Shown here piece by piece: positions 1 to 55,030 of a stretch of 55,030 bases of DNA. Numbering within the stretch: the stretch's first letter is position 1; every line of letters begins with the position of its first letter. The DNA is from Candidatus Doudnabacteria bacterium (GTDB taxonomy: Bacteria > Patescibacteriota > JABMPQ01 > JAGQLO01), in the NCBI GenBank assembly GCA_020429185.1, contig JAGQLO010000002.1, forward strand, positions 1 through 55,030, read 5' to 3'. Made by a program: the position numbers and the translations under genes. The notes beneath the pieces were generated by a model. The model searched no databases, was not told the origin of the DNA, and saw only the letters and a list, made by a program, of their open reading frames with translations.

Positions 1-681
1 AAAGCGCTGGTGATTGGTATTCACCTGAACTCCTTTCAGACAAGCGGAATGGTCTATCACGGAGATATCGACGGTGACCATGTTTCGAATGTGCGTGATA
101 CAGATGTTGATGGCGACGGCATTCCTAATGTGATGGATGCTGATGCGAATGGAAACGGTCTTACAAACGAGGAAGACGCCCTTGCGGCACTCGACGATAT
201 GACAGGTGTGTGGCACGACCCACTCAATGGATCGTTTTTGAATATGTTTACTCGCCTTGGGTTCTTTTTACATTCAGATGTCGTGCATCGTGCCTATGAT
301 CGTGCAGGTATCTTCTTTCTTACAGAGATTGGAGAGGATTCAAAAATACGTGAGGATCATGACTACGTTGGAAATTTGGCGGATGCGAAGGATGTTCGCA
401 TTGCCGCGAATTTGTTTGAATTCTTCAAGTCGCGTGACCTTCTTGTAGAGTCGACGGAGTCATCTGAGCCGGGAGATCTTGCCTTTATTGATAACGGACG
501 CATGGTAGGCGTTGTGTCTGAACATGCTCCTGATTCTGGGTTTGGGGATCATGGTCCCGGAGAACCTTCTATTACCATGGTGGTGCCGACAGAGGAGGTC
601 ATGCCCTACACGCAGGAAAAGATTGAATCGTCGATTGGCGAAATTACGCATTGGGGTCGCTTGTCTCTTGGATACGAATAG
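1..681 (+). CDS. Hypothetical protein, C-terminal part (5' end outside window), with Asp-rich calcium-binding-type repeats
   Basis: Frame 1 is open from base 1 to the stop at 679-681. It contains DxDxDG-type repeats (DIDGDH, DTDVDGDGIPNVMDADANGNG) resembling thrombospondin type-3/Ca-binding repeats. No catalytic motif recognised. Confidence 0.6.
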   Translation, partial: KALVIGIHLNSFQTSGMVYHGDIDGDHVSNVRDTDVDGDGIPNVMDADANGNGLTNEEDALAALDDMTGVWHDPLNGSFLNMFTRLGFFLHSDVVHRAYDRAGIFFLTEIGEDSKIREDHDYVGNLADAKDVRIAANLFEFFKSRDLLVESTESSEPGDLAFIDNGRMVGVVSEHAPDSGFGDHGPGEPSITMVVPTEEVMPYTQEKIESSIGEITHWGRLSLGYE

Positions 682-695
682 GGCATCCTTTTGTT

Positions 696-1824
696 ATGAC
701 ACTTCCTGAAGCTGAAAAGGCGCTTTTATCCCTGCCGTCTCGTATTGCCGAGGCGCAGGACCGTCTTTGACGTAGGTACAAAACAAACGGAACTTGCTGA
801 ACTTGAGGTGCAGGCACAAGCTGCAGATTTTTGGTCTGATCAGACGACGGCAAAAAAGGTGACGCAGCGTATTGAGCGCCTTCGTCGACTTATTGAGTTA
901 TGGACAGAGTTGAAAGTGGAAGCTGACGATCTTGTAGAAATGCTTGAAATTGCGAAGGAGGATTCGAGTCTCGAAGAAGAGTTTCTAGAGCGTGTAGAGC
1001 GCTTGCAAACACGTTTCGATGAGCAAGAGAGTCGTTCGCTGTTATCTGGTCAGTACGATGCAAATGATGCGGTGCTTGTATTGAAGGCGGGCGCTGGTGG
1101 AGTGGATGCGATGGATTGGACGGACATGCTTAAGCGTATGTATTTGCGCTTCATTGAGCAGCAAGAATGGAAGGCGGAACTTCTTGAAGAATCGCGAGGA
1201 GAGGAGGCCGGGATAAAGAGTGCAACCATTCTTGTATCGGGTGAGTATGCGTATGGCATGTTGCACGCTGAAGTGGGAACGCATCGACTCGTGCGACTCT
1301 CTCCCTTTAATTCCGACAACTTGCGGCAAACCTCGTTTGCAAGCGTTGAGGTGCTACCAGAGTTAGATGACATCGCCGAAATCGAGATTAAAGAAGAAGA
1401 ACTACGTATCGATACCTACCGTGCGAGCGGAGCAGGTGGTCAACACGTGAATAAAACGGACTCCGCGGTTCGTATTACACATGAGCCAACTGGTATAGTG
1501 GTGGCAGTACAGAATGAACGATCTCAACTTCAGAATAAGGAAACGGCCTTAAAGATTTTGGCGGGAAAACTCGCTGAGCGTGCAGAACAAGCCAAAGAAG
1601 AGGAGTTGGCCGCTCTTCAAGGAGAGCGAAAGGGGGCAAGTTGGGGAAATCAAATTCGCTCATATGTACTCCAACCATATAAGATGGTGAAGGATCATCG
1701 CACGAACTATGAAACGGCGGCCGTAGATGATGTTCTCGATGGTGCACTTGATCCATTCATTGACGCGGAACTCAAACGCAAACAGCAATCGCATGGCAGA
1801 ACCGAAGCCCAAGACAACCATTAA
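696..1824 (+). CDS. prfB: Peptide chain release factor 2 with programmed +1 frameshift, join(696..767,769..1824)
   Basis: ATG at 696 opens a 24-codon frame-0 ORF (MTLPEAEKALLSLPSRIAEAQDRL) ending in CTT TGA C at 765-771. Skipping T768 continues in frame with DVGTKQTELAEL..., SPF, the GGQ motif (SGAGGQHVNKTDSAVRITH) and an RF2-like C-terminus. The ORF track only shows the downstream frame from 745. Confidence 0.9.
757..771 (+). promoter_or_regulatory. RF2 autoregulatory +1 frameshift site (SD-like AGGA, then CTT TGA C)
   Basis: AGGA at 757-760 lies 4 nt upstream of the slippery CTT (765-767). In-frame TGA at 768-770 is followed by C771, the same architecture as the E. coli prfB CUU UGA C site. 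Confidence 0.8.
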
Positions 1825-2608
1825 GTTGAAGGCGAAAGACACGTCTCCTAAGGCACAGAAGTCTTCTTCTGGTCCAACTGTTCGTACCGGAAGAAAGCCA
1901 CGTGCTATCCCAAAGAAAGGGGAGCCTCTTATTGTGGCTGAGTATCTCTCAAAGGCATTTGGAAAGGATGCGTTTGCGCTTGATGATGTTTCGTTAGAAA
2001 TTCGCGAGGGAGAATTTGTGTCGCTCGTGGGAAGAAGTGGGGCGGGGAAGTCGACGCTGACAAATATGATTATTGGCGAGGAGCGACTGACGGAAGGGCG
2101 CTTGTTTGTGAACGGATGGAATGTGTCGTTGCTCAAGCGCCGTCATATTCCGTTTTTCCGTCGGCAGATTGGTGTTGTGTTCCAGGACTTTAAGCTTTTG
2201 TCTCGAAAGACCGTGTTTGAAAACGTTGCGTTTGCTCTTGTGGTGCGTGGAGCTCCTCATAAGCAGATTATGGAAGATGTGCCTCGTATGTTGGCTCTTG
2301 TTGGGCTTGCCGGAAAAGAAGAGCGCTTTCCACACGAACTTTCTGGTGGTGAAAAACAACGTGTAGCAATTGCACGTGCCTTCGTTCATCGTCCAAAACT
2401 ACTTGTGGCAGATGAGCCGACGGGAAACTTAGATGCCTTGTACGCGTGGGAAATTATTGAAGTTCTTTTGAAAATTAATGAACTTGGAACAACGGTGCTT
2501 CTTGCAACGCATGACCGTGACATTGTAAATCGTCTTCACCGTCGAGTGATAACGCTTGATGGAGGACGTTTGATTCGTGATCAAGAAGTAGGTGAATACG
2601 TACTCTAA
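1793..2608 (+). CDS. ftsE: Cell division ATP-binding protein FtsE
   Basis: Walker A GRSGAGKST, signature LSGGEKQRVAIARA, Walker B LLVADEPTGNLD. Followed by ftsX with an overlapping stop/start. ATG 1793 gives a ~45-aa Lys/Pro-rich N-terminal extension. GTG at 1934, 9 nt after GGGGAG, is an alternative start. Confidence 0.88.
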   Translation: MAEPKPKTTIKLKAKDTSPKAQKSSSGPTVRTGRKPRAIPKKGEPLIVAEYLSKAFGKDAFALDDVSLEIREGEFVSLVGRSGAGKSTLTNMIIGEERLTEGRLFVNGWNVSLLKRRHIPFFRRQIGVVFQDFKLLSRKTVFENVAFALVVRGAPHKQIMEDVPRMLALVGLAGKEERFPHELSGGEKQRVAIARAFVHRPKLLVADEPTGNLDALYAWEIIEVLLKINELGTTVLLATHDRDIVNRLHRRVITLDGGRLIRDQEVGEYVL

Positions 2609-3516
2609 TGCTGACGTTCTTCCGCATCGTAAAATTTGCCTTCGCTACTGTGTGGCGCAATGTGTGGTTGTCGTTCGCAACAACACTTGTCATGTTCTTG
2701 GCATTGTTCATGGTGACCGTACTGATCCTGTTGAACGTGTTAGCTACCGGTGCCCTTGAGGTTGTCCAAGATAAGGTGGATTTGTCTGTGTATTTTGTGT
2801 CGGATGCAACAACAGAAGAGGTGAATGTGGTGCGTACCCAGCTGCAGTCTCGCTCTGATGTCAATACGATTACTTATATTTCGAAGGAGCAGGCATTGAA
2901 GGACTTCGAAGAGCGCCACTCAGATAACCCACTTATTCAAAGTGCGCTTGATGAGCTTGAAAACCCACTGCAGCCGTCTCTTATTGTGAAGGCAAATACT
3001 CCAGATCAGTATTCTGCTATTTCAGAGTTTCTCACGAGTGAACAATTCAGTGGTGTTATTGAGGATGTAAATCTAGACGACAATCGTCAGATTGTTGAAA
3101 AACTTACGTCAACAACTGGAATTCTTTCTCAGCTTGCTGTTTGGGTAAGTCTTCTCTTCACGATTATCGCGGTGCTGATTACCTTTAACACGATCCGACT
3201 CGCAATTTACACGCAGAAAGATGAAATTTCTGTCATGAAGTTGGTTGGGGCAACACGAACGTTGATTCGTATGCCGCTCGTGCTGGCAGCTGCGTTCTAT
3301 GCGGTTGTGGCAGCAGCGCTCTCAACAGCATTGTTGTTCCCTGTGGTGAATTATATTGGCCCTCGCGCCAATGCATTTTTGGGCGAAGTTACGGTAGACA
3401 TTGAGTCGTATTTCTTCGACAATTTTTGGTTAATCTTTTTGGCGCAATTCACGTTTGCGGTTGTGCTCGCCGTTGTGTCTTCGTCGATTGCAATGCGGCG
3501 CTATTTGAAGAAATAA
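2608..3516 (+). CDS. ftsX: Cell division permease-like protein FtsX
   Basis: TAATG stop/start overlap with ftsE. One N-terminal TM, a periplasmic-type domain and three C-terminal TMs, typical of the FtsX family. Confidence 0.85.
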   Translation: MLTFFRIVKFAFATVWRNVWLSFATTLVMFLALFMVTVLILLNVLATGALEVVQDKVDLSVYFVSDATTEEVNVVRTQLQSRSDVNTITYISKEQALKDFEERHSDNPLIQSALDELENPLQPSLIVKANTPDQYSAISEFLTSEQFSGVIEDVNLDDNRQIVEKLTSTTGILSQLAVWVSLLFTIIAVLITFNTIRLAIYTQKDEISVMKLVGATRTLIRMPLVLAAAFYAVVAAALSTALLFPVVNYIGPRANAFLGEVTVDIESYFFDNFWLIFLAQFTFAVVLAVVSSSIAMRRYLKK

Positions 3517-3522
3517 ACCGCC

Positions 3523-3551
3523 TTGATTTTTGTTGTGTATTCCCGTATTCT
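3523..3551 (+). promoter_or_regulatory. Candidate sigma70-type promoter for tRNA-Gln
   Basis: TTGATT (3523-3528), 17-nt spacer, TATTCT (3546-3551), about 15 nt upstream of the tRNA 5' end. Confidence 0.3.
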
Positions 3552-3565
3552 CGTGCGGTAGAGAT

Positions 3566-3640
3566 TGGGGAGTAGCCAAGTGGTAAGGCAATAGGTTCTG
3601 GTCCTATGTACCGGGGGTTCGAATCCCTCCTCCCCAGCCA
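3566..3640 (+). tRNA. tRNA-Gln (anticodon CUG), CCA encoded
   Basis: Hand-folded cloverleaf. Acceptor TGGGGAG/CTCCCCA with U1:A72. D arm GCC..GGC. Anticodon stem ATAGG/CCTAT with loop TTCTGGT (CTG). T arm GGGGG-TTCGAAT-CCCTC. Discriminator G plus CCA. Very similar in layout to E. coli tRNA-Gln2. Confidence 0.93.
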
Positions 3641-3647
3641 AGAAGAA

Positions 3648-3672
3648 TTCGTCGTGAGAACGGCGAGTTTTT
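3648..3672 (+). terminator. Rho-independent terminator after tRNA-Gln
   Basis: Stem TTCGTCG/CGGCGAG (two G-U pairs, T48-G67 and T52-G63), 6-nt loop, then TTTTT (3668-3672). Confidence 0.55.
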
Positions 3673-3678
3673 ATGTGT

Positions 3679-3714
3679 AAAAAAAGAACCCACTGTGACG
3701 CTGGTCTACAGGGG
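3679..3714 (-). terminator. Rho-independent terminator of GC-rich island A ORF
   Basis: On the minus strand: CCCCTGT..ACAGTGGG stem (one bulge) followed by TTCTTTTTTT, immediately after the stop at 3717-3719. Confidence 0.5.
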
Positions 3715-3716
3715 AA

Positions 3717-4823
3717 CTAGAGTGCGGTTGTGTCGAGAAGCCACGTCACGAGAGGAACGAGGCTCTGCAAGCGAGCGTTTCGTTCGCTGTTCGACATGCG
3801 CACTTGCCCTCCAATGTCCGCCGCGATCGTTCCGAAGCAGCGTTCCAGCAGGGCAATGCGCAGCCACCGAGCGCGATGCGTGGCGTCACCTTCTACGCGG
3901 AATGGGTGTAGGTTCCTAACCATGCAATCGATCCACTCCTGCACATCGGTCAGCAGTGTATCGCCGCTACGTCCTTGCCAGTTCGGATGCATGATGCAGC
4001 ATACCCAGATGGCGTACGCCGCTGCGTATCCGGTGGGACGAGGTGCAAGGTGCTCCCAGCTCAGGACGCCCCACTGATGAGACGCAGGCTGATGTTCCGC
4101 AGGGAGCGGCACGAATCGTCGTGGTGACGGAGCGCCGTGTTCCCAGAACATCCGCTTTGCGTCTGTTCCAACGTACCAGCCAATGACGCGGTTTTGCATC
4201 TGCTGCTGAACGTAGGCGTCGAAGTACTGGCTCACGAGGCTCGCACTGCCAGTCTGTTCGCACAGTTGCCACCACCGATCCATGCGGGCCGTGTGCAGCG
4301 CGACTGCCGTCCGTTCCTCTGGTGTCGCAGCACGAAGTGAGGCCATGCCGCCTAGCGTTTGTTGCAGCAGCCACAAGCCCTGAGCGAAGTGTTCTCGCTC
4401 GTTTGCGTGCAGCGTATGATCATGCAGAGGCTCACCGAGATACTCCTCGATGACCCAAGGCCACGCTGCCTGCGTGCCGTAATCGGTGGCGTGTGCCAAG
4501 AGGCGAGGGGCAACGATGGATCTCGTTTCCCTACCGCTCAGGAACTGCCGGGCCACGATCAGGCATTCTGCCGGCTTCTGTAGCCGCTGACGCGGGTCAT
4601 GCCTCAGCTTGAGCACCGCTTGAGCTTGCTGTGTTCCATCAGTGCGTTCAGGCATACTTCCCATGACGCGCGCGATCCGTGGCTTCCCATCGTAGTAGAA
4701 TTGCACGACTGGTTGGCCATCAGGTTCAAAGCCTGCCCGAAGGGCTGCCTCGAACGCTACTTTGAACGCCGGGTCCGTACGGACTCCAGGGTCGTGTTCA
4801 AACAACTCCTCGAACGTTCTCAC
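3717..4823 (-). CDS. Orphan hypothetical protein (GC-rich island A)
   Basis: 368-aa ORF with a GTG start (an in-frame TGA lies 4 codons upstream). One hand-counted line is 65% GC. Shadow ORFs in several frames, typical of high-GC DNA. Own terminator. No motif recognised. Confidence 0.6.
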   Translation of the reverse strand: MRTFEELFEHDPGVRTDPAFKVAFEAALRAGFEPDGQPVVQFYYDGKPRIARVMGSMPERTDGTQQAQAVLKLRHDPRQRLQKPAECLIVARQFLSGRETRSIVAPRLLAHATDYGTQAAWPWVIEEYLGEPLHDHTLHANEREHFAQGLWLLQQTLGGMASLRAATPEERTAVALHTARMDRWWQLCEQTGSASLVSQYFDAYVQQQMQNRVIGWYVGTDAKRMFWEHGAPSPRRFVPLPAEHQPASHQWGVLSWEHLAPRPTGYAAAYAIWVCCIMHPNWQGRSGDTLLTDVQEWIDCMVRNLHPFRVEGDATHRARWLRIALLERCFGTIAADIGGQVRMSNSERNARLQSLVPLVTWLLDTTAL

Positions 4824-4887
4824 GTTGTTGGCTCACTTTCTTCGTCTGCTATAGACGATCGATGTACGTGCGTGTTTGCACGCTTCA

Positions 4888-4905
4888 CAACGTGTGAACA
4901 CGTTG
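4888..4905. promoter_or_regulatory. Perfect 8-bp inverted repeat CAACGTGT-GA-ACACGTTG
   Basis: Lies between the typA stop (4920) and the island A ORF start (4823). The 2-nt spacer argues for a protein-binding palindrome rather than a hairpin. Confidence 0.3.
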
Positions 4906-4919
4906 CTGAATGGAAAGAA

Positions 4920-6716
4920 CTATCGACGACCTGCCTGTTTTCGGGCAGCCTCCGTAAGATGCTGCTTACGGATGCGTACGTTTTCAGGCGTAATCTCCGC
5001 GTATTCGTCGTCTGAAATATACTCGAGAGCGCGTTCCAGTGTCATGTCGAGTGGCGGAGTTAATGCAATAGCGTCATCCGATCCGGCGGCTCGTGTGTTT
5101 GTCAGCTGCTTTCCCTTGATCGGATTGACGGTCATCGTTTCCTTGGAACTTGTCCCGATCACCATGCCTTCATAGACTTCTGTGCCTGGTCCAATGAATA
5201 ATGTTCCACGCTCCTGCAGGTTGTAGAGCGAGAAGCCGAGCGCCTTTCCCTTAACACCAGAAATCATGGATCCTGATTGTCCTCGGTCGATGTTGCCAGC
5301 GTGTGGACCGTATTTTGCAAAGATGTGTGACAGTGTTCCTTCACCTCGAGTCAGTGTGAGGAATTCCATACGGAATCCAAGAAGTCCTCGTGATGGGATG
5401 AGATATTCGAGACGTGTCGATCCATTTTCTGTTTCGAGATTCACCATCTCACCCTTGCGAGCTCCGAGTTTTTCGATCACTGCTCCTGCGTGTTCTTCTG
5501 GCAAGTCGATCACAACGGATTCGTATGGCTCCAACGTGTTTCCGTCTTCTTCACGGAAGATGACTTGGGGCTGGCTTACTTGAAGTTCAAACCCCTCGCG
5601 GCGCATTGTTTCAATCAGAACAGACAGGTGCATTTCACCGCGACCACTTACCTTGAATGTGTCTGAGTTTTCTGGAAATTCTACTTGGAGACCGACATTG
5701 GTTTCGAGTTCGCGCTCAAGTCGATCACGAATTTGTCGGGATGTGACAAGATCTCCCTCTTGTCCTGCAAAAGGGGAGTCGTTTACCAAGAAGTTCATGG
5801 TAAGGGTTGGGGGATCGATCTCGATTGCTGGCAGTGCTTCTACGTCTGCAGATGCCGCGATTGTGTCTCCGGCATCTACGGTTGGAATACCGGCAACCGT
5901 GACGATATCTCCCGCTTCCGCCTCTTCTACTTCTACATGTTGTAGGCCATGGGCAGACTTGATCTGTGTGATCTTGTGAGACTCATGTGTCCCGTCGGGC
6001 TTCAAGAGTGTGACGTTCATGCCTGTCTTGATCGTGCCGTCGTAAATACGTCCTGTTGCTTGTCGCCCCACGAAGTCATCGTAGGCAAGGTTTACGGCCT
6101 GCATGCGCATTGGAGATGCGGTGTCGTTTGATGCTGACGGAACGGTTTCAAGAATGAGGTCAAACAATGGCTTTAGGTCAGTGCTTCCATCGCCAACTTC
6201 TGTATGTGCTGTCCCAGATTTTGCGTTGGTGTAGATATGCTTGAACTCAAGCTGCTCATTGGTGGCACCAAGCTCGGTGAACAGATCGAATGTCATGTCG
6301 AGTACGTCATCCGGGCGAGCAGACGGCTTGTCGATCTTATTGATAACAAGAATAGGCTTTAGGCCTAGTTCAAGCGACTTACGAAGCACAAACTTGGTCT
6401 GCGGCATTGGACCTTCGAAGGCATCAACGAGAAGAAGTACGGAATCTACCATGCGAAGAACACGCTCTACCTCAGAGCCGAAGTCGGCGTGTCCAGGCGT
6501 GTCGACAATGTTGAGTTTTGTTTCGCCAACCATGACAGATGTGTTCTTGGCGTAGATTGTAATTCCGCGTTCTTTTTCTTGGTCGTTACTGTCCATGACA
6601 CGCTCGACAATCTCATCGCGATCAGAAAAGGCCCCAGATTGCTGAAGCATAGCGTCAACCAATGTTGTTTTACCGTGGTCAACGTGGGCGATAATGGCGA
6701 TGTTGCGGAAGTCCAT
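4920..6716 (-). CDS. typA: Translational GTPase TypA/BipA
   Basis: N-terminus [34 protein letters not shown], and the EF-G-like domain order lacking domain IV. About 600 aa as expected. Confidence 0.95.
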
Positions 6717-6787
6717 AAAAAAAGAGGTGTCGGATCAGTAGGTTCTGTCCTATGAAGATGATGGAAATGTATGCTTTTGTCAATCGG

Positions 6788-7402
6788 TTAGCGGCCCGTT
6801 GAAGTGCCTAATCTTCGCTGTAGGCGAAATGCTGCGTATCCTCCAAGAAGTACAACGAGTAGCAATCCCGCGTATCCAAGCGCGAGTGACCAAGTGGGGA
6901 TGGCAAGACGTGCCGGAACGAATGCCATCACAAACGCGGTATACCAAGAGCTGGCTGAAACACCTCCAAGGATGAAGGCGAACATGCGTCTTCGAGTGAG
7001 TTCCGCTGTTGAATCTTGTTTCTTTGAGAACTGAATCTTTGGAAGTGCCGGTGAAATGTAGAGACCGAGAATGAGTCCATTTATGACCAGAACAACAAAT
7101 GCCGACATTTTCGCGACAAATTTGGCTGATTCAAGGAGCACTTCCCAGTTTTGGCTAAAGAGAAGCAGTCCCGAGCTTGCCAAAAGAAGTACGCCAACCC
7201 AGATGACACCGCTGAGTGTTTTGAGGAGTGCATGTTCGTCTGAGCGAACTCGGCGATCGCGAAGCATGCGCACAAATAGAATGTCTGTGATCGTGGCCCC
7301 TCCGAGTCCAATCGCAACTCCAAGAAGATGAACGGCTCTTACGAGCTGATAGTGTGTTGGGTCAGTGAAGAATTCCATGAAGAAATGATAGCATTTCTTC
7401 AT
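6788..7402 (-). CDS. Integral membrane protein of unknown function
   Basis: About 5 predicted TM helices. The start at 7402 would overlap the divergent GIY-YIG start, so the second Met at 7378 (MEFFTD) is the likelier start. Confidence 0.65.
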   Translation of the reverse strand: MKKCYHFFMEFFTDPTHYQLVRAVHLLGVAIGLGGATITDILFVRMLRDRRVRSDEHALLKTLSGVIWVGVLLLASSGLLLFSQNWEVLLESAKFVAKMSAFVVLVINGLILGLYISPALPKIQFSKKQDSTAELTRRRMFAFILGGVSASSWYTAFVMAFVPARLAIPTWSLALGYAGLLLVVLLGGYAAFRLQRRLGTSTGR

Positions 7403-7403
7403 G
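7376..7403. repeat. Perfect 12-bp inverted repeat CATGAAGAAATG-atag-CATTTCTTCATG
   Basis: Arms at 7376-7387 and 7392-7403 are exact reverse complements. It sits exactly at the head-to-head junction of the two divergent genes and contains their candidate ATGs. Confidence 0.6.
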
Positions 7404-7646
7404 CCTTCCCATTCCTACACTGTTTACATGTTGCGCTGTCGTGATGGGTCTTTGTATACGGGTATTGCGCGTAATGTAGAGCAGCGTTTGAAGCAACACG
7501 AAGCGGGGAGCGGTTCGAAGTATGTTCGTTCTCGGTTGCCGGTTCGTCTTGTGTTTACTGAGGGCCATCCGGATCGTTCTTCTGCGCAGCGTCGTGAAGC
7601 AGAGTTAAAATCACTTACACGTAGAGAGAAAGAGTCCCTGCTTTAG
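7401..7646 (+). CDS. GIY-YIG nuclease superfamily protein (UPF0213/YhbQ-like)
   Basis: YTVYMLRCRDGSLYTGIARNVEQRLKQH matches the GIY..YIG core of the small stand-alone family. 81 aa. Confidence 0.85.
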   Translation: MPSHSYTVYMLRCRDGSLYTGIARNVEQRLKQHEAGSGSKYVRSRLPVRLVFTEGHPDRSSAQRREAELKSLTRREKESLL

Positions 7647-8047
7647 AAGAATTCTTTTAGAACGATCGAAAGGTTTTCGGGAGTTGTATAGGTTTTGATC
7701 GTGAAGTTTGGGTCACCTTGGATCATCTCAGAAAGTAGGTCTGTGTGTGTGCCTTTATAGACGCAGAGTGTTGGGATCTTCTGTTGGGACGCATGTGCGA
7801 GAAGAAAGCCAACACCAAGACTTGGAGTCGTAACTTCTGCTACCACGACATCGGCCTTGGTTAACCGAGCAAGTTCACGTGTGTGTACCGATTCTTCACC
7901 TGTTTCTCCATAGAGAGAAAGATGCTCTTCAGCGATGTGCTCGTTTAAGACACTTCCGTATCGTCGCAGTTCCTCTACAAGGTGGGCATAGATCGGTTGT
8001 TCCTTTCGACCTCCTCGAATTGAGGCCGCGAAAAAGATGTTCTTCAT
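7643..8047 (-). CDS. Nucleoside 2-deoxyribosyltransferase-like / DNPH1 (Rcl)-like deoxynucleotide N-hydrolase
   Basis: N-terminal IFFAASIRGGRKEQPIYAHLVEELRRYGSVLNEH parallels the DNPH1 motif (YFCGSIRGGR...). About 134 aa, as for the family. Confidence 0.7.
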   Translation of the reverse strand: MKNIFFAASIRGGRKEQPIYAHLVEELRRYGSVLNEHIAEEHLSLYGETGEESVHTRELARLTKADVVVAEVTTPSLGVGFLLAHASQQKIPTLCVYKGTHTDLLSEMIQGDPNFTIKTYTTPENLSIVLKEFF

Positions 8048-8050
8048 AAC

Positions 8051-8839
8051 CTAGCGATCTGGCGAAGTGTTCCAGAGGAGGTCAAATGTTGCTTGTTGCA
8101 TGTCGAAGAGTTGTTGATCTTCTACGAGTAGGACTACGGGTTCACGCTCTTCATACCGTGTGTAGAGTAATCGTCCGTCAAACAATTGAAGGTCGAGGAG
8201 GTAGGCGCTATTTGTAGTTGGTACACGTCGATACTGCGTTGTAGAGTCTTCTGGTCGAGCTTTGTTGAGCCAAGCTTCCGCCTCAGGTGTATTTGCAAGC
8301 AAGACGCGCTCTGAAATGCCTGCGTTAATGCGTTGCTTTCTGATGTCACTTCGTACACGTACTCCTGGACGCGCAGAGCGCGTGATATGTGCGTAGGTTG
8401 AGATTTGTGATGGGTGGGAACGCAACATGTCTTCCAAGGCTGTTCGATATCCGTCTATTCCGTCAAAGAATCGAACTCCTGGTCTGTGTTGCGAAAGGCG
8501 ATACCGGTTTTTAAGCTCAGGAACAAGCTCTTTCACCCGCTCTCCGTTTTGTGCGAGTTCTTGTTGCTTGTTCGAAAACAGATCATAGATGCGCTCGGGA
8601 CTCTCTGCGATGTAAATCGTTCGTCGTGGCTGTTTGATGGTCGTGACAAGTCCGTGCTGAATTAACCCATTCAGAATGTGGTAGAGGAGTGTGCGTGGAA
8701 AGGGAGAGAGGGCTTGTAGCTCTTGAACGGTCACGCGTGTGTGATTGAGCATGAGTCGATACAACTCTGCCTCATTTTCAGAAAGGCCGATCTGCTCTAA
8801 GAGAAGTTGTGCATGCGGCTTTTCTGCGGCTTTTGCCAT
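8051..8839 (-). CDS. TrmB-family transcriptional regulator
   Basis: N-terminal winged HTH (LSENEAELYRLMLNHTRVTVQELQALSPFPRTLLYHILNGLIQHGLV) plus a C-terminal domain. Stop lies 3 nt before the DNPH1-like start, so an operon. Confidence 0.8.
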   Translation of the reverse strand: MAKAAEKPHAQLLLEQIGLSENEAELYRLMLNHTRVTVQELQALSPFPRTLLYHILNGLIQHGLVTTIKQPRRTIYIAESPERIYDLFSNKQQELAQNGERVKELVPELKNRYRLSQHRPGVRFFDGIDGYRTALEDMLRSHPSQISTYAHITRSARPGVRVRSDIRKQRINAGISERVLLANTPEAEAWLNKARPEDSTTQYRRVPTTNSAYLLDLQLFDGRLLYTRYEEREPVVLLVEDQQLFDMQQATFDLLWNTSPDR

Positions 8840-8871
8840 AGTGTCAATTCAATTTAAACTCAAATCGCGAT

Positions 8872-8900
8872 AGTATGTTTTCTTTCTTGTATTAAGTCAA
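8872..8900 (-). promoter_or_regulatory. Candidate promoter of the TrmB-like/DNPH1-like operon
   Basis: Minus strand: TTGACT (8895-8900), 17-nt spacer, CATACT (8872-8877), about 30 nt upstream of the ATG at 8839. Confidence 0.25.
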
Positions 8901-8995
8901 TCTAGTGCATCTATGTGTCAGTATATTTTTTACAACAGTGTTTTTTTGCGTTGTGTCGACATCTTTTGTTCGTCATAGTGGAAGAAATCCCTTCT

Positions 8996-9931
8996 ATGAG
9001 CCATTCCGTCCACGTATTAGATCGTCGTCGTGAAGTGTTGCAACAGGCACCTTCTTTTGTAGCGATTGGAAATGAAATTCTTGCAGGTCTTCGCAGTTCC
9101 GAAGAGCGTATTTCTTCAGCAACTGTCTTGAATCGATTGACGGATTTGAATGCTGACGTTTGGATGTTGTTTCGTGAAATTCGAACATGTTCTGATCGTG
9201 ATGCGTGCAGATTTACCCCTGCGCTTCTTGAGACATTCGAACTTTCTTCGATTCTTGATGCTGAGTGGGGAGTTTCTTCTGTTTCTGCGTTGCACCATCT
9301 GTACCAGAGCGACCAATCGGTTGTTGCTGTAAACGCGCTTGTTGCAAACTGTCTTGCGCGTGCCTTGGAGGCTGCCGAGCAAGATGGTGATGCTGCTCGT
9401 GTTGAACTTCTTTCTGGAGCGGGGTATGGCGCGCGACTCGAACGCGTTTCCTCAATTGCTGATGTTCTTGTTGTGCTAGTTGAACACTGTATCGTCCTTG
9501 CTGATAGCGTTTCTTGTACGCCTGAACAGCTACAAATCCTTCTCGCACTTCGACATCCTGAGGTATTTGAGGAGGCGCAATCCACGTGGAATGTGTCAGA
9601 CTGGGTTCGCTATGCACATCGACACTTTGGAACAGATGTAGCGCAGCGTGGACCCATGTCGTGCTTGCTTTCTCTGCGGTCTGCAATCGATGATGTTCTT
9701 GTCGAATGTCGGAAGCCGGTTGTGACACTCTCAGAGCTGTCAGCTCTTCCGGCAGACGCGACCTTCAACTTTCCCAAGTCGCTTCCGGTTCTTGGGCCAC
9801 TGTTGGCGCAAGTGCTGCTCGAAATCTGCACGGTTGCCAGCGTCTATGCTGTTGATCTTGAGCAGGCTCTTGTTGCGAAACGACTTCGTGCTTCTATTCA
9901 GATTCGAGAAAATCCCTATGCCGTCTCGTAA
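8996..9931 (+). CDS. Hypothetical protein (all-alpha looking), translationally coupled to the next gene
   Basis: ATG at 8996 preceded by GGAAGAA. The 8915 start adds an implausible hydrophobic/Cys-rich leader. The 3' end overlaps the downstream start by 14 nt. Confidence 0.65.
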   Translation: MSHSVHVLDRRREVLQQAPSFVAIGNEILAGLRSSEERISSATVLNRLTDLNADVWMLFREIRTCSDRDACRFTPALLETFELSSILDAEWGVSSVSALHHLYQSDQSVVAVNALVANCLARALEAAEQDGDAARVELLSGAGYGARLERVSSIADVLVVLVEHCIVLADSVSCTPEQLQILLALRHPEVFEEAQSTWNVSDWVRYAHRHFGTDVAQRGPMSCLLSLRSAIDDVLVECRKPVVTLSELSALPADATFNFPKSLPVLGPLLAQVLLEICTVASVYAVDLEQALVAKRLRASIQIRENPYAVS

Positions 9932-10883
9932 CACAAAGGCTGTGATTTCAGAGAAGCGAGCAAGAGATTTTTTTTCGTTTGTGTATGAGCGACAGCGTAT
10001 TTGGTACCGTCGTGAGATTCAAAAACGAGAAGCGCCGTGGACAGATGACGAGCTATTGCAGACATACAAGTTCATCAATATGTACAGAGAGTTGGATCGC
10101 TGCACGAAATACATCATGAACGCTGTTGAGTCCTTGCATGCAGATCGTGAAGCGCTGTTGTTAAACTTCATCTTCTACCGTTTTTTCAACCTAGATCACT
10201 TGTACGAAGATCTTGGTGTTGCTCCGTTCAGGCGACTTGATGCGAAAACGCATACAAGACTTGTTCAAGGATTTTCGCGCATGCGAGAGAAGGGAAAGCC
10301 TCTGTTTAATAATGCGTATGTCATTTCGCCTGGACACGATCGTAGCCCCAAGCATCTCACGATCCTGAAGGGGTTGCGTGTCGTTTCCGCCTCGATTCAA
10401 GGACTCATAAAGCAAATCGACGCAGCAGAAACGCCAGAAGATGCCTTTCTTGAGATACAAACAGTTCCACTTGTCGGTCCGTTTCTTGCGTGTGAAATTT
10501 GGACTGATTTTTCCTATGTAGATGGATTTGTCCAAGGTTGGACTGATAATGACTTCGTGAATGTCGGTCCTGGTGCGAAATGGGGGCTAGAATTATTGGC
10601 AGGTCAAAAACTTACTCGATCTGACCAACAGCGTTTGCTGCAGTGGCTTCATCAGAAGCAAGAAGACGTTTTGCCCGCCATTCACAAAGTTCTCGGTGCC
10701 ACACCTTCCTGGGAAACGATTTCCTATCAGGAAGCAGCTTCAAATACTCCGTTTCTTTCACTTACAAATGTTGAAGGTGCACTGTGTGAGTATCGAAAGT
10801 ATTTAAACCTCTCGAGTGGAAAGGGGAGGAGGCGATACTTTGAGCCCAGTGACCTCCAAGCGCGTGATTCGCTTCGCGCCTAA
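9918..10883 (+). CDS. aGPT-Pplase-like protein (alpha-glutamyl/putrescinyl thymine pyrophosphorylase family, often annotated 'nucleotide kinase domain protein'); tentative
   Basis: The N-terminal block FFSFVYERQRIWYRREIQKREAPWTDDELLQTYKFINMYRELDRCTKYI matches my recollection of the family signature (W..ER..I..r....PWTdD.iL..y.F.NvyRe.DR.T). Assignment is from memory, not from a search. Confidence 0.55.
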   Translation: MPSRNTKAVISEKRARDFFSFVYERQRIWYRREIQKREAPWTDDELLQTYKFINMYRELDRCTKYIMNAVESLHADREALLLNFIFYRFFNLDHLYEDLGVAPFRRLDAKTHTRLVQGFSRMREKGKPLFNNAYVISPGHDRSPKHLTILKGLRVVSASIQGLIKQIDAAETPEDAFLEIQTVPLVGPFLACEIWTDFSYVDGFVQGWTDNDFVNVGPGAKWGLELLAGQKLTRSDQQRLLQWLHQKQEDVLPAIHKVLGATPSWETISYQEAASNTPFLSLTNVEGALCEYRKYLNLSSGKGRRRYFEPSDLQARDSLRA

Positions 10884-10911
10884 AAAAAAGAGACCAGTCA
10901 GGATGACCGGT
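10881..10911 (-). terminator. Rho-independent terminator of island B ORF
   Basis: Minus strand: GACCGGTC-atcct-GACTGGTC (7/8 bp) followed by TCTTTTTTTT. On the plus strand no T-run follows, so it is effectively one-directional. Confidence 0.6.
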
Positions 10912-10959
10912 CGTTGCCGACGTCAGACCTCGTTGGGTTGTGAGTCGTGAAGGTGCAGT

Positions 10960-11634
10960 CTAGTGCGTGATGCAGCTCGCTCCGACGAGCGTCGCACGTA
11001 CGGTGCGGCTGTTCGGATGCATGGGCTGAGCACGCTCACCCGAAGAGAAGGTGCAGTTCCACGCCAGGCGGATGCTACCTACCCGCTCAGGCAAGAGTCG
11101 TTCGATCGCGTTCTTGCCCTCGGCCAAGCTCGAGGACACCACCGCGAAGCTCCAGCGCTTGTGGCGCGGATCCGGCGTGGGGAACGCCTTCAGGACCTTC
11201 GCCGCCTCACTGGTGAGGCAGGTCCAGCCGGGATACATGCCCGGCTGAGGACAAACCGCCAGGCCTCGCTGTCCGCGAACCTTCCAACGGCGCATCAAGC
11301 CCTGTTGGGCCCCGTGTCGCTGGAGTTCTGCGTACGGCAACCCGTTGGAGGGTCGTGTGACCACCTCGGTTTGACCCAGGTAGAGTCGCGCGAGCCCCTC
11401 TTCCTGACTCCGCCACTCGGTGTCTGGGACCCGTACACCAGCCGGAGCGATCACGAAGATGTCCACGACATTGGCAGCGCGGTTTCGTTGTACGAAGTAG
11501 CATGCCCGATCGGCTCGGGCGCGCTTCGAGGCATCACACGGCGCCACCTCGGGCGCCTGCATCTTCTTCACAGACTGGGCCGCGCCGCAGCCCGTGAAGA
11601 TGAGGGCCATCAGGCCCAGAATCATGGTGCGCAT
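10960..11634 (-). CDS. Orphan predicted lipoprotein (GC-rich island B)
   Basis: Start at ATG 11634, preceded by GGAAGGAG 4 nt upstream. Signal plus lipobox MRTMILGLMALIFTGC. 63% GC on one hand-counted line. The 244-aa plus-strand ORF over it looks like a shadow ORF. Confidence 0.65.
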   Translation of the reverse strand: MRTMILGLMALIFTGCGAAQSVKKMQAPEVAPCDASKRARADRACYFVQRNRAANVVDIFVIAPAGVRVPDTEWRSQEEGLARLYLGQTEVVTRPSNGLPYAELQRHGAQQGLMRRWKVRGQRGLAVCPQPGMYPGWTCLTSEAAKVLKAFPTPDPRHKRWSFAVVSSSLAEGKNAIERLLPERVGSIRLAWNCTFSSGERAQPMHPNSRTVRATLVGASCITH

Positions 11635-11798
11635 AGGTCTCCTTCCTGCGCGTCTTCCTGCAGAGCAGGCCGGAAAACATGCCACGTATGCGACTGATTG
11701 TCAATACGTCTGCATTCACCTCGTTCTGTTGTGTTTGTTGAAGGTGATGTCTGCTATGGTTTATGGGCAAGCTTCACACACAACAATCACTACAAGGT

Positions 11799-13066
11799 AT
11801 GGGCGCATCATTTGCATCACGGGGCTTCAGACGAGTTTCTGTAGCTGTCTTTGGTTGTCTTGGTCTTGTGGTGATCGCTCTCATGGGGATGTGGTTTCTA
11901 TTTTTTGGAGCAGGTGATCCTGCACCGCTTCCGGAAGCTCCAGAAGAAAACCAGTTTGGGTTTTTAACTGGTGGGCCATTTTTGCAGCAGCGCGTTGAGT
12001 TTCAAGCTGTTCGAAGGAGTGGCGCGGCATGGGCGCGTCCTCATCCAGGTGTCTTTTCATGGACAAGATGCAGAAGAGCGCAGGTTCTGAAATCGATTTT
12101 TCTGACACGGATCGCCTTGTGAAGGCAGCTGGCCAAGAGGGTGTCTCGCTTTTGATCACGCTGTGGCCCTATGTGGAATGGGATGCAACTGCGTCAGAAG
12201 ATCGCTGTACGGTTGAAGATGGGGATCCATTTTCACGAGATATCGGTGTGTACCGTTGTAATCCTACAGATTGGGACGCGTATCGTGCGTGGGTCATTGC
12301 TGTCGTAGAGCGATACGATGGAGACGGTATTGATGACATGGAAGGATTGCGTGTTCCTGTGAAGCATTGGGAAGTTATGAATGAGCCAGACTTGGCTGAT
12401 CCTGTTGCTCCAGATTCACCGATTCGTGCAGGTACACCGGGCCCAGGGGAAGGCTCTGAAGATGTTCGTCATCCACCAGTTCCTACGCCTCCAACACCTG
12501 AAGGAGGCTCGCTTCGATTTTATCTAGGTAATGCCTCGGACTATGCAGAACTTCTTATTCGAACGAATTCTGCCATAAAAGCGGCAGATTCAGATGCGCG
12601 CACGGTCATTGCAGGAGCGGCTGGCGGCTCTGATACGTTCCTCGATTTTTATCGAGAGGTATTTGAAAACGAGGAGGCTCGTGCTGCATTCGATATTGGG
12701 AATGTGCACTGTATTTCCAATGACTATGTTTCCTCGTTCAATGCTGTGCCGTATCGAGAGATGCTTGGTGAGTTTGGTCTAGAGGATCGACCGTTTTGGG
12801 TCACAGAAGCAGAAGCATTTGTGTCGAGTGATGCAGCGGTAACGGCAACAGCAATTCGACGCGCAACACAGAACGCGCTTGATGCAGGTGCGGAACGCAT
12901 CTTCTATACGACACCAAATTTTGAACAACCTGCTGGAGGAAACGAGATTCCACCTCTTTCGGCGCTTGATCAAACATTCGCAAATCTTGCTGCAGATGCT
13001 GATCTTTCGGAGGCAATCACACAGCCAGACGAAGTCTATGCACGTATACTTGCTGAATTCCTCTAG
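11799..13066 (+). pseudogene. Clan GH-A (GH5-like) glycoside hydrolase with N-terminal membrane anchor, interrupted by a -1 frameshift near 12062
   Basis: Frame 0 (11763/11799..12122) encodes the TM anchor and ...AAWARPHPGVFSW. Frame 2 continues DKMQKSAGSEIDFSDTDRLVKAAGQEGVSLLITLW ... KHWEVMNEPD (NEP acid/base motif). Reading G12062 twice joins them as FSW-DKMQ. Otherwise only 12029/12059..13066 is translatable. Confidence 0.6.
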
Positions 13067-13187
13067 TCATTCATTCATTATTGAGCCATCTGAAAGCGAG
13101 ACAGGTTGAGATTGACGAATGTGTCGTCTCTCCGTATCGTTTTTTGTTCTTGTCTTAGATTGAAGCTTACGAAACGAGGGGGATGTT

Positions 13188-14300
13188 TTGAACCGCTCAT
13201 CGAAATGGAAGTTGCCGATTCAACCAGGATTCTGCTTGTTCCTGGTGCTCGGCATGCCGGTCACGTACGTGTATCTACGTAGTCTGAATCTGTCAGATCC
13301 GGTTTCCGTGCTGGCGTCTGTGATGGTCCCAAGTTTGTATGTGCCTGCGATCATGGTTGTGGGCATGCTCTGGATGGCACTCACCGTGCTGACAGCGCTT
13401 GGTTTGGGGCTGCTGCTTTGGCCGTTGAAGGCATTTCAGATTACTCGGTACAACCTTGCGAACTGGGCGTACTTCATGGGTCCGCTCGGGTTCCGTTGGG
13501 TAATCTTTCCGCTCATGGGCATCACGCTCAAAGTGGATCGGTCCGAGTTGAAGCCGATTCGACGAACTGACTTCGTGAAGTGCTTGTCGATGCATCCATC
13601 TACATGGGGTCTTGGCTCTGTCACGTGGCCGCTCGTGGCGTTTGGGATGCCCAAGCCACTGATGACGGCGATCAAGTCGACGCTGTTTACCCTGCTCCGC
13701 CTGGGAATGCAGATTATCGATGCCGGCTGCGTCGTAGATCGAGAAGATCGCGCTCAAAGTACGGGGGCGATCCGTCGCGGCGCCTCTCGTCTTAAGCGAG
13801 GGGTCGTGACTGTGTACGTCGACGGCCACCGTCCCACAAGGAAGAGGATTACGGATGCTCGTGCGTTCTATGTCGATCGAGGTTGTGAAGATCTTGCTGC
13901 GCAAGTACGTACTGCTCGTCCAAGACCTGCCGGAACGCGCGCCTTGTTGACGCTCAATCCAGGAGCACGTGTAATCGTGTGCTTCGTCACTGCGTCTGGA
14001 TACGATCCTGGACTGACCGGGATCTTCCGAATGGCATTCGGCGGTATGATCTACGTGAAGCTGTTTGACCCGCCAGAGCCTCCTGAAGTTGTGGGTCGAG
14101 ACCGGAGTACTTCGATGGCAGATGTCGCGCAGTGGCTTGATCAAGTCTTTGTGACGACTGGTGGTGCCTGGATCGATGCCATGAAGGGGTGGCATCGGCG
14201 CCATCCGCTTCTCGGGACTCTCATGCCTGCCCCTGCGTCGAAGCATGTTCGCTGGTGGCAACGACCCGCGCAGCTGCTTGGGTGGCGTCCGCGTCCGTAA
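13188..14300 (+). CDS. Orphan membrane protein (GC-rich island C)
   Basis: TTG start 5 nt after GAGGGGGA. 3-4 N-terminal TM helices, then a soluble Arg-rich domain. 63% GC on one hand-counted line. The antisense 418-aa ORF is R/H/S/P-rich and looks like a shadow. Confidence 0.6.
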   Translation: MNRSSKWKLPIQPGFCLFLVLGMPVTYVYLRSLNLSDPVSVLASVMVPSLYVPAIMVVGMLWMALTVLTALGLGLLLWPLKAFQITRYNLANWAYFMGPLGFRWVIFPLMGITLKVDRSELKPIRRTDFVKCLSMHPSTWGLGSVTWPLVAFGMPKPLMTAIKSTLFTLLRLGMQIIDAGCVVDREDRAQSTGAIRRGASRLKRGVVTVYVDGHRPTRKRITDARAFYVDRGCEDLAAQVRTARPRPAGTRALLTLNPGARVIVCFVTASGYDPGLTGIFRMAFGGMIYVKLFDPPEPPEVVGRDRSTSMADVAQWLDQVFVTTGGAWIDAMKGWHRRHPLLGTLMPAPASKHVRWWQRPAQLLGWRPRP

Positions 14301-14434
14301 TGGACGCTCTTTCATGGTGCAAGTATGACCGGCTTGTAACTGATCCGTTGCGCGACGGGCGAAGTGGTCAATCCCGCTGCGTTCTTGCGTGTGATGCAGG
14401 CCCGAATCGACGCCGCGTACGATTTGGTCGGCTA

Positions 14435-14464
14435 GTTCGTTCATCTGAACGGACTTTTTCTTTT
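14435..14464 (+). terminator. Rho-independent terminator of island C
   Basis: GTTCGTTC-atct-GAACGGAC (one G-U pair) followed by TTTTTCTTTT. It lies ~135 nt after the stop, and the GC-rich composition continues up to it. Confidence 0.6.
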
Positions 14465-14568
14465 GGTTGCGATCTTTCTGTTTTTGCGCAAGAATAAGGG
14501 CAGTGTTAGGAGTGCAATAGCCGTTGCAGTCCTCATTTTCTTTGTTCAATATCTTGCCTGAATTACGT

Positions 14569-17500
14569 ATGAAAGATGATGTAAATCACGACTCCGCGGT
14601 TGCGAAATACGGGGTATTCTTTTTGAGAAAACGCCGCATTACGCTGCTTGCGATTTTAATCGTGCTTATTGGAGGGTTATACTCCATGGTCAATCTTGTC
14701 CGAGAAGGATTTCCGCAGGTTGCGGTTCCCGTTGGCCTGGTGTCTACAGTGTATCCTGGCGCTTCTTCCGTTGAAATTGAGCGACAAGTTACAGATCCAC
14801 TTGAGGCAGAGATTGCCGAAATCGATGGAATTAAGAGCTTGTCGAGCTCTTCAGGTCAGAATGTTTCAAGTATTAGTGTTGAATTAGAATCTTCTGCCGA
14901 CGAAGACGAAACATTCCGACAGTTGCGCGAAGCTGTGCAGCAAGTGCAGGCCGAACTTCCTGAAGGAGCAGAAGATACAACTGTTTCTTCATTAGAGGTT
15001 GGCACTGGCTTTAATATTCGCATCGGTGTTCGCTCGGAGGGCCTTTCGTACGATGAGTTATTGGCAAATGCTCGAACACTCCAAGAAGAGGTAAAGCTTA
15101 TTCCTGGCGTTTCTCGCGTAAATGTTATTGGGGAGCGCGAGCAGATCATTTCGGTTGATCTTGATGCCGTCGCTCTTCGTGACCGCGGACTTTCTGTCGA
15201 GCAGGTTTCCCAGATTGTTCGTGCCTCAAATGCCGATATCCCAGGTGGAACCGTTGAAAACGAGCAGGGAGGTCGTATTGCTGTTCGAACACTTGGTGCG
15301 TACCAAGATATTCAGGAACTACGCGATACACAGGTCGCTCCTGGAACTTCACTTGATGACATTGCAGACATCTCTGAAACACGTGAGCAAGACTTAGGTA
15401 TTTTGCGTCTTGGTGTTCGAGATGAAGAGGGGAATGCCGCTGCCTCTGACGCGTTGTTTGTTGATGTCTCAAAAGACTCAGAAGCGAACATTACAGATAT
15501 TCACGATGACATCATTGCGTTGCTTCCCCAACTTTCTGAGAACGGGACGCTTGCCGAGGGCATTGATACCGCAATTGTGCTCTCTGACGCTGACGATGTC
15601 CGCCGACAGCTTGATCAATTGATCACAAACGGATGGCAGGGTCTGCTCATTATCTTCGTTGTGTTGATGATTTTCATTAACCGACGCGGGTCTGTTGCGG
15701 TCGTGTTCATTATTCCGTTTGTGCTGCTGATCACGTTACTTGCGCTGTACCTTTCAGGGCAGACGCTGAACGTGATGATTCTGTTCTCGCTCATTCTTAC
15801 GATGGGAATGATCGTGGACAATGCGATCGTGATCGTTGAGTCGATTCAACACCACCTCGATAAGGGCAAAGATCGGATGCATGCCACAAAGGATGCGCTC
15901 GCTGAAACAGGTCCAGCTATTCTTGCCGCAACCATTACGACATTATTGGTGTTTATTCCGATGATGTTCCTGCCAGGTATCACGGGTGAGTTTATTAAGC
16001 TTATTCCGATTACGGTTGGAGCAGCCATTCTTGGATCGTTGTTCATTGCGCTTTCGATCACTCCATTCATTGCAACACTTGTTTTGAAAGAACGTCGTTC
16101 CCGCAAAACAGGGAAGATGAAGGAGGAATGGAAGCTCGTGAAGGGATACGGCTCCATGATGGATCGTTTGTTGAAGAGTAAGTTGCGTTTCTTGGTTGTA
16201 TTGGTTGCCTTCGGCCTCTTCGTGGGATCAATGAGCTTGCCAGCTACTGGCGTACTCGGCTCGGAGCAATGGCCAGCGGTCGACACAGAGTTCATGTTTG
16301 TGAATATCTCGATCGACAAAGACCAGCCGCGACAAGATCTTGTTGATGCAGTTGTACACGCAGAACAGATTGTGGGTGAGATGCCTGAAGTGAAAATCTA
16401 CTCCTTTACAACGGGAAGTTTCGGATTCCTTGGGTCAGGCTCAGGATCAATTCCAACCTCCGTGCTAGGGATTATCCAGTTAGGCGAAACTAATGAACGC
16501 GATCGAACCAGCCTTGAAATTGGAGAAGCTATTGAAGATGCTGTGAACTTCGATCGCGCTGAGATTACGGCTAGCGCTGGTGATGTTGGGCCTCCACAAG
16601 CTTCGTTTGAGATTCAATACCAGCTCTCTGGCTACGACACAGACAAGCTTCAGGAGCTTTCTATGGAAGCTGCTGAAGAATTCCGTTCGTATGAAGATGT
16701 CGCAGAGGTAGAAGATGGAGTAGAGGGTCAGACAGTAGAAGAACTTCGTGTTGTTCTTCGTCGTGAAGATCTCAAGAATGCAGGACTCACATCGGCTCAG
16801 GTAGGAGCAACCGTTCGTGCGATTTTGACCGGTTCATCTGCTGGATCTGTTCAGGTTGCCGGTGAAGAAACAACGCGTGACGTAGTACTCTCTGTTCCTG
16901 GTACAGAAGACATCGAAGACTTGAAGGCATTGCCAATTGCGACACCACTTGGAACGACGGTTCGACTTGATTCGATTGCGGATGTGTCTGAAGGTGCTTC
17001 GTTGGCAACCATTAAGCACTTTGACCAACAGCGCTTTGTACAGGGAAGCATAAGCGTTGCTGAAAATGAGTCAGGCAACAAAGACGTAGCCGCTGTTCAG
17101 ACGCGGGTTGAAGAGTTCTTTTCTGAGGAAAAGATCGCAGAATATGGATTGGATGAGCGTGCTGTGACCTATCGTGGTCAGTTTGAAGAAGACAATGAGT
17201 CGCTTGCTTCGATTGGTGTTGTCTTCTTGATTGCGATTTTGTTGATGTATCTGATTTTAGCTGCACAGTTCAACTCGCTCGGACAGCCATTCCTGATCCT
17301 GTTAACCGTGCCACTGGCGTTGACCTTGGTGTTCCCGGCACTTGCCGTGTTCGGAGAAGATCTTTCATTCCTCGCTTCGATTGGGGTTGTTGCCCTTGCG
17401 GGTGTGGTGGTGAACGACGCCATTGTGTACCTGAGTTATGTAAACACGCTGCGTCGACGCGGCATGAAGATTCATGAGGCGCTTGTCGAAGCTGGAAAGG

Positions 17501-17718
17501 TACGTTTGAAGCCGATTCTCTCTACGACGATCACTACGGCTGGTGGAATCTTACCGCTGACACTGACCGTGCCATTCTGGAAGGGAATGGGAATCACACT
17601 CATTGCAGGTCTCATTATGGCAACCCTGGGAACGTTGATTGTGATTCCGGTGATCTTTAAGACGACCTCGAACCTCACAGAACGGGTAATGAAGCGCATT
17701 CGGGCTCGCAAATCGTAG
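14569..17718 (+). CDS. RND-superfamily efflux permease (AcrB/HAE-type)
   Basis: About 1050 aa with 12-TM topology and two large loops. Typical motifs LILTMGMIVDNAIVIVE and GVVVNDAIVYL. ATG at 14569 (MKDDVNHD). Confidence 0.9.
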   Translation: MKDDVNHDSAVAKYGVFFLRKRRITLLAILIVLIGGLYSMVNLVREGFPQVAVPVGLVSTVYPGASSVEIERQVTDPLEAEIAEIDGIKSLSSSSGQNVSSISVELESSADEDETFRQLREAVQQVQAELPEGAEDTTVSSLEVGTGFNIRIGVRSEGLSYDELLANARTLQEEVKLIPGVSRVNVIGEREQIISVDLDAVALRDRGLSVEQVSQIVRASNADIPGGTVENEQGGRIAVRTLGAYQDIQELRDTQVAPGTSLDDIADISETREQDLGILRLGVRDEEGNAAASDALFVDVSKDSEANITDIHDDIIALLPQLSENGTLAEGIDTAIVLSDADDVRRQLDQLITNGWQGLLIIFVVLMIFINRRGSVAVVFIIPFVLLITLLALYLSGQTLNVMILFSLILTMGMIVDNAIVIVESIQHHLDKGKDRMHATKDALAETGPAILAATITTLLVFIPMMFLPGITGEFIKLIPITVGAAILGSLFIALSITPFIATLVLKERRSRKTGKMKEEWKLVKGYGSMMDRLLKSKLRFLVVLVAFGLFVGSMSLPATGVLGSEQWPAVDTEFMFVNISIDKDQPRQDLVDAVVHAEQIVGEMPEVKIYSFTTGSFGFLGSGSGSIPTSVLGIIQLGETNERDRTSLEIGEAIEDAVNFDRAEITASAGDVGPPQASFEIQYQLSGYDTDKLQELSMEAAEEFRSYEDVAEVEDGVEGQTVEELRVVLRREDLKNAGLTSAQVGATVRAILTGSSAGSVQVAGEETTRDVVLSVPGTEDIEDLKALPIATPLGTTVRLDSIADVSEGASLATIKHFDQQRFVQGSISVAENESGNKDVAAVQTRVEEFFSEEKIAEYGLDERAVTYRGQFEEDNESLASIGVVFLIAILLMYLILAAQFNSLGQPFLILLTVPLALTLVFPALAVFGEDLSFLASIGVVALAGVVVNDAIVYLSYVNTLRRRGMKIHEALVEAGKVRLKPILSTTITTAGGILPLTLTVPFWKGMGITLIAGLIMATLGTLIVIPVIFKTTSNLTERVMKRIRARKS

Positions 17719-17745
17719 GAACATTCCTCGTTTCGCGAATCAGGC

Positions 17746-17788
17746 AAAAACGGGTAGACTCGTGTGGTCTATCCGTTTTGTTTTCTTT
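17746..17788. terminator. Bidirectional-type rho-independent terminator after the RND gene
   Basis: AAAAA, then ACGGGTAGAC-tcgtgtg-GTCTATCCGT (10 bp, one G-U), then TTTGTTTTCTTT. Confidence 0.7.
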
Positions 17789-17799
17789 ACGTACACGAC

Positions 17800-19272
17800 G
17801 TGTCGAAGCGTATTGCCATTATCGGAGCTGGATTTGGCGGCATTTCCGCAGCCGCTCTTCTCGCTCGCCAGGGCCATCAGGTCACTGTATTTGAAAAGAA
17901 CGAACATGAAGGTGGTCGTGCCAGCATGTGGTATGAACGGGGATTCTCGTTCGACATGGGACCATCCTGGTATCTCATGCCCGATGTGTTTGAGAAGTTT
18001 TTTGCCAAGTTTGGGAAGCGTCCTTCCGAGTACTACACACTATCGCGCCTTGATCCTTCGTATCGCATGTTTTTTGGAGACGGAGCTCCTCTCGATATTT
18101 CCTCGAGTTTGGAGGAAAACAAGAAGCTTTTTGACGCCCTAGAGCCCAATGGAGGAGCTAAGTTACAAACGTATCTCGATCAAGCTGAGTATCAGTATGA
18201 TTCAGCTATGGAGACGTTCGTGGAACGTGACTACCAGTCAGTAATGGACTTCTTGGATTGGCGGCTTGCAAAAGAGGGGATTCGCATGCGCATGTTCAAT
18301 AGTCTCGACTCCCATGTCAGCCGTTTGTTTTCAAATGACCGAGCAAAGAAAATTCTGGAATATACCACCGTGTTTTTGGGCGGAAACCCAAAAAACACCC
18401 CAGCTCTCTACGCATTAATCGCGCATGTCGACTTTAATCTGGGTGTTTGGTATCCGCAGGGCGGTCTTCATGCTGTCGCAACCGGAATGATGCGTCTTGC
18501 GCAAGAGCAAGGCGCAACCTTTGTGTTCAATGCTCCTGTTGAGCAGATTCTCGTTTCTGACGGTAAGGCGAGCGGCGTTCGGGTGAATGGTGTTGATGAA
18601 CCATTTGATCTTGTTGTTTCCAATGCTGACTATCAGTTTACCGAATCAGCACTCCTTGCTCCTGAGCATCGATCCTATTCTGATGCCTATTGGGAATCGC
18701 GAACGATGGCACCTTCCGGGTTTGTGCTTTTTTTGGGTCTTGATAAGCGCATGGATTCGCTGAAGCATCATAATCTGTTCCTACAGAACGACTGGTTTGC
18801 TCATTTTGAGGAAATTTTTGATCGTCCTGCTTGGCCAGACGCACCTTCGTACTATGTGTGCGCCCCTTCTCTTACAGATCCTTCAGTAGCACCGGAAGGA
18901 AAGGAGGCGCTGTTTGTCTTGGTGCCTGTTGCGTCTGGCTTAGAAGACACAGATGCGATACGTACTCAATTTAGGGATAAGATTATTGCTGACATGGAAC
19001 GTGTCACAGGAGAATCAATTTCCGATCATATTGAAGTTGAGCGTATCTTTTCGCAACGCGACTTCACGGAGCGATATGGCGCTTTTCAAGGGACAGCTCT
19101 TGGGCTCGCTCATACACTTCGTCAGACTGCTATTTTAAGGCCGTCCATGCGGAGTAAGAAGGTGCAACACCTCTTCTTTACCGGGCAATATGTCCACCCT
19201 GGAATTGGCGTGCCGATGGTAGTGATTGCCTCCACCATTCTCTCGGATTCGATCGAAAAGCAGTATGGTTGA
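17800..19272 (+). CDS. crtI: Phytoene desaturase-family oxidoreductase (CrtI-like)
   Basis: FAD-binding fold KRIAIIGAGFGGISAAALLARQGHQVTVFEKNEHEGGRA, and the C-terminal FTGQYVHPGIGVP motif typical of CrtI. GTG 17800 chosen because the track start at 17764 lies inside the upstream terminator. Confidence 0.85.
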   Translation: MSKRIAIIGAGFGGISAAALLARQGHQVTVFEKNEHEGGRASMWYERGFSFDMGPSWYLMPDVFEKFFAKFGKRPSEYYTLSRLDPSYRMFFGDGAPLDISSSLEENKKLFDALEPNGGAKLQTYLDQAEYQYDSAMETFVERDYQSVMDFLDWRLAKEGIRMRMFNSLDSHVSRLFSNDRAKKILEYTTVFLGGNPKNTPALYALIAHVDFNLGVWYPQGGLHAVATGMMRLAQEQGATFVFNAPVEQILVSDGKASGVRVNGVDEPFDLVVSNADYQFTESALLAPEHRSYSDAYWESRTMAPSGFVLFLGLDKRMDSLKHHNLFLQNDWFAHFEEIFDRPAWPDAPSYYVCAPSLTDPSVAPEGKEALFVLVPVASGLEDTDAIRTQFRDKIIADMERVTGESISDHIEVERIFSQRDFTERYGAFQGTALGLAHTLRQTAILRPSMRSKKVQHLFFTGQYVHPGIGVPMVVIASTILSDSIEKQYG

Positions 19273-20941
19273 CCGTCGACTGCGCTCCATTTTCCGCAAG
19301 GGGAGTAGAACGTATTACGGAGCTACTCGGTTTTTCCCGAAAGATGTTCGCGATGATGTGTTCGTGCTCTACGCGTTTGTGCGTATTGCAGATGAGTTTG
19401 TTGATGCGCGTCCGCAAGATCCCGAAGGGTTTGCCGCGTTTCGGGAGAACTATGCACGGGCACTAACTGGAACTCCTTCGGGCGATTTGGTTATCGATGG
19501 CTTTGTTGAGCTTGTTCACCGCACGTCGATCAATCCTGCCTGGGTAGAGTCGTTTCTAGATGTCATGCAGTCAGACCTTCATTGGTCTGAAAAACGGACT
19601 CGCCAGAATCTTTTGGAGTACATGTACGGATCTGCGGAGGTCGTTGGCCTGATGATGGCACGTGTGCTGCAACTACCGCCCGAGAGTTATGAGCAAGCAA
19701 GTTTGCTCGGTCGTGCGATGCAATACATCAATTTCATTCGAGATATTGCCGAAGATAAGGCACGTGGCAGAGTGTATTTTCCCACAGAGGAGCTTGAGTC
19801 GTTTGGTATATCGCAATTGTCATTCCAGGAGGCTCGTAAGAATCCCGAGGCGTTTTCTCGTTTCATGGCTGCGCAGATCGAGCAGTATCACGCCTGGCAG
19901 GAAGAAGCTGAGCAAGGTTTTGCCCATCTTCCACCCGCGGCACGTGCTGCTATTGGAACCGCTTCCGACATGTATGCCTGGACGTTGCATGTTATTGAGC
20001 GCGATCCGCTTGTTGTGTTTCGTAGGCAGGTACGACCTTCTCGACTGCGCGTCTTTATTACGGGCCTGCGTAGAACATGGCGTGAACGAGATTCCATTGG
20101 AAAGGCCTTGCTTCTTGCGACGCGACCACGGTTTTGGCTCTACCTTGCTGGAACGTACTTGGTGGGCGTCGTCTATGGTGCTGAAGATCTTCGTGCACTC
20201 TCAGATCCATCTATTTGGGCGCAACTTGCGTTTTTCCTCGTGCCCGCGAACTTTCTTCTGTATGCCGTCAACGATCTTGCCGACCGCGACACAGATGCAT
20301 TCAATGCTAAGAAGGACGGCACAAAAGAGGCAAGAGCGACACAATCCCGCTATCGGCAACTTCTTTGGGTTGGCTCCATTCTTTCACTCCTTCTCGGTAT
20401 TCTGTTGACCTGCGAGCAGTCAAACTCGATTTCACAGTGGTACTTTGGACTGTTCCTTGTGCTGGCTCTTACTTATAGCCTTCCTCCGGTTCGACTCAAG
20501 GCAAAGCCAATCGTTGATTCTGCTTCGAACATTCTCTACGCACTTCCAGGATTTCTCGGATATGCACAGCTGTCTGGCGAGGGAATTCCGTGGCTCGCGA
20601 TCGCATTTGCTTGGTGTTGGACAGCCGCCATGCACTTGTTTTCTGCAATACCGGACATCGTTCCAGACAAGGCTGCAGGCTTGCGCACGACAGCTGTCGT
20701 GCTTGGGCGCACAAAGGCGCTAATTGCCTGCACACTGCTTTGGGGAGGATTTGCAACACTTGCCTTATGGGCTCCTATTCCATGGCCGTTTAAGATTGCG
20801 GCGTGGGCCTATGCGGTAATCCCACTCTTGTTTCTTCGTCGATCCAATGAAGCACTTGAGCGGGTCTATTGGTTGTTTCCGTGGATGAATGGCGTAGCAG
20901 GGTTCCTGCTCTTTGTGGCGGGACTTGCTCGATTTTTGTAG
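19265..20941 (+). CDS. Fusion protein: phytoene/squalene synthase (CrtB-like) N-domain plus UbiA-family prenyltransferase C-domain
   Basis: N-terminal YYGATRFFP...VFVLYAFVRIADEFVD and RAMQYINFIRDIAED (the two Asp-rich motifs of trans-isoprenyl diphosphate synthases, head-to-head type). From about residue 290 there are ~8 TM helices with NDLADRDTD (the NDxxDxxxD motif of UbiA). ATGGTTGA start/stop overlap with crtI. Confidence 0.8.
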   Translation: MVDRRLRSIFRKGSRTYYGATRFFPKDVRDDVFVLYAFVRIADEFVDARPQDPEGFAAFRENYARALTGTPSGDLVIDGFVELVHRTSINPAWVESFLDVMQSDLHWSEKRTRQNLLEYMYGSAEVVGLMMARVLQLPPESYEQASLLGRAMQYINFIRDIAEDKARGRVYFPTEELESFGISQLSFQEARKNPEAFSRFMAAQIEQYHAWQEEAEQGFAHLPPAARAAIGTASDMYAWTLHVIERDPLVVFRRQVRPSRLRVFITGLRRTWRERDSIGKALLLATRPRFWLYLAGTYLVGVVYGAEDLRALSDPSIWAQLAFFLVPANFLLYAVNDLADRDTDAFNAKKDGTKEARATQSRYRQLLWVGSILSLLLGILLTCEQSNSISQWYFGLFLVLALTYSLPPVRLKAKPIVDSASNILYALPGFLGYAQLSGEGIPWLAIAFAWCWTAAMHLFSAIPDIVPDKAAGLRTTAVVLGRTKALIACTLLWGGFATLALWAPIPWPFKIAAWAYAVIPLLFLRRSNEALERVYWLFPWMNGVAGFLLFVAGLARFL

Positions 20942-20942
20942 A

Positions 20943-22283
20943 ATGCATGTCATGACCCGTCGTCTTACGCGAACCCTCTCAAGCCTTTCGATCATTCTTG
21001 GCCTTGTGTTTGTGCCTATTGGGGGATTTGGTGTGCTTGCAACCACAGGAGATGGCATTTTGAGCCAAACAACACTGTTTCTCGATGATGAAACAGCAGA
21101 AAAGGGCTATACCGTTTCTACCTTTGATGACGAGTTTCAAGTAGGGGTCTTACCTGGCTCACTCAACGGAGCTTCACGCGTGAAGCTTTCGTTGTTTTCT
21201 GAAGATGACTATCCATCGCCAGATGGTTGGACACGTGTGACGCCGGTTGCTGAATCTCTTTTGGCAAACGCGGATGAATTCCCGGAGACACAGCCGTATC
21301 TTGCGTTACGGTATGAGGCCGATGTTCCCTCGAACAACATTCAGGCTGCGTACTACAACCGACAAGATGCTGAATGGAAGTTTTTGCCTTCTGACACGGT
21401 TCCGGCGGAACGTCTTGTGCGTGCACGTGTTCCGTTTCGTGTTACAACACTTGCTGGATTTGCAGCAGAAGAGGGAGCGTTTACAGCAGGTCCTGTTAAG
21501 ACAACAGATGTTCCAGCGCCAGGAGCTCCCGCTCATGCCGTCATCGTCCTCGATGTTGCCTCTGGAGCTGTTCTACACGAATTTAACGTGCACGAGGCTC
21601 TTCCGCTGGCTTCGCTCACGAAACTTGTTTCTGCGCGTGTTGCCATGGATGTTGGTGTAGACCTGGATGCCACAACGACCTACACAAGTTCAGATGACGC
21701 TCTTGGCGCCTCCGTCAACTTTGCACCTGGCGATATTGTTGTGAATCGAGATTATCTTCATGCTTCCCTTGTTCGTTCAGGAAATAATGCAGCAAAGGTT
21801 GTGGCGCGCTCTACCGGTCTTTCCTCGGGGGATTTTGCGCGTCGCATGACACATCAGGCGCGTGATCTAGGCCTTTCAACTCCTTCGTTCGTGGATCCAA
21901 CAGGTCTTGAATCGGATAACGTTTCATCTGCGTACGACTTTGCCTTGTTGGCACGTAATGCCTTTCGCAATCCAGACATTGCGTCTGCGGCAACAAAGAA
22001 GTCCTATGCGTTTTCTGTTCAAAATACGGGCCGACAGGTGTCCTTTAACAACACAAACTTTTGGATTGGAGACAATGCGTTCTATGTTACCGGCAGTAAG
22101 ACGGGGTATTTGCCAGAAACATGGGGCGGAATCGGATTCAATCTTGTTGTACAGGCTCGATCTTCTCGTGACAGCCATGACGACGTCCTCGTTCTCGTCT
22201 TGGGTGCACCAAATCGCACGAGTTCCATTCATCACGTGAATGAGTTGCTGGACTGGACGTTTGAGAATCATGTGTGGGAATAA
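20943..22283 (+). CDS. Serine-type D-Ala-D-Ala carboxypeptidase (peptidase S11) with an unknown ~190-aa N-terminal domain
   Basis: SLTK (SxxK), SGNN (SxN) and KTG motifs in the correct order. N-terminal signal anchor. Confidence 0.85.
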   Translation: MHVMTRRLTRTLSSLSIILGLVFVPIGGFGVLATTGDGILSQTTLFLDDETAEKGYTVSTFDDEFQVGVLPGSLNGASRVKLSLFSEDDYPSPDGWTRVTPVAESLLANADEFPETQPYLALRYEADVPSNNIQAAYYNRQDAEWKFLPSDTVPAERLVRARVPFRVTTLAGFAAEEGAFTAGPVKTTDVPAPGAPAHAVIVLDVASGAVLHEFNVHEALPLASLTKLVSARVAMDVGVDLDATTTYTSSDDALGASVNFAPGDIVVNRDYLHASLVRSGNNAAKVVARSTGLSSGDFARRMTHQARDLGLSTPSFVDPTGLESDNVSSAYDFALLARNAFRNPDIASAATKKSYAFSVQNTGRQVSFNNTNFWIGDNAFYVTGSKTGYLPETWGGIGFNLVVQARSSRDSHDDVLVLVLGAPNRTSSIHHVNELLDWTFENHVWE

Positions 22284-22297
22284 CATCGTCGTGTTGT

Positions 22298-22696
22298 ATG
22301 CGTTCTACACTTCCAACAGGAGTCGAAGGAGGAAATGCCTCTGAATCTCGTAATGCGTATCAGTGGCTTATCGGACCGTTTATTCCGGAGTCCACGAGTG
22401 ATGTTCGGCACACAAGTGACATTGAATTGAAGTGGTCTGAACATGCGGCAGGAGATGCGCGTACCGAATGGAGTTCAGATGAGACCGCTACAACGATGAC
22501 GCTTCTGATTTCTGGTTCGTACGACACAGAGTTTGAAGATGGCTCTGTCTTTGAACATCGTTCGCTCGGTGACTACGTCATTTGGAAACCTGGAGTGAAC
22601 CACAAATGGACCGTCCATGAAGACAGCCTGATTCTTACAATCCGCTGGCCATCCTCTTGGACGCCCGAGACATCTGCGCACCCAATCGACGCCTAA
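22298..22696 (+). CDS. Small cupin-like protein
   Basis: Beta-rich ~130-aa protein. GDYVIWKPGVNHKW resembles a cupin motif-2 region. Weak assignment. Confidence 0.5.
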   Translation: MRSTLPTGVEGGNASESRNAYQWLIGPFIPESTSDVRHTSDIELKWSEHAAGDARTEWSSDETATTMTLLISGSYDTEFEDGSVFEHRSLGDYVIWKPGVNHKWTVHEDSLILTIRWPSSWTPETSAHPIDA

Positions 22697-22697
22697 C

Positions 22698-22735
22698 AAA
22701 AAAACGACCACCTATGAGCAGGTGGTCGTTTTTTT
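22698..22735. terminator. Bidirectional rho-independent terminator
   Basis: AAAAAAA, then CGACCACC-tatgagca-GGTGGTCG (perfect 8 bp), then TTTTTTT, between convergent operons. Confidence 0.88.
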
Positions 22736-23438
22736 AGATCTTCCAAGGAGTAACAACGGCTTCTCGAACGATTTCACGGGATAGCTTTGAAACGCCATCG
22801 CGTCGTTCAGTGAAGGTAATCGGCAGTTCTACAATTCGACCACCCGCGAGTTCTGCACGCCTCGCCATTTCGATCTGGAAGGCATATCCATCAGAGCGCG
22901 TTGTTGTGAAGAGCGTCTTTCCAAGCAGTTCGCGGTCCCAAGCACGAAATCCGCTTGTAATATCGTGAATACGACTTTGAAGAATGGTACGAGCATAGGC
23001 AGCGCCGCTACGACTCATCAGACGACGGCGCAGTGACCAATTTTGAACATCCCCGCCAGAGACGTAGCGAGAACCAATCACGAGATCAGCCTGCTGTTTT
23101 GCTAGTGGAGAAAGTAGCCGGGCAAGATCTTTGTGGTCGTGAGAGCCATCTGCGTCCATCTGGACCACGTAGTCCGCACCGTGCTCGAGAGCATTCTTCA
23201 TGCCTGCGCGATACGCATTTCCAAGTCCCATCTTTCCTGGTTGCGACAAAAGACGGAGACGGTGGGGGAATCGACGGCGATAATACTGCACGACTTCAGC
23301 AGTACCATCGGGAGATGTATCGTCTACCACAATAACTTCGGCACGTGTTTGACTTGCCGCAAACCGATAGAGTAGTTGCGGAAGCAGCGTCTGAAGATTT
23401 TCTCGTTCGTTGTAGGTTGGTATGACGACGGAAACCAT
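22734..23438 (-). CDS. Polyprenol-phosphate mannosyl/glycosyltransferase (GT2, Dpm1-like)
   Basis: VSVVIPTYNERENL, VIVVDDTSPDGT, and QMDADGSHD (DAD motif). Confidence 0.85.
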   Translation of the reverse strand: MVSVVIPTYNERENLQTLLPQLLYRFAASQTRAEVIVVDDTSPDGTAEVVQYYRRRFPHRLRLLSQPGKMGLGNAYRAGMKNALEHGADYVVQMDADGSHDHKDLARLLSPLAKQQADLVIGSRYVSGGDVQNWSLRRRLMSRSGAAYARTILQSRIHDITSGFRAWDRELLGKTLFTTTRSDGYAFQIEMARRAELAGGRIVELPITFTERRDGVSKLSREIVREAVVTPWKI

Positions 23439-23443
23439 AGGGG

Positions 23444-24271
23444 CTAATTTTCGATGTCGTATCCTCGCGCTGTCCAGGCATTGTAGCCGTCGACGATGTC
23501 AGAGACGAGAATGTATCCATTACGGACGAGCTCATCTACAAACAACTTACTTCGGTTTCCTGCATCGTCATATACGAAAACATCTTTATGCTTTGGAATG
23601 CGAACAAGCTCCTCTTTCAGATCCGTAAACTCGACACGCGTCGCTGTTGGAATATGTCCCTCCATAAAGGATTCCTGATCTCGCACGTCGAGCACAACAA
23701 CATCTTCACGATCTTGAATCATGGTATGTAGCTCATCTACGCTCGTTGCACGAACAAGAATCTCCTGGTTGGTAATGACTGGTAATCCCGCGTCTTTCCA
23801 TTCAGCAACACCACCACGGTAGTCGAGGAGGTTTTGATAGCCCTCGCCGCCTAATTCACGACCTGCCTTTGTTGAAAGAGCACAGGGGAGTACGTCGTTT
23901 CCAATACAACTGATCACTACTTCCCGGTTCTTAGGAATTTCAGCTTGTCGGTCGATCAATTCTTCGAATGGAATGTTGATCGATCCTGGAATGTGTTGCG
24001 CGAGATATCCGTCGCGTTCTTGTACGTCGACAAGAATCAGGTCTGGATTGCCGATCATCCGAGATTTCAACTCTTCCAAGTCTACTTGTGGAGCATCGCC
24101 CTCTTGCGCGTCATCATCTCCACGATCGTCAACGTGTGCGACTTGCTCTTGTACGCCCGTATCTCGCTGTGCAACGAAGATAACCAGTGCTGCCACCACA
24201 AGCACTGCTGAGAGTGCAAAGATGACCGTATCTCGTGGGGAGCGCTTCTGTGTTTCAGGTGTGTTCTGCAT
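23444..24271 (-). CDS. Membrane-anchored tandem rhodanese-domain protein
   Basis: N-terminal TM, then two rhodanese-like repeats (YLAQHIPGSINIP..., FMEGHIPTATRV...). Confidence 0.75.
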   Translation of the reverse strand: MQNTPETQKRSPRDTVIFALSAVLVVAALVIFVAQRDTGVQEQVAHVDDRGDDDAQEGDAPQVDLEELKSRMIGNPDLILVDVQERDGYLAQHIPGSINIPFEELIDRQAEIPKNREVVISCIGNDVLPCALSTKAGRELGGEGYQNLLDYRGGVAEWKDAGLPVITNQEILVRATSVDELHTMIQDREDVVVLDVRDQESFMEGHIPTATRVEFTDLKEELVRIPKHKDVFVYDDAGNRSKLFVDELVRNGYILVSDIVDGYNAWTARGYDIEN

Positions 24272-24301
24272 AGTAGATCTAGTATATCGGACTTGTTCGT
24301 A

Positions 24302-25255
24302 TTACGAAGGAAGTTGTTCACCCTCCAGTTCGCGCCCAGTTCCATGAAGAAACGCTTCTGCGGACTGCGGCTGCTTTCCCTCAAGTTGAACCTGAGTTGC
24401 CTCGATCCATCCATCTCCTGTTGCGATATGGAGCCCTTCATGTGTAGAGATCGTGCCAGGTGGTTGCGCTTCTTTGATCTGAGTCGTTACTTCGGGTCCA
24501 AGCTCAACGATCTTGAGTCGTTTTCCCTTCCACGTTGTATAGATGCCAGGCCAGGGCGTATAGGCCCGCAGTCTATCTCGTATCTGCCGTGATGTGCACG
24601 TCCAATCAATTTCCGCGTCTTCTTTTTTGGTGAGCTTGCAGAAGGTAGCAAGCGAATCGTCTTGCTCTGTGGTTCCATGTGTTCCATTCACCCAAGCCGG
24701 CAACAGATCGACCAACATACGACCTCCCTGCGTAAAGGCCTTCTCATACAATTCTTCCGAAGTGTGAACCGTTCCTAGATCAAATGATTCTTGCGCAAGC
24801 AGGGGACCAGCGTCCATTTTGCTCCGCACGAGAATGATAGACACAGCGGATGTTTCTTTGCCATCAAGAATGGCGGCTTGAATAGGTGTTGGACCGCGAT
24901 ATTCGGGAAGACGAGACGGATGAATATTGATTGCGTCGAATTGAGGAAGGCTGATGATGTTGTCTGGAATAAGCATGCCGTATCCGGCGACGACAAAGAG
25001 GTCTGCATCGAGTTCACGCAGCTGTGTTTCAATCTCTGGAGTCTTCAGAGATTCTGGCTGCAAGACAGGAATGTCGCGTTCTTGGGCCCACACTTTTGTA
25101 GCAGGTGACTTCAACTCTTTCTTTCTTCCTGAGGGGCGGTCTGGTTGTGCAATGACGGCAATAAGTTCCACGTCTTTACATGCCCGCAGGACCTCGAGGA
25201 CAGGAACAACAAAGTGAGGTGTTCCGAAGAACACAGTTTTGATGGGACTAGTCAT
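24302..25255 (-). CDS. fmt: Methionyl-tRNA formyltransferase
   Basis: VFFGTPHFVVPVLEVL, the INIHPSRLPEYRGPTPIQ motif, and a C-terminal OB-like domain. Downstream of def. Confidence 0.93.
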   Translation of the reverse strand: MTSPIKTVFFGTPHFVVPVLEVLRACKDVELIAVIAQPDRPSGRKKELKSPATKVWAQERDIPVLQPESLKTPEIETQLRELDADLFVVAGYGMLIPDNIISLPQFDAINIHPSRLPEYRGPTPIQAAILDGKETSAVSIILVRSKMDAGPLLAQESFDLGTVHTSEELYEKAFTQGGRMLVDLLPAWVNGTHGTTEQDDSLATFCKLTKKEDAEIDWTCTSRQIRDRLRAYTPWPGIYTTWKGKRLKIVELGPEVTTQIKEAQPPGTISTHEGLHIATGDGWIEATQVQLEGKQPQSAEAFLHGTGRELEGEQLPS

Positions 25256-25712
25256 CGCTCAAGAAACGATCAACGATAAGTGTTCCGTTCAGGTGGTCTA
25301 CCTCATGTTGGTACACGCGCGCGTGAAACCCTTTTACCACAAAGGAAATGTCATTTCCGTTTCGATCAAGTCCTGTCACTCGTAGTTTTTTTGCACGAGG
25401 AACGCGCCCCCAGTTTCCTGGAATCGAAAGACAGCCTTCTTCTCCAACATCTTCTTTTTCGTTCAAAATCTCTAGTTCTGGGTTTGCGATCACCTCGGCT
25501 CTGCCGTGCCCAGGATCGACAATAATGAGACGGATCGATTCTCCAATCTGAGGAGCTGCAAGACCCACACCTCGTTCGTGGTACATCGTTTCAATCATAT
25601 CTTCGACAAGTTGTTGTCCTGCTTCAGAACGCAGCCAAGCAGCGTCAACAGACTTCGCTTCCTCGCGAAGAATTGAATCTCTGTCTTTGTAGGTCAGTGG
25701 AAGCGTTGCCAT
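25248..25712 (-). CDS. def: Peptide deformylase
   Basis: GVGLAAPQIG, EGCLSIPG and HEVDHLNG motifs. Confidence 0.93.
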   Translation of the reverse strand: MATLPLTYKDRDSILREEAKSVDAAWLRSEAGQQLVEDMIETMYHERGVGLAAPQIGESIRLIIVDPGHGRAEVIANPELEILNEKEDVGEEGCLSIPGNWGRVPRAKKLRVTGLDRNGNDISFVVKGFHARVYQHEVDHLNGTLIVDRFLSDD

Positions 25713-25752
25713 GTAGCCAGTGTAACGACTTAGAGCGTCGACTCAAGTGCTG

Positions 25753-27786
25753 TTACAGGATTGATTCGGGATGTATGTCGACTCGAGCATGCTCTGGAAG
25801 CTCCTTCAGAATCTTCCAGATGGGGTCTTTCTGAGCTGCATTCAACTTGATCAACATATGTATGCGTGTTTTTCCTTTTGAGCGAGCGTGAAAGGCGGGT
25901 GCCGGGCCCAGTAGTTCCACTCCTTCAAGTTGTTCGAGTTGTGCCCGAAGCGCGTGAGCTATCTCATTTGCGTACTTTACTGCTGTCGTTGGTTGCACAT
26001 GTTCGATCAGGACACGCACCAACACCCCGAAAGGGGGATAGCTCCAGTCGTTCCGTTCTTTGAGTTCATGCGCAAAAAATGTGTCGGCATCGTGTGCGGC
26101 AACTGCTTGAATAACGGCATTTTCTGGATCGTATGTTTGAACTACGACACGTCCCGGCGTATCACGTCTTCCTGTGCGACCTACGACCTGTGTCAGCAGC
26201 TGGAAGGTTCGTTCGTGACTTCGCATGTCTGGCATGTGAAGCAGCGTATCGGCATTGATCACGCCTACAAGATCAACATTTGGGAGGTCGAGACCCTTGG
26301 TTACCATCTGAGTTCCCACAAGGACATCAACTTCATGATGTTTTACGGCATCAAAAAGAGCTTCGTGTGCATGTTTTTGTGTTGTAGTGTCGGCATCCAT
26401 GCGCGCAATACGTGCCTCGGGCAACAGCTTCTGCAAATCGAGTTCCACGCGCTCCGTTCCTGTTCCTACGTATTTCACCGAGAGGCTCTTACACTCCGGA
26501 CACGAAGCTGGCGGCACTTCGTGATGATTACAGTGGTGACACATCAAGACATTTTCTTTTCCCACATCCTTCGCCTTTGCCAGATGGTGCGTAAGCGGGA
26601 TCTCACAAGTAGGACAAACTGCCGTCCAACCACATTCTTTACATAAAATCGCGGTCGCTGCTCCACGGCGGTTCAAGAACACAATTGCCTGTTTTCCTTC
26701 TGCAAGCGTTTCTTTCAGCGCTTCTCGCAAGTCCCACGATAAGCTTGATGGATTGTCATGCTCTCGAAACTCTGTACGCATATCAACGATCCGCACCTTC
26801 GGAAATTGGTCTTGAAAGACGCGCTTCCGCATCCGCACAAGATGAACTGGAGATTCGCCAACAAGAGACGTTTCTTTCATTGCAGATGTACGTGCCATGA
26901 GCTCCACATGCGGAGTAGCTGATCCATAGATGAGCTGTGCACCCGCAAGTTCGGCGAGTTTTTCTGCAACCATGCGTCCATCGTAACGTGGAGCTTTTTC
27001 CCACGAGACGTAGCTGCCGTCATGACACTCGTCAACGATCACCAATGCCAGTTGTTTGAATGACGCAAAGAGTGCAGAGCGCGTCCCAAGCACAATGCGA
27101 GCTGTCCCGTCGGCCGCCTTTGTGAGTGCTTCCGTTCGCTGACCCACAGAACGTTTTGAGTGCACCGTCACAAACTGCTCCTGGCCAAATCGCTCACGAA
27201 GTCGCTGCTCCATTTGTGGAATCATGCCGATTTCTGGAACAAGAAAGAGAACCTGCGCTTCTGTATTTGCTGCGATCACACTTGCCATGCGTCGAAAGTA
27301 GACTTCCGTTTTTCCCGCTCCCGTCACGCCCCAAAGGAGAATTGGGGAATGTCCTAATTCACATTCTGTGACTGCCTCACGCTGCTCCTGCGTTAGCGGA
27401 GCGAGCTGAGGATGTTCTGCGCGTTGACGTGTTGTCCTGGTTTTTGTGCGGTTTTGCCTGGAAGGAGGAAGAAACAACTCGAGTGTTTTTCCGAGGGGAG
27501 CTAACCATTCGTGCGAAATCCACCTTGCTAATTCAAATGAAGTGGGAGAAATGGTGTATGGAGCCGTTCCATCGCTTAACGCCTTCAACTTTTGTTTGGG
27601 AATGCTCGTGGTTTCTTGTGTCTCGATGACGACCCCGCGAACCTCTCGACCTCCAAATGGAATCATCACTTCTTGTCCTAGCGAAAGCGCAACATCACCC
27701 GGAACGGTGTACGTAAAGGCTTCCGACGTTTTCTTGGATGTCGGGCGACGTGTTGTTGTGAGAGGAATGACGTTCGCAAAGCTCAT
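25753..27786 (-). CDS. priA: Primosomal protein N' (replication restart helicase PriA)
   Basis: Walker A GVTGAGKTEVY, DECH box, the Cys-rich zinc-binding insert (CKECGWTAVCPTC...CHHCNH...CPEC), and helicase C motifs. Confidence 0.93.
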   Translation of the reverse strand: MSFANVIPLTTTRRPTSKKTSEAFTYTVPGDVALSLGQEVMIPFGGREVRGVVIETQETTSIPKQKLKALSDGTAPYTISPTSFELARWISHEWLAPLGKTLELFLPPSRQNRTKTRTTRQRAEHPQLAPLTQEQREAVTECELGHSPILLWGVTGAGKTEVYFRRMASVIAANTEAQVLFLVPEIGMIPQMEQRLRERFGQEQFVTVHSKRSVGQRTEALTKAADGTARIVLGTRSALFASFKQLALVIVDECHDGSYVSWEKAPRYDGRMVAEKLAELAGAQLIYGSATPHVELMARTSAMKETSLVGESPVHLVRMRKRVFQDQFPKVRIVDMRTEFREHDNPSSLSWDLREALKETLAEGKQAIVFLNRRGAATAILCKECGWTAVCPTCEIPLTHHLAKAKDVGKENVLMCHHCNHHEVPPASCPECKSLSVKYVGTGTERVELDLQKLLPEARIARMDADTTTQKHAHEALFDAVKHHEVDVLVGTQMVTKGLDLPNVDLVGVINADTLLHMPDMRSHERTFQLLTQVVGRTGRRDTPGRVVVQTYDPENAVIQAVAAHDADTFFAHELKERNDWSYPPFGVLVRVLIEHVQPTTAVKYANEIAHALRAQLEQLEGVELLGPAPAFHARSKGKTRIHMLIKLNAAQKDPIWKILKELPEHARVDIHPESIL

Positions 27787-27972
27787 ATGATCTGCAGTTT
27801 ATCCCTTTTTTATGGCTTTTTCTAGTATATTGCGTGTTCGCGAAAAGGACTCCATGAAGCCATTTAGCGGCGACTGCACAAATGCACCTAGAGCAACGCC
27901 GAGCGCGCACTGATGGACCTCTGCGTCCTCCCTTGGCAAGCGACCGCCTGATCCTTTTCGCCACTATGGCGC

Positions 27973-28004
27973 GCCACCCCGGCACTGGGTGGCTTTTTCT
28001 TTTT
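27973..28004 (+). terminator. Rho-independent terminator T1 (left copy of a duplicated terminator)
   Basis: GCCACCC-cggcact-GGGTGGC followed by TTTTTCTTTTT. It lies ~190 nt into the priA upstream region, after a GC-rich segment. Confidence 0.65.
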
Positions 28005-28112
28005 CCTTTGTCCTTAATCCTTGATTTTTTATTGTTTTGTGTTTTGATACGCACACTGTTTGCCAGCCAAAGAAAGGGCACTCAGGTGAAACCGATTCGT
28101 AGGAAGCGGGGC

Positions 28113-28772
28113 ATGCCTCCGTTTCGTGTCGCACTGTTCGGTGGGGCTGTCCGGCTGTACCCCCAGGTGATCGGGGGCGTTGCGAAGGTGGCGCAAGGCC
28201 GGAGATCTGTTCAGCTGCGCATGCCAGTCATGGATCGCACAACTGCAGAGTGTCTGCAGATGACGCAACGTGAGTTGGTAGGCCGAGGGACGAGCGGCGC
28301 ATCGATAGACGCTCTTCTCGCGGTCTCGGTTGTATACCGAGGAGCCGGGGAGGGACCCGTTCCGGTTCGTATGCACAACCTCTCTGAATGTGTCGTGGAA
28401 GGCATGATCGGTAGTCCTCCAGCACAGGCTCAGCTAATGCTCGCACTCACGTCGATGCTACTGGGCGGCTGGAGGGATGCTCCGCTCCCGCTCAATGGCG
28501 AACCGCATCTCGCGGTGTGCGTCACGAGCGATCTGAGCAAGGAACCGTTCTATCCGGCACTCGTGCAGTCAATGTCGCCTTCCGCACCTTCTGATGGCAT
28601 TCTGAAGTCTTCGCAACGATTCCTGATCGTCTCTGACGATGCTGAAACTCAGCAAGCGATCGCCGCACTGCTGCTGACCTCGGACGTCGGCAGCCGTGGC
28701 TTCTTCGAAGGCCCGGATCGTGTTGGTGACGTCATTACAGCGATCTCGAGAATGGCATCGTTGTCGGTCTAG
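28113..28772 (+). CDS. Orphan hypothetical protein (GC-rich island D)
   Basis: ATG 28113 lies 6 nt after AGGAAG (GTG 28086 is an alternative). The track start at 27882 would read through terminator T1 and a T-rich spacer. 62% GC on one hand-counted line. Confidence 0.55.
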   Translation: MPPFRVALFGGAVRLYPQVIGGVAKVAQGRRSVQLRMPVMDRTTAECLQMTQRELVGRGTSGASIDALLAVSVVYRGAGEGPVPVRMHNLSECVVEGMIGSPPAQAQLMLALTSMLLGGWRDAPLPLNGEPHLAVCVTSDLSKEPFYPALVQSMSPSAPSDGILKSSQRFLIVSDDAETQQAIAALLLTSDVGSRGFFEGPDRVGDVITAISRMASLSV

Positions 28773-28796
28773 ATCTGTCTAAGATGTAACCCCGTC

Positions 28797-28826
28797 GCCG
28801 CCCCGGAATGGGTGGCTTTTTCTTTT
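28797..28826 (+). terminator. Rho-independent terminator T2 (right copy)
   Basis: GCCGCCC-cggaat-GGGTGGC (one G-U) followed by TTTTTCTTTTC. Near-identical to T1. Confidence 0.7.
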
Positions 28827-28850
28827 CTCAATATTGCGTACGATAGAGGT

Positions 28851-29399
28851 ATGACATCTCGCATGCTGTTTGCAGCCCTCACATTCGATGCTCGCTCTGT
28901 CGCGAGGCTTTTGACGATACAACATGATCTACCGCTTCCACGCGACATGTTTCGTCTTATTGGAGAGCGAATGCTTCATCTGACACTTGCATATTATGGA
29001 CCCACGCAACCAGAGCGCGAAAAGCGCATTCTTGAAACACTTACAACGATCCGTCGTCACCAGACACCTCAGCTTCGTGTAGATTCTGTTCTCCTTTTGC
29101 CTTCACGAACATCGCCACGTGTTGTCACGCTCGGTGTTGAGGCAACAGAAGCGCTGACGTCACTTAACGAACTTGCGCAAATCGAAGCATCCGACGCATT
29201 TCTTCCGCATGTAACGCTCGCGCGGCTTACCTCTAGCGCCCTTGAAGGACACCCGCTTCGACTTCAGCCGCACATTCGCGCACTAAGCACATACAACATT
29301 GAGCCCTTTTCACTCTACCCAGAAACTGTCACGCTATTTGAAAGCGTCCGTAAGGGAGATACGACATATGTTCCGATTACCGTCTACCCACTCTCATGA
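28851..29399 (+). CDS. thpR: RNA 2',3'-cyclic phosphodiesterase (2H phosphoesterase, ThpR/LigT-like)
   Basis: Two HxT motifs (HLTLAYYG and HVTLARL) at the expected spacing. About 180 aa. Confidence 0.8.
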   Translation: MTSRMLFAALTFDARSVARLLTIQHDLPLPRDMFRLIGERMLHLTLAYYGPTQPEREKRILETLTTIRRHQTPQLRVDSVLLLPSRTSPRVVTLGVEATEALTSLNELAQIEASDAFLPHVTLARLTSSALEGHPLRLQPHIRALSTYNIEPFSLYPETVTLFESVRKGDTTYVPITVYPLS

Positions 29400-30247
29400 C
29401 TATTCTCGGCATTCCTATTAGTCCACTGACGACATCTCGTGTTCAAGAGGTGGTATTGGAGATGCTCAAAGATGCGGATTCATCTGTTTCCCGCCGTACG
29501 ATCACAACACCAAATGCAGAAATGATCCTTTCTGCTACCACGCCAGCGATTCGTTCTGCCGTTGCAGATGTGCGACTCCGCCTTCCAGATGGAACAGGCC
29601 TGCAATGGGCTGCAAGCTATCTATTAGGAGCGAGCCGGATGGGTATTGTGGGGGTGCTATTTCTTCCTATTTGGCTTTGTGTTTCCGTCCTTCTCTACAC
29701 ATTTGTTCCTGCTTGTAAGCGGTGGTATTTGCCAGAGCGCATCACTGGAAGCGACACGCTCCTTACCATTTCTCGCATATGCGAACACTATAAGTGTTCG
29801 GTATTTTTGCTCGGTTCATATGTTGCGGATGAGGCAGCGGCTGCACTTCAGGACGCGTATCCCGATCTTGTCATTGCTGGAGCACATGAGGGAACGCCTC
29901 ACCAGGAAGATGAACCAGCTATTCGGGAGCGTATCAATGCCTCCGGAGCACATGTTCTCTTTGTAGCGTATGGAGCTCCGGCACAAGAGCAATGGATTCA
30001 ACGTAATCTTCCATACCTGCCAAACATACGCATTGCCATGGGAGTGGGGGGCGCCTTTGATTTTCTCTCCGGAGCTCGTACCCGCGCTCCTCAATGGATG
30101 CAGCAAGTCAGTCTGGAGTGGTTATGGCGTCTTTTCCACGAGCCATCTCGTGTAGGCCGTATCTTTAATGCAACTGCTCGTTTTACATGGAGGATCTTTA
30201 TAGAAGGATACCGCGTCGCTCTTGATCCACGACGTCTGAACCTCTAG
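29396..30247 (+). CDS. WecB/TagA/CpsF-family glycosyltransferase (GT26) with an inserted hydrophobic segment
   Basis: TPNAEMIL, LPDGTGL, and YGAPAQEQWI...GVGGAFDFLSG...RAPQWMQQVSLEWLWRL. About 40 extra residues (GIVGVLFLPIWLCVSVLLYTFVP) after the PDG motif. Confidence 0.82.
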   Translation: MTILGIPISPLTTSRVQEVVLEMLKDADSSVSRRTITTPNAEMILSATTPAIRSAVADVRLRLPDGTGLQWAASYLLGASRMGIVGVLFLPIWLCVSVLLYTFVPACKRWYLPERITGSDTLLTISRICEHYKCSVFLLGSYVADEAAAALQDAYPDLVIAGAHEGTPHQEDEPAIRERINASGAHVLFVAYGAPAQEQWIQRNLPYLPNIRIAMGVGGAFDFLSGARTRAPQWMQQVSLEWLWRLFHEPSRVGRIFNATARFTWRIFIEGYRVALDPRRLNL

Positions 30248-30256
30248 CCTGTACGT

Positions 30257-31807
30257 ATGACAACACAACGCCCCATTCGAACTCGCTTTGCTCCAAGCCC
30301 AACTGGTTTTCTTCATGTTGGCGGCTTACGGACCGCTTTGTATGCCTATCTCCTTGCTAAAAAAGAGGGAGGTACATTTGTTCTACGTATAGAGGACACA
30401 GATCAATCACGAAGTGTGGACGGAGCAGTTGAAAATCTCTTGGAGACACTGGCTGTAACGGGAATTGAGCCAGATGAGGGCCCTCGTCTTGCTGACGTAG
30501 ACCATGACATGGATGAGCTACATGTCGAAGAGGTGGGGGAGCATGGGCCGTATATTCAGTCCAATCGTCTCGACGTGTATAAGCACTATGCCCTTCAGCT
30601 AGTCGAACAGGGCGATGCCTATCCGTGTTTCTGCACACCTGAGCGTCTTGAGCAGATGCGAACTGAGCAACAGAAGGCAAAGCAGCCACCAAAATACGAT
30701 CGCCACTGTCTGTCCTTATCTGAAGAAGAGGTCGTTCGTCGCATCGAGGCAGAAGAGTCTCATGTGCTTCGTCTTCGCATGCCAGCAGATCAAACAATTA
30801 CCTGGGAAGACGCTGTGCGAGGCACTGTCTCGTTCGAATCCAATTTGATCGACGATCAGGTTCTCTTGAAGTCAGATGGCTTTCCTACCTACCACTTGGC
30901 AGTTGTGGTCGATGATCACCTCATGGAGATCACACATGTGATTCGTGGTGAAGAATGGTTGTCTTCAACGCCGAAGCATTTGGCGCTCTACAACGCATTC
31001 GGGTGGGAGCCTCCGATACATGTACATGTTCCACTTCTCCTTAACCCTGATAAGTCAAAGCTTTCTAAGCGCCAGGGAGACGTTTCGGTAGAGGACTTTC
31101 TGGACGACGGGTATCTCGTACCGGCGCTCGTGAATTTTATTGCCTTACTTGGCTGGAATCCAAAGTCTGAACAAGAATTGTTTTCAATTACAGAGCTTGT
31201 CGAAGCGTTTTCATTAGAAGACCTTAATAAATCGGGAGCTATCTTTGACCGGGACAAGCTGAACTGGATGAACGGCGAGTACATCAAACAGCACGACACG
31301 ATGGATCTTCTCATGCATGCGCATCCGTTTTATGACGAAAAAGGCCTTCTCGAAGAAGCAGCGAAGCGTGTTGGAGCAAGCAATAAGATGGATCAGATCG
31401 TAATGGAAGAGATTGCGAAGTCGCTTTCGATCGAACAAACACGCCTTGAAAAACTCTCACAGGTAGGGGAGGAAACGGACTATCTCTTCGTAAATGCATT
31501 GAACTATCCAGCGGAAGACCTCATTTGGAAAAAGTCTACCCAAGAGGACACTGTGCTGTATTTGAACGCACTCCAAGATCTATTGAGTGAACGTCCAGAA
31601 GATACATGGGTTACAGATGCACTCGAAAAGGATGTTATTTCGTGGATTGCCGAGAATAACTGGAAGAACGGCGATGTGCTCTGGCCACTTCGTGTAGCCC
31701 TCACGGGAAAGCCAAAATCGCCAGGACCATTCGAAAGTCTCTGGGCTCTCGGAAAAGAGCGTTCGCTCGAACGCATTTCCCGCGCCATCGAACTACTCGC
31801 TGCGTAG
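30257..31807 (+). CDS. gltX: Glutamate--tRNA ligase
   Basis: RTRFAPSPTGFLHVGGLRTAL (HIGH region) and KLSKRQG (KMSKS). Confidence 0.95.
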   Translation: MTTQRPIRTRFAPSPTGFLHVGGLRTALYAYLLAKKEGGTFVLRIEDTDQSRSVDGAVENLLETLAVTGIEPDEGPRLADVDHDMDELHVEEVGEHGPYIQSNRLDVYKHYALQLVEQGDAYPCFCTPERLEQMRTEQQKAKQPPKYDRHCLSLSEEEVVRRIEAEESHVLRLRMPADQTITWEDAVRGTVSFESNLIDDQVLLKSDGFPTYHLAVVVDDHLMEITHVIRGEEWLSSTPKHLALYNAFGWEPPIHVHVPLLLNPDKSKLSKRQGDVSVEDFLDDGYLVPALVNFIALLGWNPKSEQELFSITELVEAFSLEDLNKSGAIFDRDKLNWMNGEYIKQHDTMDLLMHAHPFYDEKGLLEEAAKRVGASNKMDQIVMEEIAKSLSIEQTRLEKLSQVGEETDYLFVNALNYPAEDLIWKKSTQEDTVLYLNALQDLLSERPEDTWVTDALEKDVISWIAENNWKNGDVLWPLRVALTGKPKSPGPFESLWALGKERSLERISRAIELLAA

Positions 31808-31857
31808 AGCTCAAGAATTTACAACGGAGAAAGAAAAGACAGGGAAGAGATTATTCA

Positions 31858-31884
31858 CAAAGGAGGTGCAGCAACCCTCCTTTG
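31858..31884 (+). terminator. Stem-loop downstream of gltX (possible terminator)
   Basis: Perfect 9-bp stem CAAAGGAGG/CCTCCTTTG with a 9-nt loop. No clear T-run, so termination function is uncertain. Confidence 0.35.
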
Positions 31885-31925
31885 TGCGATTCACCCCTCT
31901 TTTAAACATGTGCTAGACTTTCCTC

Positions 31926-33245
31926 ATGAAGCTTCATCGTTCCTATGGTTCGATAGGGATTCCCGTAGCCGTTCTTTTTGCGGCTGCCCTTTTTGTTTCT
32001 CCTGCACTTGGACAGACGCAAGATCATGATCATTCGCATGAGGATGAGTATCCATTCGGACACGAAGAAGCAGATATTCTAGAAGCGGCCGGTGGCCCTG
32101 AAAATCTTGAAGAGCTCAACCGTCGCATTGGAGATCAAAAAGAGCGCATTGAAGATATTGAAGGTCGTCAGGAGCAACTCGAGAAAGACATCGAAACAGC
32201 AAAAGCAGAGGGAGCAACACTCCGTACCCATATCGCCGTTCTCGATGGGGAAATTGAACGCACGCAGCTTTCGATCGAGAAAACAGGAGAAGAGATTAGT
32301 CAAACAGACCTGGAAATTCTTAAGGTCGAAGAAGAGATCACGATTCAAGAGTCTGACATCGCCCGTTCCCGAAAGATTTTAGGAGAGTTTATTCGGGAGT
32401 TGTACAAGTCAGACCAGGCTTCGACGCTCGAAATTCTCCTTGCAAATGAGTCGCTTTCCGACTTCCTCGATGCGCGTCACAGCACGCAGGTATTAGAAGA
32501 AGAGACACAACTTGCCCTTACAGAACTCAACGTTCTCCTTGAAGAACTCCAGTGGCAGGAGCGCGTTCTTGAAACAAAACAAGAAACACTTACACAGCTC
32601 AAGGGACGTCTTGACGACGAAAAGGCCATTTTGGACGAAGAAAAGTCTGGTAAGCAAAGCCTTCTCGCTGTAACAGAGGAACAAGAGGCAAACTACGAAG
32701 AGCTTCTTGCACAGGCTCAGACCGAACATCGGAATGCAGAAGCAGAAATTTCTGCTCTCGAATCTGATATCAAAAAGATCATTGAGCAGGAGCGCAACAC
32801 AAATCCGGACTTCAACTTTGTACCTGGAGATGGAACGCTTTCTTGGCCAATCAACCCGATTCATGGCATTTCCGCCTATTTCGATGACCCGGATTACATC
32901 CGTTTCTTTGGAGTCCCACACGGCGCTATCGACGTTCCAACTCCACAAAATACGGCAATTCATGCGCCAGCAGATGCGTACGTTGTGAAATATCGCAATG
33001 CAGGTCTTGGATATAGCTACATCCTCCTGAGTCACGGGAATGGACTTACAACGCTCTACGGACACGTGACAGGCTCCTATGTTACTGCCGGAGATACCGT
33101 GAAAGCGGGCGATGTGATTGGCCTAACAGGAGGAACTCCAGGAACTCCTGGTGCTGGATACCGAACAACAGGGCCACATTTGCACTTCGAAACACGCTTA
33201 AACGGAACGAAAGTCAATCCGCTGAACTACCTTCCGTCGTTGTAA
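31926..33245 (+). CDS. M23-family peptidoglycan DD-metalloendopeptidase with N-terminal coiled coil (EnvC-like architecture)
   Basis: Signal peptide, a long heptad-rich E/K/L region, and C-terminal HGAIDV...LYGH...GPHLHFE motifs of the LytM/M23 family. Confidence 0.85.
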   Translation: MKLHRSYGSIGIPVAVLFAAALFVSPALGQTQDHDHSHEDEYPFGHEEADILEAAGGPENLEELNRRIGDQKERIEDIEGRQEQLEKDIETAKAEGATLRTHIAVLDGEIERTQLSIEKTGEEISQTDLEILKVEEEITIQESDIARSRKILGEFIRELYKSDQASTLEILLANESLSDFLDARHSTQVLEEETQLALTELNVLLEELQWQERVLETKQETLTQLKGRLDDEKAILDEEKSGKQSLLAVTEEQEANYEELLAQAQTEHRNAEAEISALESDIKKIIEQERNTNPDFNFVPGDGTLSWPINPIHGISAYFDDPDYIRFFGVPHGAIDVPTPQNTAIHAPADAYVVKYRNAGLGYSYILLSHGNGLTTLYGHVTGSYVTAGDTVKAGDVIGLTGGTPGTPGAGYRTTGPHLHFETRLNGTKVNPLNYLPSL

Positions 33246-33253
33246 AGACTGAC

Positions 33254-33292
33254 AAAAAAAACATCTAGAAAAATTGACTAGATGTTTTTTTG
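33254..33292. terminator. Bidirectional rho-independent terminator
   Basis: AAAAAAAA, then ACATCTAG-aaaaattga-CTAGATGT (perfect 8 bp), then TTTTTTT. Confidence 0.85.
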
Positions 33293-33344
33293 TTGTTTAA
33301 TGCAATGTTCGTAGTCGTACCTTGATAGGGAAAGGGAAGGGGAA

Positions 33345-33920
33345 ATGCGCGTACGTACTGTCGTCATTCTTACCGGATTGGCGTCGGCCTTACTGATTCT
33401 GGCCTTCGCGATGTCGCTGTCGATCATGCAGATGCATGACATGCTGAAGTATGCCATGGGCGGCACCGACATCTTGCCGGGCGTGCCGGCCTGCATTCCG
33501 GGGTACAACTCCTGGGACCGGCCATGTATCGTTGATGACGACCGCTCTCAGATGGCTCTGATCACCACTGACGACTTTGGCAGCGAAATTGCCATGATGA
33601 CGCTCGTGGTTCGCATCGATGTCATACATCACGATTCGGACGTAGATCGTGACTTCGTGATCCAGACGATCAACGACGCGTGGAGCCGTGATGAGCGCAG
33701 AAACACTGAACACCCTGTCTGCGTTCTCACTGACGAGATTGCAACGGAGTCATTCGGCGTTGCTGGCACAGAAGTGCATGGGCACGTCTACAGCTTCATC
33801 TGTTCGATGACACTGGATGCCAAGATCTACCCACTGAATGAAGATGGGTCGCAAGGCTCTCAGATGATCGTGCCCCACAGTTGTCCGCCCGAACGCACTG
33901 CCGAGCCGATTAAGATCTAG
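33345..33920 (+). CDS. Orphan secreted/membrane-anchored protein (GC-rich island E)
   Basis: ATG preceded by GGAAGGGGAA. N-terminal hydrophobic signal MRVRTVVILTGLASALLILAFA. Hand-counted lines are 52-63% GC, less extreme than the other islands. Confidence 0.6.
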   Translation: MRVRTVVILTGLASALLILAFAMSLSIMQMHDMLKYAMGGTDILPGVPACIPGYNSWDRPCIVDDDRSQMALITTDDFGSEIAMMTLVVRIDVIHHDSDVDRDFVIQTINDAWSRDERRNTEHPVCVLTDEIATESFGVAGTEVHGHVYSFICSMTLDAKIYPLNEDGSQGSQMIVPHSCPPERTAEPIKI

Positions 33921-33936
33921 CTGATCGTCGCTCGCA

Positions 33937-33960
33937 GTGTTCTTTTTTTTGTAAGAACAC
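33937..33960 (+). terminator. Hairpin after island E ORF (atypical terminator candidate)
   Basis: Perfect 8-bp stem GTGTTCTT/AAGAACAC, but the T-run lies in the loop rather than after the stem. Confidence 0.3.
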
Positions 33961-34267
33961 GTACAGGGAGATTGTTCTACGTATTCAAAACAACATATAA
34001 CAGGGGAGTGTCAATAGTTTGCAAAAGGGTTTCTAAAGCAGGTATGAAGAACGTAGAGAGACAGGCCGGAGTACCGTAAAGCCAACAGGTTGGGAGGAAT
34101 GCATAAAACAAAGTAACAAAAAGAAGGCCAGAAAAATTGCGTAGATATATAGAGCAATGCAGTGAATCAATCTGGATTTCTTCATTTGTAAGCCATTCAT
34201 TGTGTCGTAGAACATACATTGTGCGACATGATTAACCTGGAGCCTAGGTACCTTCCCTTGTCCTGAT

Positions 34268-34297
34268 TTTGTCTCTTTCTCGTTTGTCTCTTTCTCG
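34268..34297 (+). repeat. Perfect tandem duplication of the 15-mer TTTGTCTCTTTCTCG
   Basis: 34268-34282 equals 34283-34297 exactly. Embedded in the pyrimidine-rich non-coding region. Confidence 0.9.
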
Positions 34298-34706
34298 TAC
34301 GATTTCCCTTTGTCCATTTATTCCTTGTAGGCATGCAGCCCGTTCTCTCTTGTCGTACTTCCTCTCTCTTTCTTTTCTGTCCTCCCCTTAGGTTACTCAG
34401 TCCTCTCTGGAGTCATTTTCGTGGAACACTTCTGTGTGTTTCTAAGGACTTCTCTCAAATGCTCATTTTTGATGTTTTCTAGATTCCCTGTTTTTTTGTG
34501 TCTTTTTTTTCTGTTGCGTGTGTTTTGAAAATGTTTGATCGCGTTTCGGCTTTCCTTGTTCTGGAATCTATCTTCAGAAAAATGCACCACTCCCCTGAAA
34601 CCCACTATTTTTGTAACACAATCTTTTTCTCATATGTCAAATAAGGTAGTGTTTCTTGTTGTTTTGCGCTGTTCCGGATAACTCACCAGTCGTTCGCTCT
34701 CTTGCG

Positions 34707-34924
34707 TGTTATACTTCACGTGTTCGTTCAGTTTTGCAACGCGAAAGGGGTGCCATTCCCCTGCTGTACCGCAACCGTGATGCCCTTCGGGGATAAGCCG
34801 GGTCGCCGTTGTTTGACTGCCCCACTGTGAACTCCGCGGAAAACGGAGTAAGGGATATTCCTTTGCACTTCACTTCAGGGCAGTCCTAACGGACTGCTCT
34901 TTCGTTCCCGGGGAGGAACCTATC
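34707..34924 (+). promoter_or_regulatory. Candidate extended -10 promoter plus ~200-nt hairpin-rich 5' leader of island F ORF
   Basis: - TGtTATACT at 34707-34715.
- Local hairpins: AGGGG-tgccatt-CCCCT (34746-34762), CCC-UUCG-GGG (34783-34792), CTCCG-cggaaaa-CGGAG (34832-34848) and AGGGCAGTCC-taac-GGACTGCTCT (34877-34900).
- GTTCC-cgggga-GGAAC (34904-34919) overlaps the SD GGAGGAA. Confidence 0.35.
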
Positions 34925-35368
34925 ATGAACCGACGTGACTTCTTGCGACGGGCTGGCGCTGCCACCAGCTGGCTGTGTCTCGGTGCGCCGGGACTTCTGG
35001 CCGGCTGTGGGGAAGCTCATCCCGGCAACCGAACCGTTTACATCGACGGTTTTGCCCTCAAGGAGTGGCTCATCTTGGAGGCTGGCTCCGAGGGCGGGAC
35101 TGTCGCGACTGTCACATCTCGATCGCTCGACATGCGCTTCTTCCAAGGCGCGTTCGAACAGCGCCGCGATGGTCGTCGCGTTGACACGCTTGTGCTCCGT
35201 GAGCATCTGCGTAGCGATCCCGAACTGCCACGTTCCGCGACCGGCGACTGGCTGTTCGGCATCGTGGGCCGCGATGGCCAGGCCCGGGTCCCGATGACTG
35301 CAGTCGACCACGTCCACAGTGTGGAGGTGCAGGCCGGTGAATCGGTCGTGTGGTACCTCGGCGCTTAA
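34925..35368 (+). CDS. Orphan Tat-signal lipoprotein (GC-rich island F)
   Basis: MNRRDFLRRAGAA (twin-arginine RRxFLR motif), a hydrophobic stretch and the LLAGC lipobox. Strong SD GGAGGAA 6 nt upstream. 67% GC on one hand-counted line. Confidence 0.7.
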   Translation: MNRRDFLRRAGAATSWLCLGAPGLLAGCGEAHPGNRTVYIDGFALKEWLILEAGSEGGTVATVTSRSLDMRFFQGAFEQRRDGRRVDTLVLREHLRSDPELPRSATGDWLFGIVGRDGQARVPMTAVDHVHSVEVQAGESVVWYLGA

Positions 35369-35382
35369 GACGTTCTTTTCTT

Positions 35383-35427
35383 CTCACCTACCGTGACTCC
35401 GTCACTCAGGTGAGTTTTTCTTTTCTT
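35383..35427 (+). terminator. Rho-independent terminator of island F
   Basis: Outer stem CTCACCT/AGGTGAG enclosing the inner hairpin GTGAC-tcc-GTCAC, followed by TTTTTCTTTTCTT. Confidence 0.65.
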
Positions 35428-36148
35428 CGTTGTTATCAACCTGAGCGAACGAAATTGGAAACTGCTCTTCCCAGAGTGGCGTGCGTCCAATTAAGGTTCC
35501 TCCATTTTTTCCTTCGAAGAGACGGATGATAAGTATGTCTCGATCGGTAAGGTCTTCTGTATTGCGTGTAGGAGTGAGCTCTACCACGTTTCCTTGTTGA
35601 GATGCAGAAAGCAACGTCTCACTTTTTAGTGCATAGGTTGCAGCCGCATAGTCAAAGGAGCCATCCCATGTGACAGTCAGTGTGTCTGTCGCAAGACAGT
35701 CTGTAACTCCGTCTCCGCATTGTATCTGCGCCACAGATGGGATTGGACGTGTACGAAATGCGTAAAGTCGCTCAGGAAGTGTTGTCCCGAAGAGTGAGCG
35801 AATTCCATTCAGTGAAAGGACGACCGACTCCCCTGCTCGTACAGATTCTGTTGGCGTCACCGTGAGCGTCGTTGCATACCCTTCTATGACCTCATGATCC
35901 CACGAAATGGTTGACTCTATGTTTGGATGAAGAGCTGAGATCACAGATGCTTGTTGTACTGGAACACTAAACGTCACAACAATCCCCTCTCCTAATTCAA
36001 GTTCATCTGGAACACCCCCTTCCGTCTGTACAGATGTTTCATACACTGCAAACAGCTCCTGATATCCAAGAAAAAGTAGCCCAAGAAATCCAGAAAGTGT
36101 TCCGGCAATTACAAATACAGCAAATGGCCAGCCAATGCGTTTGGCCAT
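35402..36148 (-). CDS. Membrane-anchored hypothetical protein with Ig-like beta-rich ectodomain
   Basis: N-terminal TM (WPFAVFVIAGTLSGFLGLLFLGY), then a beta-rich region. The last ~11 codons (DNNEEKKNSPE) are encoded by the island F terminator sequence. Confidence 0.7.
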   Translation of the reverse strand: MAKRIGWPFAVFVIAGTLSGFLGLLFLGYQELFAVYETSVQTEGGVPDELELGEGIVVTFSVPVQQASVISALHPNIESTISWDHEVIEGYATTLTVTPTESVRAGESVVLSLNGIRSLFGTTLPERLYAFRTRPIPSVAQIQCGDGVTDCLATDTLTVTWDGSFDYAAATYALKSETLLSASQQGNVVELTPTRNTEDLTDRDILIIRLFEGKNGGTLIGRTPLWEEQFPISFAQVDNNEEKKNSPE

Positions 36149-36158
36149 ACGTCTACTT

Positions 36159-37286
36159 CTATGGTTGCCAGAGATACATCACCTGCGAACGTTGTCGAAG
36201 CAAGTCTTGTAGCTCTGAGGCAATCCCCTTCTTCTGACCGAACGTGTATCCGGCACCATACAAGAAATCTGCAAATGAGAACGGCTCCTGATAGGTCATC
36301 AAGGTGTAATCAGCGCTCACTTTTGATTCTTTCGCCAATATCGCAAGCGCGTCTTCATAGTATGCCACCTCATCTACCAATCCAGCTTCAAGTGCTTGAT
36401 TGGCGCTTAAGATACGTCCATCAAATACTTCGCTTGTTTCTGGAACACTGCGGTAGGTTGTAATCAGGTTTTTGAAGGCTGCGAAGTCTTCGTCGATGAT
36501 TGACTGCATAATTTCACGCTCCTCATCTGTCACTTCGCGGCTATAGCTTAAGATGTCCTTATGTTCTCCTGATCGGAATGTCACTTGCTCCACGCCATAC
36601 TGCTCCATTAACCCCCGGAGATTCAGTGTCTCGAAAATAACTCCGATACTTCCCGTGAGGGTTGGCGGACTCGCCACAATGTAATCGGAAGAAGCTGTTG
36701 CATAGACGCCTCCTGATGCAGCTGTCTCTCCGTAATAACTCACAACAGGTCGACCTGTTGCCTGGAAGAGCTCTATCGCGTGTTGTATATCATCACTTGC
36801 CGAGACACTTCCACCTGGACTATTCACGTAGATAAGCGCTCCCTTTACCGAGTCATCTTCTGAAGCCTGCACGAGAGCCGCCTCAATTCCCTCAGACGCA
36901 GTGAAATCACCTGAGAGTCCTGCCAGTCCGCCGCCGCCAGTTCCATGTAGAATCACGCCATTTAACTCCAGGAGAAGGATTTTTTCATCTGCGAGCGCAT
37001 CACCTTCAATAATCACCTCATCGTACGCTGGCAGTTCTGTTGCATAATTGCCAGATGAGAAGTCTCCAAGCGTAGAGAGTGAAGCTCCTGAGAAGGCTCC
37101 AACAAAGAAACTGCCGGCAACCAGCCCTCCGATAATGAGCAGTCCGAGGCAACCGAGGCTCCACCACAAGCATCCCTTCCCCTTTCTTGGTTGAGGTTGT
37201 AGCGACTGTGGTGCTGGAATACTTACTTGTGGCGCTGTTCCTGGTTCCGGAGTGTGTTCGTGTTCTTGTTTCATAGGTAGCTTCAT
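36159..37286 (-). CDS. sppA: Signal peptide peptidase SppA (S49 family, 36K type)
   Basis: VNSPGGSVSASD (catalytic Ser region), downstream GSIGV, and an N-terminal TM. Start at 37286 (MKLPMKQ), with 37340 and 37274 as alternatives. Confidence 0.85.
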   Translation of the reverse strand: MKLPMKQEHEHTPEPGTAPQVSIPAPQSLQPQPRKGKGCLWWSLGCLGLLIIGGLVAGSFFVGAFSGASLSTLGDFSSGNYATELPAYDEVIIEGDALADEKILLLELNGVILHGTGGGGLAGLSGDFTASEGIEAALVQASEDDSVKGALIYVNSPGGSVSASDDIQHAIELFQATGRPVVSYYGETAASGGVYATASSDYIVASPPTLTGSIGVIFETLNLRGLMEQYGVEQVTFRSGEHKDILSYSREVTDEEREIMQSIIDEDFAAFKNLITTYRSVPETSEVFDGRILSANQALEAGLVDEVAYYEDALAILAKESKVSADYTLMTYQEPFSFADFLYGAGYTFGQKKGIASELQDLLRQRSQVMYLWQP

Positions 37287-37423
37287 GTTCGTAGTATGCC
37301 TCATTTTGCTGCGTTGTGCGAGTATTGACGTAACTGCCAAAATCCCCTACTCTACTGCTCAGTCGGCTTTAAGGCGACTGCGGTTTGAGCCGCTTTGACA
37401 AGATTGTTACTGATTCACGCCAT

Positions 37424-37705
37424 ATGGCACACAGAAAAGCCGGAGGTTCCACCTCCCTAGGTCGCGATAGTATTTCCAAACGCCTTGGCGTGAAACTTTC
37501 AGCTGGTCAGATCGCTACTCCAGGAGCCGTCATTGTTCGACAGCGCGGAACAAAGTTTTTCCCAGGAGAAAATGTGAAGCGCGGCGAAGACGACACGCTA
37601 TTTGCTACGACTGAAGGTGTTGTGCAGTTTGTACGAAAGCGAAAGACAGACTTTACCGGAAAAGTAGTCATCCGAAAGGTCGTCAACGTCGTTCCACAGT
37701 CCTAA
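37424..37705 (+). CDS. rpmA: 50S ribosomal protein L27
   Basis: [24 protein letters not shown]...[13 protein letters not shown], the canonical L27 N-terminus. The upstream 13 codons of the track ORF are not L27-like. Confidence 0.93.
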
Positions 37706-37717
37706 GACTCTTTGATC

Positions 37718-37743
37718 AAAAACAGCCCATGAGGGCTGTTTTT
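37718..37743. terminator. Bidirectional rho-independent terminator
   Basis: AAAAA, then CAGCCC-atga-GGGCTG, then TTTTT, between convergent rpmA and pyrG. Confidence 0.85.
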
Positions 37744-37754
37744 GTATCCGCGGG

Positions 37755-39407
37755 TTAGAGGCTAGCCTCCGCAAATGCCATAAAGAGCGGGTGTGGATCG
37801 AGTGGTCGAGACTTAAACTCTGGATGGAATTGTGTTGCTAAGAAAAACGGATGATCGGGAAGCTCAATAATCTCAACTAGCCCAAGCTCTGGGTTTGTTC
37901 CAGAAACAACGAGGCCTTTTTCTTCCAGTAGCTCACGATACGTGTCGTTTACTTCATACCGGTGCCGATGTCGCTCTGATACGAGCGTCTGACCATACGC
38001 CTTGTGAGCCTTCGTCCCCTCTTTAATCGCACAATCGTATGCACCAAGACGCTGCGTTCCTCCGAAACCTTTCGACCCTTTTAGGACCGCCTTTGTTTCT
38101 TCTAGTTCGTAGACAACTGGTGTTGCGCAATTCGGGTCAACTTCCTTTGTATGTGCGTCTTTGAGCCCTACAACGTTGCGCGCAAATTCAATGGTTGCCA
38201 TTTGCAAGCCATAGCAAAGGCCCAGAAATGGGATGTGCTGCTCTCGTAGATACCGGATCGCCTTGATCTTTCCGTCTGTGCCTCGTGAGCCATACCCGCC
38301 AGGAACAATCACGCCGTCGTAGTCATGTAATTCTTTCACAGCAGAGGGATCTTTCTCATACGACTCGGCACTCAACCATTGAATAACTGGCTTTCGGTCG
38401 TGTGCCCATGCGGCATGCTTTATCGCTTCCAGCACGGAAATGTAAGAATCTTCTAGTGTAAATTCACCTGTTTCGAAGTACTTACCCACGATCCCAATCT
38501 TAAGCTCTTTTCCTTTTTCCTGCGCCTTCGTAAGTCGTGCTACCATTCCATTCCATTCATCGTGTCGGTCGTCATGCCCCTTGTCTGGCATTTCACGTCC
38601 CATTTTCTTAAAGAGACGCTCTGCATAATTTTGTTCCTCGAGAATCAGTGGTACTCGGTAGATGCTGTCACAGTCGGGCGAGGAAAAAATATCTTCCTTT
38701 TCAACGCCAATGATCCACGCAAGCTTTTCTTTACGCGACTCGTCGATTGGTTGTTCTGAGCGGCCAATCAGGAAGTCTGGCTGAATGCCTGCGGCATTCA
38801 GCGTTCGAACGGAATACTGTGCTGGTTTTGTCTTCATCTCTCCAATCGATTGCGGGATTGGGAGATACGAAACGTGTACATGAATCACATCATCGGGCAT
38901 TTCGCGTTCCATCATGCGTGCTGCTTCCAAGTACAATACAAGTTGATATTCGCCTACCGTTCCTCCAAATTCTGTAATAACGACTTCCGCATCTGCATCA
39001 TCGCCAGCTTGCTTGATCCGCTTGATAACCTCCTCTGGAACATGAGGCACGACTTCCACATCTTCACCTTCGTATTCTAGGTTTCGCTCACGCTCAATGA
39101 CCGTTTGATAGACCTGTCCTGTTGTCATGAAGTTCACCTTGCCCATGTCGTTTCCTGTGAACCGTTCATAGTTTCCAAGGTCTTGGTCTGCCTCAAGTCC
39201 ATCGTCTGTTACAAAGACTTCACCATGCTCTGTAGGACGTATTGTTCCCGAGTCGATGTTCACATACATCTCGCATTTTATATTCGTTACCTTCAGTCCG
39301 TGGTCTTTTAGAATTCGCCCCGTTGAAGAAGCGATTGTTCCCTTTCCAAGCGAAGAAATAACGCCACCAGTAATGAAGATGTATTTTCGATTAGCCATAG
39401 TGCTCAT
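37755..39407 (-). CDS. pyrG: CTP synthase
   Basis: KYIFITGGVISSLGKG N-terminus, and a C-terminal GATase with GLCYGLQ (catalytic Cys) and HRHRYEVN. Confidence 0.95.
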   Translation of the reverse strand: MSTMANRKYIFITGGVISSLGKGTIASSTGRILKDHGLKVTNIKCEMYVNIDSGTIRPTEHGEVFVTDDGLEADQDLGNYERFTGNDMGKVNFMTTGQVYQTVIERERNLEYEGEDVEVVPHVPEEVIKRIKQAGDDADAEVVITEFGGTVGEYQLVLYLEAARMMEREMPDDVIHVHVSYLPIPQSIGEMKTKPAQYSVRTLNAAGIQPDFLIGRSEQPIDESRKEKLAWIIGVEKEDIFSSPDCDSIYRVPLILEEQNYAERLFKKMGREMPDKGHDDRHDEWNGMVARLTKAQEKGKELKIGIVGKYFETGEFTLEDSYISVLEAIKHAAWAHDRKPVIQWLSAESYEKDPSAVKELHDYDGVIVPGGYGSRGTDGKIKAIRYLREQHIPFLGLCYGLQMATIEFARNVVGLKDAHTKEVDPNCATPVVYELEETKAVLKGSKGFGGTQRLGAYDCAIKEGTKAHKAYGQTLVSERHRHRYEVNDTYRELLEEKGLVVSGTNPELGLVEIIELPDHPFFLATQFHPEFKSRPLDPHPLFMAFAEASL

Positions 39408-39467
39408 GATGAACTCAATTTGTATACAATTTGAACAATATGAAAAGTGGGGCTGAGCCCCACTCCT

Positions 39468-39914
39468 CTATTCAGTTTCTTCGGTGATGTTGATAGTGAT
39501 CTTCGCGTTCCGCTCAGAATCGAGCCAGAGCGTCGCTTCGTACTCTCCGACTTCTTTTTTCGCCTCCCAGGAGAGGTCGGCTTCAGTAAAGGTTGACCCA
39601 CCTTCGTTGATACGATCAAGAACATCTTTTGCTGAAACAGAGCCGAACAATGATCCATTGTCGTCTGCTTTGCGCTCGATGGTGAAACTCTTGCCTTCTA
39701 CGGCCTTCAACTGCTCTTCCATCTTTGCGAGACGCTCTACTTCCGCCTTTTCTGCTTTAGCACGAAGTGCTTCAGCTTCGTTTAAGGCGGCTTGATCGGC
39801 AAACTTTGCGAGCCCCTGAGGAATCAAAAAGTTGCGAGCGTACCCGTCTTTGACGATAACGATGTCACCTGCGATACCAAGGTTGGCAACGCGATCTTGG
39901 AGAACCACTTTCAT
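39468..39914 (-). CDS. rplI: 50S ribosomal protein L9
   Basis: MKVVLQDRVANLGIAGDIVIVKDGYARNFLIPQGLA, the canonical L9 N-domain, then a long helix and the C-domain. Confidence 0.9.
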   Translation of the reverse strand: MKVVLQDRVANLGIAGDIVIVKDGYARNFLIPQGLAKFADQAALNEAEALRAKAEKAEVERLAKMEEQLKAVEGKSFTIERKADDNGSLFGSVSAKDVLDRINEGGSTFTEADLSWEAKKEVGEYEATLWLDSERNAKITINITEETE

Positions 39915-39998
39915 AGGAAATTCATCAATCAAACAGGCGTGCAGTCACGCCACTTCAGTGTTTAAAGAGTATCTGTTTTTTCTTGTATTTGCAAGCTC

Positions 39999-40313
39999 CT
40001 AGTCGGTTTCTTCTTCGACACGCAACCCTATTTCGGTTTCTACACCATTGCGAAGTTCAGCTGCCTTTCCCGGAATGACCTGCGCTGTTTCGTCTTTCGC
40101 TTTCTTCTCTGCAATATTTAGAAACAATGCAACAGCGCCTGTCAGCAATGCTGCGTCATCGAGCTGCCCCAGTACTGGCAGGAGGTCTGAAATCGCATCG
40201 AATGGCCACACCAAATACACAACTCCTACAAGTGGAATAAGCTTATAGATAACAGGGACATCCTTGTTTTTGACGAGCGCAATGAATCGCTGGACTAGAT
40301 TTCGTTTCTCCAT
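39999..40313 (-). CDS. YkvA/DUF1232-family membrane protein
   Basis: YLVWPFDAISDLLPVLGQLDDAALL matches the DUF1232 core (P.D.iPD.iP..G..DD). Confidence 0.72.
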   Translation of the reverse strand: MEKRNLVQRFIALVKNKDVPVIYKLIPLVGVVYLVWPFDAISDLLPVLGQLDDAALLTGAVALFLNIAEKKAKDETAQVIPGKAAELRNGVETEIGLRVEEETD

Positions 40314-40336
40314 ACATCAGTTGACCTGAACGGTTG

Positions 40337-40996
40337 TTACGCTCGAGCAGCACGCTTTCGTGAGCGTGCACTATACCACTCCACACTTTTTAGCGCGATG
40401 AATCCAATTGTGCCAACTATGGCAAGTGCAATCCCTTCGTTTTCAACGAGTGCTGCATGTACGAGCACTAACGGAAGAGCAAGATACGCAAGACGCTGAA
40501 TTCGTTTCCACCACCGCTTCAATCGTTTGGTTGCAATCTTGTTCGATATGCTGAACAGCACCAACAGCACCAGCAATGCAACGGCGCCATACCAAAGTGG
40601 CCCGACCGCCTGAAGGGAGAGTGACAGCAACTTCCAGATTGACGTGTTTAGCAAAGCAGCGTAGATGAGTACGTGCACCGCTGCGAAGTAAAACACTGCA
40701 ATTCCCATTGGTCTGCGCAACGAAAGAAGTGTACGAAACAAACCAACCTTCGGAACTAAGACGGCCGCTGGCTTGATCAGTAGCACCAAAAGGAGCAGAA
40801 GCTCTGCGATGGTTCCTAATCCTCCATGCAGCTCACTTCGAAGCGACGGTATGGCGTACATGACTACTAATCCGACAGGAAGCCCGTAGTACACTCCCCG
40901 TTCAATCCAGGTACGAGGAATATAGATCTTCCCATCGAGAATGATTTCTTTTGCAACGCGCAAAGGAAACGGCTGCTCTGGTGATTGTTGTTCCAT
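40337..40996 (-). CDS. Polytopic membrane protein, possibly ferric-reductase-type/MsrQ-like transmembrane domain
   Basis: About 6 TM helices with conserved-looking His residues (AAVHVLIY, LVHAAL). Weak assignment. Confidence 0.45.
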   Translation of the reverse strand: MEQQSPEQPFPLRVAKEIILDGKIYIPRTWIERGVYYGLPVGLVVMYAIPSLRSELHGGLGTIAELLLLLVLLIKPAAVLVPKVGLFRTLLSLRRPMGIAVFYFAAVHVLIYAALLNTSIWKLLSLSLQAVGPLWYGAVALLVLLVLFSISNKIATKRLKRWWKRIQRLAYLALPLVLVHAALVENEGIALAIVGTIGFIALKSVEWYSARSRKRAARA

Positions 40997-42279
40997 TACG
41001 GGATTCGCGTTTGAAGTTCTTCAAGCGCGGCCTCCTTTTGTGGATCCTGACCCGCTTCCACGTCTTCGTTTGTGATGGCAACTTCGATGTCAGGTGTCAG
41101 ACCCTCTCCATCTAGATGTGTGCCAGCTGGAGTGAGCCATTCAGCCACAGTAATACGAACAGAGGAGCCATCTTTCAGCGTCTCTAGCTCCTGTACAGAG
41201 CCTTTTCCAAAGGTCTTCTCTCCCACAAGAGGAGCTCCGGCCTGGTCCTTTAGGGCACCTGCGACAATCTCTGACGCAGAAGCAGATCCGACATTTACAA
41301 GTACCACGACCGGAAGATCTGTTGTTACGCCATGTTTTGTATGGAACTCATTTTTCTTTCCATTACGGAACTGTTCCGTCACGACTAGCTGACCATCAGG
41401 AAGGAATAAGTCAGCGATGTCGATCGATGCGTTCAAAAGTCCACCTGGATTGTTTCGTAGGTCAATTACAATTCCATCGGCTCCTTCTTTTTCAATGACA
41501 TCCAACTGTTCTTTCACTTCTTTTGTTGTTTCTTGGTCGAACGTCAGAATTCCTAACACGGCGAGCTTCTTACCATCTCGCTCCTCAAACGAAAGCTCGG
41601 TTGCTTTAATGTCGATTTCGTCTCGAATGATCTCGATTGGAAGCAGTTCGTCTTCGCCTTCGCGAAGAATACCAAGCGTTACCGCTGTTCCTCGCTCCCC
41701 TCGAATTCTACTTACCGCCTCTAACAATGAAAGCTCTTCTGTGCTTTCGCCATCAATCTCTAGAATCCAATCTCCTGCTCGCAACCCCGCACGCTCTGCG
41801 GGCGTTTCTGGGAGAGGCGCCACAATGGCAAGTACTTGATCACGGAATCCAATCTCTGCCCCAATTCCTTGGAAGCTTCCCCCAAGATCTTCTTCAAACT
41901 GTTCACTTGCACTCGATGACATGAAGGCTGTGTATGGATCTTCAAGTCCATTCAACATGCCCGCAATCGCTCCCTCAAGCATTGCTTGGTAATCAAGCGG
42001 TTGCTGTACATGCTTGTCCTCGACGAGGTGCCACACTTCCCAAAAAATCTTGAAGTCTACATCTCTTGTTTCAGAAGAGTTGCGTCCAGATAACACTTGA
42101 GTGACATCCCCCTCTGCACCCGCGCCCACAGACGGAGCTGTCGCCCTTCCAATAAGCGTTCCGGCCGTGAGGGCAATAACCACGAGAGAGGCAGTCACCC
42201 ACATTCGTCCGTTCTGAGCAGGCGTTCGCTGATGCTCCGTCTGTGAGTGCTCCTCCGGCTTTGGTGTGTGTTCTGACAT
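40996..42279 (-). CDS. ctpA: Carboxyl-terminal processing protease (S41A)
   Basis: PDZ region (AGLRAGDWILEIDG), GIVIDLRNNPGG, and GSASASEIVAGALKD (catalytic Ser). Confidence 0.9.
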   Translation of the reverse strand: MSEHTPKPEEHSQTEHQRTPAQNGRMWVTASLVVIALTAGTLIGRATAPSVGAGAEGDVTQVLSGRNSSETRDVDFKIFWEVWHLVEDKHVQQPLDYQAMLEGAIAGMLNGLEDPYTAFMSSSASEQFEEDLGGSFQGIGAEIGFRDQVLAIVAPLPETPAERAGLRAGDWILEIDGESTEELSLLEAVSRIRGERGTAVTLGILREGEDELLPIEIIRDEIDIKATELSFEERDGKKLAVLGILTFDQETTKEVKEQLDVIEKEGADGIVIDLRNNPGGLLNASIDIADLFLPDGQLVVTEQFRNGKKNEFHTKHGVTTDLPVVVLVNVGSASASEIVAGALKDQAGAPLVGEKTFGKGSVQELETLKDGSSVRITVAEWLTPAGTHLDGEGLTPDIEVAITNEDVEAGQDPQKEAALEELQTRIP

Positions 42280-42282
42280 AGT

Positions 42283-44310
42283 CTAGAAAAGTGTCGTTAA
42301 TGGCTCTGATGGTCGAAGATCACTCTTTGGCATTGCCCAAATAGCATCTCGTCTCAGCTCATGGATGAACGGCGCATCTGCGGTCTCTTGTTCCCCCTCT
42401 CCCTGAATCGATTTCTCGTTTGGAAGGTTTACAAAGTCTACCGTAAGATCAGCCGAAATAACTCCCGGCTGCTTTTGCATGACGAGGTTATACTCTCCTC
42501 TACGCGCCGCATCTCCAATTTCTTTCGGTAGGTCGTACGTAAAGGTTACATCGCGTGTCTCGCCGATCTCTGTGACAATAAAGGTTCCGAATGAGACTTT
42601 ATTCAAGCCATCTTCTTTAATGACCTCATATGGCACCGATGGGTCTTCATAAAAGTCAGGCGCAGTGTCTTGTCCTTCAATGGAGACAAGGTCTGACCCC
42701 TCAGGAACGAAGAGGCGCGCCCAGGAACGATAACGCGTGGTCTTAAAACTAAAGCCTGGAGCTTCGTTTGTGTAGTGAATTGTGTAGGTTGCACGCGGTC
42801 GCTCAGGTGCGAAATCAACAATGTACTCGGCGGAACGCGACACAAATGGATCTGTCTTCAACGACGCCATGTTTGCGTCAACATATTGTACGTAGTCAAC
42901 GTGATCCTCTCGATCGATAGCTGCGCCCCAACCTTGCCCCTCTACAACCGCTTGCGCGTCTGTGTCGCGCATGTAGAGCATGACGTGTTTTTCTGCGAAT
43001 CCTGTTTGTACCGCCTCGCCAAACTCCAGCCACTGGGAACGAGGCAATGTTAATACGCGATCGAGAATAACGTTCGCCAGGTCTCCAATGACATCCTTCC
43101 TTGTTTCAAGGAGACGGAAACTCACGTTTGTTTCGAACTGAATAAGCGATGTCACATTCTCTTCTGTAAACGTTTCACTCCTTCCCGGAAGTGTGACTGG
43201 TCCAATCACTCCGAGAAGATTTTCTAAGAATGTTGGCGTAAATGAAACGACACCTGCAAAGTCCCCTTCTCCTCCTTCTTCTTTGTAGAACCACAGCGCG
43301 TTTTCTGCGGCCGTTGGGAAATCTGGAGACCAGTTCGAGTCGCGGAAGTACCAACTCTTGAGATCGGGATTTGTGAGCTTTTTAAACTGCCACGGCGCTG
43401 GGATTGACCCTTCGAATGGATCGTCGAGGGCATAGGAGTCTGCTGTTACCAGATCAGCAATGTCACCGTCTTTTGCTGTTAGCACTCCATACGATCCGAT
43501 AAACCCACCTGAAGGACGAAGTTCTGTATTGTTTTGAAACAAAAGTAGATATTCCTGCTGTTCAGGATAGCCAGCTAGCTGCGGCACAATGCGAGACGCG
43601 AGCGCTACCGTTTCCATCAGTTCTGCAAGTGCGGGCAGCTGGTCTTGCACTTGCAACACGGCGTCTGACAATGGTCCCACGAGAGCTGTATCTGGCGTGT
43701 TGTCCAATAGCTCCTCTGCGCGTGCAAACCGAGCAGATGCTTCATCAAGCGATTCTGCCGATTCGCTCAGGTTCTTTAGGACCTCTCGCTTTTGTTCTAC
43801 TGTCACGTCTTCAAACGATGTCGCCTCGTTCTCTCCAAGAGGAACAACAACACGTTCCAGCGTGACCAGCGCCTCTTCGAGACCGCCTGTAATTTCAACA
43901 CCTGCCAAAATAAGATTCCGCGTTGCTTTAACTTGTCTTCCAGCGTACGGAATAAGTCGAAGTGGAAGAAGCTTCTTAGACGCGTCCTCTGCGCGCTCAA
44001 AATTCATGTGCGCCAACTCAATTTGAGAGCGCGCTATTCCTAAATCTTGTTGTTTCAGTGCATCTTGCGCTGAAAGAAGTTGATCTCGCGCCGACAACGA
44101 TGAGTAGTACGCATCCGCTGCTGCGGGCGCCATCACCAGCGCTCCACCACCCAGCACGATCAATATAACTGCCCCAATAAGGAGCGCTCGTTTTGGAGAG
44201 CGCTTTTTTTCCGTTCGCTTGCGCCGTTTTCGTTGCTGTTTTGAATGATACGCGAGATTCATTGATCCGCGTTTCGCGCTTTTTTGAGCGCGTTGTGATG
44301 CAGCTGTCAT
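42283..44310 (-). CDS. DUF4012 domain-containing membrane-anchored protein
   Basis: N-terminal basic tail plus TM, and the core motif NNTELRPSGGFIGSYGVLTAKDG typical of DUF4012. Confidence 0.78.
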   Translation of the reverse strand: MTAASQRAQKSAKRGSMNLAYHSKQQRKRRKRTEKKRSPKRALLIGAVILIVLGGGALVMAPAAADAYYSSLSARDQLLSAQDALKQQDLGIARSQIELAHMNFERAEDASKKLLPLRLIPYAGRQVKATRNLILAGVEITGGLEEALVTLERVVVPLGENEATSFEDVTVEQKREVLKNLSESAESLDEASARFARAEELLDNTPDTALVGPLSDAVLQVQDQLPALAELMETVALASRIVPQLAGYPEQQEYLLLFQNNTELRPSGGFIGSYGVLTAKDGDIADLVTADSYALDDPFEGSIPAPWQFKKLTNPDLKSWYFRDSNWSPDFPTAAENALWFYKEEGGEGDFAGVVSFTPTFLENLLGVIGPVTLPGRSETFTEENVTSLIQFETNVSFRLLETRKDVIGDLANVILDRVLTLPRSQWLEFGEAVQTGFAEKHVMLYMRDTDAQAVVEGQGWGAAIDREDHVDYVQYVDANMASLKTDPFVSRSAEYIVDFAPERPRATYTIHYTNEAPGFSFKTTRYRSWARLFVPEGSDLVSIEGQDTAPDFYEDPSVPYEVIKEDGLNKVSFGTFIVTEIGETRDVTFTYDLPKEIGDAARRGEYNLVMQKQPGVISADLTVDFVNLPNEKSIQGEGEQETADAPFIHELRRDAIWAMPKSDLRPSEPLTTLF

Positions 44311-44337
44311 GTCCCCGTGAAAGCTTAAGTGTTGTTG

Positions 44338-45279
44338 TTACGCGCCTGCAGTAGCCTGCGTTTGCTCGTCTGTTTGCTCTGGAATCGGTTTCGATTCATG
44401 GTTTCGATATTTCATCCAGAATTTTACCGCAGACGCGATATGCACTCGCGTCAGACGATTTGTCAGTGCCATAAAGATATTTGGACTGGCAGATCCGCGT
44501 GCGTAATAGTGAATCATCTGTGCCTCCGGAAAGTAGGTCACCCGATACCCTGCGTCTCGGAAGCGTCGACACCAGTCAACGTCTTCAAGATACATGAAAA
44601 AGCGTTCATCCATGAGACCCACTTTTTCAATCACAGTTCGTCGAGCTAGCAACGAAGATCCGAGCATCCACGCCACTTCTCGTGTGGAGCTATGATCCCA
44701 GTCTTCCATGAGAAACTCAGAGACCATTCCTTTTCCTCGCTTGGTTTCCCCAAATTTTGTTCGCCGGTAGATCACAAGCGGAATCGTTGTATAACTTCCT
44801 AGACAAGAGTGCTGAAGCGAGCCGTTTGGATTCAGCAGTTTAGGCCCAAGCATGCCAATATCCTGCTCTTCTTCCATCTTGTTCATCATTTTGGTGAGAG
44901 CATCATCCAGAACAGTAATATCTGGATTGAGCAAAAGCACATACCGCCCTTTAGAAAGGCGCAGCCCCTGATTCATTGCTTTTGGAAATCCCAAATTTAC
45001 CTCGTTCGGAATAAACGTCACTCCTGGAAATTCGTCTTCAAGGAACTCCCCAAGTCCATCTCGAGAATCATTGTCGATGACGATGACTTCATATGTATAT
45101 CCCTGCGGCGGGAACTTTTCGATGGACTTCAAACATTGTCTCACCAAGGTCGGTGTTTTGTAGTTCAGAATGAGAATCGACAAATCCACGCTTGTCTCAG
45201 AGGAGAACTCACCGATCTCGTCTGCTTTTACAATGCGAGGATAGCGTCGCTCAAAAATAGAGGTTACTTCGCGTTCCAT
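44338..45279 (-). CDS. Family 2 glycosyltransferase
   Basis: LSILILNYKTPTLV, VIVIDNDSRDG, and an LLNPD DxD-like region. Confidence 0.85.
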   Translation of the reverse strand: MEREVTSIFERRYPRIVKADEIGEFSSETSVDLSILILNYKTPTLVRQCLKSIEKFPPQGYTYEVIVIDNDSRDGLGEFLEDEFPGVTFIPNEVNLGFPKAMNQGLRLSKGRYVLLLNPDITVLDDALTKMMNKMEEEQDIGMLGPKLLNPNGSLQHSCLGSYTTIPLVIYRRTKFGETKRGKGMVSEFLMEDWDHSSTREVAWMLGSSLLARRTVIEKVGLMDERFFMYLEDVDWCRRFRDAGYRVTYFPEAQMIHYYARGSASPNIFMALTNRLTRVHIASAVKFWMKYRNHESKPIPEQTDEQTQATAGA

Positions 45280-47813
45280 TGGTCTTGTTCATGCGCATAA
45301 AGACGACTCGTTGCCAGAATCTGTTGTCGCTTGTGCCAGGTTACCCGAATGCCTTTCAAAAAGGCAAGCTTCGAGACGAAGAGCACCTTTGGACTTCGGA
45401 TCAGCATGTATATCGCTTTTCCGAATTCAACTCCTACAACATACGGAAGTCTGCTGATAAACGTGCGCGCGAATACGTTCTTCACCAATAGATTCCATTG
45501 GTTTGTTGTACTTCGAATGCGCATCCATTCTGGCTTTGCCTCACGCTGCTCAATGAGTTTCGACACACTTGTTTTCTCAGAACTGCCCCGTTCCCATCGA
45601 TCGTGATACGCAACCGCAGATGGTATATACAATGCCTTTAATCCAAGATGGCGAAGACGATAGGCCATGTCGACGTCGTCCTTGTACATGAAGAATGATT
45701 CGTCCATATATTCTCCATGCGTCTGCACCAGTCGCTCTAATGCATCGCGACGATAGACAGCGAGCGCGCCCGAGACACCAAACACTTCGATCGGATCCTT
45801 CTCTTCTTCTGTGTCCTCTTCTCCACCCTTTCGCTCCACCACTCGAAGCGATGGAAGAGAAACGAGCCCCGTGGAATCTAGTATGGGGGTTTTTTCACCT
45901 TCTTTCATACGAAGGAGCTTCCCTTGGGCAACCCCTACATCTGGCCGTGCCTTTAGAACTTCCACGATCCGTTCAATATAGTCAGGTTCCAAGATCGTAT
46001 CCGGATTGAGTAACAGGATGACATCTTCGAGTGCTTGTTCGAACAAACGATTATGACCACCTGTAAATCCTCCATTTTCTGATGATTCAATCACCTCTGC
46101 GTCTGGAAAGCGCTCTCGCACGAAGTCAGCAGATCCATCCGTTGAATTGTTATCGATCACACGTACCGTGATCGGATAGGTCTGCGTTGTAAGCGAATCG
46201 AGCGCAGGTCCAATGATCTTTGCGGAGTTATATGTCACCGCATGAACGGCTACCGTTGGCTGTGTTGGGAGATCTGGTAACGCTTGGTGTGTTCTAAAGC
46301 GCTTCTGGCGCTCCGCGTCGAGTGATGCCCAATACACGCCTACAAAGAGAAGCCACCCAATACCAAGCGGATGATTGAGATATGGCGTTGTTGCATGCGT
46401 TAGAATCAACGCAAGAAGCGAAAGCGTCAGCCCAAGATGGAGACCTCTTTCGAGTCCTGTGGCTTCGCGCATGTGTCGAAAGCCCTCCCGCACCATCCAG
46501 CCCAAGAAGAATAGATAGACAAGTGCCGGAACACCCATTTTCAGCCAAAAGTCTAAGTAGCCCCATTCGAACGAGAACGTTGTAATGCGGTTGTGCCCGT
46601 GCGTGTCGATATAACGTGGATCTTCTGTGAGATACGTTACCGTCTCTCCAAATCCGGCACCCAGAACAGCATTTTGGAGCGTTGCGTCGAACAATTCTGG
46701 CAGCAGCCTCCATCGACTTGCTGCAGCCGCTTCCCCACCAAGGTCGGTTGTACGTTCTGAAATGAGTCCGAGAGATTCACCACCGCCACTTCCGCCAGGC
46801 AATGGCACACGAACCACAAACACAAACAATCCAAGCGAAAGCACAAACGCTCCGATTGTCGCAACAGAAAGCCAGAACACGCGCTTGATTCCAACGCGCT
46901 CTTTCCAAAGGAAGAGCGCTGCCCACACTACCATTGTGAGCAGGAATCCCACCCAGATACTTCGAGACAAGCTTACGAGAATAATGAGCGCCGATGCTAC
47001 AAATGTTCCTGTTCCCCACCCGAGCCACGCCCGCCACCGTTGTGTTTGTGCCGTAGAAAGATATTGATATGCCAGTAGCGCTCCAACTACAAAGAAGAGG
47101 AACAGACCGTAGATGTGACTTTGGAAGAACACACGGAAATATCCACCGAGATCAGAAATCTCCCCCACCCCTGTCGTGCGTACCCAAGCGTATGCCTCAG
47201 GGGTAATGCCGATGAGTTTGTGAGAAAACACAAACAAGATACTAAGGGTCTTGATGACACTCGCGAGAAACGCTCCTACCACGACGTGCAATGCTGTTGT
47301 TCTATTCGACTCAGTGCGCAGCACCATGAAGAACGCCGGAGCAAGCCCGAGAAATAGATACCCATTTACATCCAAGAAGACGTTCATGAGCCCATTCCCC
47401 CGCAACACACCAACAAGTACCCCCCAAACCACAACGGCTACGACCGCGAACCAACCGGTTGCGAATCGCGTACGAAAAAACGACCAGTCTCGTGTTCTCA
47501 CGATCTGTACGAGCCACGCGACGACGACCGCCAAAAACAGACCCAGTCGAAGCGAAAGCTTAAACTCCCCTACCTCAAACCAAAAGAGATACCCCTTTGA
47601 ACCAATGACGAGTTCTGCCAGCACGGCGAATATTCCGTACCGAAGATCTTTGAGTGACGCGAGCAGAACTAACAGTACAGTGACACCAAATGCAACCTCA
47701 TTCCATTCCGGGAATTGTTGTGCGATGAGTAACGACAACACTTCTGCAAACAACACAAACACAACCGTTCGGCGTGTTGCGATTCCAACAATGAATTCCT
47801 TCACGTTGTTCAT
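45264..47813 (-). CDS. Fusion of O-antigen ligase/polymerase-like (Wzy_C) polytopic membrane domain with a C-terminal GT2 glycosyltransferase
   Basis: About 480 aa with 10 or more TMs and a large loop (HNRITTFSFEWGYLDFWLKMG), then VHAVTYNSAKII..VRVIDNNSTDGS..LLNPD GT2 motifs. Confidence 0.78.
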   Translation of the reverse strand: MNNVKEFIVGIATRRTVVFVLFAEVLSLLIAQQFPEWNEVAFGVTVLLVLLASLKDLRYGIFAVLAELVIGSKGYLFWFEVGEFKLSLRLGLFLAVVVAWLVQIVRTRDWSFFRTRFATGWFAVVAVVVWGVLVGVLRGNGLMNVFLDVNGYLFLGLAPAFFMVLRTESNRTTALHVVVGAFLASVIKTLSILFVFSHKLIGITPEAYAWVRTTGVGEISDLGGYFRVFFQSHIYGLFLFFVVGALLAYQYLSTAQTQRWRAWLGWGTGTFVASALIILVSLSRSIWVGFLLTMVVWAALFLWKERVGIKRVFWLSVATIGAFVLSLGLFVFVVRVPLPGGSGGGESLGLISERTTDLGGEAAAASRWRLLPELFDATLQNAVLGAGFGETVTYLTEDPRYIDTHGHNRITTFSFEWGYLDFWLKMGVPALVYLFFLGWMVREGFRHMREATGLERGLHLGLTLSLLALILTHATTPYLNHPLGIGWLLFVGVYWASLDAERQKRFRTHQALPDLPTQPTVAVHAVTYNSAKIIGPALDSLTTQTYPITVRVIDNNSTDGSADFVRERFPDAEVIESSENGGFTGGHNRLFEQALEDVILLLNPDTILEPDYIERIVEVLKARPDVGVAQGKLLRMKEGEKTPILDSTGLVSLPSLRVVERKGGEEDTEEEKDPIEVFGVSGALAVYRRDALERLVQTHGEYMDESFFMYKDDVDMAYRLRHLGLKALYIPSAVAYHDRWERGSSEKTSVSKLIEQREAKPEWMRIRSTTNQWNLLVKNVFARTFISRLPYVVGVEFGKAIYMLIRSPKVLFVSKLAFLKGIRVTWHKRQQILATSRLYAHEQDQWNAK

Positions 47814-47816
47814 ACA

Positions 47817-48764
47817 CTAGTTCGTTTCAGTACTCTCCATCACTTCTTTGGACCCAGCTCTCTTCTTTGGATTCGGAAGAATGTTGATCCACTCAAGGAA
47901 CTGCACACCTACTGCAAGTGCGTAGCTTACTGGCATTAACGCCAATATCAGGAAGTACTCCTCAGGAGGACGATTCTTCGCGAAATACTTGAGCATGCTC
48001 GTGTTCAAAATGTGCTGCTCCTTTAGCGCTCGAAGTTGTCCGAAGGATTGTCCTTTGTGATGCAAGACGCGGGTTGTTGGAAGATATCGAATCTTCCAAT
48101 CCTTTCGATCGTGCACCTGCTTCAAGAGATCCACCTCTTCAAACCAGAGGAAGTACCGCTCATCAAACCCACCTAACTCGGTTAGCACTGAACGACGGAA
48201 AAAGAGTGCGGCCCCCATTGGCTGCTCTACATCTGCTTCCTGGGTGTAGTTAAAGTCTGTCGCAAGATAGCGCTCAATCGGTTCAAGATTTTTTACGAAG
48301 TGATGCAACTTTAGCAAAATGACAGATTGGTCATTGGCCGTTGGAAATCTCCGAATAGACTCTTGTAATGTTCCGTCTGGATTCTCGAGCTTAGGCGCCA
48401 CTATCGCCACTTCCTTGTGCGTCTCCATGTAGCTGTACAGCGTGCGAAGCGTGTCTTCGAATACCTCCGTGTCAGGATTCAGTATGAAGACGTATGTTGC
48501 CCGAGAACGCTTTATTCCAACATTGCATCCTTTTCCAAATCCCAGGTTGGCTCCTGACTGGATGACGGTTACCCAGTCGTCCTTTGCGAACACCTCGCGG
48601 AACTGTGCTTCACTTCCGTCACTAGAATCGTTATCGACGACAATGGCCTCAACCGAAAGGTCGCCCTTGTGTTCTTTTATGGACTGAATACAACGCGTTG
48701 TCAGATCCCTGGTATTCCAGTTCACGATTACGATGGAGATGGTGGCATTCATAGGCTCTATCAT
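47817..48764 (-). CDS. Family 2 glycosyltransferase
   Basis: ISIVIVNWNTRDLT, IVVDNDSSDGS, and ILNPD. Confidence 0.85.
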   Translation of the reverse strand: MIEPMNATISIVIVNWNTRDLTTRCIQSIKEHKGDLSVEAIVVDNDSSDGSEAQFREVFAKDDWVTVIQSGANLGFGKGCNVGIKRSRATYVFILNPDTEVFEDTLRTLYSYMETHKEVAIVAPKLENPDGTLQESIRRFPTANDQSVILLKLHHFVKNLEPIERYLATDFNYTQEADVEQPMGAALFFRRSVLTELGGFDERYFLWFEEVDLLKQVHDRKDWKIRYLPTTRVLHHKGQSFGQLRALKEQHILNTSMLKYFAKNRPPEEYFLILALMPVSYALAVGVQFLEWINILPNPKKRAGSKEVMESTETN

Positions 48765-49867
48765 GCTGTTTTCTGCTCTATCTGGTCAAGGAGAAGACTT
48801 GCATTCTTCACAATATCGTGTTCTTGCCGTGCGTACATCCGTGCATTTCTAGAATAACTCTCCCACCGTTCTTGGTTTACTGTTAGGTCCGATACCTCTC
48901 GTTTAAACAACTCCCAGTCACCATTGCATGCGATTCCAAATTCATAGTCATGTAACACGTTGTCCGGATTCACATGTAACGAAACGATTGGCGTACCGTT
49001 TTTTGCTGCCTCTACAAACGTGCTTGGGAATCCCTCCTGAGACGATGTATTGACGTGCACCTTTGCACTTGAGAACGCTGTGTCTAGTTCGGATGGCGGA
49101 ACCCGCTTTTGAAACGAGATGTTTTTAATCTGTTTTACCTGTTCATTCACACGTTCAAAAAGCTCTTCTTCTCCTGTTGCGGGCGGACACGCCATCCTGA
49201 AGGCGTTTGTTGGGAGCTCTTTTGCGAGCTGCAGTCCTTTTTCTGGTTGCTTCAGTGACGCACAGCGCCCAATCCAAAGCACTCCCTCACGAGATGAGAA
49301 ATCAGCTATCTCTTCTGCGAGTTGTGCTACAGATCGGATTCGAGTCACATCGGTTGTTCCTGCCCATCCGCGCTTTTGAAGTTGTAGTTTCTGGTAGTCA
49401 TTCTGCGCAATAACCGCATCCGCGCGAGAAAACGTCTGTAGAGACAACCAGCGCAACACAGGAAATCGATAGGCGGGATGATCCCCATCAGTCTCACCAT
49501 TATTTGCCACCATGTACACAAACTGCGCCCCCTGACGCTGAGCGAGTATTCCAATCACTCCCGAAAACGGAGACAATGCACGCTGTATATAGACATCAGC
49601 TGGATGACGCTTCATGCACTGATAGAACTGCTTTACACGTGCAACCAACGAAGCTTCAGCTTTGAGACACTTATACAACCAGACATCGCCAACCCGCACT
49701 GTTTCTGACTGTCCGTAGTCACCTACAAATACAAAAGTCTCCAGTCCGTCTCGTGAAGCGAGTTCTTTTGCAAAGAGGGATAGCTGCATTTCAGCTCCCC
49801 CGAATGTTGCATCTGTTTCAGGCACAAAAACGGGGTACGCTTTTGGCGCAATAAAACAGATCTTCAT
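48761..49867 (-). CDS. GT4 (GT-B fold) glycosyltransferase
   Basis: C-terminal EGFPSTFVEAAKNGTPIV (E-x7-E region) and a GGAE N-terminal motif. Confidence 0.8.
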   Translation of the reverse strand: MKICFIAPKAYPVFVPETDATFGGAEMQLSLFAKELASRDGLETFVFVGDYGQSETVRVGDVWLYKCLKAEASLVARVKQFYQCMKRHPADVYIQRALSPFSGVIGILAQRQGAQFVYMVANNGETDGDHPAYRFPVLRWLSLQTFSRADAVIAQNDYQKLQLQKRGWAGTTDVTRIRSVAQLAEEIADFSSREGVLWIGRCASLKQPEKGLQLAKELPTNAFRMACPPATGEEELFERVNEQVKQIKNISFQKRVPPSELDTAFSSAKVHVNTSSQEGFPSTFVEAAKNGTPIVSLHVNPDNVLHDYEFGIACNGDWELFKREVSDLTVNQERWESYSRNARMYARQEHDIVKNASLLLDQIEQKTA

Positions 49868-49872
49868 GCGTC

Positions 49873-51159
49873 TTACGCTGAAACTGGCTCTGTTGTGTCG
49901 CTCACTGTTCGCATCGTGCGAGACTGCTCTGCTTGTTTGGCAGCTCGCTCAGCAGACGAGGCTCCGATTGTGTAGTGCACTGCTAGCTTGCTAAACACTT
50001 CATGATTCACAGCACGAACCACATACTCAAATTGTGTTGTCATCACTTCAGGTACTGAGACTGTCTTGCATCCAAATATCTCTGCCCGCTCTGGGAACTC
50101 TGGCTCACAAATCGTGACGTTACAACCAAAGGAAGAAAGGTCTCGTACCAGATCTTCTACCTTTGAATTTCGAAGGTCTGGAACATCTGGTTTAAAGGTT
50201 GCTCCCAGAACACATACGTTTGCACCCTTCACTGTCAGCTCTCGCTCGATCATATCTTTTACCACCTGACCTGCATGATAGTGTGGCATTTCATCATTAA
50301 TGCGCCTACCAGACAAAATCATCTGCGGATGTACACCAATCTCTGTAGCTTTTTGAGCGAGATAGTATGGATCTACTCCAATGCAATGCCCCCCGACAAG
50401 ACCAGGATAAAACGGCAAGAAGTTCCATTTTGTTTCAGATGCGGCCAACACGTCTTGCACGTCAATATCAAGCTTGTCGAAAATCATCTTTAACTCATTC
50501 ATGAGGGCGATGTTTACGTCTCGCTGAATGTTTTCGATCACCTTCGCCGATTCTGCAACTTGAATAGATGTAGCTTTAAACACTCCAGCAGATGTCATTG
50601 CTCCGTACACTTCAGACAGTACTTCGAGTGTCTCCTCGTCGCATCCTGAAACGACCTTTACAATTTTGTCGATCGTGTGCTGTTTGTCTCCCGGATTCAC
50701 TCGCTCAGGTGAATATCCAACCTTGAAATCATTCATGTATGTGAGCCCGCTTTCGTTTTCAAGAATTTCGACACATACACCCTCTGTTACGCCTGGGTAC
50801 ACCGTTGATTCAAACGAAACGATAACCCCCCTCTTCAAATGCTGCCCTACGGTTTTTGTAGCTGCTTTGAGCGGAGAAAGGTCTGGCTGCTTTGCTGAGG
50901 TAATCGGCGTTGGAACGGCTACAATTACCACATCACACTCAGAAATAACTGATGGATCTACGTGAAACGAAATCGTCTGCAAGTCTTGCAAATCCTGTTC
51001 GTTCACTTCATCTGTTCTGTCCTTCCCCTTCTTTAGTTCCTGAATACGACTTTCATCGATATCGATCCCCCGCACCTCGAATGTTCGTGCAAGTTCAACG
51101 GCCAATGGAAGTCCTACATATCCGAGACCAACAACACCAACAGTGGGACGTGAATTCAT
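49873..51159 (-). CDS. UDP-sugar 6-dehydrogenase (TviB/WbpO/CapL-like nucleotide sugar dehydrogenase)
   Basis: VGVVGLGYVGLPLAVELA Rossmann motif, catalytic-Cys region GGHCIGVDPYY. ATG 51159 (MNSRPT) preferred to 51195. Confidence 0.88.
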   Translation of the reverse strand: MNSRPTVGVVGLGYVGLPLAVELARTFEVRGIDIDESRIQELKKGKDRTDEVNEQDLQDLQTISFHVDPSVISECDVVIVAVPTPITSAKQPDLSPLKAATKTVGQHLKRGVIVSFESTVYPGVTEGVCVEILENESGLTYMNDFKVGYSPERVNPGDKQHTIDKIVKVVSGCDEETLEVLSEVYGAMTSAGVFKATSIQVAESAKVIENIQRDVNIALMNELKMIFDKLDIDVQDVLAASETKWNFLPFYPGLVGGHCIGVDPYYLAQKATEIGVHPQMILSGRRINDEMPHYHAGQVVKDMIERELTVKGANVCVLGATFKPDVPDLRNSKVEDLVRDLSSFGCNVTICEPEFPERAEIFGCKTVSVPEVMTTQFEYVVRAVNHEVFSKLAVHYTIGASSAERAAKQAEQSRTMRTVSDTTEPVSA

Positions 51160-51234
51160 ACAACCTACGTAAGAAGTGACGGATAACGTGAACAATACTA
51201 CCTACTTTGATGGCTACGAAGCACGCTCTGCAGA

Positions 51235-52209
51235 CTAAGCGTATTCGTTCGTGTACCATTTCACAAATTCTCGAATTCCTTCGCTGAGCTGCACACTTGG
51301 CTCGTAGCCAACAAGACGTTTCGCTTTTGACACGTCTGCAAACGTCTCGCGGATATCGCCTGGCTGCATTGGCATCATATTCTTCTCTGCTGTGATTCCC
51401 AATACCGTCTCCAGTTCCTGAATACAATCCATGAGAGGCACTGGGCTTGAACACCCGAGATTCAAGATTTCGTATCCTAGCAAGTTCACATTTTCAAGAC
51501 ATGCAACAACCCCATCTACAATATCGTCGATATACGTGAAGTCCCGCACCATATCACCGTTATTGAATACGTTGATTGGCTTTCTTTCCAGCATCGCCTT
51601 TGTAAAGAGAAACAGTGCCATGTCTGGCCGTCCCCACGGGCCATACACTGTGAAGAATCGAAGTCCGATCGCATTGATTCCAAACAGGTGATGGTAGGTA
51701 TGCGCTTGGAGTTCACACGCGGCTTTTGTTGCCGCGTACAGCGAGATTGTTTTGTCGATTTTGACGTCTTCCTTGAATGGAATCTCTTTTACCCCACCGT
51801 ATACTGAACTGCTCGATGCGAAGACGATGTCTTTCACGTCGTTGTGACGCATGGCCTCCAGGATCGTAAGAGTTCCCAAGGAGTTGGATCGCTCATAGGC
51901 GAACGGATCTTCAAGGCTATAGCGAACACCTGCCTGTGCCGCAAGATGACAGACACGGTCGATGGATTCTTTTTCAAAGAGGGTATTCACTCCCTCTCGA
52001 TCTGAGACGTCCAGCTGTTCGAATGAAAACGCTGGGTATTGCTGAAGAATCTTCAGTCGTTTTTGTTTAAGCTCTGGGTCGTAGTAGTCGTTGAGATTAT
52101 CGATTCCAATCACCGTTTCTCCTTGTTCGAGTAATCGTCGTGACGTGTGAAATCCAATAAAGCCTGCCGCCCCAGTGACGAGCGTTGTTCGTTGTTCCAT
52201 AGCGCGCAA
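51235..52209 (-). CDS. NAD-dependent UDP-uronate 4-epimerase (CapI/LpsL-like SDR)
   Basis: LVTGAAGFIGFH, IGIDNLNDYYDPELK, and YAATK (YxxxK). Confidence 0.88.
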   Translation of the reverse strand: MRAMEQRTTLVTGAAGFIGFHTSRRLLEQGETVIGIDNLNDYYDPELKQKRLKILQQYPAFSFEQLDVSDREGVNTLFEKESIDRVCHLAAQAGVRYSLEDPFAYERSNSLGTLTILEAMRHNDVKDIVFASSSSVYGGVKEIPFKEDVKIDKTISLYAATKAACELQAHTYHHLFGINAIGLRFFTVYGPWGRPDMALFLFTKAMLERKPINVFNNGDMVRDFTYIDDIVDGVVACLENVNLLGYEILNLGCSSPVPLMDCIQELETVLGITAEKNMMPMQPGDIRETFADVSKAKRLVGYEPSVQLSEGIREFVKWYTNEYA

Positions 52210-52327
52210 TACAAAGTCGGGTGTGTGCTGCCGAGATTATACGCGAATCCCCTCATTTGACTAGAAGAACAGTTGCGTGGACGTGTTTCTGTCATGCGCG
52301 TATAGTTCTGCTACAGAAGCATGTCAC

Positions 52328-53704
52328 ATGAATTGGAGATATAACATTATACGATCAGTCATGAATGCGTTTGGCTCGATTGGCTGGCAACGTTATCAGG
52401 ATCTTCTTGCACTTGAACAGAAATCCCGACCAGAGCTTGAGGCTGTGCAGCGTGAGTTGCTCACCCACCTTCTCCGGCATGCCTCTGAGCACAACCCGTA
52501 CTATCGAGATCTGCTCCGAGAACATGATGTTGTTGCAGAAATTGGAACTGTCTGCCTGCAGAACTTTTCTTTACTGCCCCTTTTAACGAAAGGCATCATT
52601 CGAGAACAGGGCAAGCGCATGCAGAGTGATGACCATGCAACGCGTAAATCGTATATGAACTCCTCCGGCGGCTCGACAGGCGTCCCCGTTGAGTTCATGC
52701 AAGACCGTGTTCTTTGGGAAACGGGCATGGGAGCCAAGTTGTATTTCTGCGATGTTGCGGGAAAGCATCCGGGCGACCGAGAAGTAAAGCTATGGGGCTC
52801 AGAGCGCGATATTTTCAAGGGCTCAATCGGACTTTCTTCGCAGTTTAAGAACTGGGTGTTTAATCGGCATCTCCAAAATAGTTTTCGCATGTCTCCGGAG
52901 GTCATGGAGAAGTATGTTGAAGAACTGAACCGTTTTAAACCTCGTCTTATTTGGTCGTACGTCGACTCTGCGTACGAACTAGCGAAGTTTATTGAGAGCC
53001 GCGGATTAACCGTTCATTCCCCAAAAGCGATCGTTGTCACCGCTGGAACACTGTATGAGCCGGTCCGTACACACATTGAACGCATCTTCCAATCAAAAGT
53101 TTTGAACCAATATGGCTCGCGAGAAGTGGGCGCTATCGCTGCTGAGTGCCCCGCCCAAGAAGGACTTCACGTCTTCGAAAATCTTGTTCATCTTGAGTTG
53201 CTGGACACGCAAGGCCAGCCAGTGGCTCCGGGAGAAGTTGGCGAAATTATTGTGACTCCTCTTTCAAACTATTCCATGCCACTTCTTCGCTACCGTATTG
53301 GCGATACGGGTATTTGGAGTACACAGCCTGAATGTTCTTGCGGTCGGCCGTTCCGCCTGCTCGAACGTGTAACAGGCCGCGTAACAGACCACTTTAAAAC
53401 CGCCTCCGGTGAAATCATTCATGGTGAATACTTCACGCATCTGTTTTACCATCTTGAATGGGTTCAGAAGTTCAAAGTCACCCAGCATGGAGTACGCGCC
53501 ATTACTGTAGAGATTGTCCTCAGGGATGATGCATCACCCGTTCAAGCAGATGTCCATGAAATCGAGGAAAAGATTCAGCTTGTCATGGGAGTTGATTGTC
53601 AGGTGACATTTGAGTATGTCGACACAATTGCTCCATCTCCCTCTGGGAAATACCTCTATACAGAGTCAAAACTCACAAACACCCCCGTTCCTACAGAGGC
53701 ATAG
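52328..53704 (+). CDS. CapK-like adenylate-forming enzyme (phenylacetate-CoA ligase family)
   Basis: SSGGSTGVPVEF (AMP-binding P-loop equivalent), YGSREVG, and RYRIGDTG motifs. Divergent from the epimerase gene. Confidence 0.8.
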   Translation: MNWRYNIIRSVMNAFGSIGWQRYQDLLALEQKSRPELEAVQRELLTHLLRHASEHNPYYRDLLREHDVVAEIGTVCLQNFSLLPLLTKGIIREQGKRMQSDDHATRKSYMNSSGGSTGVPVEFMQDRVLWETGMGAKLYFCDVAGKHPGDREVKLWGSERDIFKGSIGLSSQFKNWVFNRHLQNSFRMSPEVMEKYVEELNRFKPRLIWSYVDSAYELAKFIESRGLTVHSPKAIVVTAGTLYEPVRTHIERIFQSKVLNQYGSREVGAIAAECPAQEGLHVFENLVHLELLDTQGQPVAPGEVGEIIVTPLSNYSMPLLRYRIGDTGIWSTQPECSCGRPFRLLERVTGRVTDHFKTASGEIIHGEYFTHLFYHLEWVQKFKVTQHGVRAITVEIVLRDDASPVQADVHEIEEKIQLVMGVDCQVTFEYVDTIAPSPSGKYLYTESKLTNTPVPTEA

Positions 53705-53720
53705 CAATTCTGCTTCCAAC

Positions 53721-53749
53721 AAAAAAAGCGCTTTGTATGCGCTTTTTTT
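53721..53749. terminator. Bidirectional rho-independent terminator
   Basis: AAAAAAA, then AGCGC-tttgtat-GCGCT, then TTTTTT, between convergent genes. Confidence 0.85.
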
Positions 53750-53757
53750 GGATTCTT

Positions 53758-54789
53758 CTAATTCGTTTCTTGAGAAGTGCTGACTCGCGCCTCCTTCGCT
53801 GTCGTCTCCTCAAACACCTCACGGATCACTTCTTCGATTTCAATCTCATCGATGAGAATGTCGTCTACATCGAATCGGCCGAGAATTTCTCTGGCAACCT
53901 CTGTACTTTGATCTTTCGGCACCACAAGCTCAAGATGTGTTGCCTCGCACTTTCGAATGGTGATGCCATGCGATGACTCTAGATCGGCGCACTGTTCTCG
54001 TTTGATCGGTGATTGGAATGATACCTTGAGGACTTTGCTGCTCACATGCCTATCCTTCAGTGCTTGCAGGCTTCCGTCATAGACGATTCCCCCATTGTTG
54101 ATCACAATTACACGCTCACAGAGTGCTTCGACGTCATCCATATAGTGCGACGTGAGAATGATTGTCGTCTTCTTCTCAGCATTCACTTTCCGAATAAACT
54201 CACGGATCGTTTGCTGGCTTGTGACATCTAGCCCAATAGTTGGCTCGTCCAAGAACAGCACTTTCGGTTCATGAAGAAGTGCAGCAATAAGCTCACACTT
54301 CATGCGTTGTCCAAGTGAAAGCTTTCGTACCTGTACATCAAGAATGTCGAGCACATCAAGCTTTGTTGCCAGATCATTCACAACCGCTTCATAGCGATCG
54401 TCTGGCACTTCGTAGATCTCCTTGTTTAACAAAAAGCTTTCGCGAGCAGGAAGGTCCCACCACAACTGATTCTTTTGACCCATGACAATTGAGAATTGCT
54501 TCTGGAACGCGCGCTGACGTTTCCATGGCACATGTCCAAGCACTGTCGCTTCGCCAGACGTTGGATAGAGAATGCCAGACAGCATCTTGAGTGTAGTTGT
54601 CTTCCCTGCGCCATTCGGACCAAGGAATCCAACAAGTTCACCTTCTTCGATATCGAAGGCAATACCTTTTACAGCATCCGTTTCGATTTTCTCGCGCTTA
54701 AATAGCGCCTTCAACGAGCCCTTAAAGCCTGGTTCTTTCTTGTACGCCTCATAGGTCTTTTTGAGGCCATTCACTTCAATAATTGGCAT
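53758..54789 (-). CDS. ABC transporter ATP-binding protein (ABC-2 exporter type, with C-terminal extension)
   Basis: Walker A GPNGAGKTTT, LSLGQRMKCELIAAL, and LFLDEPTIGLD. N-terminal KKEPGFKGSLKALF segment typical of the COG4586-like group. Confidence 0.88.
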   Translation of the reverse strand: MPIIEVNGLKKTYEAYKKEPGFKGSLKALFKREKIETDAVKGIAFDIEEGELVGFLGPNGAGKTTTLKMLSGILYPTSGEATVLGHVPWKRQRAFQKQFSIVMGQKNQLWWDLPARESFLLNKEIYEVPDDRYEAVVNDLATKLDVLDILDVQVRKLSLGQRMKCELIAALLHEPKVLFLDEPTIGLDVTSQQTIREFIRKVNAEKKTTIILTSHYMDDVEALCERVIVINNGGIVYDGSLQALKDRHVSSKVLKVSFQSPIKREQCADLESSHGITIRKCEATHLELVVPKDQSTEVAREILGRFDVDDILIDEIEIEEVIREVFEETTAKEARVSTSQETN

Positions 54790-54806
54790 AGTGGTTTGAG
54801 TGTAAC

Positions 54807-55030
54807 TTAGGAACTTGCGCTTGCATACTTACGAATTTGTCGATTCCACAGCGATGTCGCAATCCAGAAGAAGAGCGCTGCAATTCCCACTCCATACACA
54901 ACCCAAGGCCATGTTAGTCCTCGAGAGAGCGCCTCCGCAGGAAGCTGCGTCATCACTCCAAGTGGGATTGCTGTAAACAACAGTGCTTTTCCAACAAACG
55001 TAAAGGCATCGGCAGGGAATCGTGCAAAGC
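54807..55030 (-). CDS. ABC-2 family permease, C-terminal 73 codons (5' end outside window)
   Basis: My own translation of the minus strand: FARFPADAFTFVGKALLFTAIPLGVMTQLPAEALSRGLTWPWVVYGVGIAALFFWIATSLWNRQIRKYASASS*. Stop at 54807-54809, 17 nt upstream of the ATPase start. Not in the ORF track because it has no start in the window. Confidence 0.7.
   Translation of the reverse strand, partial: FARFPADAFTFVGKALLFTAIPLGVMTQLPAEALSRGLTWPWVVYGVGIAALFFWIATSLWNRQIRKYASASS

Follow-up and report, generated by a model that had tools for sequence, protein, structure and literature searches.

Replacement-type flexible genomic islands and islets are cassettes that are hypervariable within bacterial populations and bordered by conserved genes, and phage morons are autonomous promoter–gene–terminator units of deviant composition located between genes. 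Here, we analysed a 55,030-nt stretch of DNA from Candidatus Doudnabacteria (CPR), referred to below as the window, in which six GC-rich segments, A to F, are real, self-contained single-gene transcription units with a composition unlike that of the rest of the chromosome. They resemble flexible islands in that a fixed site between conserved genes holds content far more diverged than its surroundings (A compared with its counterpart in the sibling L012), in that most of the encoded proteins are exported or belong to the envelope, and in that no mobility genes would be needed for exchange through homologous flanks. They differ from them in being single genes of 0.6–1.2 kb rather than multi-gene glycosylation or O-antigen clusters, and in being GC-rich rather than AT-rich; moreover, close strains show no hypervariability at D and F, and replacement is suggested at one locus only. 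As in the case of morons, each unit is one gene with putative signals and a putative terminator of its own, which disrupts nothing and is unlike its neighbours in composition. However, the islands are located not in a prophage but among housekeeping genes of a cellular chromosome (the neighbours include FtsX, BipA, AcrB, PriA, LigT, GltX and M23), and none of the six proteins had a match in PHROG, PADLOC or viral contigs.

Classical genomic islands are tRNA-linked, integrase-bearing and repeat-flanked, and acquired DNA is usually AT-rich. The segments studied here share with such islands the atypical composition, the position of A beside tRNA-Gln, and the imperfect repeats at B and D. In contrast to them, they are GC-rich single genes, lack an integrase, are repeat-free in four of six cases, and are present in siblings wherever this could be tested. 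Among the attributes by which genomic islands are recognised, deviant composition was found, while a mobility gene, sporadic presence (A, D, F) and donor homologues were not. Integron gene cassettes are likewise single-ORF units, inserted at each other's ends, and a repeat that can fold into a hairpin borders D, but there is no intI, attI, attC or array here, and the units, spread across 32 kb, would each have a promoter or leader of their own.

The GC content of the whole window is 0.498, and that of the backbone, taken in 600-nt sliding windows outside the islands, is 0.490 ± 0.020 and never exceeds 0.535. Sliding-window GC, one of the checks proposed with the original prediction of six high-GC islands, bore that prediction out: with the coordinates originally given, the islands reach 0.54–0.63 (A, 0.598; B, 0.630; C, 0.569; D, 0.576; E, 0.540; F, 0.602). 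All 600-nt sliding windows above 0.55 lie at five of the six islands and none elsewhere; E never attains 0.55 at this width and peaks at 0.563 in a 400-nt one. The limits of the GC-rich cores, set by likelihood change-points (A, 3689–4796; B, 10907–11673; C, 13241–14432; D, 28106–28715; E, 33328–33908; F, 34740–35365), are within about 50 nt of the transcription-unit limits, and the steps of 10–17 GC points at the island edges coincide with these limits. The GC excess resides at silent sites: GC3 is 0.61–0.74 in the islands versus 0.37–0.505 in the backbone, and GC at four-fold sites is 0.64 versus 0.43. Silent-site composition is unequal between islands, C3 being 0.43 in F versus 0.225 in C. 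The island proteins are enriched in Arg, Pro, Trp and Cys and depleted in Lys, Glu and Asn, a bias that fits a history in GC-richer DNA. The dinucleotide signature of the islands is near that of the backbone except for AA/TT and AT (delta* of 73 versus a null of 31 ± 10).

Each island contains a single plausible ORF, as had been proposed: a codon-usage model trained for each island on the other five picked the called frame among six in all six cases, and the codon pattern is common to all six ORFs. The proteins are unrelated to one another on comparison, and four of them carry the export or membrane signals expected (the lipobox of B, the membrane region of C, the signal anchor of E, and the Tat signal plus lipobox of F). 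The view that none has a recognisable motif has to be given up for A, which has a kinase fold, and the island of F begins with a riboswitch-like leader; B to E had no matches in plasmids, viral contigs, PDB or HMM libraries. Nor is orphan status exclusive to the islands, since five window genes of ordinary GC content also lack a Pfam match. Of the terminators attributed to five islands, those of B, C and D were found by a terminator scan, while those of F and A are weaker candidates seen by eye only; the hairpin of E is atypical. A sigma-70 scan for island promoters performed no better than on shuffled sequences, and no motif common to the island ends was found. In the 36 window ORFs scanned with Pfam (the 6 island ORFs and 30 others), domains of integrases, transposases or recombinases were not detected, and mobility-gene labels were absent among the Pfam-labelled called genes of independent contigs, which cover most of the remaining window genes, in agreement with what had been claimed. 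Every flanking gene is intact and all six islands are intergenic, next to gene ends, so the statement that they never disrupt genes also held.

Island A abuts a tRNA-Gln(CTG) gene (3566–3640, plus strand; ARAGORN, 64 bits with Rfam), of which no duplicated end was found at A. Alignment with L012 delimits the whole transcription unit, comprising promoter spacer, CDS and terminator stem, at 3681–4919 on the minus strand; the CDS (3717–4823, minus strand) encodes 368 aa. The AF2 model of the protein (pLDDT 88.4, pTM 0.89) shows a bilobal protein-kinase-like fold, and its top Foldseek matches are 4ocu, 3ats, 2q83 and choline kinases (E down to 3e-8, probability 1.0), with a TM of ~0.6 to NahK, Rv3168, YtaA and choline kinases. 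Protein A itself has no Pfam match and does not reach PF01636, the gathering cut-off of which (23.2 bits) is exceeded by 5 of 10 distant relatives. With the APH/choline-kinase-like phosphotransferases of that family, it shares the bilobal fold and the beta-3 Lys (AVLK), but HGA...R and SW replace HGD...N and the DFG-type Asp. The altered motifs of A and P0020 read HGAPSPRRF and LSWEH (in A, in the longer context EHGAPSPRRF and VLSWEH), as compared with the family consensus HGH.KP and TDF.H, and neither the HxD...N catalytic loop nor the DFG-like Mg-binding Asp is present in A. Judged by these motif losses, protein A is probably a pseudokinase. Its clade is small and, as far as sources are named, restricted to CPR, and the clade consensus is itself already atypical. 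Among 5.8 billion sequences there was one close homologue; the other relatives are only ~20–26% identical, those with a named source are CPR MAGs, and the three distant ones examined have the native GC content of their own genomes.

The gene of island F (34925–35368, plus strand, 147 aa) encodes a protein with a Tat signal (TIGR01409, 17.7 versus a cut-off of 16.7) and a lipobox, read from the sequence as LLAGC at residues 24–28 and as LLTGC in the near sibling L180. It is preceded by an AdoCbl (cobalamin) riboswitch-like aptamer (RF01482; 34718–34859, plus strand), which lies on the same strand, its end being ~65 nt upstream of the ATG at 34925. The match spans the entire model (1–149 of 149), scores 40.5 bits, below the gathering threshold of 50, and has a significant E value of 4.8e-4 (both strands of the whole window searched); the fold z is −3.0. 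The leader is like AdoCbl riboswitches (clan CL00101) in its full-length match, strand and position, and the strong SD of F could be sequestered, but it differs from them in the sub-gathering score and in preceding an orphan Tat-lipoprotein gene rather than a recognised gene of B12 transport or metabolism. Probably, it is a B12 riboswitch. The aptamer and the gene share the island composition, as would be expected if a regulated unit moved in one piece. The homologue search with F retrieved no relatives.

Direct repeats flank two of the islands. Island B encodes a 224-aa protein (10960–11634, minus strand) with the SD sequence GGAAGGAG and a signal peptide with a lipobox (LIFTGC); its start codon is the ATG at 11634, which corrects the earlier assignment. 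An intrinsic terminator with a 9-bp stem followed by a T-run lies at 10892–10912 on the minus strand. The two copies of a 35-nt repeat (10927–10961 and 11718–11752, both plus strand) are identical at 27 of 35 positions (p~0.003); the repeat is unique in the window and begins 15 nt from a terminator. At D, the repeat is a duplicated 32-nt intrinsic terminator (29/32 identical, p~0.003), the upstream copy of which (27972–28003, plus strand) reads GCCACCC-loop-GGGTGGC followed by TTTTTCTTTT, while the downstream copy (28796–28826, plus strand) serves as the terminator of D. The limits first given for this island (27860–28830) do not hold on the left, where they take in non-island DNA and the upstream terminator; the real gene is the 219-aa form (28113–28772, plus strand), a soluble protein of no known family. 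No flanking repeats were found at A, C, E or F. Island C encodes 370 aa (13188–14300, plus strand), with an N-terminal polytopic membrane region (hydrophobic stretches 15–33 and 38–83) followed by an Arg-rich soluble half, and its GC-rich block extends to a closing intrinsic terminator (14434–14455, plus strand). The 191-aa protein of E (33345–33920, plus strand) has an N-terminal signal anchor (residues 1–31).

Sibling sequences, which cover A, D and F, contained each island in its place (A in the far sibling L012, F in the near sibling L180, D in the strain variants L181 and L182), and no empty site was observed. Clearly, where siblings permit the test, the islands are old and inherited. The gene order BipA–A–tRNA-Gln is kept in L012, so that A predates a split at which the dS of BipA is about 1. 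BipA is 94% identical between the window and L012 at the protein level, and A only 55%. Over the A unit, promoter spacer and terminator stem included, the two sequences either cannot be aligned or are 64% identical, with sharp edges between roughly 90%-conserved flanks, the tRNA-Gln and its terminator spacer being ~90% identical; this divergence between conserved flanks is the pattern expected of cassette replacement. At four-fold sites, the two copies of A differ at 0.696 of positions versus 0.731 expected at random, that is, they are saturated, and still both have a four-fold GC of 0.63–0.65 (silent sites, 62–65%), versus 0.39–0.42 in the BipA gene, which is about 100 nt distant. Had a single acquisition before the split decayed passively, the ancestral GC4 would have to have been 0.96 or more, even with the upper 95% bound. 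The GC-richness of A is thus not the passively decaying relic of a single acquisition. Silent divergence was 2.3-fold that of BipA for A (p 0.009) and 2.26-fold that of its flanks for F (p 0.008), a comparison that draws on two gene pairs (115 and 84 silent sites). The F orthologue in L180 is intact, but the sequence begins at window position 34912 and an orthologous leader was not recovered; D is 100% conserved in L181 and L182. Faster silent change together with retained GC-richness is not explained by simply old foreign DNA.

An assembly chimera or construct, in which high-GC reads of co-occurring organisms were stitched into a CPR contig, has practically negligible probability. One low-coverage scaffold, L179, does switch at window position 3928, within island A, to foreign DNA of 72% GC, and this chimera implies that very high-GC organisms share the samples. 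However, in ENA and Logan contigs from several different samples and three assembly pipelines, 99.9–100% identical to the window, A, C and E are spanned at either end, D at its right junction and F at its left, so most junctions were reproduced independently. The diverged orthologous arrangements in L012, L180, L181 and L182 are also at odds with an artefact, as is the coherence of the island genes, with their SD sequences and terminators, signal peptides and a probable riboswitch; an artefact is thereby refuted. That promoter-to-terminator cassettes were inserted recently and repeatedly, through an undescribed process directed at terminator-proximal DNA and independent of an element-encoded recombinase, appears improbable. 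The duplicated terminator around D, the B repeat close to a terminator, the intergenic position of all six islands by gene ends and the lack of a recombinase in the window would suit it, but A is older than the split from L012, F and D are common to diverged siblings or strains, and no empty site was seen. Moreover, A, C, E and F are repeat-free, no motif is common to the islands, and the unequal silent-site composition of F and C argues against a single source or event, leaving such targeting as a weak proposal.

It is possible, although we consider it rather doubtful, that the islands are native lineage-restricted genes, the high GC content of which is made and held by a locus-specific GC-favouring substitution regime, for instance GC-biased gene conversion in recombination hot spots, or a different process confined to the transcription unit. 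Such a process would also raise the silent-site rate, and the near-equal silent excess of A and F at two depths accords with it, as do the saturated yet GC-rich four-fold sites of A in both the window and L012, the restriction of the A family to CPR as far as named with ordinary GC elsewhere, and the dinucleotide signature largely common to islands and backbone. Homologous recombination does occur in this population, but the one tract seen lies in WecG, a backbone gene of ordinary GC content, and D is invariant. The known effects of GC-biased gene conversion on bacterial GC3 amount to a few points, not ~20, and the sharp edges at single transcription units, the repeat scars of B and D, and the tRNA beside A look insertion-like; the case, furthermore, comes from the two gene pairs.

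Tentatively, we favour the reading that the islands are long-resident, foreign-derived replacement islets. Most likely, they would have originated as small foreign gene cassettes, organised like phage morons, from GC-richer genomes, which inserted on separate occasions into intergenic DNA beside terminators or a tRNA. They were probably retained owing to accessory envelope, exported or regulatory products: a degenerate kinase-fold protein (A), lipoproteins (B, F), a polytopic membrane protein (C), a soluble orphan (D) and a signal-anchored protein (E) are proposed. In the manner of replacement-type flexible islets, entire cassettes appear to be exchanged while the flanking DNA is conserved, possibly by recombination in the flanks, and such turnover would account for an A unit that has diverged far beyond its flanks without losing its GC-richness. 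Cassette replacement of this kind would require a GC-rich reservoir of A alleles. We infer the foreign origin, the functions that proteins B–F would have, and the replacement by way of the flanks. The repeated acquisition of high-GC cassettes originally proposed thus stands in outline, with distinct, self-contained and sharply bounded units, two repeat scars and a tRNA beside A, but with old and inherited islands, and with the GC-richness of A being something other than the passively decaying relic of one acquisition; no evidence points to an episymbiont's host as the source. No donor lineage was found in the searches, in which the relatives of A were, where named, only CPR, with native GC content in the three examined, F had none, and B to E were compared with plasmids, viral contigs, PDB and HMM libraries without a hit. 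As points against a foreign islet, we note the missing donor, the shared dinucleotide signature, the four of six islands without repeats, and the 55 kb free of mobility genes. Features of the insertion type were observed at A, which abuts tRNA-Gln, at B, which is flanked by a repeat, and at D, which is flanked by a duplicated terminator.

The window, an entire contig of 55,030 bp from a bacterium of the candidate phyla radiation (CPR; Patescibacteria), has a GC content of 0.498. Outside the six predicted islands (A to F), the GC content in 600-nt windows was 0.490 ± 0.020 and never exceeded 0.535. All 600-nt windows above 0.55 were located at five of the islands; island E stayed below 0.55 in every 600-nt window and peaked at 0.563 in a 400-nt window. 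As originally delimited, the islands had GC contents of 0.598 (A), 0.630 (B), 0.569 (C), 0.576 (D), 0.540 (E), and 0.602 (F). Likelihood change-points placed the GC-rich cores at 3689-4796 (A), 10907-11673 (B), 13241-14432 (C), 28106-28715 (D), 33328-33908 (E), and 34740-35365 (F), in each case no more than about 50 nt from where a single transcription unit begins or ends. GC3 was 0.61-0.74 in the island ORFs, as compared with 0.37-0.505 in the backbone genes, and GC at four-fold degenerate sites was 0.64 (0.59-0.74 in individual islands), as compared with 0.43 in the backbone. As both measures are raised, the GC excess is not due to amino-acid content. The dinucleotide signature of the islands was largely backbone-like (delta* 73 versus a null of 31 ± 10), with near-identical values for TA, CC/GG, CG, and GA/TC. 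Clearly, the six GC-rich islands are real.

Each island holds one gene, as predicted: for every island, the called frame came out top of the six possible frames under a codon-usage model built from the remaining five islands (chance of this for all six, about 2e-5). Direct comparison confirmed that the six proteins are mutually dissimilar. The islands disrupt no gene, as the flanking genes are all intact, and the window ORFs scanned with Pfam revealed no integrase, transposase, or recombinase domain, in line with the predicted lack of mobility genes. The start codon of B is the ATG at 11634, preceded by the Shine-Dalgarno sequence GGAAGGAG. The left edge of D had been misplaced, the actual gene being the 219-aa form at 28113-28772; a search for a structured RNA or attenuator upstream of it gave no Rfam match and a fold z of -0.7. 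Terminators had been predicted at five islands, and a terminator scan supported those of B, C, and D, but not the rest.

An assembly or construct artefact had been offered as one explanation of the islands. Contigs 99.9-100% identical to the window were found in several ENA samples, in MEGAHIT assemblies, and in Logan. Of the island junctions, independent contigs jointly covered the left and right ones at A, C, and E, the right one at D, and the left one at F. The arrangement conserved in diverged relatives argues against an artefact more decisively than these contigs do. In the far sibling contig L012, BipA, the A homologue, and tRNA-Gln follow in the same order as in the window, and so do S49, the orthologue of 35402-36148, and F in the near sibling L180 (94% nucleotide identity), while D is present in two strain variants (L181 and L182). 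Alignment to siblings thus found A, F, and D in place, and misassembly as the source of the islands is refuted, with virtually no probability left to it. One true chimera was encountered: in L179 (1023-1421), an isolated, low-coverage scaffold of an ENA assembly, island A is joined at window position 3928 to DNA of 72% GC from an unrelated organism. This join indicates that extreme-GC organisms co-occur in the samples, and that low-coverage contigs of these samples can mis-join at GC-rich sequence. The alternative C-terminus of protein P0004 was rejected as real, since it derives from the chimeric scaffold. In L002, another assembly of the BipA-A junction, an extra 54 nt proved to be three additional tandem copies of the 18-nt GTCGATAGTTCTTTCCAT (L002 ~1200-1260; window ~4915, at the BipA stop codon), and not a structural variant of the island; these copies, seen in one assembly, are either a short variable-number repeat or assembly stutter.

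Significant flanking direct repeats were detected at B and D only, each pair being unique in the window. B lies between 35-nt repeats (10927-10961 and 11718-11752; 27/35 identical, p ~0.003), and D between two copies of one intrinsic terminator (27972-28003 and 28796-28826; 29/32 identical, p ~0.003). Island A adjoins tRNA-Gln. None of the islands A, C, E, and F reached significance in the flanking-repeat test, and a 29-nt pair around E was dropped on that ground. As C, E, and F showed no insertion signature and no motif common to the islands was found, one common insertion mechanism is unsupported. Recent insertion by a new terminator-targeting mechanism, as had been proposed, gains from the duplicated terminator bracketing D and the repeat bracketing B, but it is improbable, given the islands without a signature and the age and inheritance of the islands.

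L012 and L180 both come from one sample (Logan SRR33375164), which holds two relatives at very different distances from the window (83.5% identity for BipA DNA and 94% for the S49-to-F region) and is a ready source for a three-taxon comparison. The sibling comparisons cover A with one far sibling, F with one near sibling, and D with close strains. Between the window and L012, the C-terminus of BipA showed a dN of 0.04 and a dS of 1.04, whereas the dN of A was 0.41, 10 times that of BipA; with an omega of 0.18-0.4, A is still under purifying selection. Within conserved codons, 69.6% of 115 four-fold sites of A differed, close to the 73.1% of complete randomisation, as compared with 51.1% in BipA (72.3% expected if random). 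At these saturated sites, GC was 0.65 and 0.63 in the A copies of the window and L012, versus 0.39 and 0.42 in BipA. Under an F81-type model of the 115 silent sites, passive exponential decay toward 0.43 from one acquisition before the split would require an ancestral four-fold GC above 1. With retained similarity set to its upper 95% bound, the requirement would still be 0.96, and the result was unchanged with securely aligned codons only. The promoter spacer and terminator stem of A could not be aligned to L012, and identity was about 90% over the stretch that starts at the terminator T-run, includes the tRNA-Gln terminator, and reaches into the tRNA. As the non-coding parts diverge like the coding sequence, the hyper-divergent block is the whole A transcription unit (~3681-4919), with sharp edges.

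L180 carries an intact F at 91.2% nucleotide identity, in which 11 codon changes are nonsynonymous and 24 are synonymous, a ratio similar to that of its ordinary-GC neighbour (13 to 25). At four-fold sites, F differed at 23.8% and its flanks at 11.6% (Fisher p 0.008). The Jukes-Cantor silent ratios were nearly equal, 2.26 for F to its flanks and 2.3 for A to BipA (p 0.009). D was identical in the two strain variants. LigT and most of GltX also matched, and of the 25 differences that set a strain variant apart from the window, 20 fell within a 290-nt tract of WecG (29873-30160), which probably reflects homologous recombination within the population, in the backbone.

Taken together, these results indicate that each island is a functional unit of one gene, old and inherited. 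They can be described as GC-rich islets that have long resided in a CPR genome, and our literature search on the samples and on GC-rich islands in CPR found nothing relevant. Foreign and accessory DNA of bacteria is typically AT-rich and should gradually lose its deviant composition. The islands deviate the opposite way, being GC-rich and limited to single transcription units, and at A, the one locus where the test was possible, the deviation outlasts full silent-site turnover. Most worth attention is this unexplained retention of high GC by silent sites that are saturated. Sharp edges, autonomy (own Shine-Dalgarno sequence, leader or riboswitch, and terminator), an amino-acid bias of the GC type, the position of A next to a tRNA, and two repeat scars give the islands the look of foreign cassettes, which would have been inserted in intergenic DNA; in organisation they resemble phage morons or genomic islets. 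At the A locus, entire cassettes may have been swapped between conserved flanks, as in a replacement-type islet, and such swapping would account for both the excess divergence of A and its retained GC if the alleles spend time in a GC-richer pool. We favour foreign-derived replacement islets tentatively, at somewhat short of even confidence, as several observations speak against them: no GC-rich donor or pool was found in 15 billion proteins (the full-collection search covering A and F), the source-named relatives of A are CPR MAGs, the three relatives examined have native GC, and the dinucleotide signature is mostly that of the backbone. The repeated acquisition proposed originally is supported in part, but the events are old and no donor was found.

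The silent-site saturation of A at high GC and the matching, about 2.3-fold silent ratios of A and F would also fit a locus-specific, GC-favouring substitution regime that maintains GC in situ and doubles the silent rate. We regard this as possible but doubtful, as it would need a far stronger and more sharply bounded effect than the biased gene conversion known from bacteria. It is also conceivable, though rather unlikely, that transcription-unit-sized segments have a substitution regime of their own, by locus-targeted, GC-favouring mutation or conversion or by continual import of alleles from a GC-rich gene pool that has escaped sampling. If so, silent turnover in them would be about 2.3 times that of adjacent genes, with an equilibrium at 62-65% GC versus about 43% in the backbone and edges within tens of bases, and the regime would act on fast-evolving, mostly exported accessory genes. 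Should the result for A generalise, the islands would offer a natural setting, within a tiny, streamlined genome of the symbiont type, in which passive amelioration could be told apart cleanly from GC that is actively maintained, be it through selection, biased gene conversion, or cassette replacement; otherwise, they still are well-documented old single-gene islets of a CPR genome.

No recognisable motif had been reported in the island proteins, but A has a kinase fold. Protein A (368 aa) has a single close relative among 5.8 billion sequences (P0020, 55% identity), and an exhaustive profile search added 24 full-length relatives at 20-26% identity. The two with a source name belong to a Kerfeldbacteria MAG and an unclassified bacterial MAG, so that, as far as sources are named, the family is restricted to CPR. 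In three relatives, gene and contig GC were all ordinary (0.34 versus 0.33, 0.52 versus 0.57, and 0.43 versus 0.42). Five of 10 relatives exceeded the Pfam APH (PF01636) threshold, and a confident alignment-based AlphaFold model of A (pLDDT 88.4, pTM 0.89) matched N-acetylhexosamine kinase, Rv3168, YtaA, and choline kinases (Foldseek E down to 3e-8, TM ~0.6). The catalytic consensus of the family is already atypical ('HGH.KP', 'TDF.H'), and A and P0020 lack even that, carrying 'HGAPSPRRF' and 'LSWEH' instead. A is probably a pseudokinase.

Proteins B to F had no match in Pfam, NCBIfam, PHROGs, PADLOC, or viral contigs, with the sole exception of the Tat signal of F, and no relative among PDB sequences; B to E had no plasmid match by tblastn. 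Judged by sequence, B is a lipoprotein and E has a signal anchor; at least three membrane helices lie at the N-terminus of C, and D is soluble. Five ordinary-GC genes of the window also lack a Pfam match (10-681, 6788-7402, 8915-9931, 12029-13066, and 35402-36148). For F (147 aa), no homologues were found outside its own cluster; its Tat signal exceeds the TIGR01409 cut-off, it also has a lipobox, and the single-sequence AF2 model of the mature protein was unusable (pLDDT 51). For the 5' leader of F (34718-34859, + strand), a full-length match to the AdoCbl riboswitch model was obtained at 40.5 bits, below the Rfam gathering threshold of 50 (E = 4.8e-4 for the whole window, both strands), and the fold of the leader surpassed shuffled controls (z -3.0). 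The leader is a probable cobalamin riboswitch below the curated threshold, which would make F a candidate B12-regulated surface lipoprotein. Within the library searched, CPR and cobalamin riboswitches were not mentioned together in any paper. The gap between E and F (33960-34720) has a GC content of 0.42, is pyrimidine-rich on the + strand, includes a perfect 15-nt tandem repeat (34268-34298), and contains no convincing gene, only 70-94-aa ORFs on the - strand; the promoter of the unit formed by riboswitch and F presumably lies there. The islands mark candidate envelope or exported proteins that possibly mediate CPR-host or CPR-phage contact, including a degenerate kinase-fold family and possibly a B12-regulated surface lipoprotein.

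The lineage is thinly sampled, since no close sibling was present among GTDB species representatives, where BipA found its best matches at about 62% identity in Peribacteria, Peregrinibacteria, and Gracilibacteria MAGs, or in JGI metagenomes, where the best match of GltX was 52%. Taxonomic labels are in conflict, as near-identical proteins are assigned to 'Candidatus Andersenbacteria' by NCBI and BipA points elsewhere. In tblastn, the six island proteins had no match in 80 BipA loci of GTDB representatives. A GC-rich stretch of one distant Peribacteria locus (L035) was a P-type ATPase unrelated to the islands. Another, L013 (a Peribacteria co-assembly, 21.8 kb around BipA), contains multi-kb blocks of 0.44, 0.50, and 0.60 GC, with BipA in the 0.60-GC block; these are either a co-assembly chimera or large-scale mosaicism, and were rejected as related to the islands, being unlike single-gene islets.

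The backbone comprises housekeeping and envelope biosynthesis genes with nothing out of the ordinary, including RF-1, FtsE/X, BipA, an AcrB-type pump, PriA, Def, Fmt, GltX, an M23 peptidase, PyrG, L9, and glycosyltransferases. The backbone gene adjoining island B (9792-10883, + strand) matched Pfam HMUDK_hel (E 3e-49), a 5-hmdU DNA kinase, which is an enzyme of phage-type thymidine hypermodification, and a nucleoside 2-deoxyribosyltransferase gene (7643-8047, - strand) lies about 2 kb away; this hints either that DNA bases are modified in a CPR genome or that a phage remnant is present. At 17764-20941 (+ strand), a gene resembling amine oxidases and phytoene desaturases precedes one that fuses a squalene/phytoene synthase to a UbiA prenyltransferase, an isoprenoid/carotenoid-type chemistry that is unusual in a reduced CPR genome.

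Follow-up and report, generated by a model that had tools for sequence, protein, structure and literature searches.

A near-identical pair of predicted terminators bounds a strain-variable orphan gene between priA and ligT in an uncultivated CPR bacterium

In an uncultivated wastewater or activated-sludge bacterium of the CPR, two near-identical hairpin-plus-T-tract elements lie between priA and ligT, a divergent pair of backbone genes, and they form the end points of a segment that is present in some close strains and absent from another. We probably see here a pair of paralogous Rho-independent terminators acting as a ~32-bp direct repeat around a single-gene module, the repeat being the joint at which that gene is gained or lost within a strain-variable priA-ligT spacer. 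The duplicated terminator around an indel is the solid core of this finding and fits known processes, while literature searches found no description of a duplicated-terminator and orphan-gene arrangement of this kind. Positions below refer to the window, the whole 55,030-nucleotide stretch of DNA that was analysed, in which the relevant features are:

25753-27786, minus strand: priA, primosomal helicase (Pfam PriA_3primeBD, DEAD, Helicase_C and PriA_C; homologues)
27813-27835, plus strand: R0, TGGCTTTTTCTAGTATATTGCGT, which may be a third copy of the repeat, though a partial one, on the left margin of the zone that varies between strains
27836-27972, plus strand: left GC-rich segment, with in-frame TAG at 27865 and 27889 and a terminal TGA at 27949-27951
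27972-28004, plus strand: hairpin 1, copy 1 of the direct repeat (GCCACCC-CGGCACT-GGGTGGC and a T5CT5 tract)
28004-28826, plus strand: 823-nt module present or absent between strains (from the X16 joint, the L012 sequence and the repeat spacing)
28005-28112, plus strand: T-rich spacer and 5' leader of ORF D (from strain comparison)
28113-28772, plus strand: ORF D, gene for a 219-aa orphan protein (60% GC, GC3 0.63)
28796-28826, plus strand: hairpin 2, copy 2 of the direct repeat (GCCGCCC-CGGAAT-GGGTGGC and a T5CT4 tract)
28851-29399, plus strand: ligT, 2',3'-cyclic phosphodiesterase / 2'-5' RNA ligase family (Pfam LigT_PEase; syntenic with L003)

The two backbone genes bound the variable spacer on the left and right. 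In a distant relative (L003) the order pyrG-L27-S49...M23-gltX-wecG-ligT|priA is kept and the gap between ligT and priA is 9 bp; judged by this sequence comparison, the entire 1,064-bp spacer is lineage-specific. Searches of GTDB genomes with priA and with the protein of island A, another GC-rich island of the contig, returned no close relative.

The initial annotation had read the two hairpin strings at 27973-28004 and 28797-28826. Both are present, the second one letter longer than its coordinates, and they do have the stem, most of the loop and the tail in common: in a gapped alignment (27972-28003 against 28796-28826), CGCCACCCCGGCACTGGGTGGCTTTTTCTTTT and CGCCGCCCCGG-AATGGGTGGCTTTTTCTTTT agree in 29 of 32 positions (E=2e-6 over the local search space), with a spacing of 823 between the copies. 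When ~1,350 contig positions were scanned for direct repeats flanking 0.6-1 kb segments, the hairpin pair scored highest around any such segment (25, with the 99.9th percentile at 24.3), and it exceeded the flanks of all 40 native control genes (maximum 18). No further full copy of the motif was found in the 55-kb window, for which shuffles predict 0, and a look within these 55 kb for REP- or MITE-like dispersal likewise returned just the two full copies. R0, which overlaps a -10-like TAGTAT at 27823-27828, resembles 28813-28839 only weakly (blastn 21/27 with a 4-nt gap, E=0.095), and an extension into the 5' region of ligT (CGCACACTGTTTGCCAGCC against CGCATGCTGTTTGCAGCC) is not significant (p ~0.06-0.11).

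The motif itself proved to be a generic terminator form rather than anything special. A pattern search of genomes and metagenomes recovered the identical stem and tail, in single copy, from 57 unrelated metagenome loci and one Chitinophagales genome, and because it occurs singly in these 57 loci the hairpin is not a mobile-element signature. The same hits show that such a stem and tail can arise independently, and one might thus propose that the two copies are separate terminators grown alike through convergence. However, the unrelated loci differ from the window hairpins in the loop and lack the 5' CGCC context, whereas the two copies here match at loop positions as well, lie within 823 nt of each other with no other full copy in 55 kb, and sit at the exact end points of a strain indel. 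Convergence is therefore extremely improbable in our estimation, and the sequence evidence supports paralogous copies over independent terminators, in line with the earlier impression that the pair shares more than two independent terminators should.

Taken individually, both hairpins are ordinary predicted Rho-independent terminators. They head the terminator scan of the window, each as a GC-rich stem-loop followed directly by a T-run, and folding returns a 7-bp hairpin as the dominant structure at both sites (MFE -13.8 and -14.0 kcal/mol). Hairpin 1 pairs 27973-27979 with 27987-27993 around the loop CGGCACT and is followed by its T-tract at 27994-28004; hairpin 2 pairs 28797-28803 with 28810-28816, including one G.T pair, around the loop CGGAAT, with its T-tract at 28817-28826. 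Hairpin 1 starts 21 nt past the TGA of a remnant frame in the left segment, and hairpin 2 starts 24 nt past the stop codon of ORF D; with its T-tract it lies 24 nt upstream of the ligT start codon.

Comparison between strains points the same way. Between strains ~10% apart, none of the 48 nt of stem and tail has changed, whereas neighbouring non-coding DNA is ~19% different (P ~5e-5), and the loops carry 3-4 changes between the window and X9/X16. In X9, the loop of hairpin 1 has two substitutions and one deletion while its stems and tail are unchanged, and hairpin 2 has a single loop change (28804 C>T) that is lacking in the X7 variant. Because no compensatory base pairs were found in the stems between strains, this signal is one of conservation and not of covariation. 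Like known intrinsic terminators, the elements combine a 7-bp GC-rich stem, a loop of 6-7 nt and a run of ~10 T with one C, lie 21-24 nt past stop codons, and keep the stem while the loop varies. They differ from them, the termination being predicted here, in that near-identical copies stand 823 nt apart as end points of a gene presence/absence polymorphism.

This polymorphism is seen directly in a strain ~92% identical to the window (run X16, sequence L012), in which the left GC-rich segment is followed by a single hairpin and next, directly, by ligT, with no ORF D. The X16 joint passes from 27979 to 28810, skipping 830 nt (27980-28809, the module as the aligner places it), and its loop letters are AGCACC. 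The two-copy allele with ORF D is present in X9 (on a 35-kb contig), in the X7 variant, in L010 and in L007-L009. Exactly one hairpin is present in this related strain and the gene is missing, so that the repeat marks where a gene is gained or lost; its copies are the end points of a segment present or absent between close strains. Among the runs examined, X16 gave the only joint across the spacer, and neither a circular form nor both alleles were found within one sample. The left limit of the variable zone lies near R0: X9 and the X4 variant start differing from the window at 27829, and X16 departs from it after 27833, with extra DNA between 27833 and 27847.

The initial annotation had looked to an empty site, a relative with a single copy and no intervening ORF, for its insertion reading, and to conserved sequence between both copies in relatives as a sign against it. 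Both are found in part. L012 is a single-copy relative without the ORF, but it is not a pristine site, and X9, the X7 variant and L010 keep both copies around a conserved ORF. The hairpin-1 loop of the window, CGGCACT, is close to the hairpin-2 loop CGGAAT, while X9 and X16 share the derived loop AGCACC; because they share it, the X16 allele appears to descend from a two-copy ancestor. This suggests that the single copy of X16 arose by a secondary deletion between the repeats and is no original, unfilled site. The loop argument would fail if hairpin 1 of the window had been gene-converted by hairpin 2, and as the SNP tree of the four strains does not allow rooting, a single gain and a single loss are equally parsimonious on it.

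The module consists of the spacer and leader, ORF D and a terminator. As first described, a T-rich spacer separates the two copies; its part 28005-28053 varies between strains and 28054-28112 is invariant, the latter enclosing an alternative ORF D start, a GTG at 28086 after AAAGGG. The right copy was said to terminate an orphan ORF, and the 219-aa frame upstream of hairpin 2 bears this out as a prediction. With a GC3 of 0.63, ORF D stands apart from native genes (~0.45), and it evolves as a coding gene: of 44 differences between strains, 26 are in the third position of a codon (p=4e-4), 22 codon changes are synonymous and 14 non-synonymous, and a 3-nt deletion in the X9 copy stays in frame. 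It has no detectable homologue. Pfam, NCBIfam, PHROGs and PADLOC gave no family match, PDB no match and IMG/VR loci self-hits only, as did a word-prefiltered search of 5.8 billion non-redundant proteins and an exhaustive phmmer search of 1.84 billion cluster representatives (~15 billion proteins). AlphaFold2 on the single sequence gave an unusable model (pLDDT 31.8).

In the window the frame of ORF D is open from 27882 to 28772, and a 296-aa protein (P0125) is called on three contigs in ENA assemblies, so that one could read the region as one longer gene from the ATG at 27882, with hairpin 1 and the T-rich spacer encoding a signal-anchor helix (WLFLFPLSLILDFLLFCVLIRTLF) and no terminator at all. 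The translated T-tract is indeed hydrophobic, but T-rich DNA in frame always translates to Phe and Leu. The strains contradict such a gene: upstream of 28086 the same frame contains stop codons in X9 and is shifted by a net -1, the ATG at 27882 is replaced by GTG in X9 and by GCG in the X4 variant, and L012 has the left segment but lacks the ORF. We regard the extended frame as very improbable.

Left of hairpin 1, the GC-rich stretch, for which no long ORF had been noted, lacks a conserved ORF. Its former frame is nevertheless recognizable across strains: L012 has the same frame open, reading ...LHGLPEAIQRRLHQCTWSNAERALVDLGVLPWKATA* with ~83% GC3 and ending 21 nt before the hairpin, X9 also has it open, and the X4 variant has one stop in it. 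The segment probably represents what decay has left of the 3' end of a second GC-rich gene that had the same terminator, although a search with the peptide of this putative upstream gene yielded neither a homologue nor a full-length gene. Zero-difference blocks between strains occur at 27923-27964 and 28054-28112 and could be recombination mosaics rather than traces of selection.

The first of these blocks also lends itself to a different account, in which the left segment and hairpin 1 form a functional RNA, either a small RNA (promoter ~27823) or an attenuator or riboswitch leader. Strains keep the -10-like TAGTAT, the 42 nt that precede hairpin 1 (27923-27964) differ at 0 positions from X9 and at 1 from X16 while the 5' part is 20% different, and the left unit stands directly upstream of a gene in both allele types, ORF D in the window and ligT in X16. 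Against an RNA, Rfam yielded nothing but noise for 27700-28900 even at E<=10, the segment folds no better than its shuffles (z=-0.59), and the predicted enclosing helix 27840-27849/27952-27961 is disrupted by a change in X9 and is not preserved in L012; on these three counts a riboswitch- or terminator-type leader was rejected. A coding origin agrees with the high-GC3 frame, whose stop lies 21 nt ahead of the hairpin, and a functional RNA is on balance unlikely.

Returning to the account of a gene gained and lost between paralogous terminators, hairpin 1 would be the terminator left by an older, now truncated GC-rich gene, and hairpin 2 would terminate ORF D and insulate ligT. Recombination or replication slippage inside the identical 17 nt GGGTGGCTTTTTCTTTT could then remove the module precisely, leaving one chimeric terminator as in X16. 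Because the flanking repeat is itself a working-looking, predicted terminator, loss of the gene would restore an intact terminator, and the expression of neighbouring genes would stay insulated in both states. How the duplication arose is a best guess: the ORF D module may have inserted directly behind a terminator that was already in place, duplicating ~30 nt of target, or a single crossover may have occurred with an incoming molecule bearing the same terminator.

Several known systems offer partial parallels. One is with indels bounded by short direct repeats (through replication slippage or short-homology recombination) in flexible genomic islets, with which the locus shares a strain-variable single gene, an intergenic hot spot between conserved backbone genes, and alleles with two repeats and with one; it differs in that the repeat is a functional-looking palindromic terminator regenerated intact by the deletion, and in that the cargo is a GC-rich gene lacking a detectable homologue. 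The initial annotation had offered a choice between att-style target duplication and tandem cassette modules. Tandem modules gain support from the open, GC3-rich frame of L012 against the two TAG stops of the window. A recombinase-driven att element does not: the identical 17-nt repeat core would suit attL/attR, but the module and the window lack an integrase, and among ~45 ORFs in the 55 kb Pfam detected no recombinase, integrase, transposase or reverse transcriptase. Target-site duplications of transposons and insertion sequences are short (2-14 bp), whereas the duplication here is ~32 bp, ORF D matches no family, and the module ends carry no terminal inverted repeats. The location directly behind a terminator stem-loop and T-run recalls class C group II introns and the hairpin-guided insertion of IS200/IS605-type elements. 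These, to our knowledge, do not duplicate the hairpin, and neither intron RNA domains (Rfam, at the gathering threshold or E<=10) nor a reverse transcriptase, TnpA or TnpB ORF was found; on the whole window at the gathering threshold Rfam returned tRNA-Gln only, apart from noise.

If genes come and go here in this manner, the locus offers a natural, population-level example of how an uncultivated bacterium with a tiny genome acquires and loses individual orphan genes in the gaps between essential backbone genes.

A more far-reaching possibility is that the hairpin and its TTTTTCTTTT tail form a structure-specific attachment site analogous to integron attC, and that a recombinase encoded elsewhere in the genome recognises it, moving promoter-poor cassettes of one gene each in and out behind terminators. 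On this view an array of two cassettes would have its successive junctions at R0, hairpin 1 and hairpin 2. We rate this reading, an analogy with the integron, as a minor possibility, and its general form, an undescribed CPR cassette system in which ~0.7-0.8 kb single-ORF GC-rich orphan modules are moved with the hairpin and TTTTTCTTTT tail as attachment site, as doubtful. In its favour, the 10-mer TTTTTCTTTT has 4 exact copies in 55 kb where 0.32 are expected, all on the plus strand directly after hairpins at the 3' ends of the GC-rich islands C, D (twice) and F. A second replacement between strains (14313-14461, against 701 nt in X9) has its right edge inside a TTTTTCTTTT-type tail, where X16 also breaks (14457-14462), and a third (33239-33287, against 720 nt in X16) spans a terminator hairpin. 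The variable pieces are alike in size at 701, 720 and 823 nt. Under strict criteria, hairpin-plus-T-run terminators in the window stand only beside islands or variable sites, R0 shares TGGCTTTTTCT at the left edge of the variable zone, and island B is also flanked by a 35-nt direct repeat (27/35).

Other observations speak against it. No tyrosine or serine recombinase is encoded in the window, nor is a transposase or reverse transcriptase; islands C and F have hairpins of different sequence, the repeats flanking island B are not hairpins, and terminators with this stem and tail are common among unrelated organisms. T-runs are low-complexity sequence at which alignments naturally resume, and the single joint of X16, with neither circular forms nor both alleles in one sample, fits poorly with an active system. 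Flanking repeats were also considered as a property of all GC-rich islands and rejected: only D and B exceed the native controls, the repeats of E and F are weak and A and C lack them, and with the six islands pooled the flanks are not significantly more alike than those of native genes (Mann-Whitney p=0.11).

As with integron cassettes and XerCD dif/pdif modules, the modules here would be recombinase-free, single-ORF and 0.7-0.8 kb long, arranged in tandem behind a fixed boundary, and as in integrons each would end in a hairpin-forming site, of which precise loss leaves one. The differences are considerable: 55 kb contain no IntI or attI-type context, the neighbour being priA, and other islands have different hairpins or repeats, with no common 28-bp dif-like site. 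Moreover, attC sites span 57-141 nt with paired R''/L'' and L'/R' boxes and RYYYAAC/GTTRRRY cores, whereas the element here is a perfect hairpin of 20-21 nt with a T-run and has no GTTRRRY/RYYYAAC pair. If a cassette system did exist, terminators would be both landing pads and cassette ends, and integron-like gene capture could operate over many intergenic sites.

A likeness between 28005-28024 and 34307-34329 upstream of island F, proposed earlier, did not hold up. The match needs an indel, so that a gapless pattern finds only the island F copy, and in a ~90% identical strain the spacer motif is altered by five substitutions and one deletion.

Two wider observations concern the contig as a whole. 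Its GC-rich orphan genes carry most of the canonical terminators. Strains swap pieces of 0.7-0.8 kb at terminator hairpins at three or more sites; were this pattern genome-wide, it would point to terminator-linked gene acquisition in the CPR, which would bear on the origin of orphan genes.

The priA-ligT spacer, which holds the two hairpins and the gene between them (ORF D), is organized as follows in the window:

25753–27786, minus strand: priA, divergent from ligT and left bound of the spacer
27973–27993: hairpin 1, GCCACCC-CGGCACT-GGGTGGC, followed by TTTTTCTTTTT
28113–28772: ORF D, 219 aa, with a possible alternative GTG start at 28086
28797–28816: hairpin 2, GCCGCCC-CGGAAT-GGGTGGC, followed by TTTTTCTTTT
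28851–29399: ligT, right bound of the spacer, with wecG and gltX next

Outside the species, the closest PriA proteins are just 55% and 47% identical. The 47% relative, represented by a 56-kb contig (L003), has the gene order pyrG, L27, S49 peptidase, M23 peptidase, gltX, wecG, ligT, priA, with the ligT and priA start codons just 9 bp apart. Because this relative keeps the order with so little DNA between the two genes, the 1,064-bp spacer is an addition in the window's lineage. Island F, one of the GC-rich islands of the window, is likewise missing from this contig with its neighbors. The window, at 50% GC, has several such islands of 57–65% GC, and their ORFs show a GC3 of 0.62–0.77 versus about 0.45 in native genes and yielded no family matches. 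The region's DNA is carried at low depth by activated-sludge and wastewater metagenomes, and no representative of the species was found in the genome collection searched. In the 55%-PriA relative, the priA-upstream DNA (L004, 1–217) begins another GC-rich minus-strand ORF (MKAHLVVSMCGGRHW...) and not ligT, so that the gene content upstream of priA may vary in that lineage as well.

Gapped alignment of 27972–28003 with 28796–28826 gave 29/32 identical columns (E=2e-6). When we slid a scan for direct repeats flanking a 0.6–1 kb segment along the whole contig, the hairpin pair had the highest score (25, with the 99.9th percentile at 24.3), and none of 40 native genes had flanks that scored as high. 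The two hairpin sequences stand as the initial annotation gave them, and their likeness is far beyond chance. No further full copy was found in the 55 kb (shuffles likewise gave 0), and an extension of the repeat into the 5' end of ligT was not significant. Folding revealed a single 7-bp hairpin of about −14 kcal/mol in each copy, and the pair ranked as the top two of a terminator scan.

ORF D found no homologue in Pfam, NCBIfam, PHROGs or PADLOC, among 5.8 billion sequences by word-index search, among 1.84 billion representatives by exhaustive phmmer, or in the PDB or viral contigs, and a single-sequence AlphaFold model was unusable (pLDDT 31.8). Comparison of two diverged strains shows that it is a real gene despite this orphan status: third codon positions account for 26 of 44 differences (p=4e-4), 22 codons change synonymously and 14 non-synonymously, and the sole indel inside the ORF in the strain from metagenome run X9 is a net 3-nt deletion. 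A 296-aa reading from ATG 27882, called in some assemblies, is broken in X9 by stops and a frameshift.

Both hairpins and ORF D are present in several close assemblies (L007–L011), which are identical or 98–99% identical to the window. A 35-kb contig from X9 has the same architecture at about 90% identity across the whole region, and another strain, found in run X7 (the X7 variant), agrees with it over the stretch it covers, from the ORF D 3' end through hairpin 2 to ligT. In neither hairpin do the stem and T-tract change between the window and X9 (0/48 positions), against a divergence of about 19% in the non-coding DNA beside them (P about 5e-5); the loops change from CGGCACT to AGCACC in hairpin 1 and from CGGAAT to TGGAAT in hairpin 2. 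Invariant stems and tails with changing loops match what selection on terminator hairpins would predict. The two strains show no compensatory base pairs, so this is conservation and not covariation. Two blocks, 27923–27964 (42 nt) and 28054–28112 (59 nt), have no window/X9 difference amid the ~90% identity, which could reflect either a mosaic left by recombination or selective constraint on regulatory or RNA elements. Three independent assemblies (L005, L006 and L009) start or stop at 27855–27859, at the edge of a zone of about 20% divergence, where strain heterogeneity probably breaks assembly graphs.

The initial annotation had suggested looking for a relative with a single copy and no ORF, and one exists in run X16, an aquatic metagenome (contig L012; ligT about 92% identical to the window). 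Its order is the left GC-rich segment, GCCACCC-AGCACC-GGGTGGC, TTTTTCTTTT, and then CTCAATATTGCGTACGATAGAGATATG, the start of ligT. Placed on the window, the joint runs from 27979 to 28810 and skips 830 nt, which establishes the repeats as the exact end points of a presence/absence polymorphism.

Whether this allele is a never-filled site or a deletion product turns on the loops. In ligT, four SNPs unite the X7 variant with X16 and set both apart from the window and X9, and on the resulting unrooted tree, ((X7v,X16),(W,X9)), where W is the window strain, one gain (root on the X16 branch) is as parsimonious as one loss. Every strain has CGGAAT or TGGAAT as its hairpin 2 loop, to which the hairpin 1 loop of the window is still similar. 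As the copies would have been identical at duplication, and hairpin 1 of the window resembles hairpin 2, AGCACC (X9, X16) appears to be the derived hairpin 1 state; X16, carrying it, would descend from a two-copy ancestor. The one copy of X16 combines the 5' stem and loop of hairpin 1 with the downstream flank of hairpin 2, a chimera that fits slippage or a crossover within the shared GGGTGGCTTTTTCTTTT. We therefore favor secondary deletion over a never-filled site: the single-copy allele exists but is more likely a deletion product than the empty site first imagined. This argument would fail if hairpin 2 had converted hairpin 1 in the window strain.

The stem and tail, with any loop, occur in one copy each in 57 unrelated metagenome contigs of 34–70% GC, and a Chitinophagales MAG has a gene followed by a near-identical hairpin, so the motif is a generic terminator solution and not a mobile-element signature. 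Among the ORFs of the window there is no integrase, transposase or reverse transcriptase. The module (ORF D with its leader and hairpin) has no terminal inverted repeats, and group II intron domains are absent. Integron, IS/transposon, integrative element and terminator-targeting intron each fail on defining features. The interpretation in the initial annotation is supported in part: a true duplication bounds a module subject to gain or loss, with a single-copy allele, but the hairpins are best regarded as ordinary terminators and the window shows no recombination machinery. Most simply, the module would have inserted directly behind a resident terminator, either duplicating about 30 nt of target or through a single crossover with an incoming molecule bearing the same terminator. 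A weak third copy of the repeat's 3' half (27813–27835; E=0.095, not significant alone) lies exactly where strains begin to diverge and would fit successive insertions at one site. We file the finding under known kinds, intrinsic terminators and a direct-repeat-bounded indel in a flexible intergenic islet; its main value is to document orphan-gene turnover in a CPR population.

The left GC-rich segment is probably what decay has left of the 3' end of an older gene, also GC-rich, with hairpin 1 as its terminator. In L012 the frame ending at TGA (window 27949–27951) is open to the contig end (...LHGLPEAIQRRLHQCTWSNAERALVDLGVLPWKATA*), with a GC3 of about 83% by our count, the highest of the three frames, and stops 21 nt ahead of the hairpin. 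X9 keeps this frame open, the X4 variant has one stop in it, and the window has two TAG stops (27865, 27889). The X16 priA-side contig departs from the window after 27833 and continues for at least 400 nt in DNA that does not match it, and the first 24 letters of L012, ahead of 27847, are also unlike the window; the X16 strain therefore has extra DNA here, which plausibly holds the remainder of the gene. A homology search with the peptide found nothing. A less likely reading as an sRNA or leader draws on a conserved −10-like TAGTAT and the invariant 42-nt block, but the segment has no Rfam match and shows no fold signal, and the strains share no conserved helix.

Elsewhere in the window, these sites bear on a wider pattern:

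10960–11634, minus strand: island B, predicted lipoprotein, 65% GC, present in X9 and X16
14291–14464: end of island C, with a hairpin over the stop codon (14291–14307), a GC-rich piece of ~130 nt, and a hairpin (14434–14455) followed by TTTTTCTTTT
33239–33287: terminator-like, bidirectional hairpin (CATCTAGAAAAATTGACTAGATG, with A/T runs) that comes immediately behind the M23 peptidase gene

Four exact copies of the 10-mer TTTTTCTTTT are present in the window, where 0.32 would be expected, each directly after a hairpin at the 3' end of a GC-rich island (C, D twice, and F). Under strict criteria, every hairpin with a long T-run in the window lies next to an island or a variable site, and 22 kb of L003 contain no such hairpin. 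X9 has 701 nt in place of 14313–14461 (the GC-rich piece and hairpin, ending inside the T-tail), and X16 breaks at the same place; X16 also has 720 nt in place of the 33239–33287 hairpin. Island B is flanked by a 35-nt direct repeat (10927–10961 and 11718–11752, 27/35 identical) scoring above all 40 native-gene controls; flank similarity for all six islands together is not significantly raised (p=0.11). This wider pattern is suggestive only, and keeps a terminator-linked cassette mechanism alive at low probability.

In its layout, the end of island C mirrors the remnant and terminator found to the left of ORF D. The 33239–33287 region has a degenerate copy at 34110–34146, beyond a 191-aa orphan gene (33345–33920, GC3 0.69). 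Ahead of island F (34925–35368), whose ORF has a twin-arginine signal and lipobox, runs a CT-rich non-coding stretch of ~700 nt (34200–34900); X16 has 106 other nt in place of 34279–34400, and 34326–34420 bears a degenerate likeness to the island F terminator. Island A (3717–4823, minus strand; a 368-aa orphan with no relative found in GTDB genomes) adjoins tRNA-Gln (3566–3640). Grouped at 7643–10883 are a nucleoside 2-deoxyribosyltransferase, a TrmB-like regulator and a 5-hmdU DNA kinase helical-domain protein (PF18723, E=3e-49); genes of this set are of the phage type that hypermodifies thymidine, here placed in the context of a bacterial chromosome. Each third of the window has fewer Sigma-70-type promoter matches than its shuffles do (12 vs 15.5, 3 vs 15.4 and 7 vs 15.2), and the organism probably uses a different promoter consensus.
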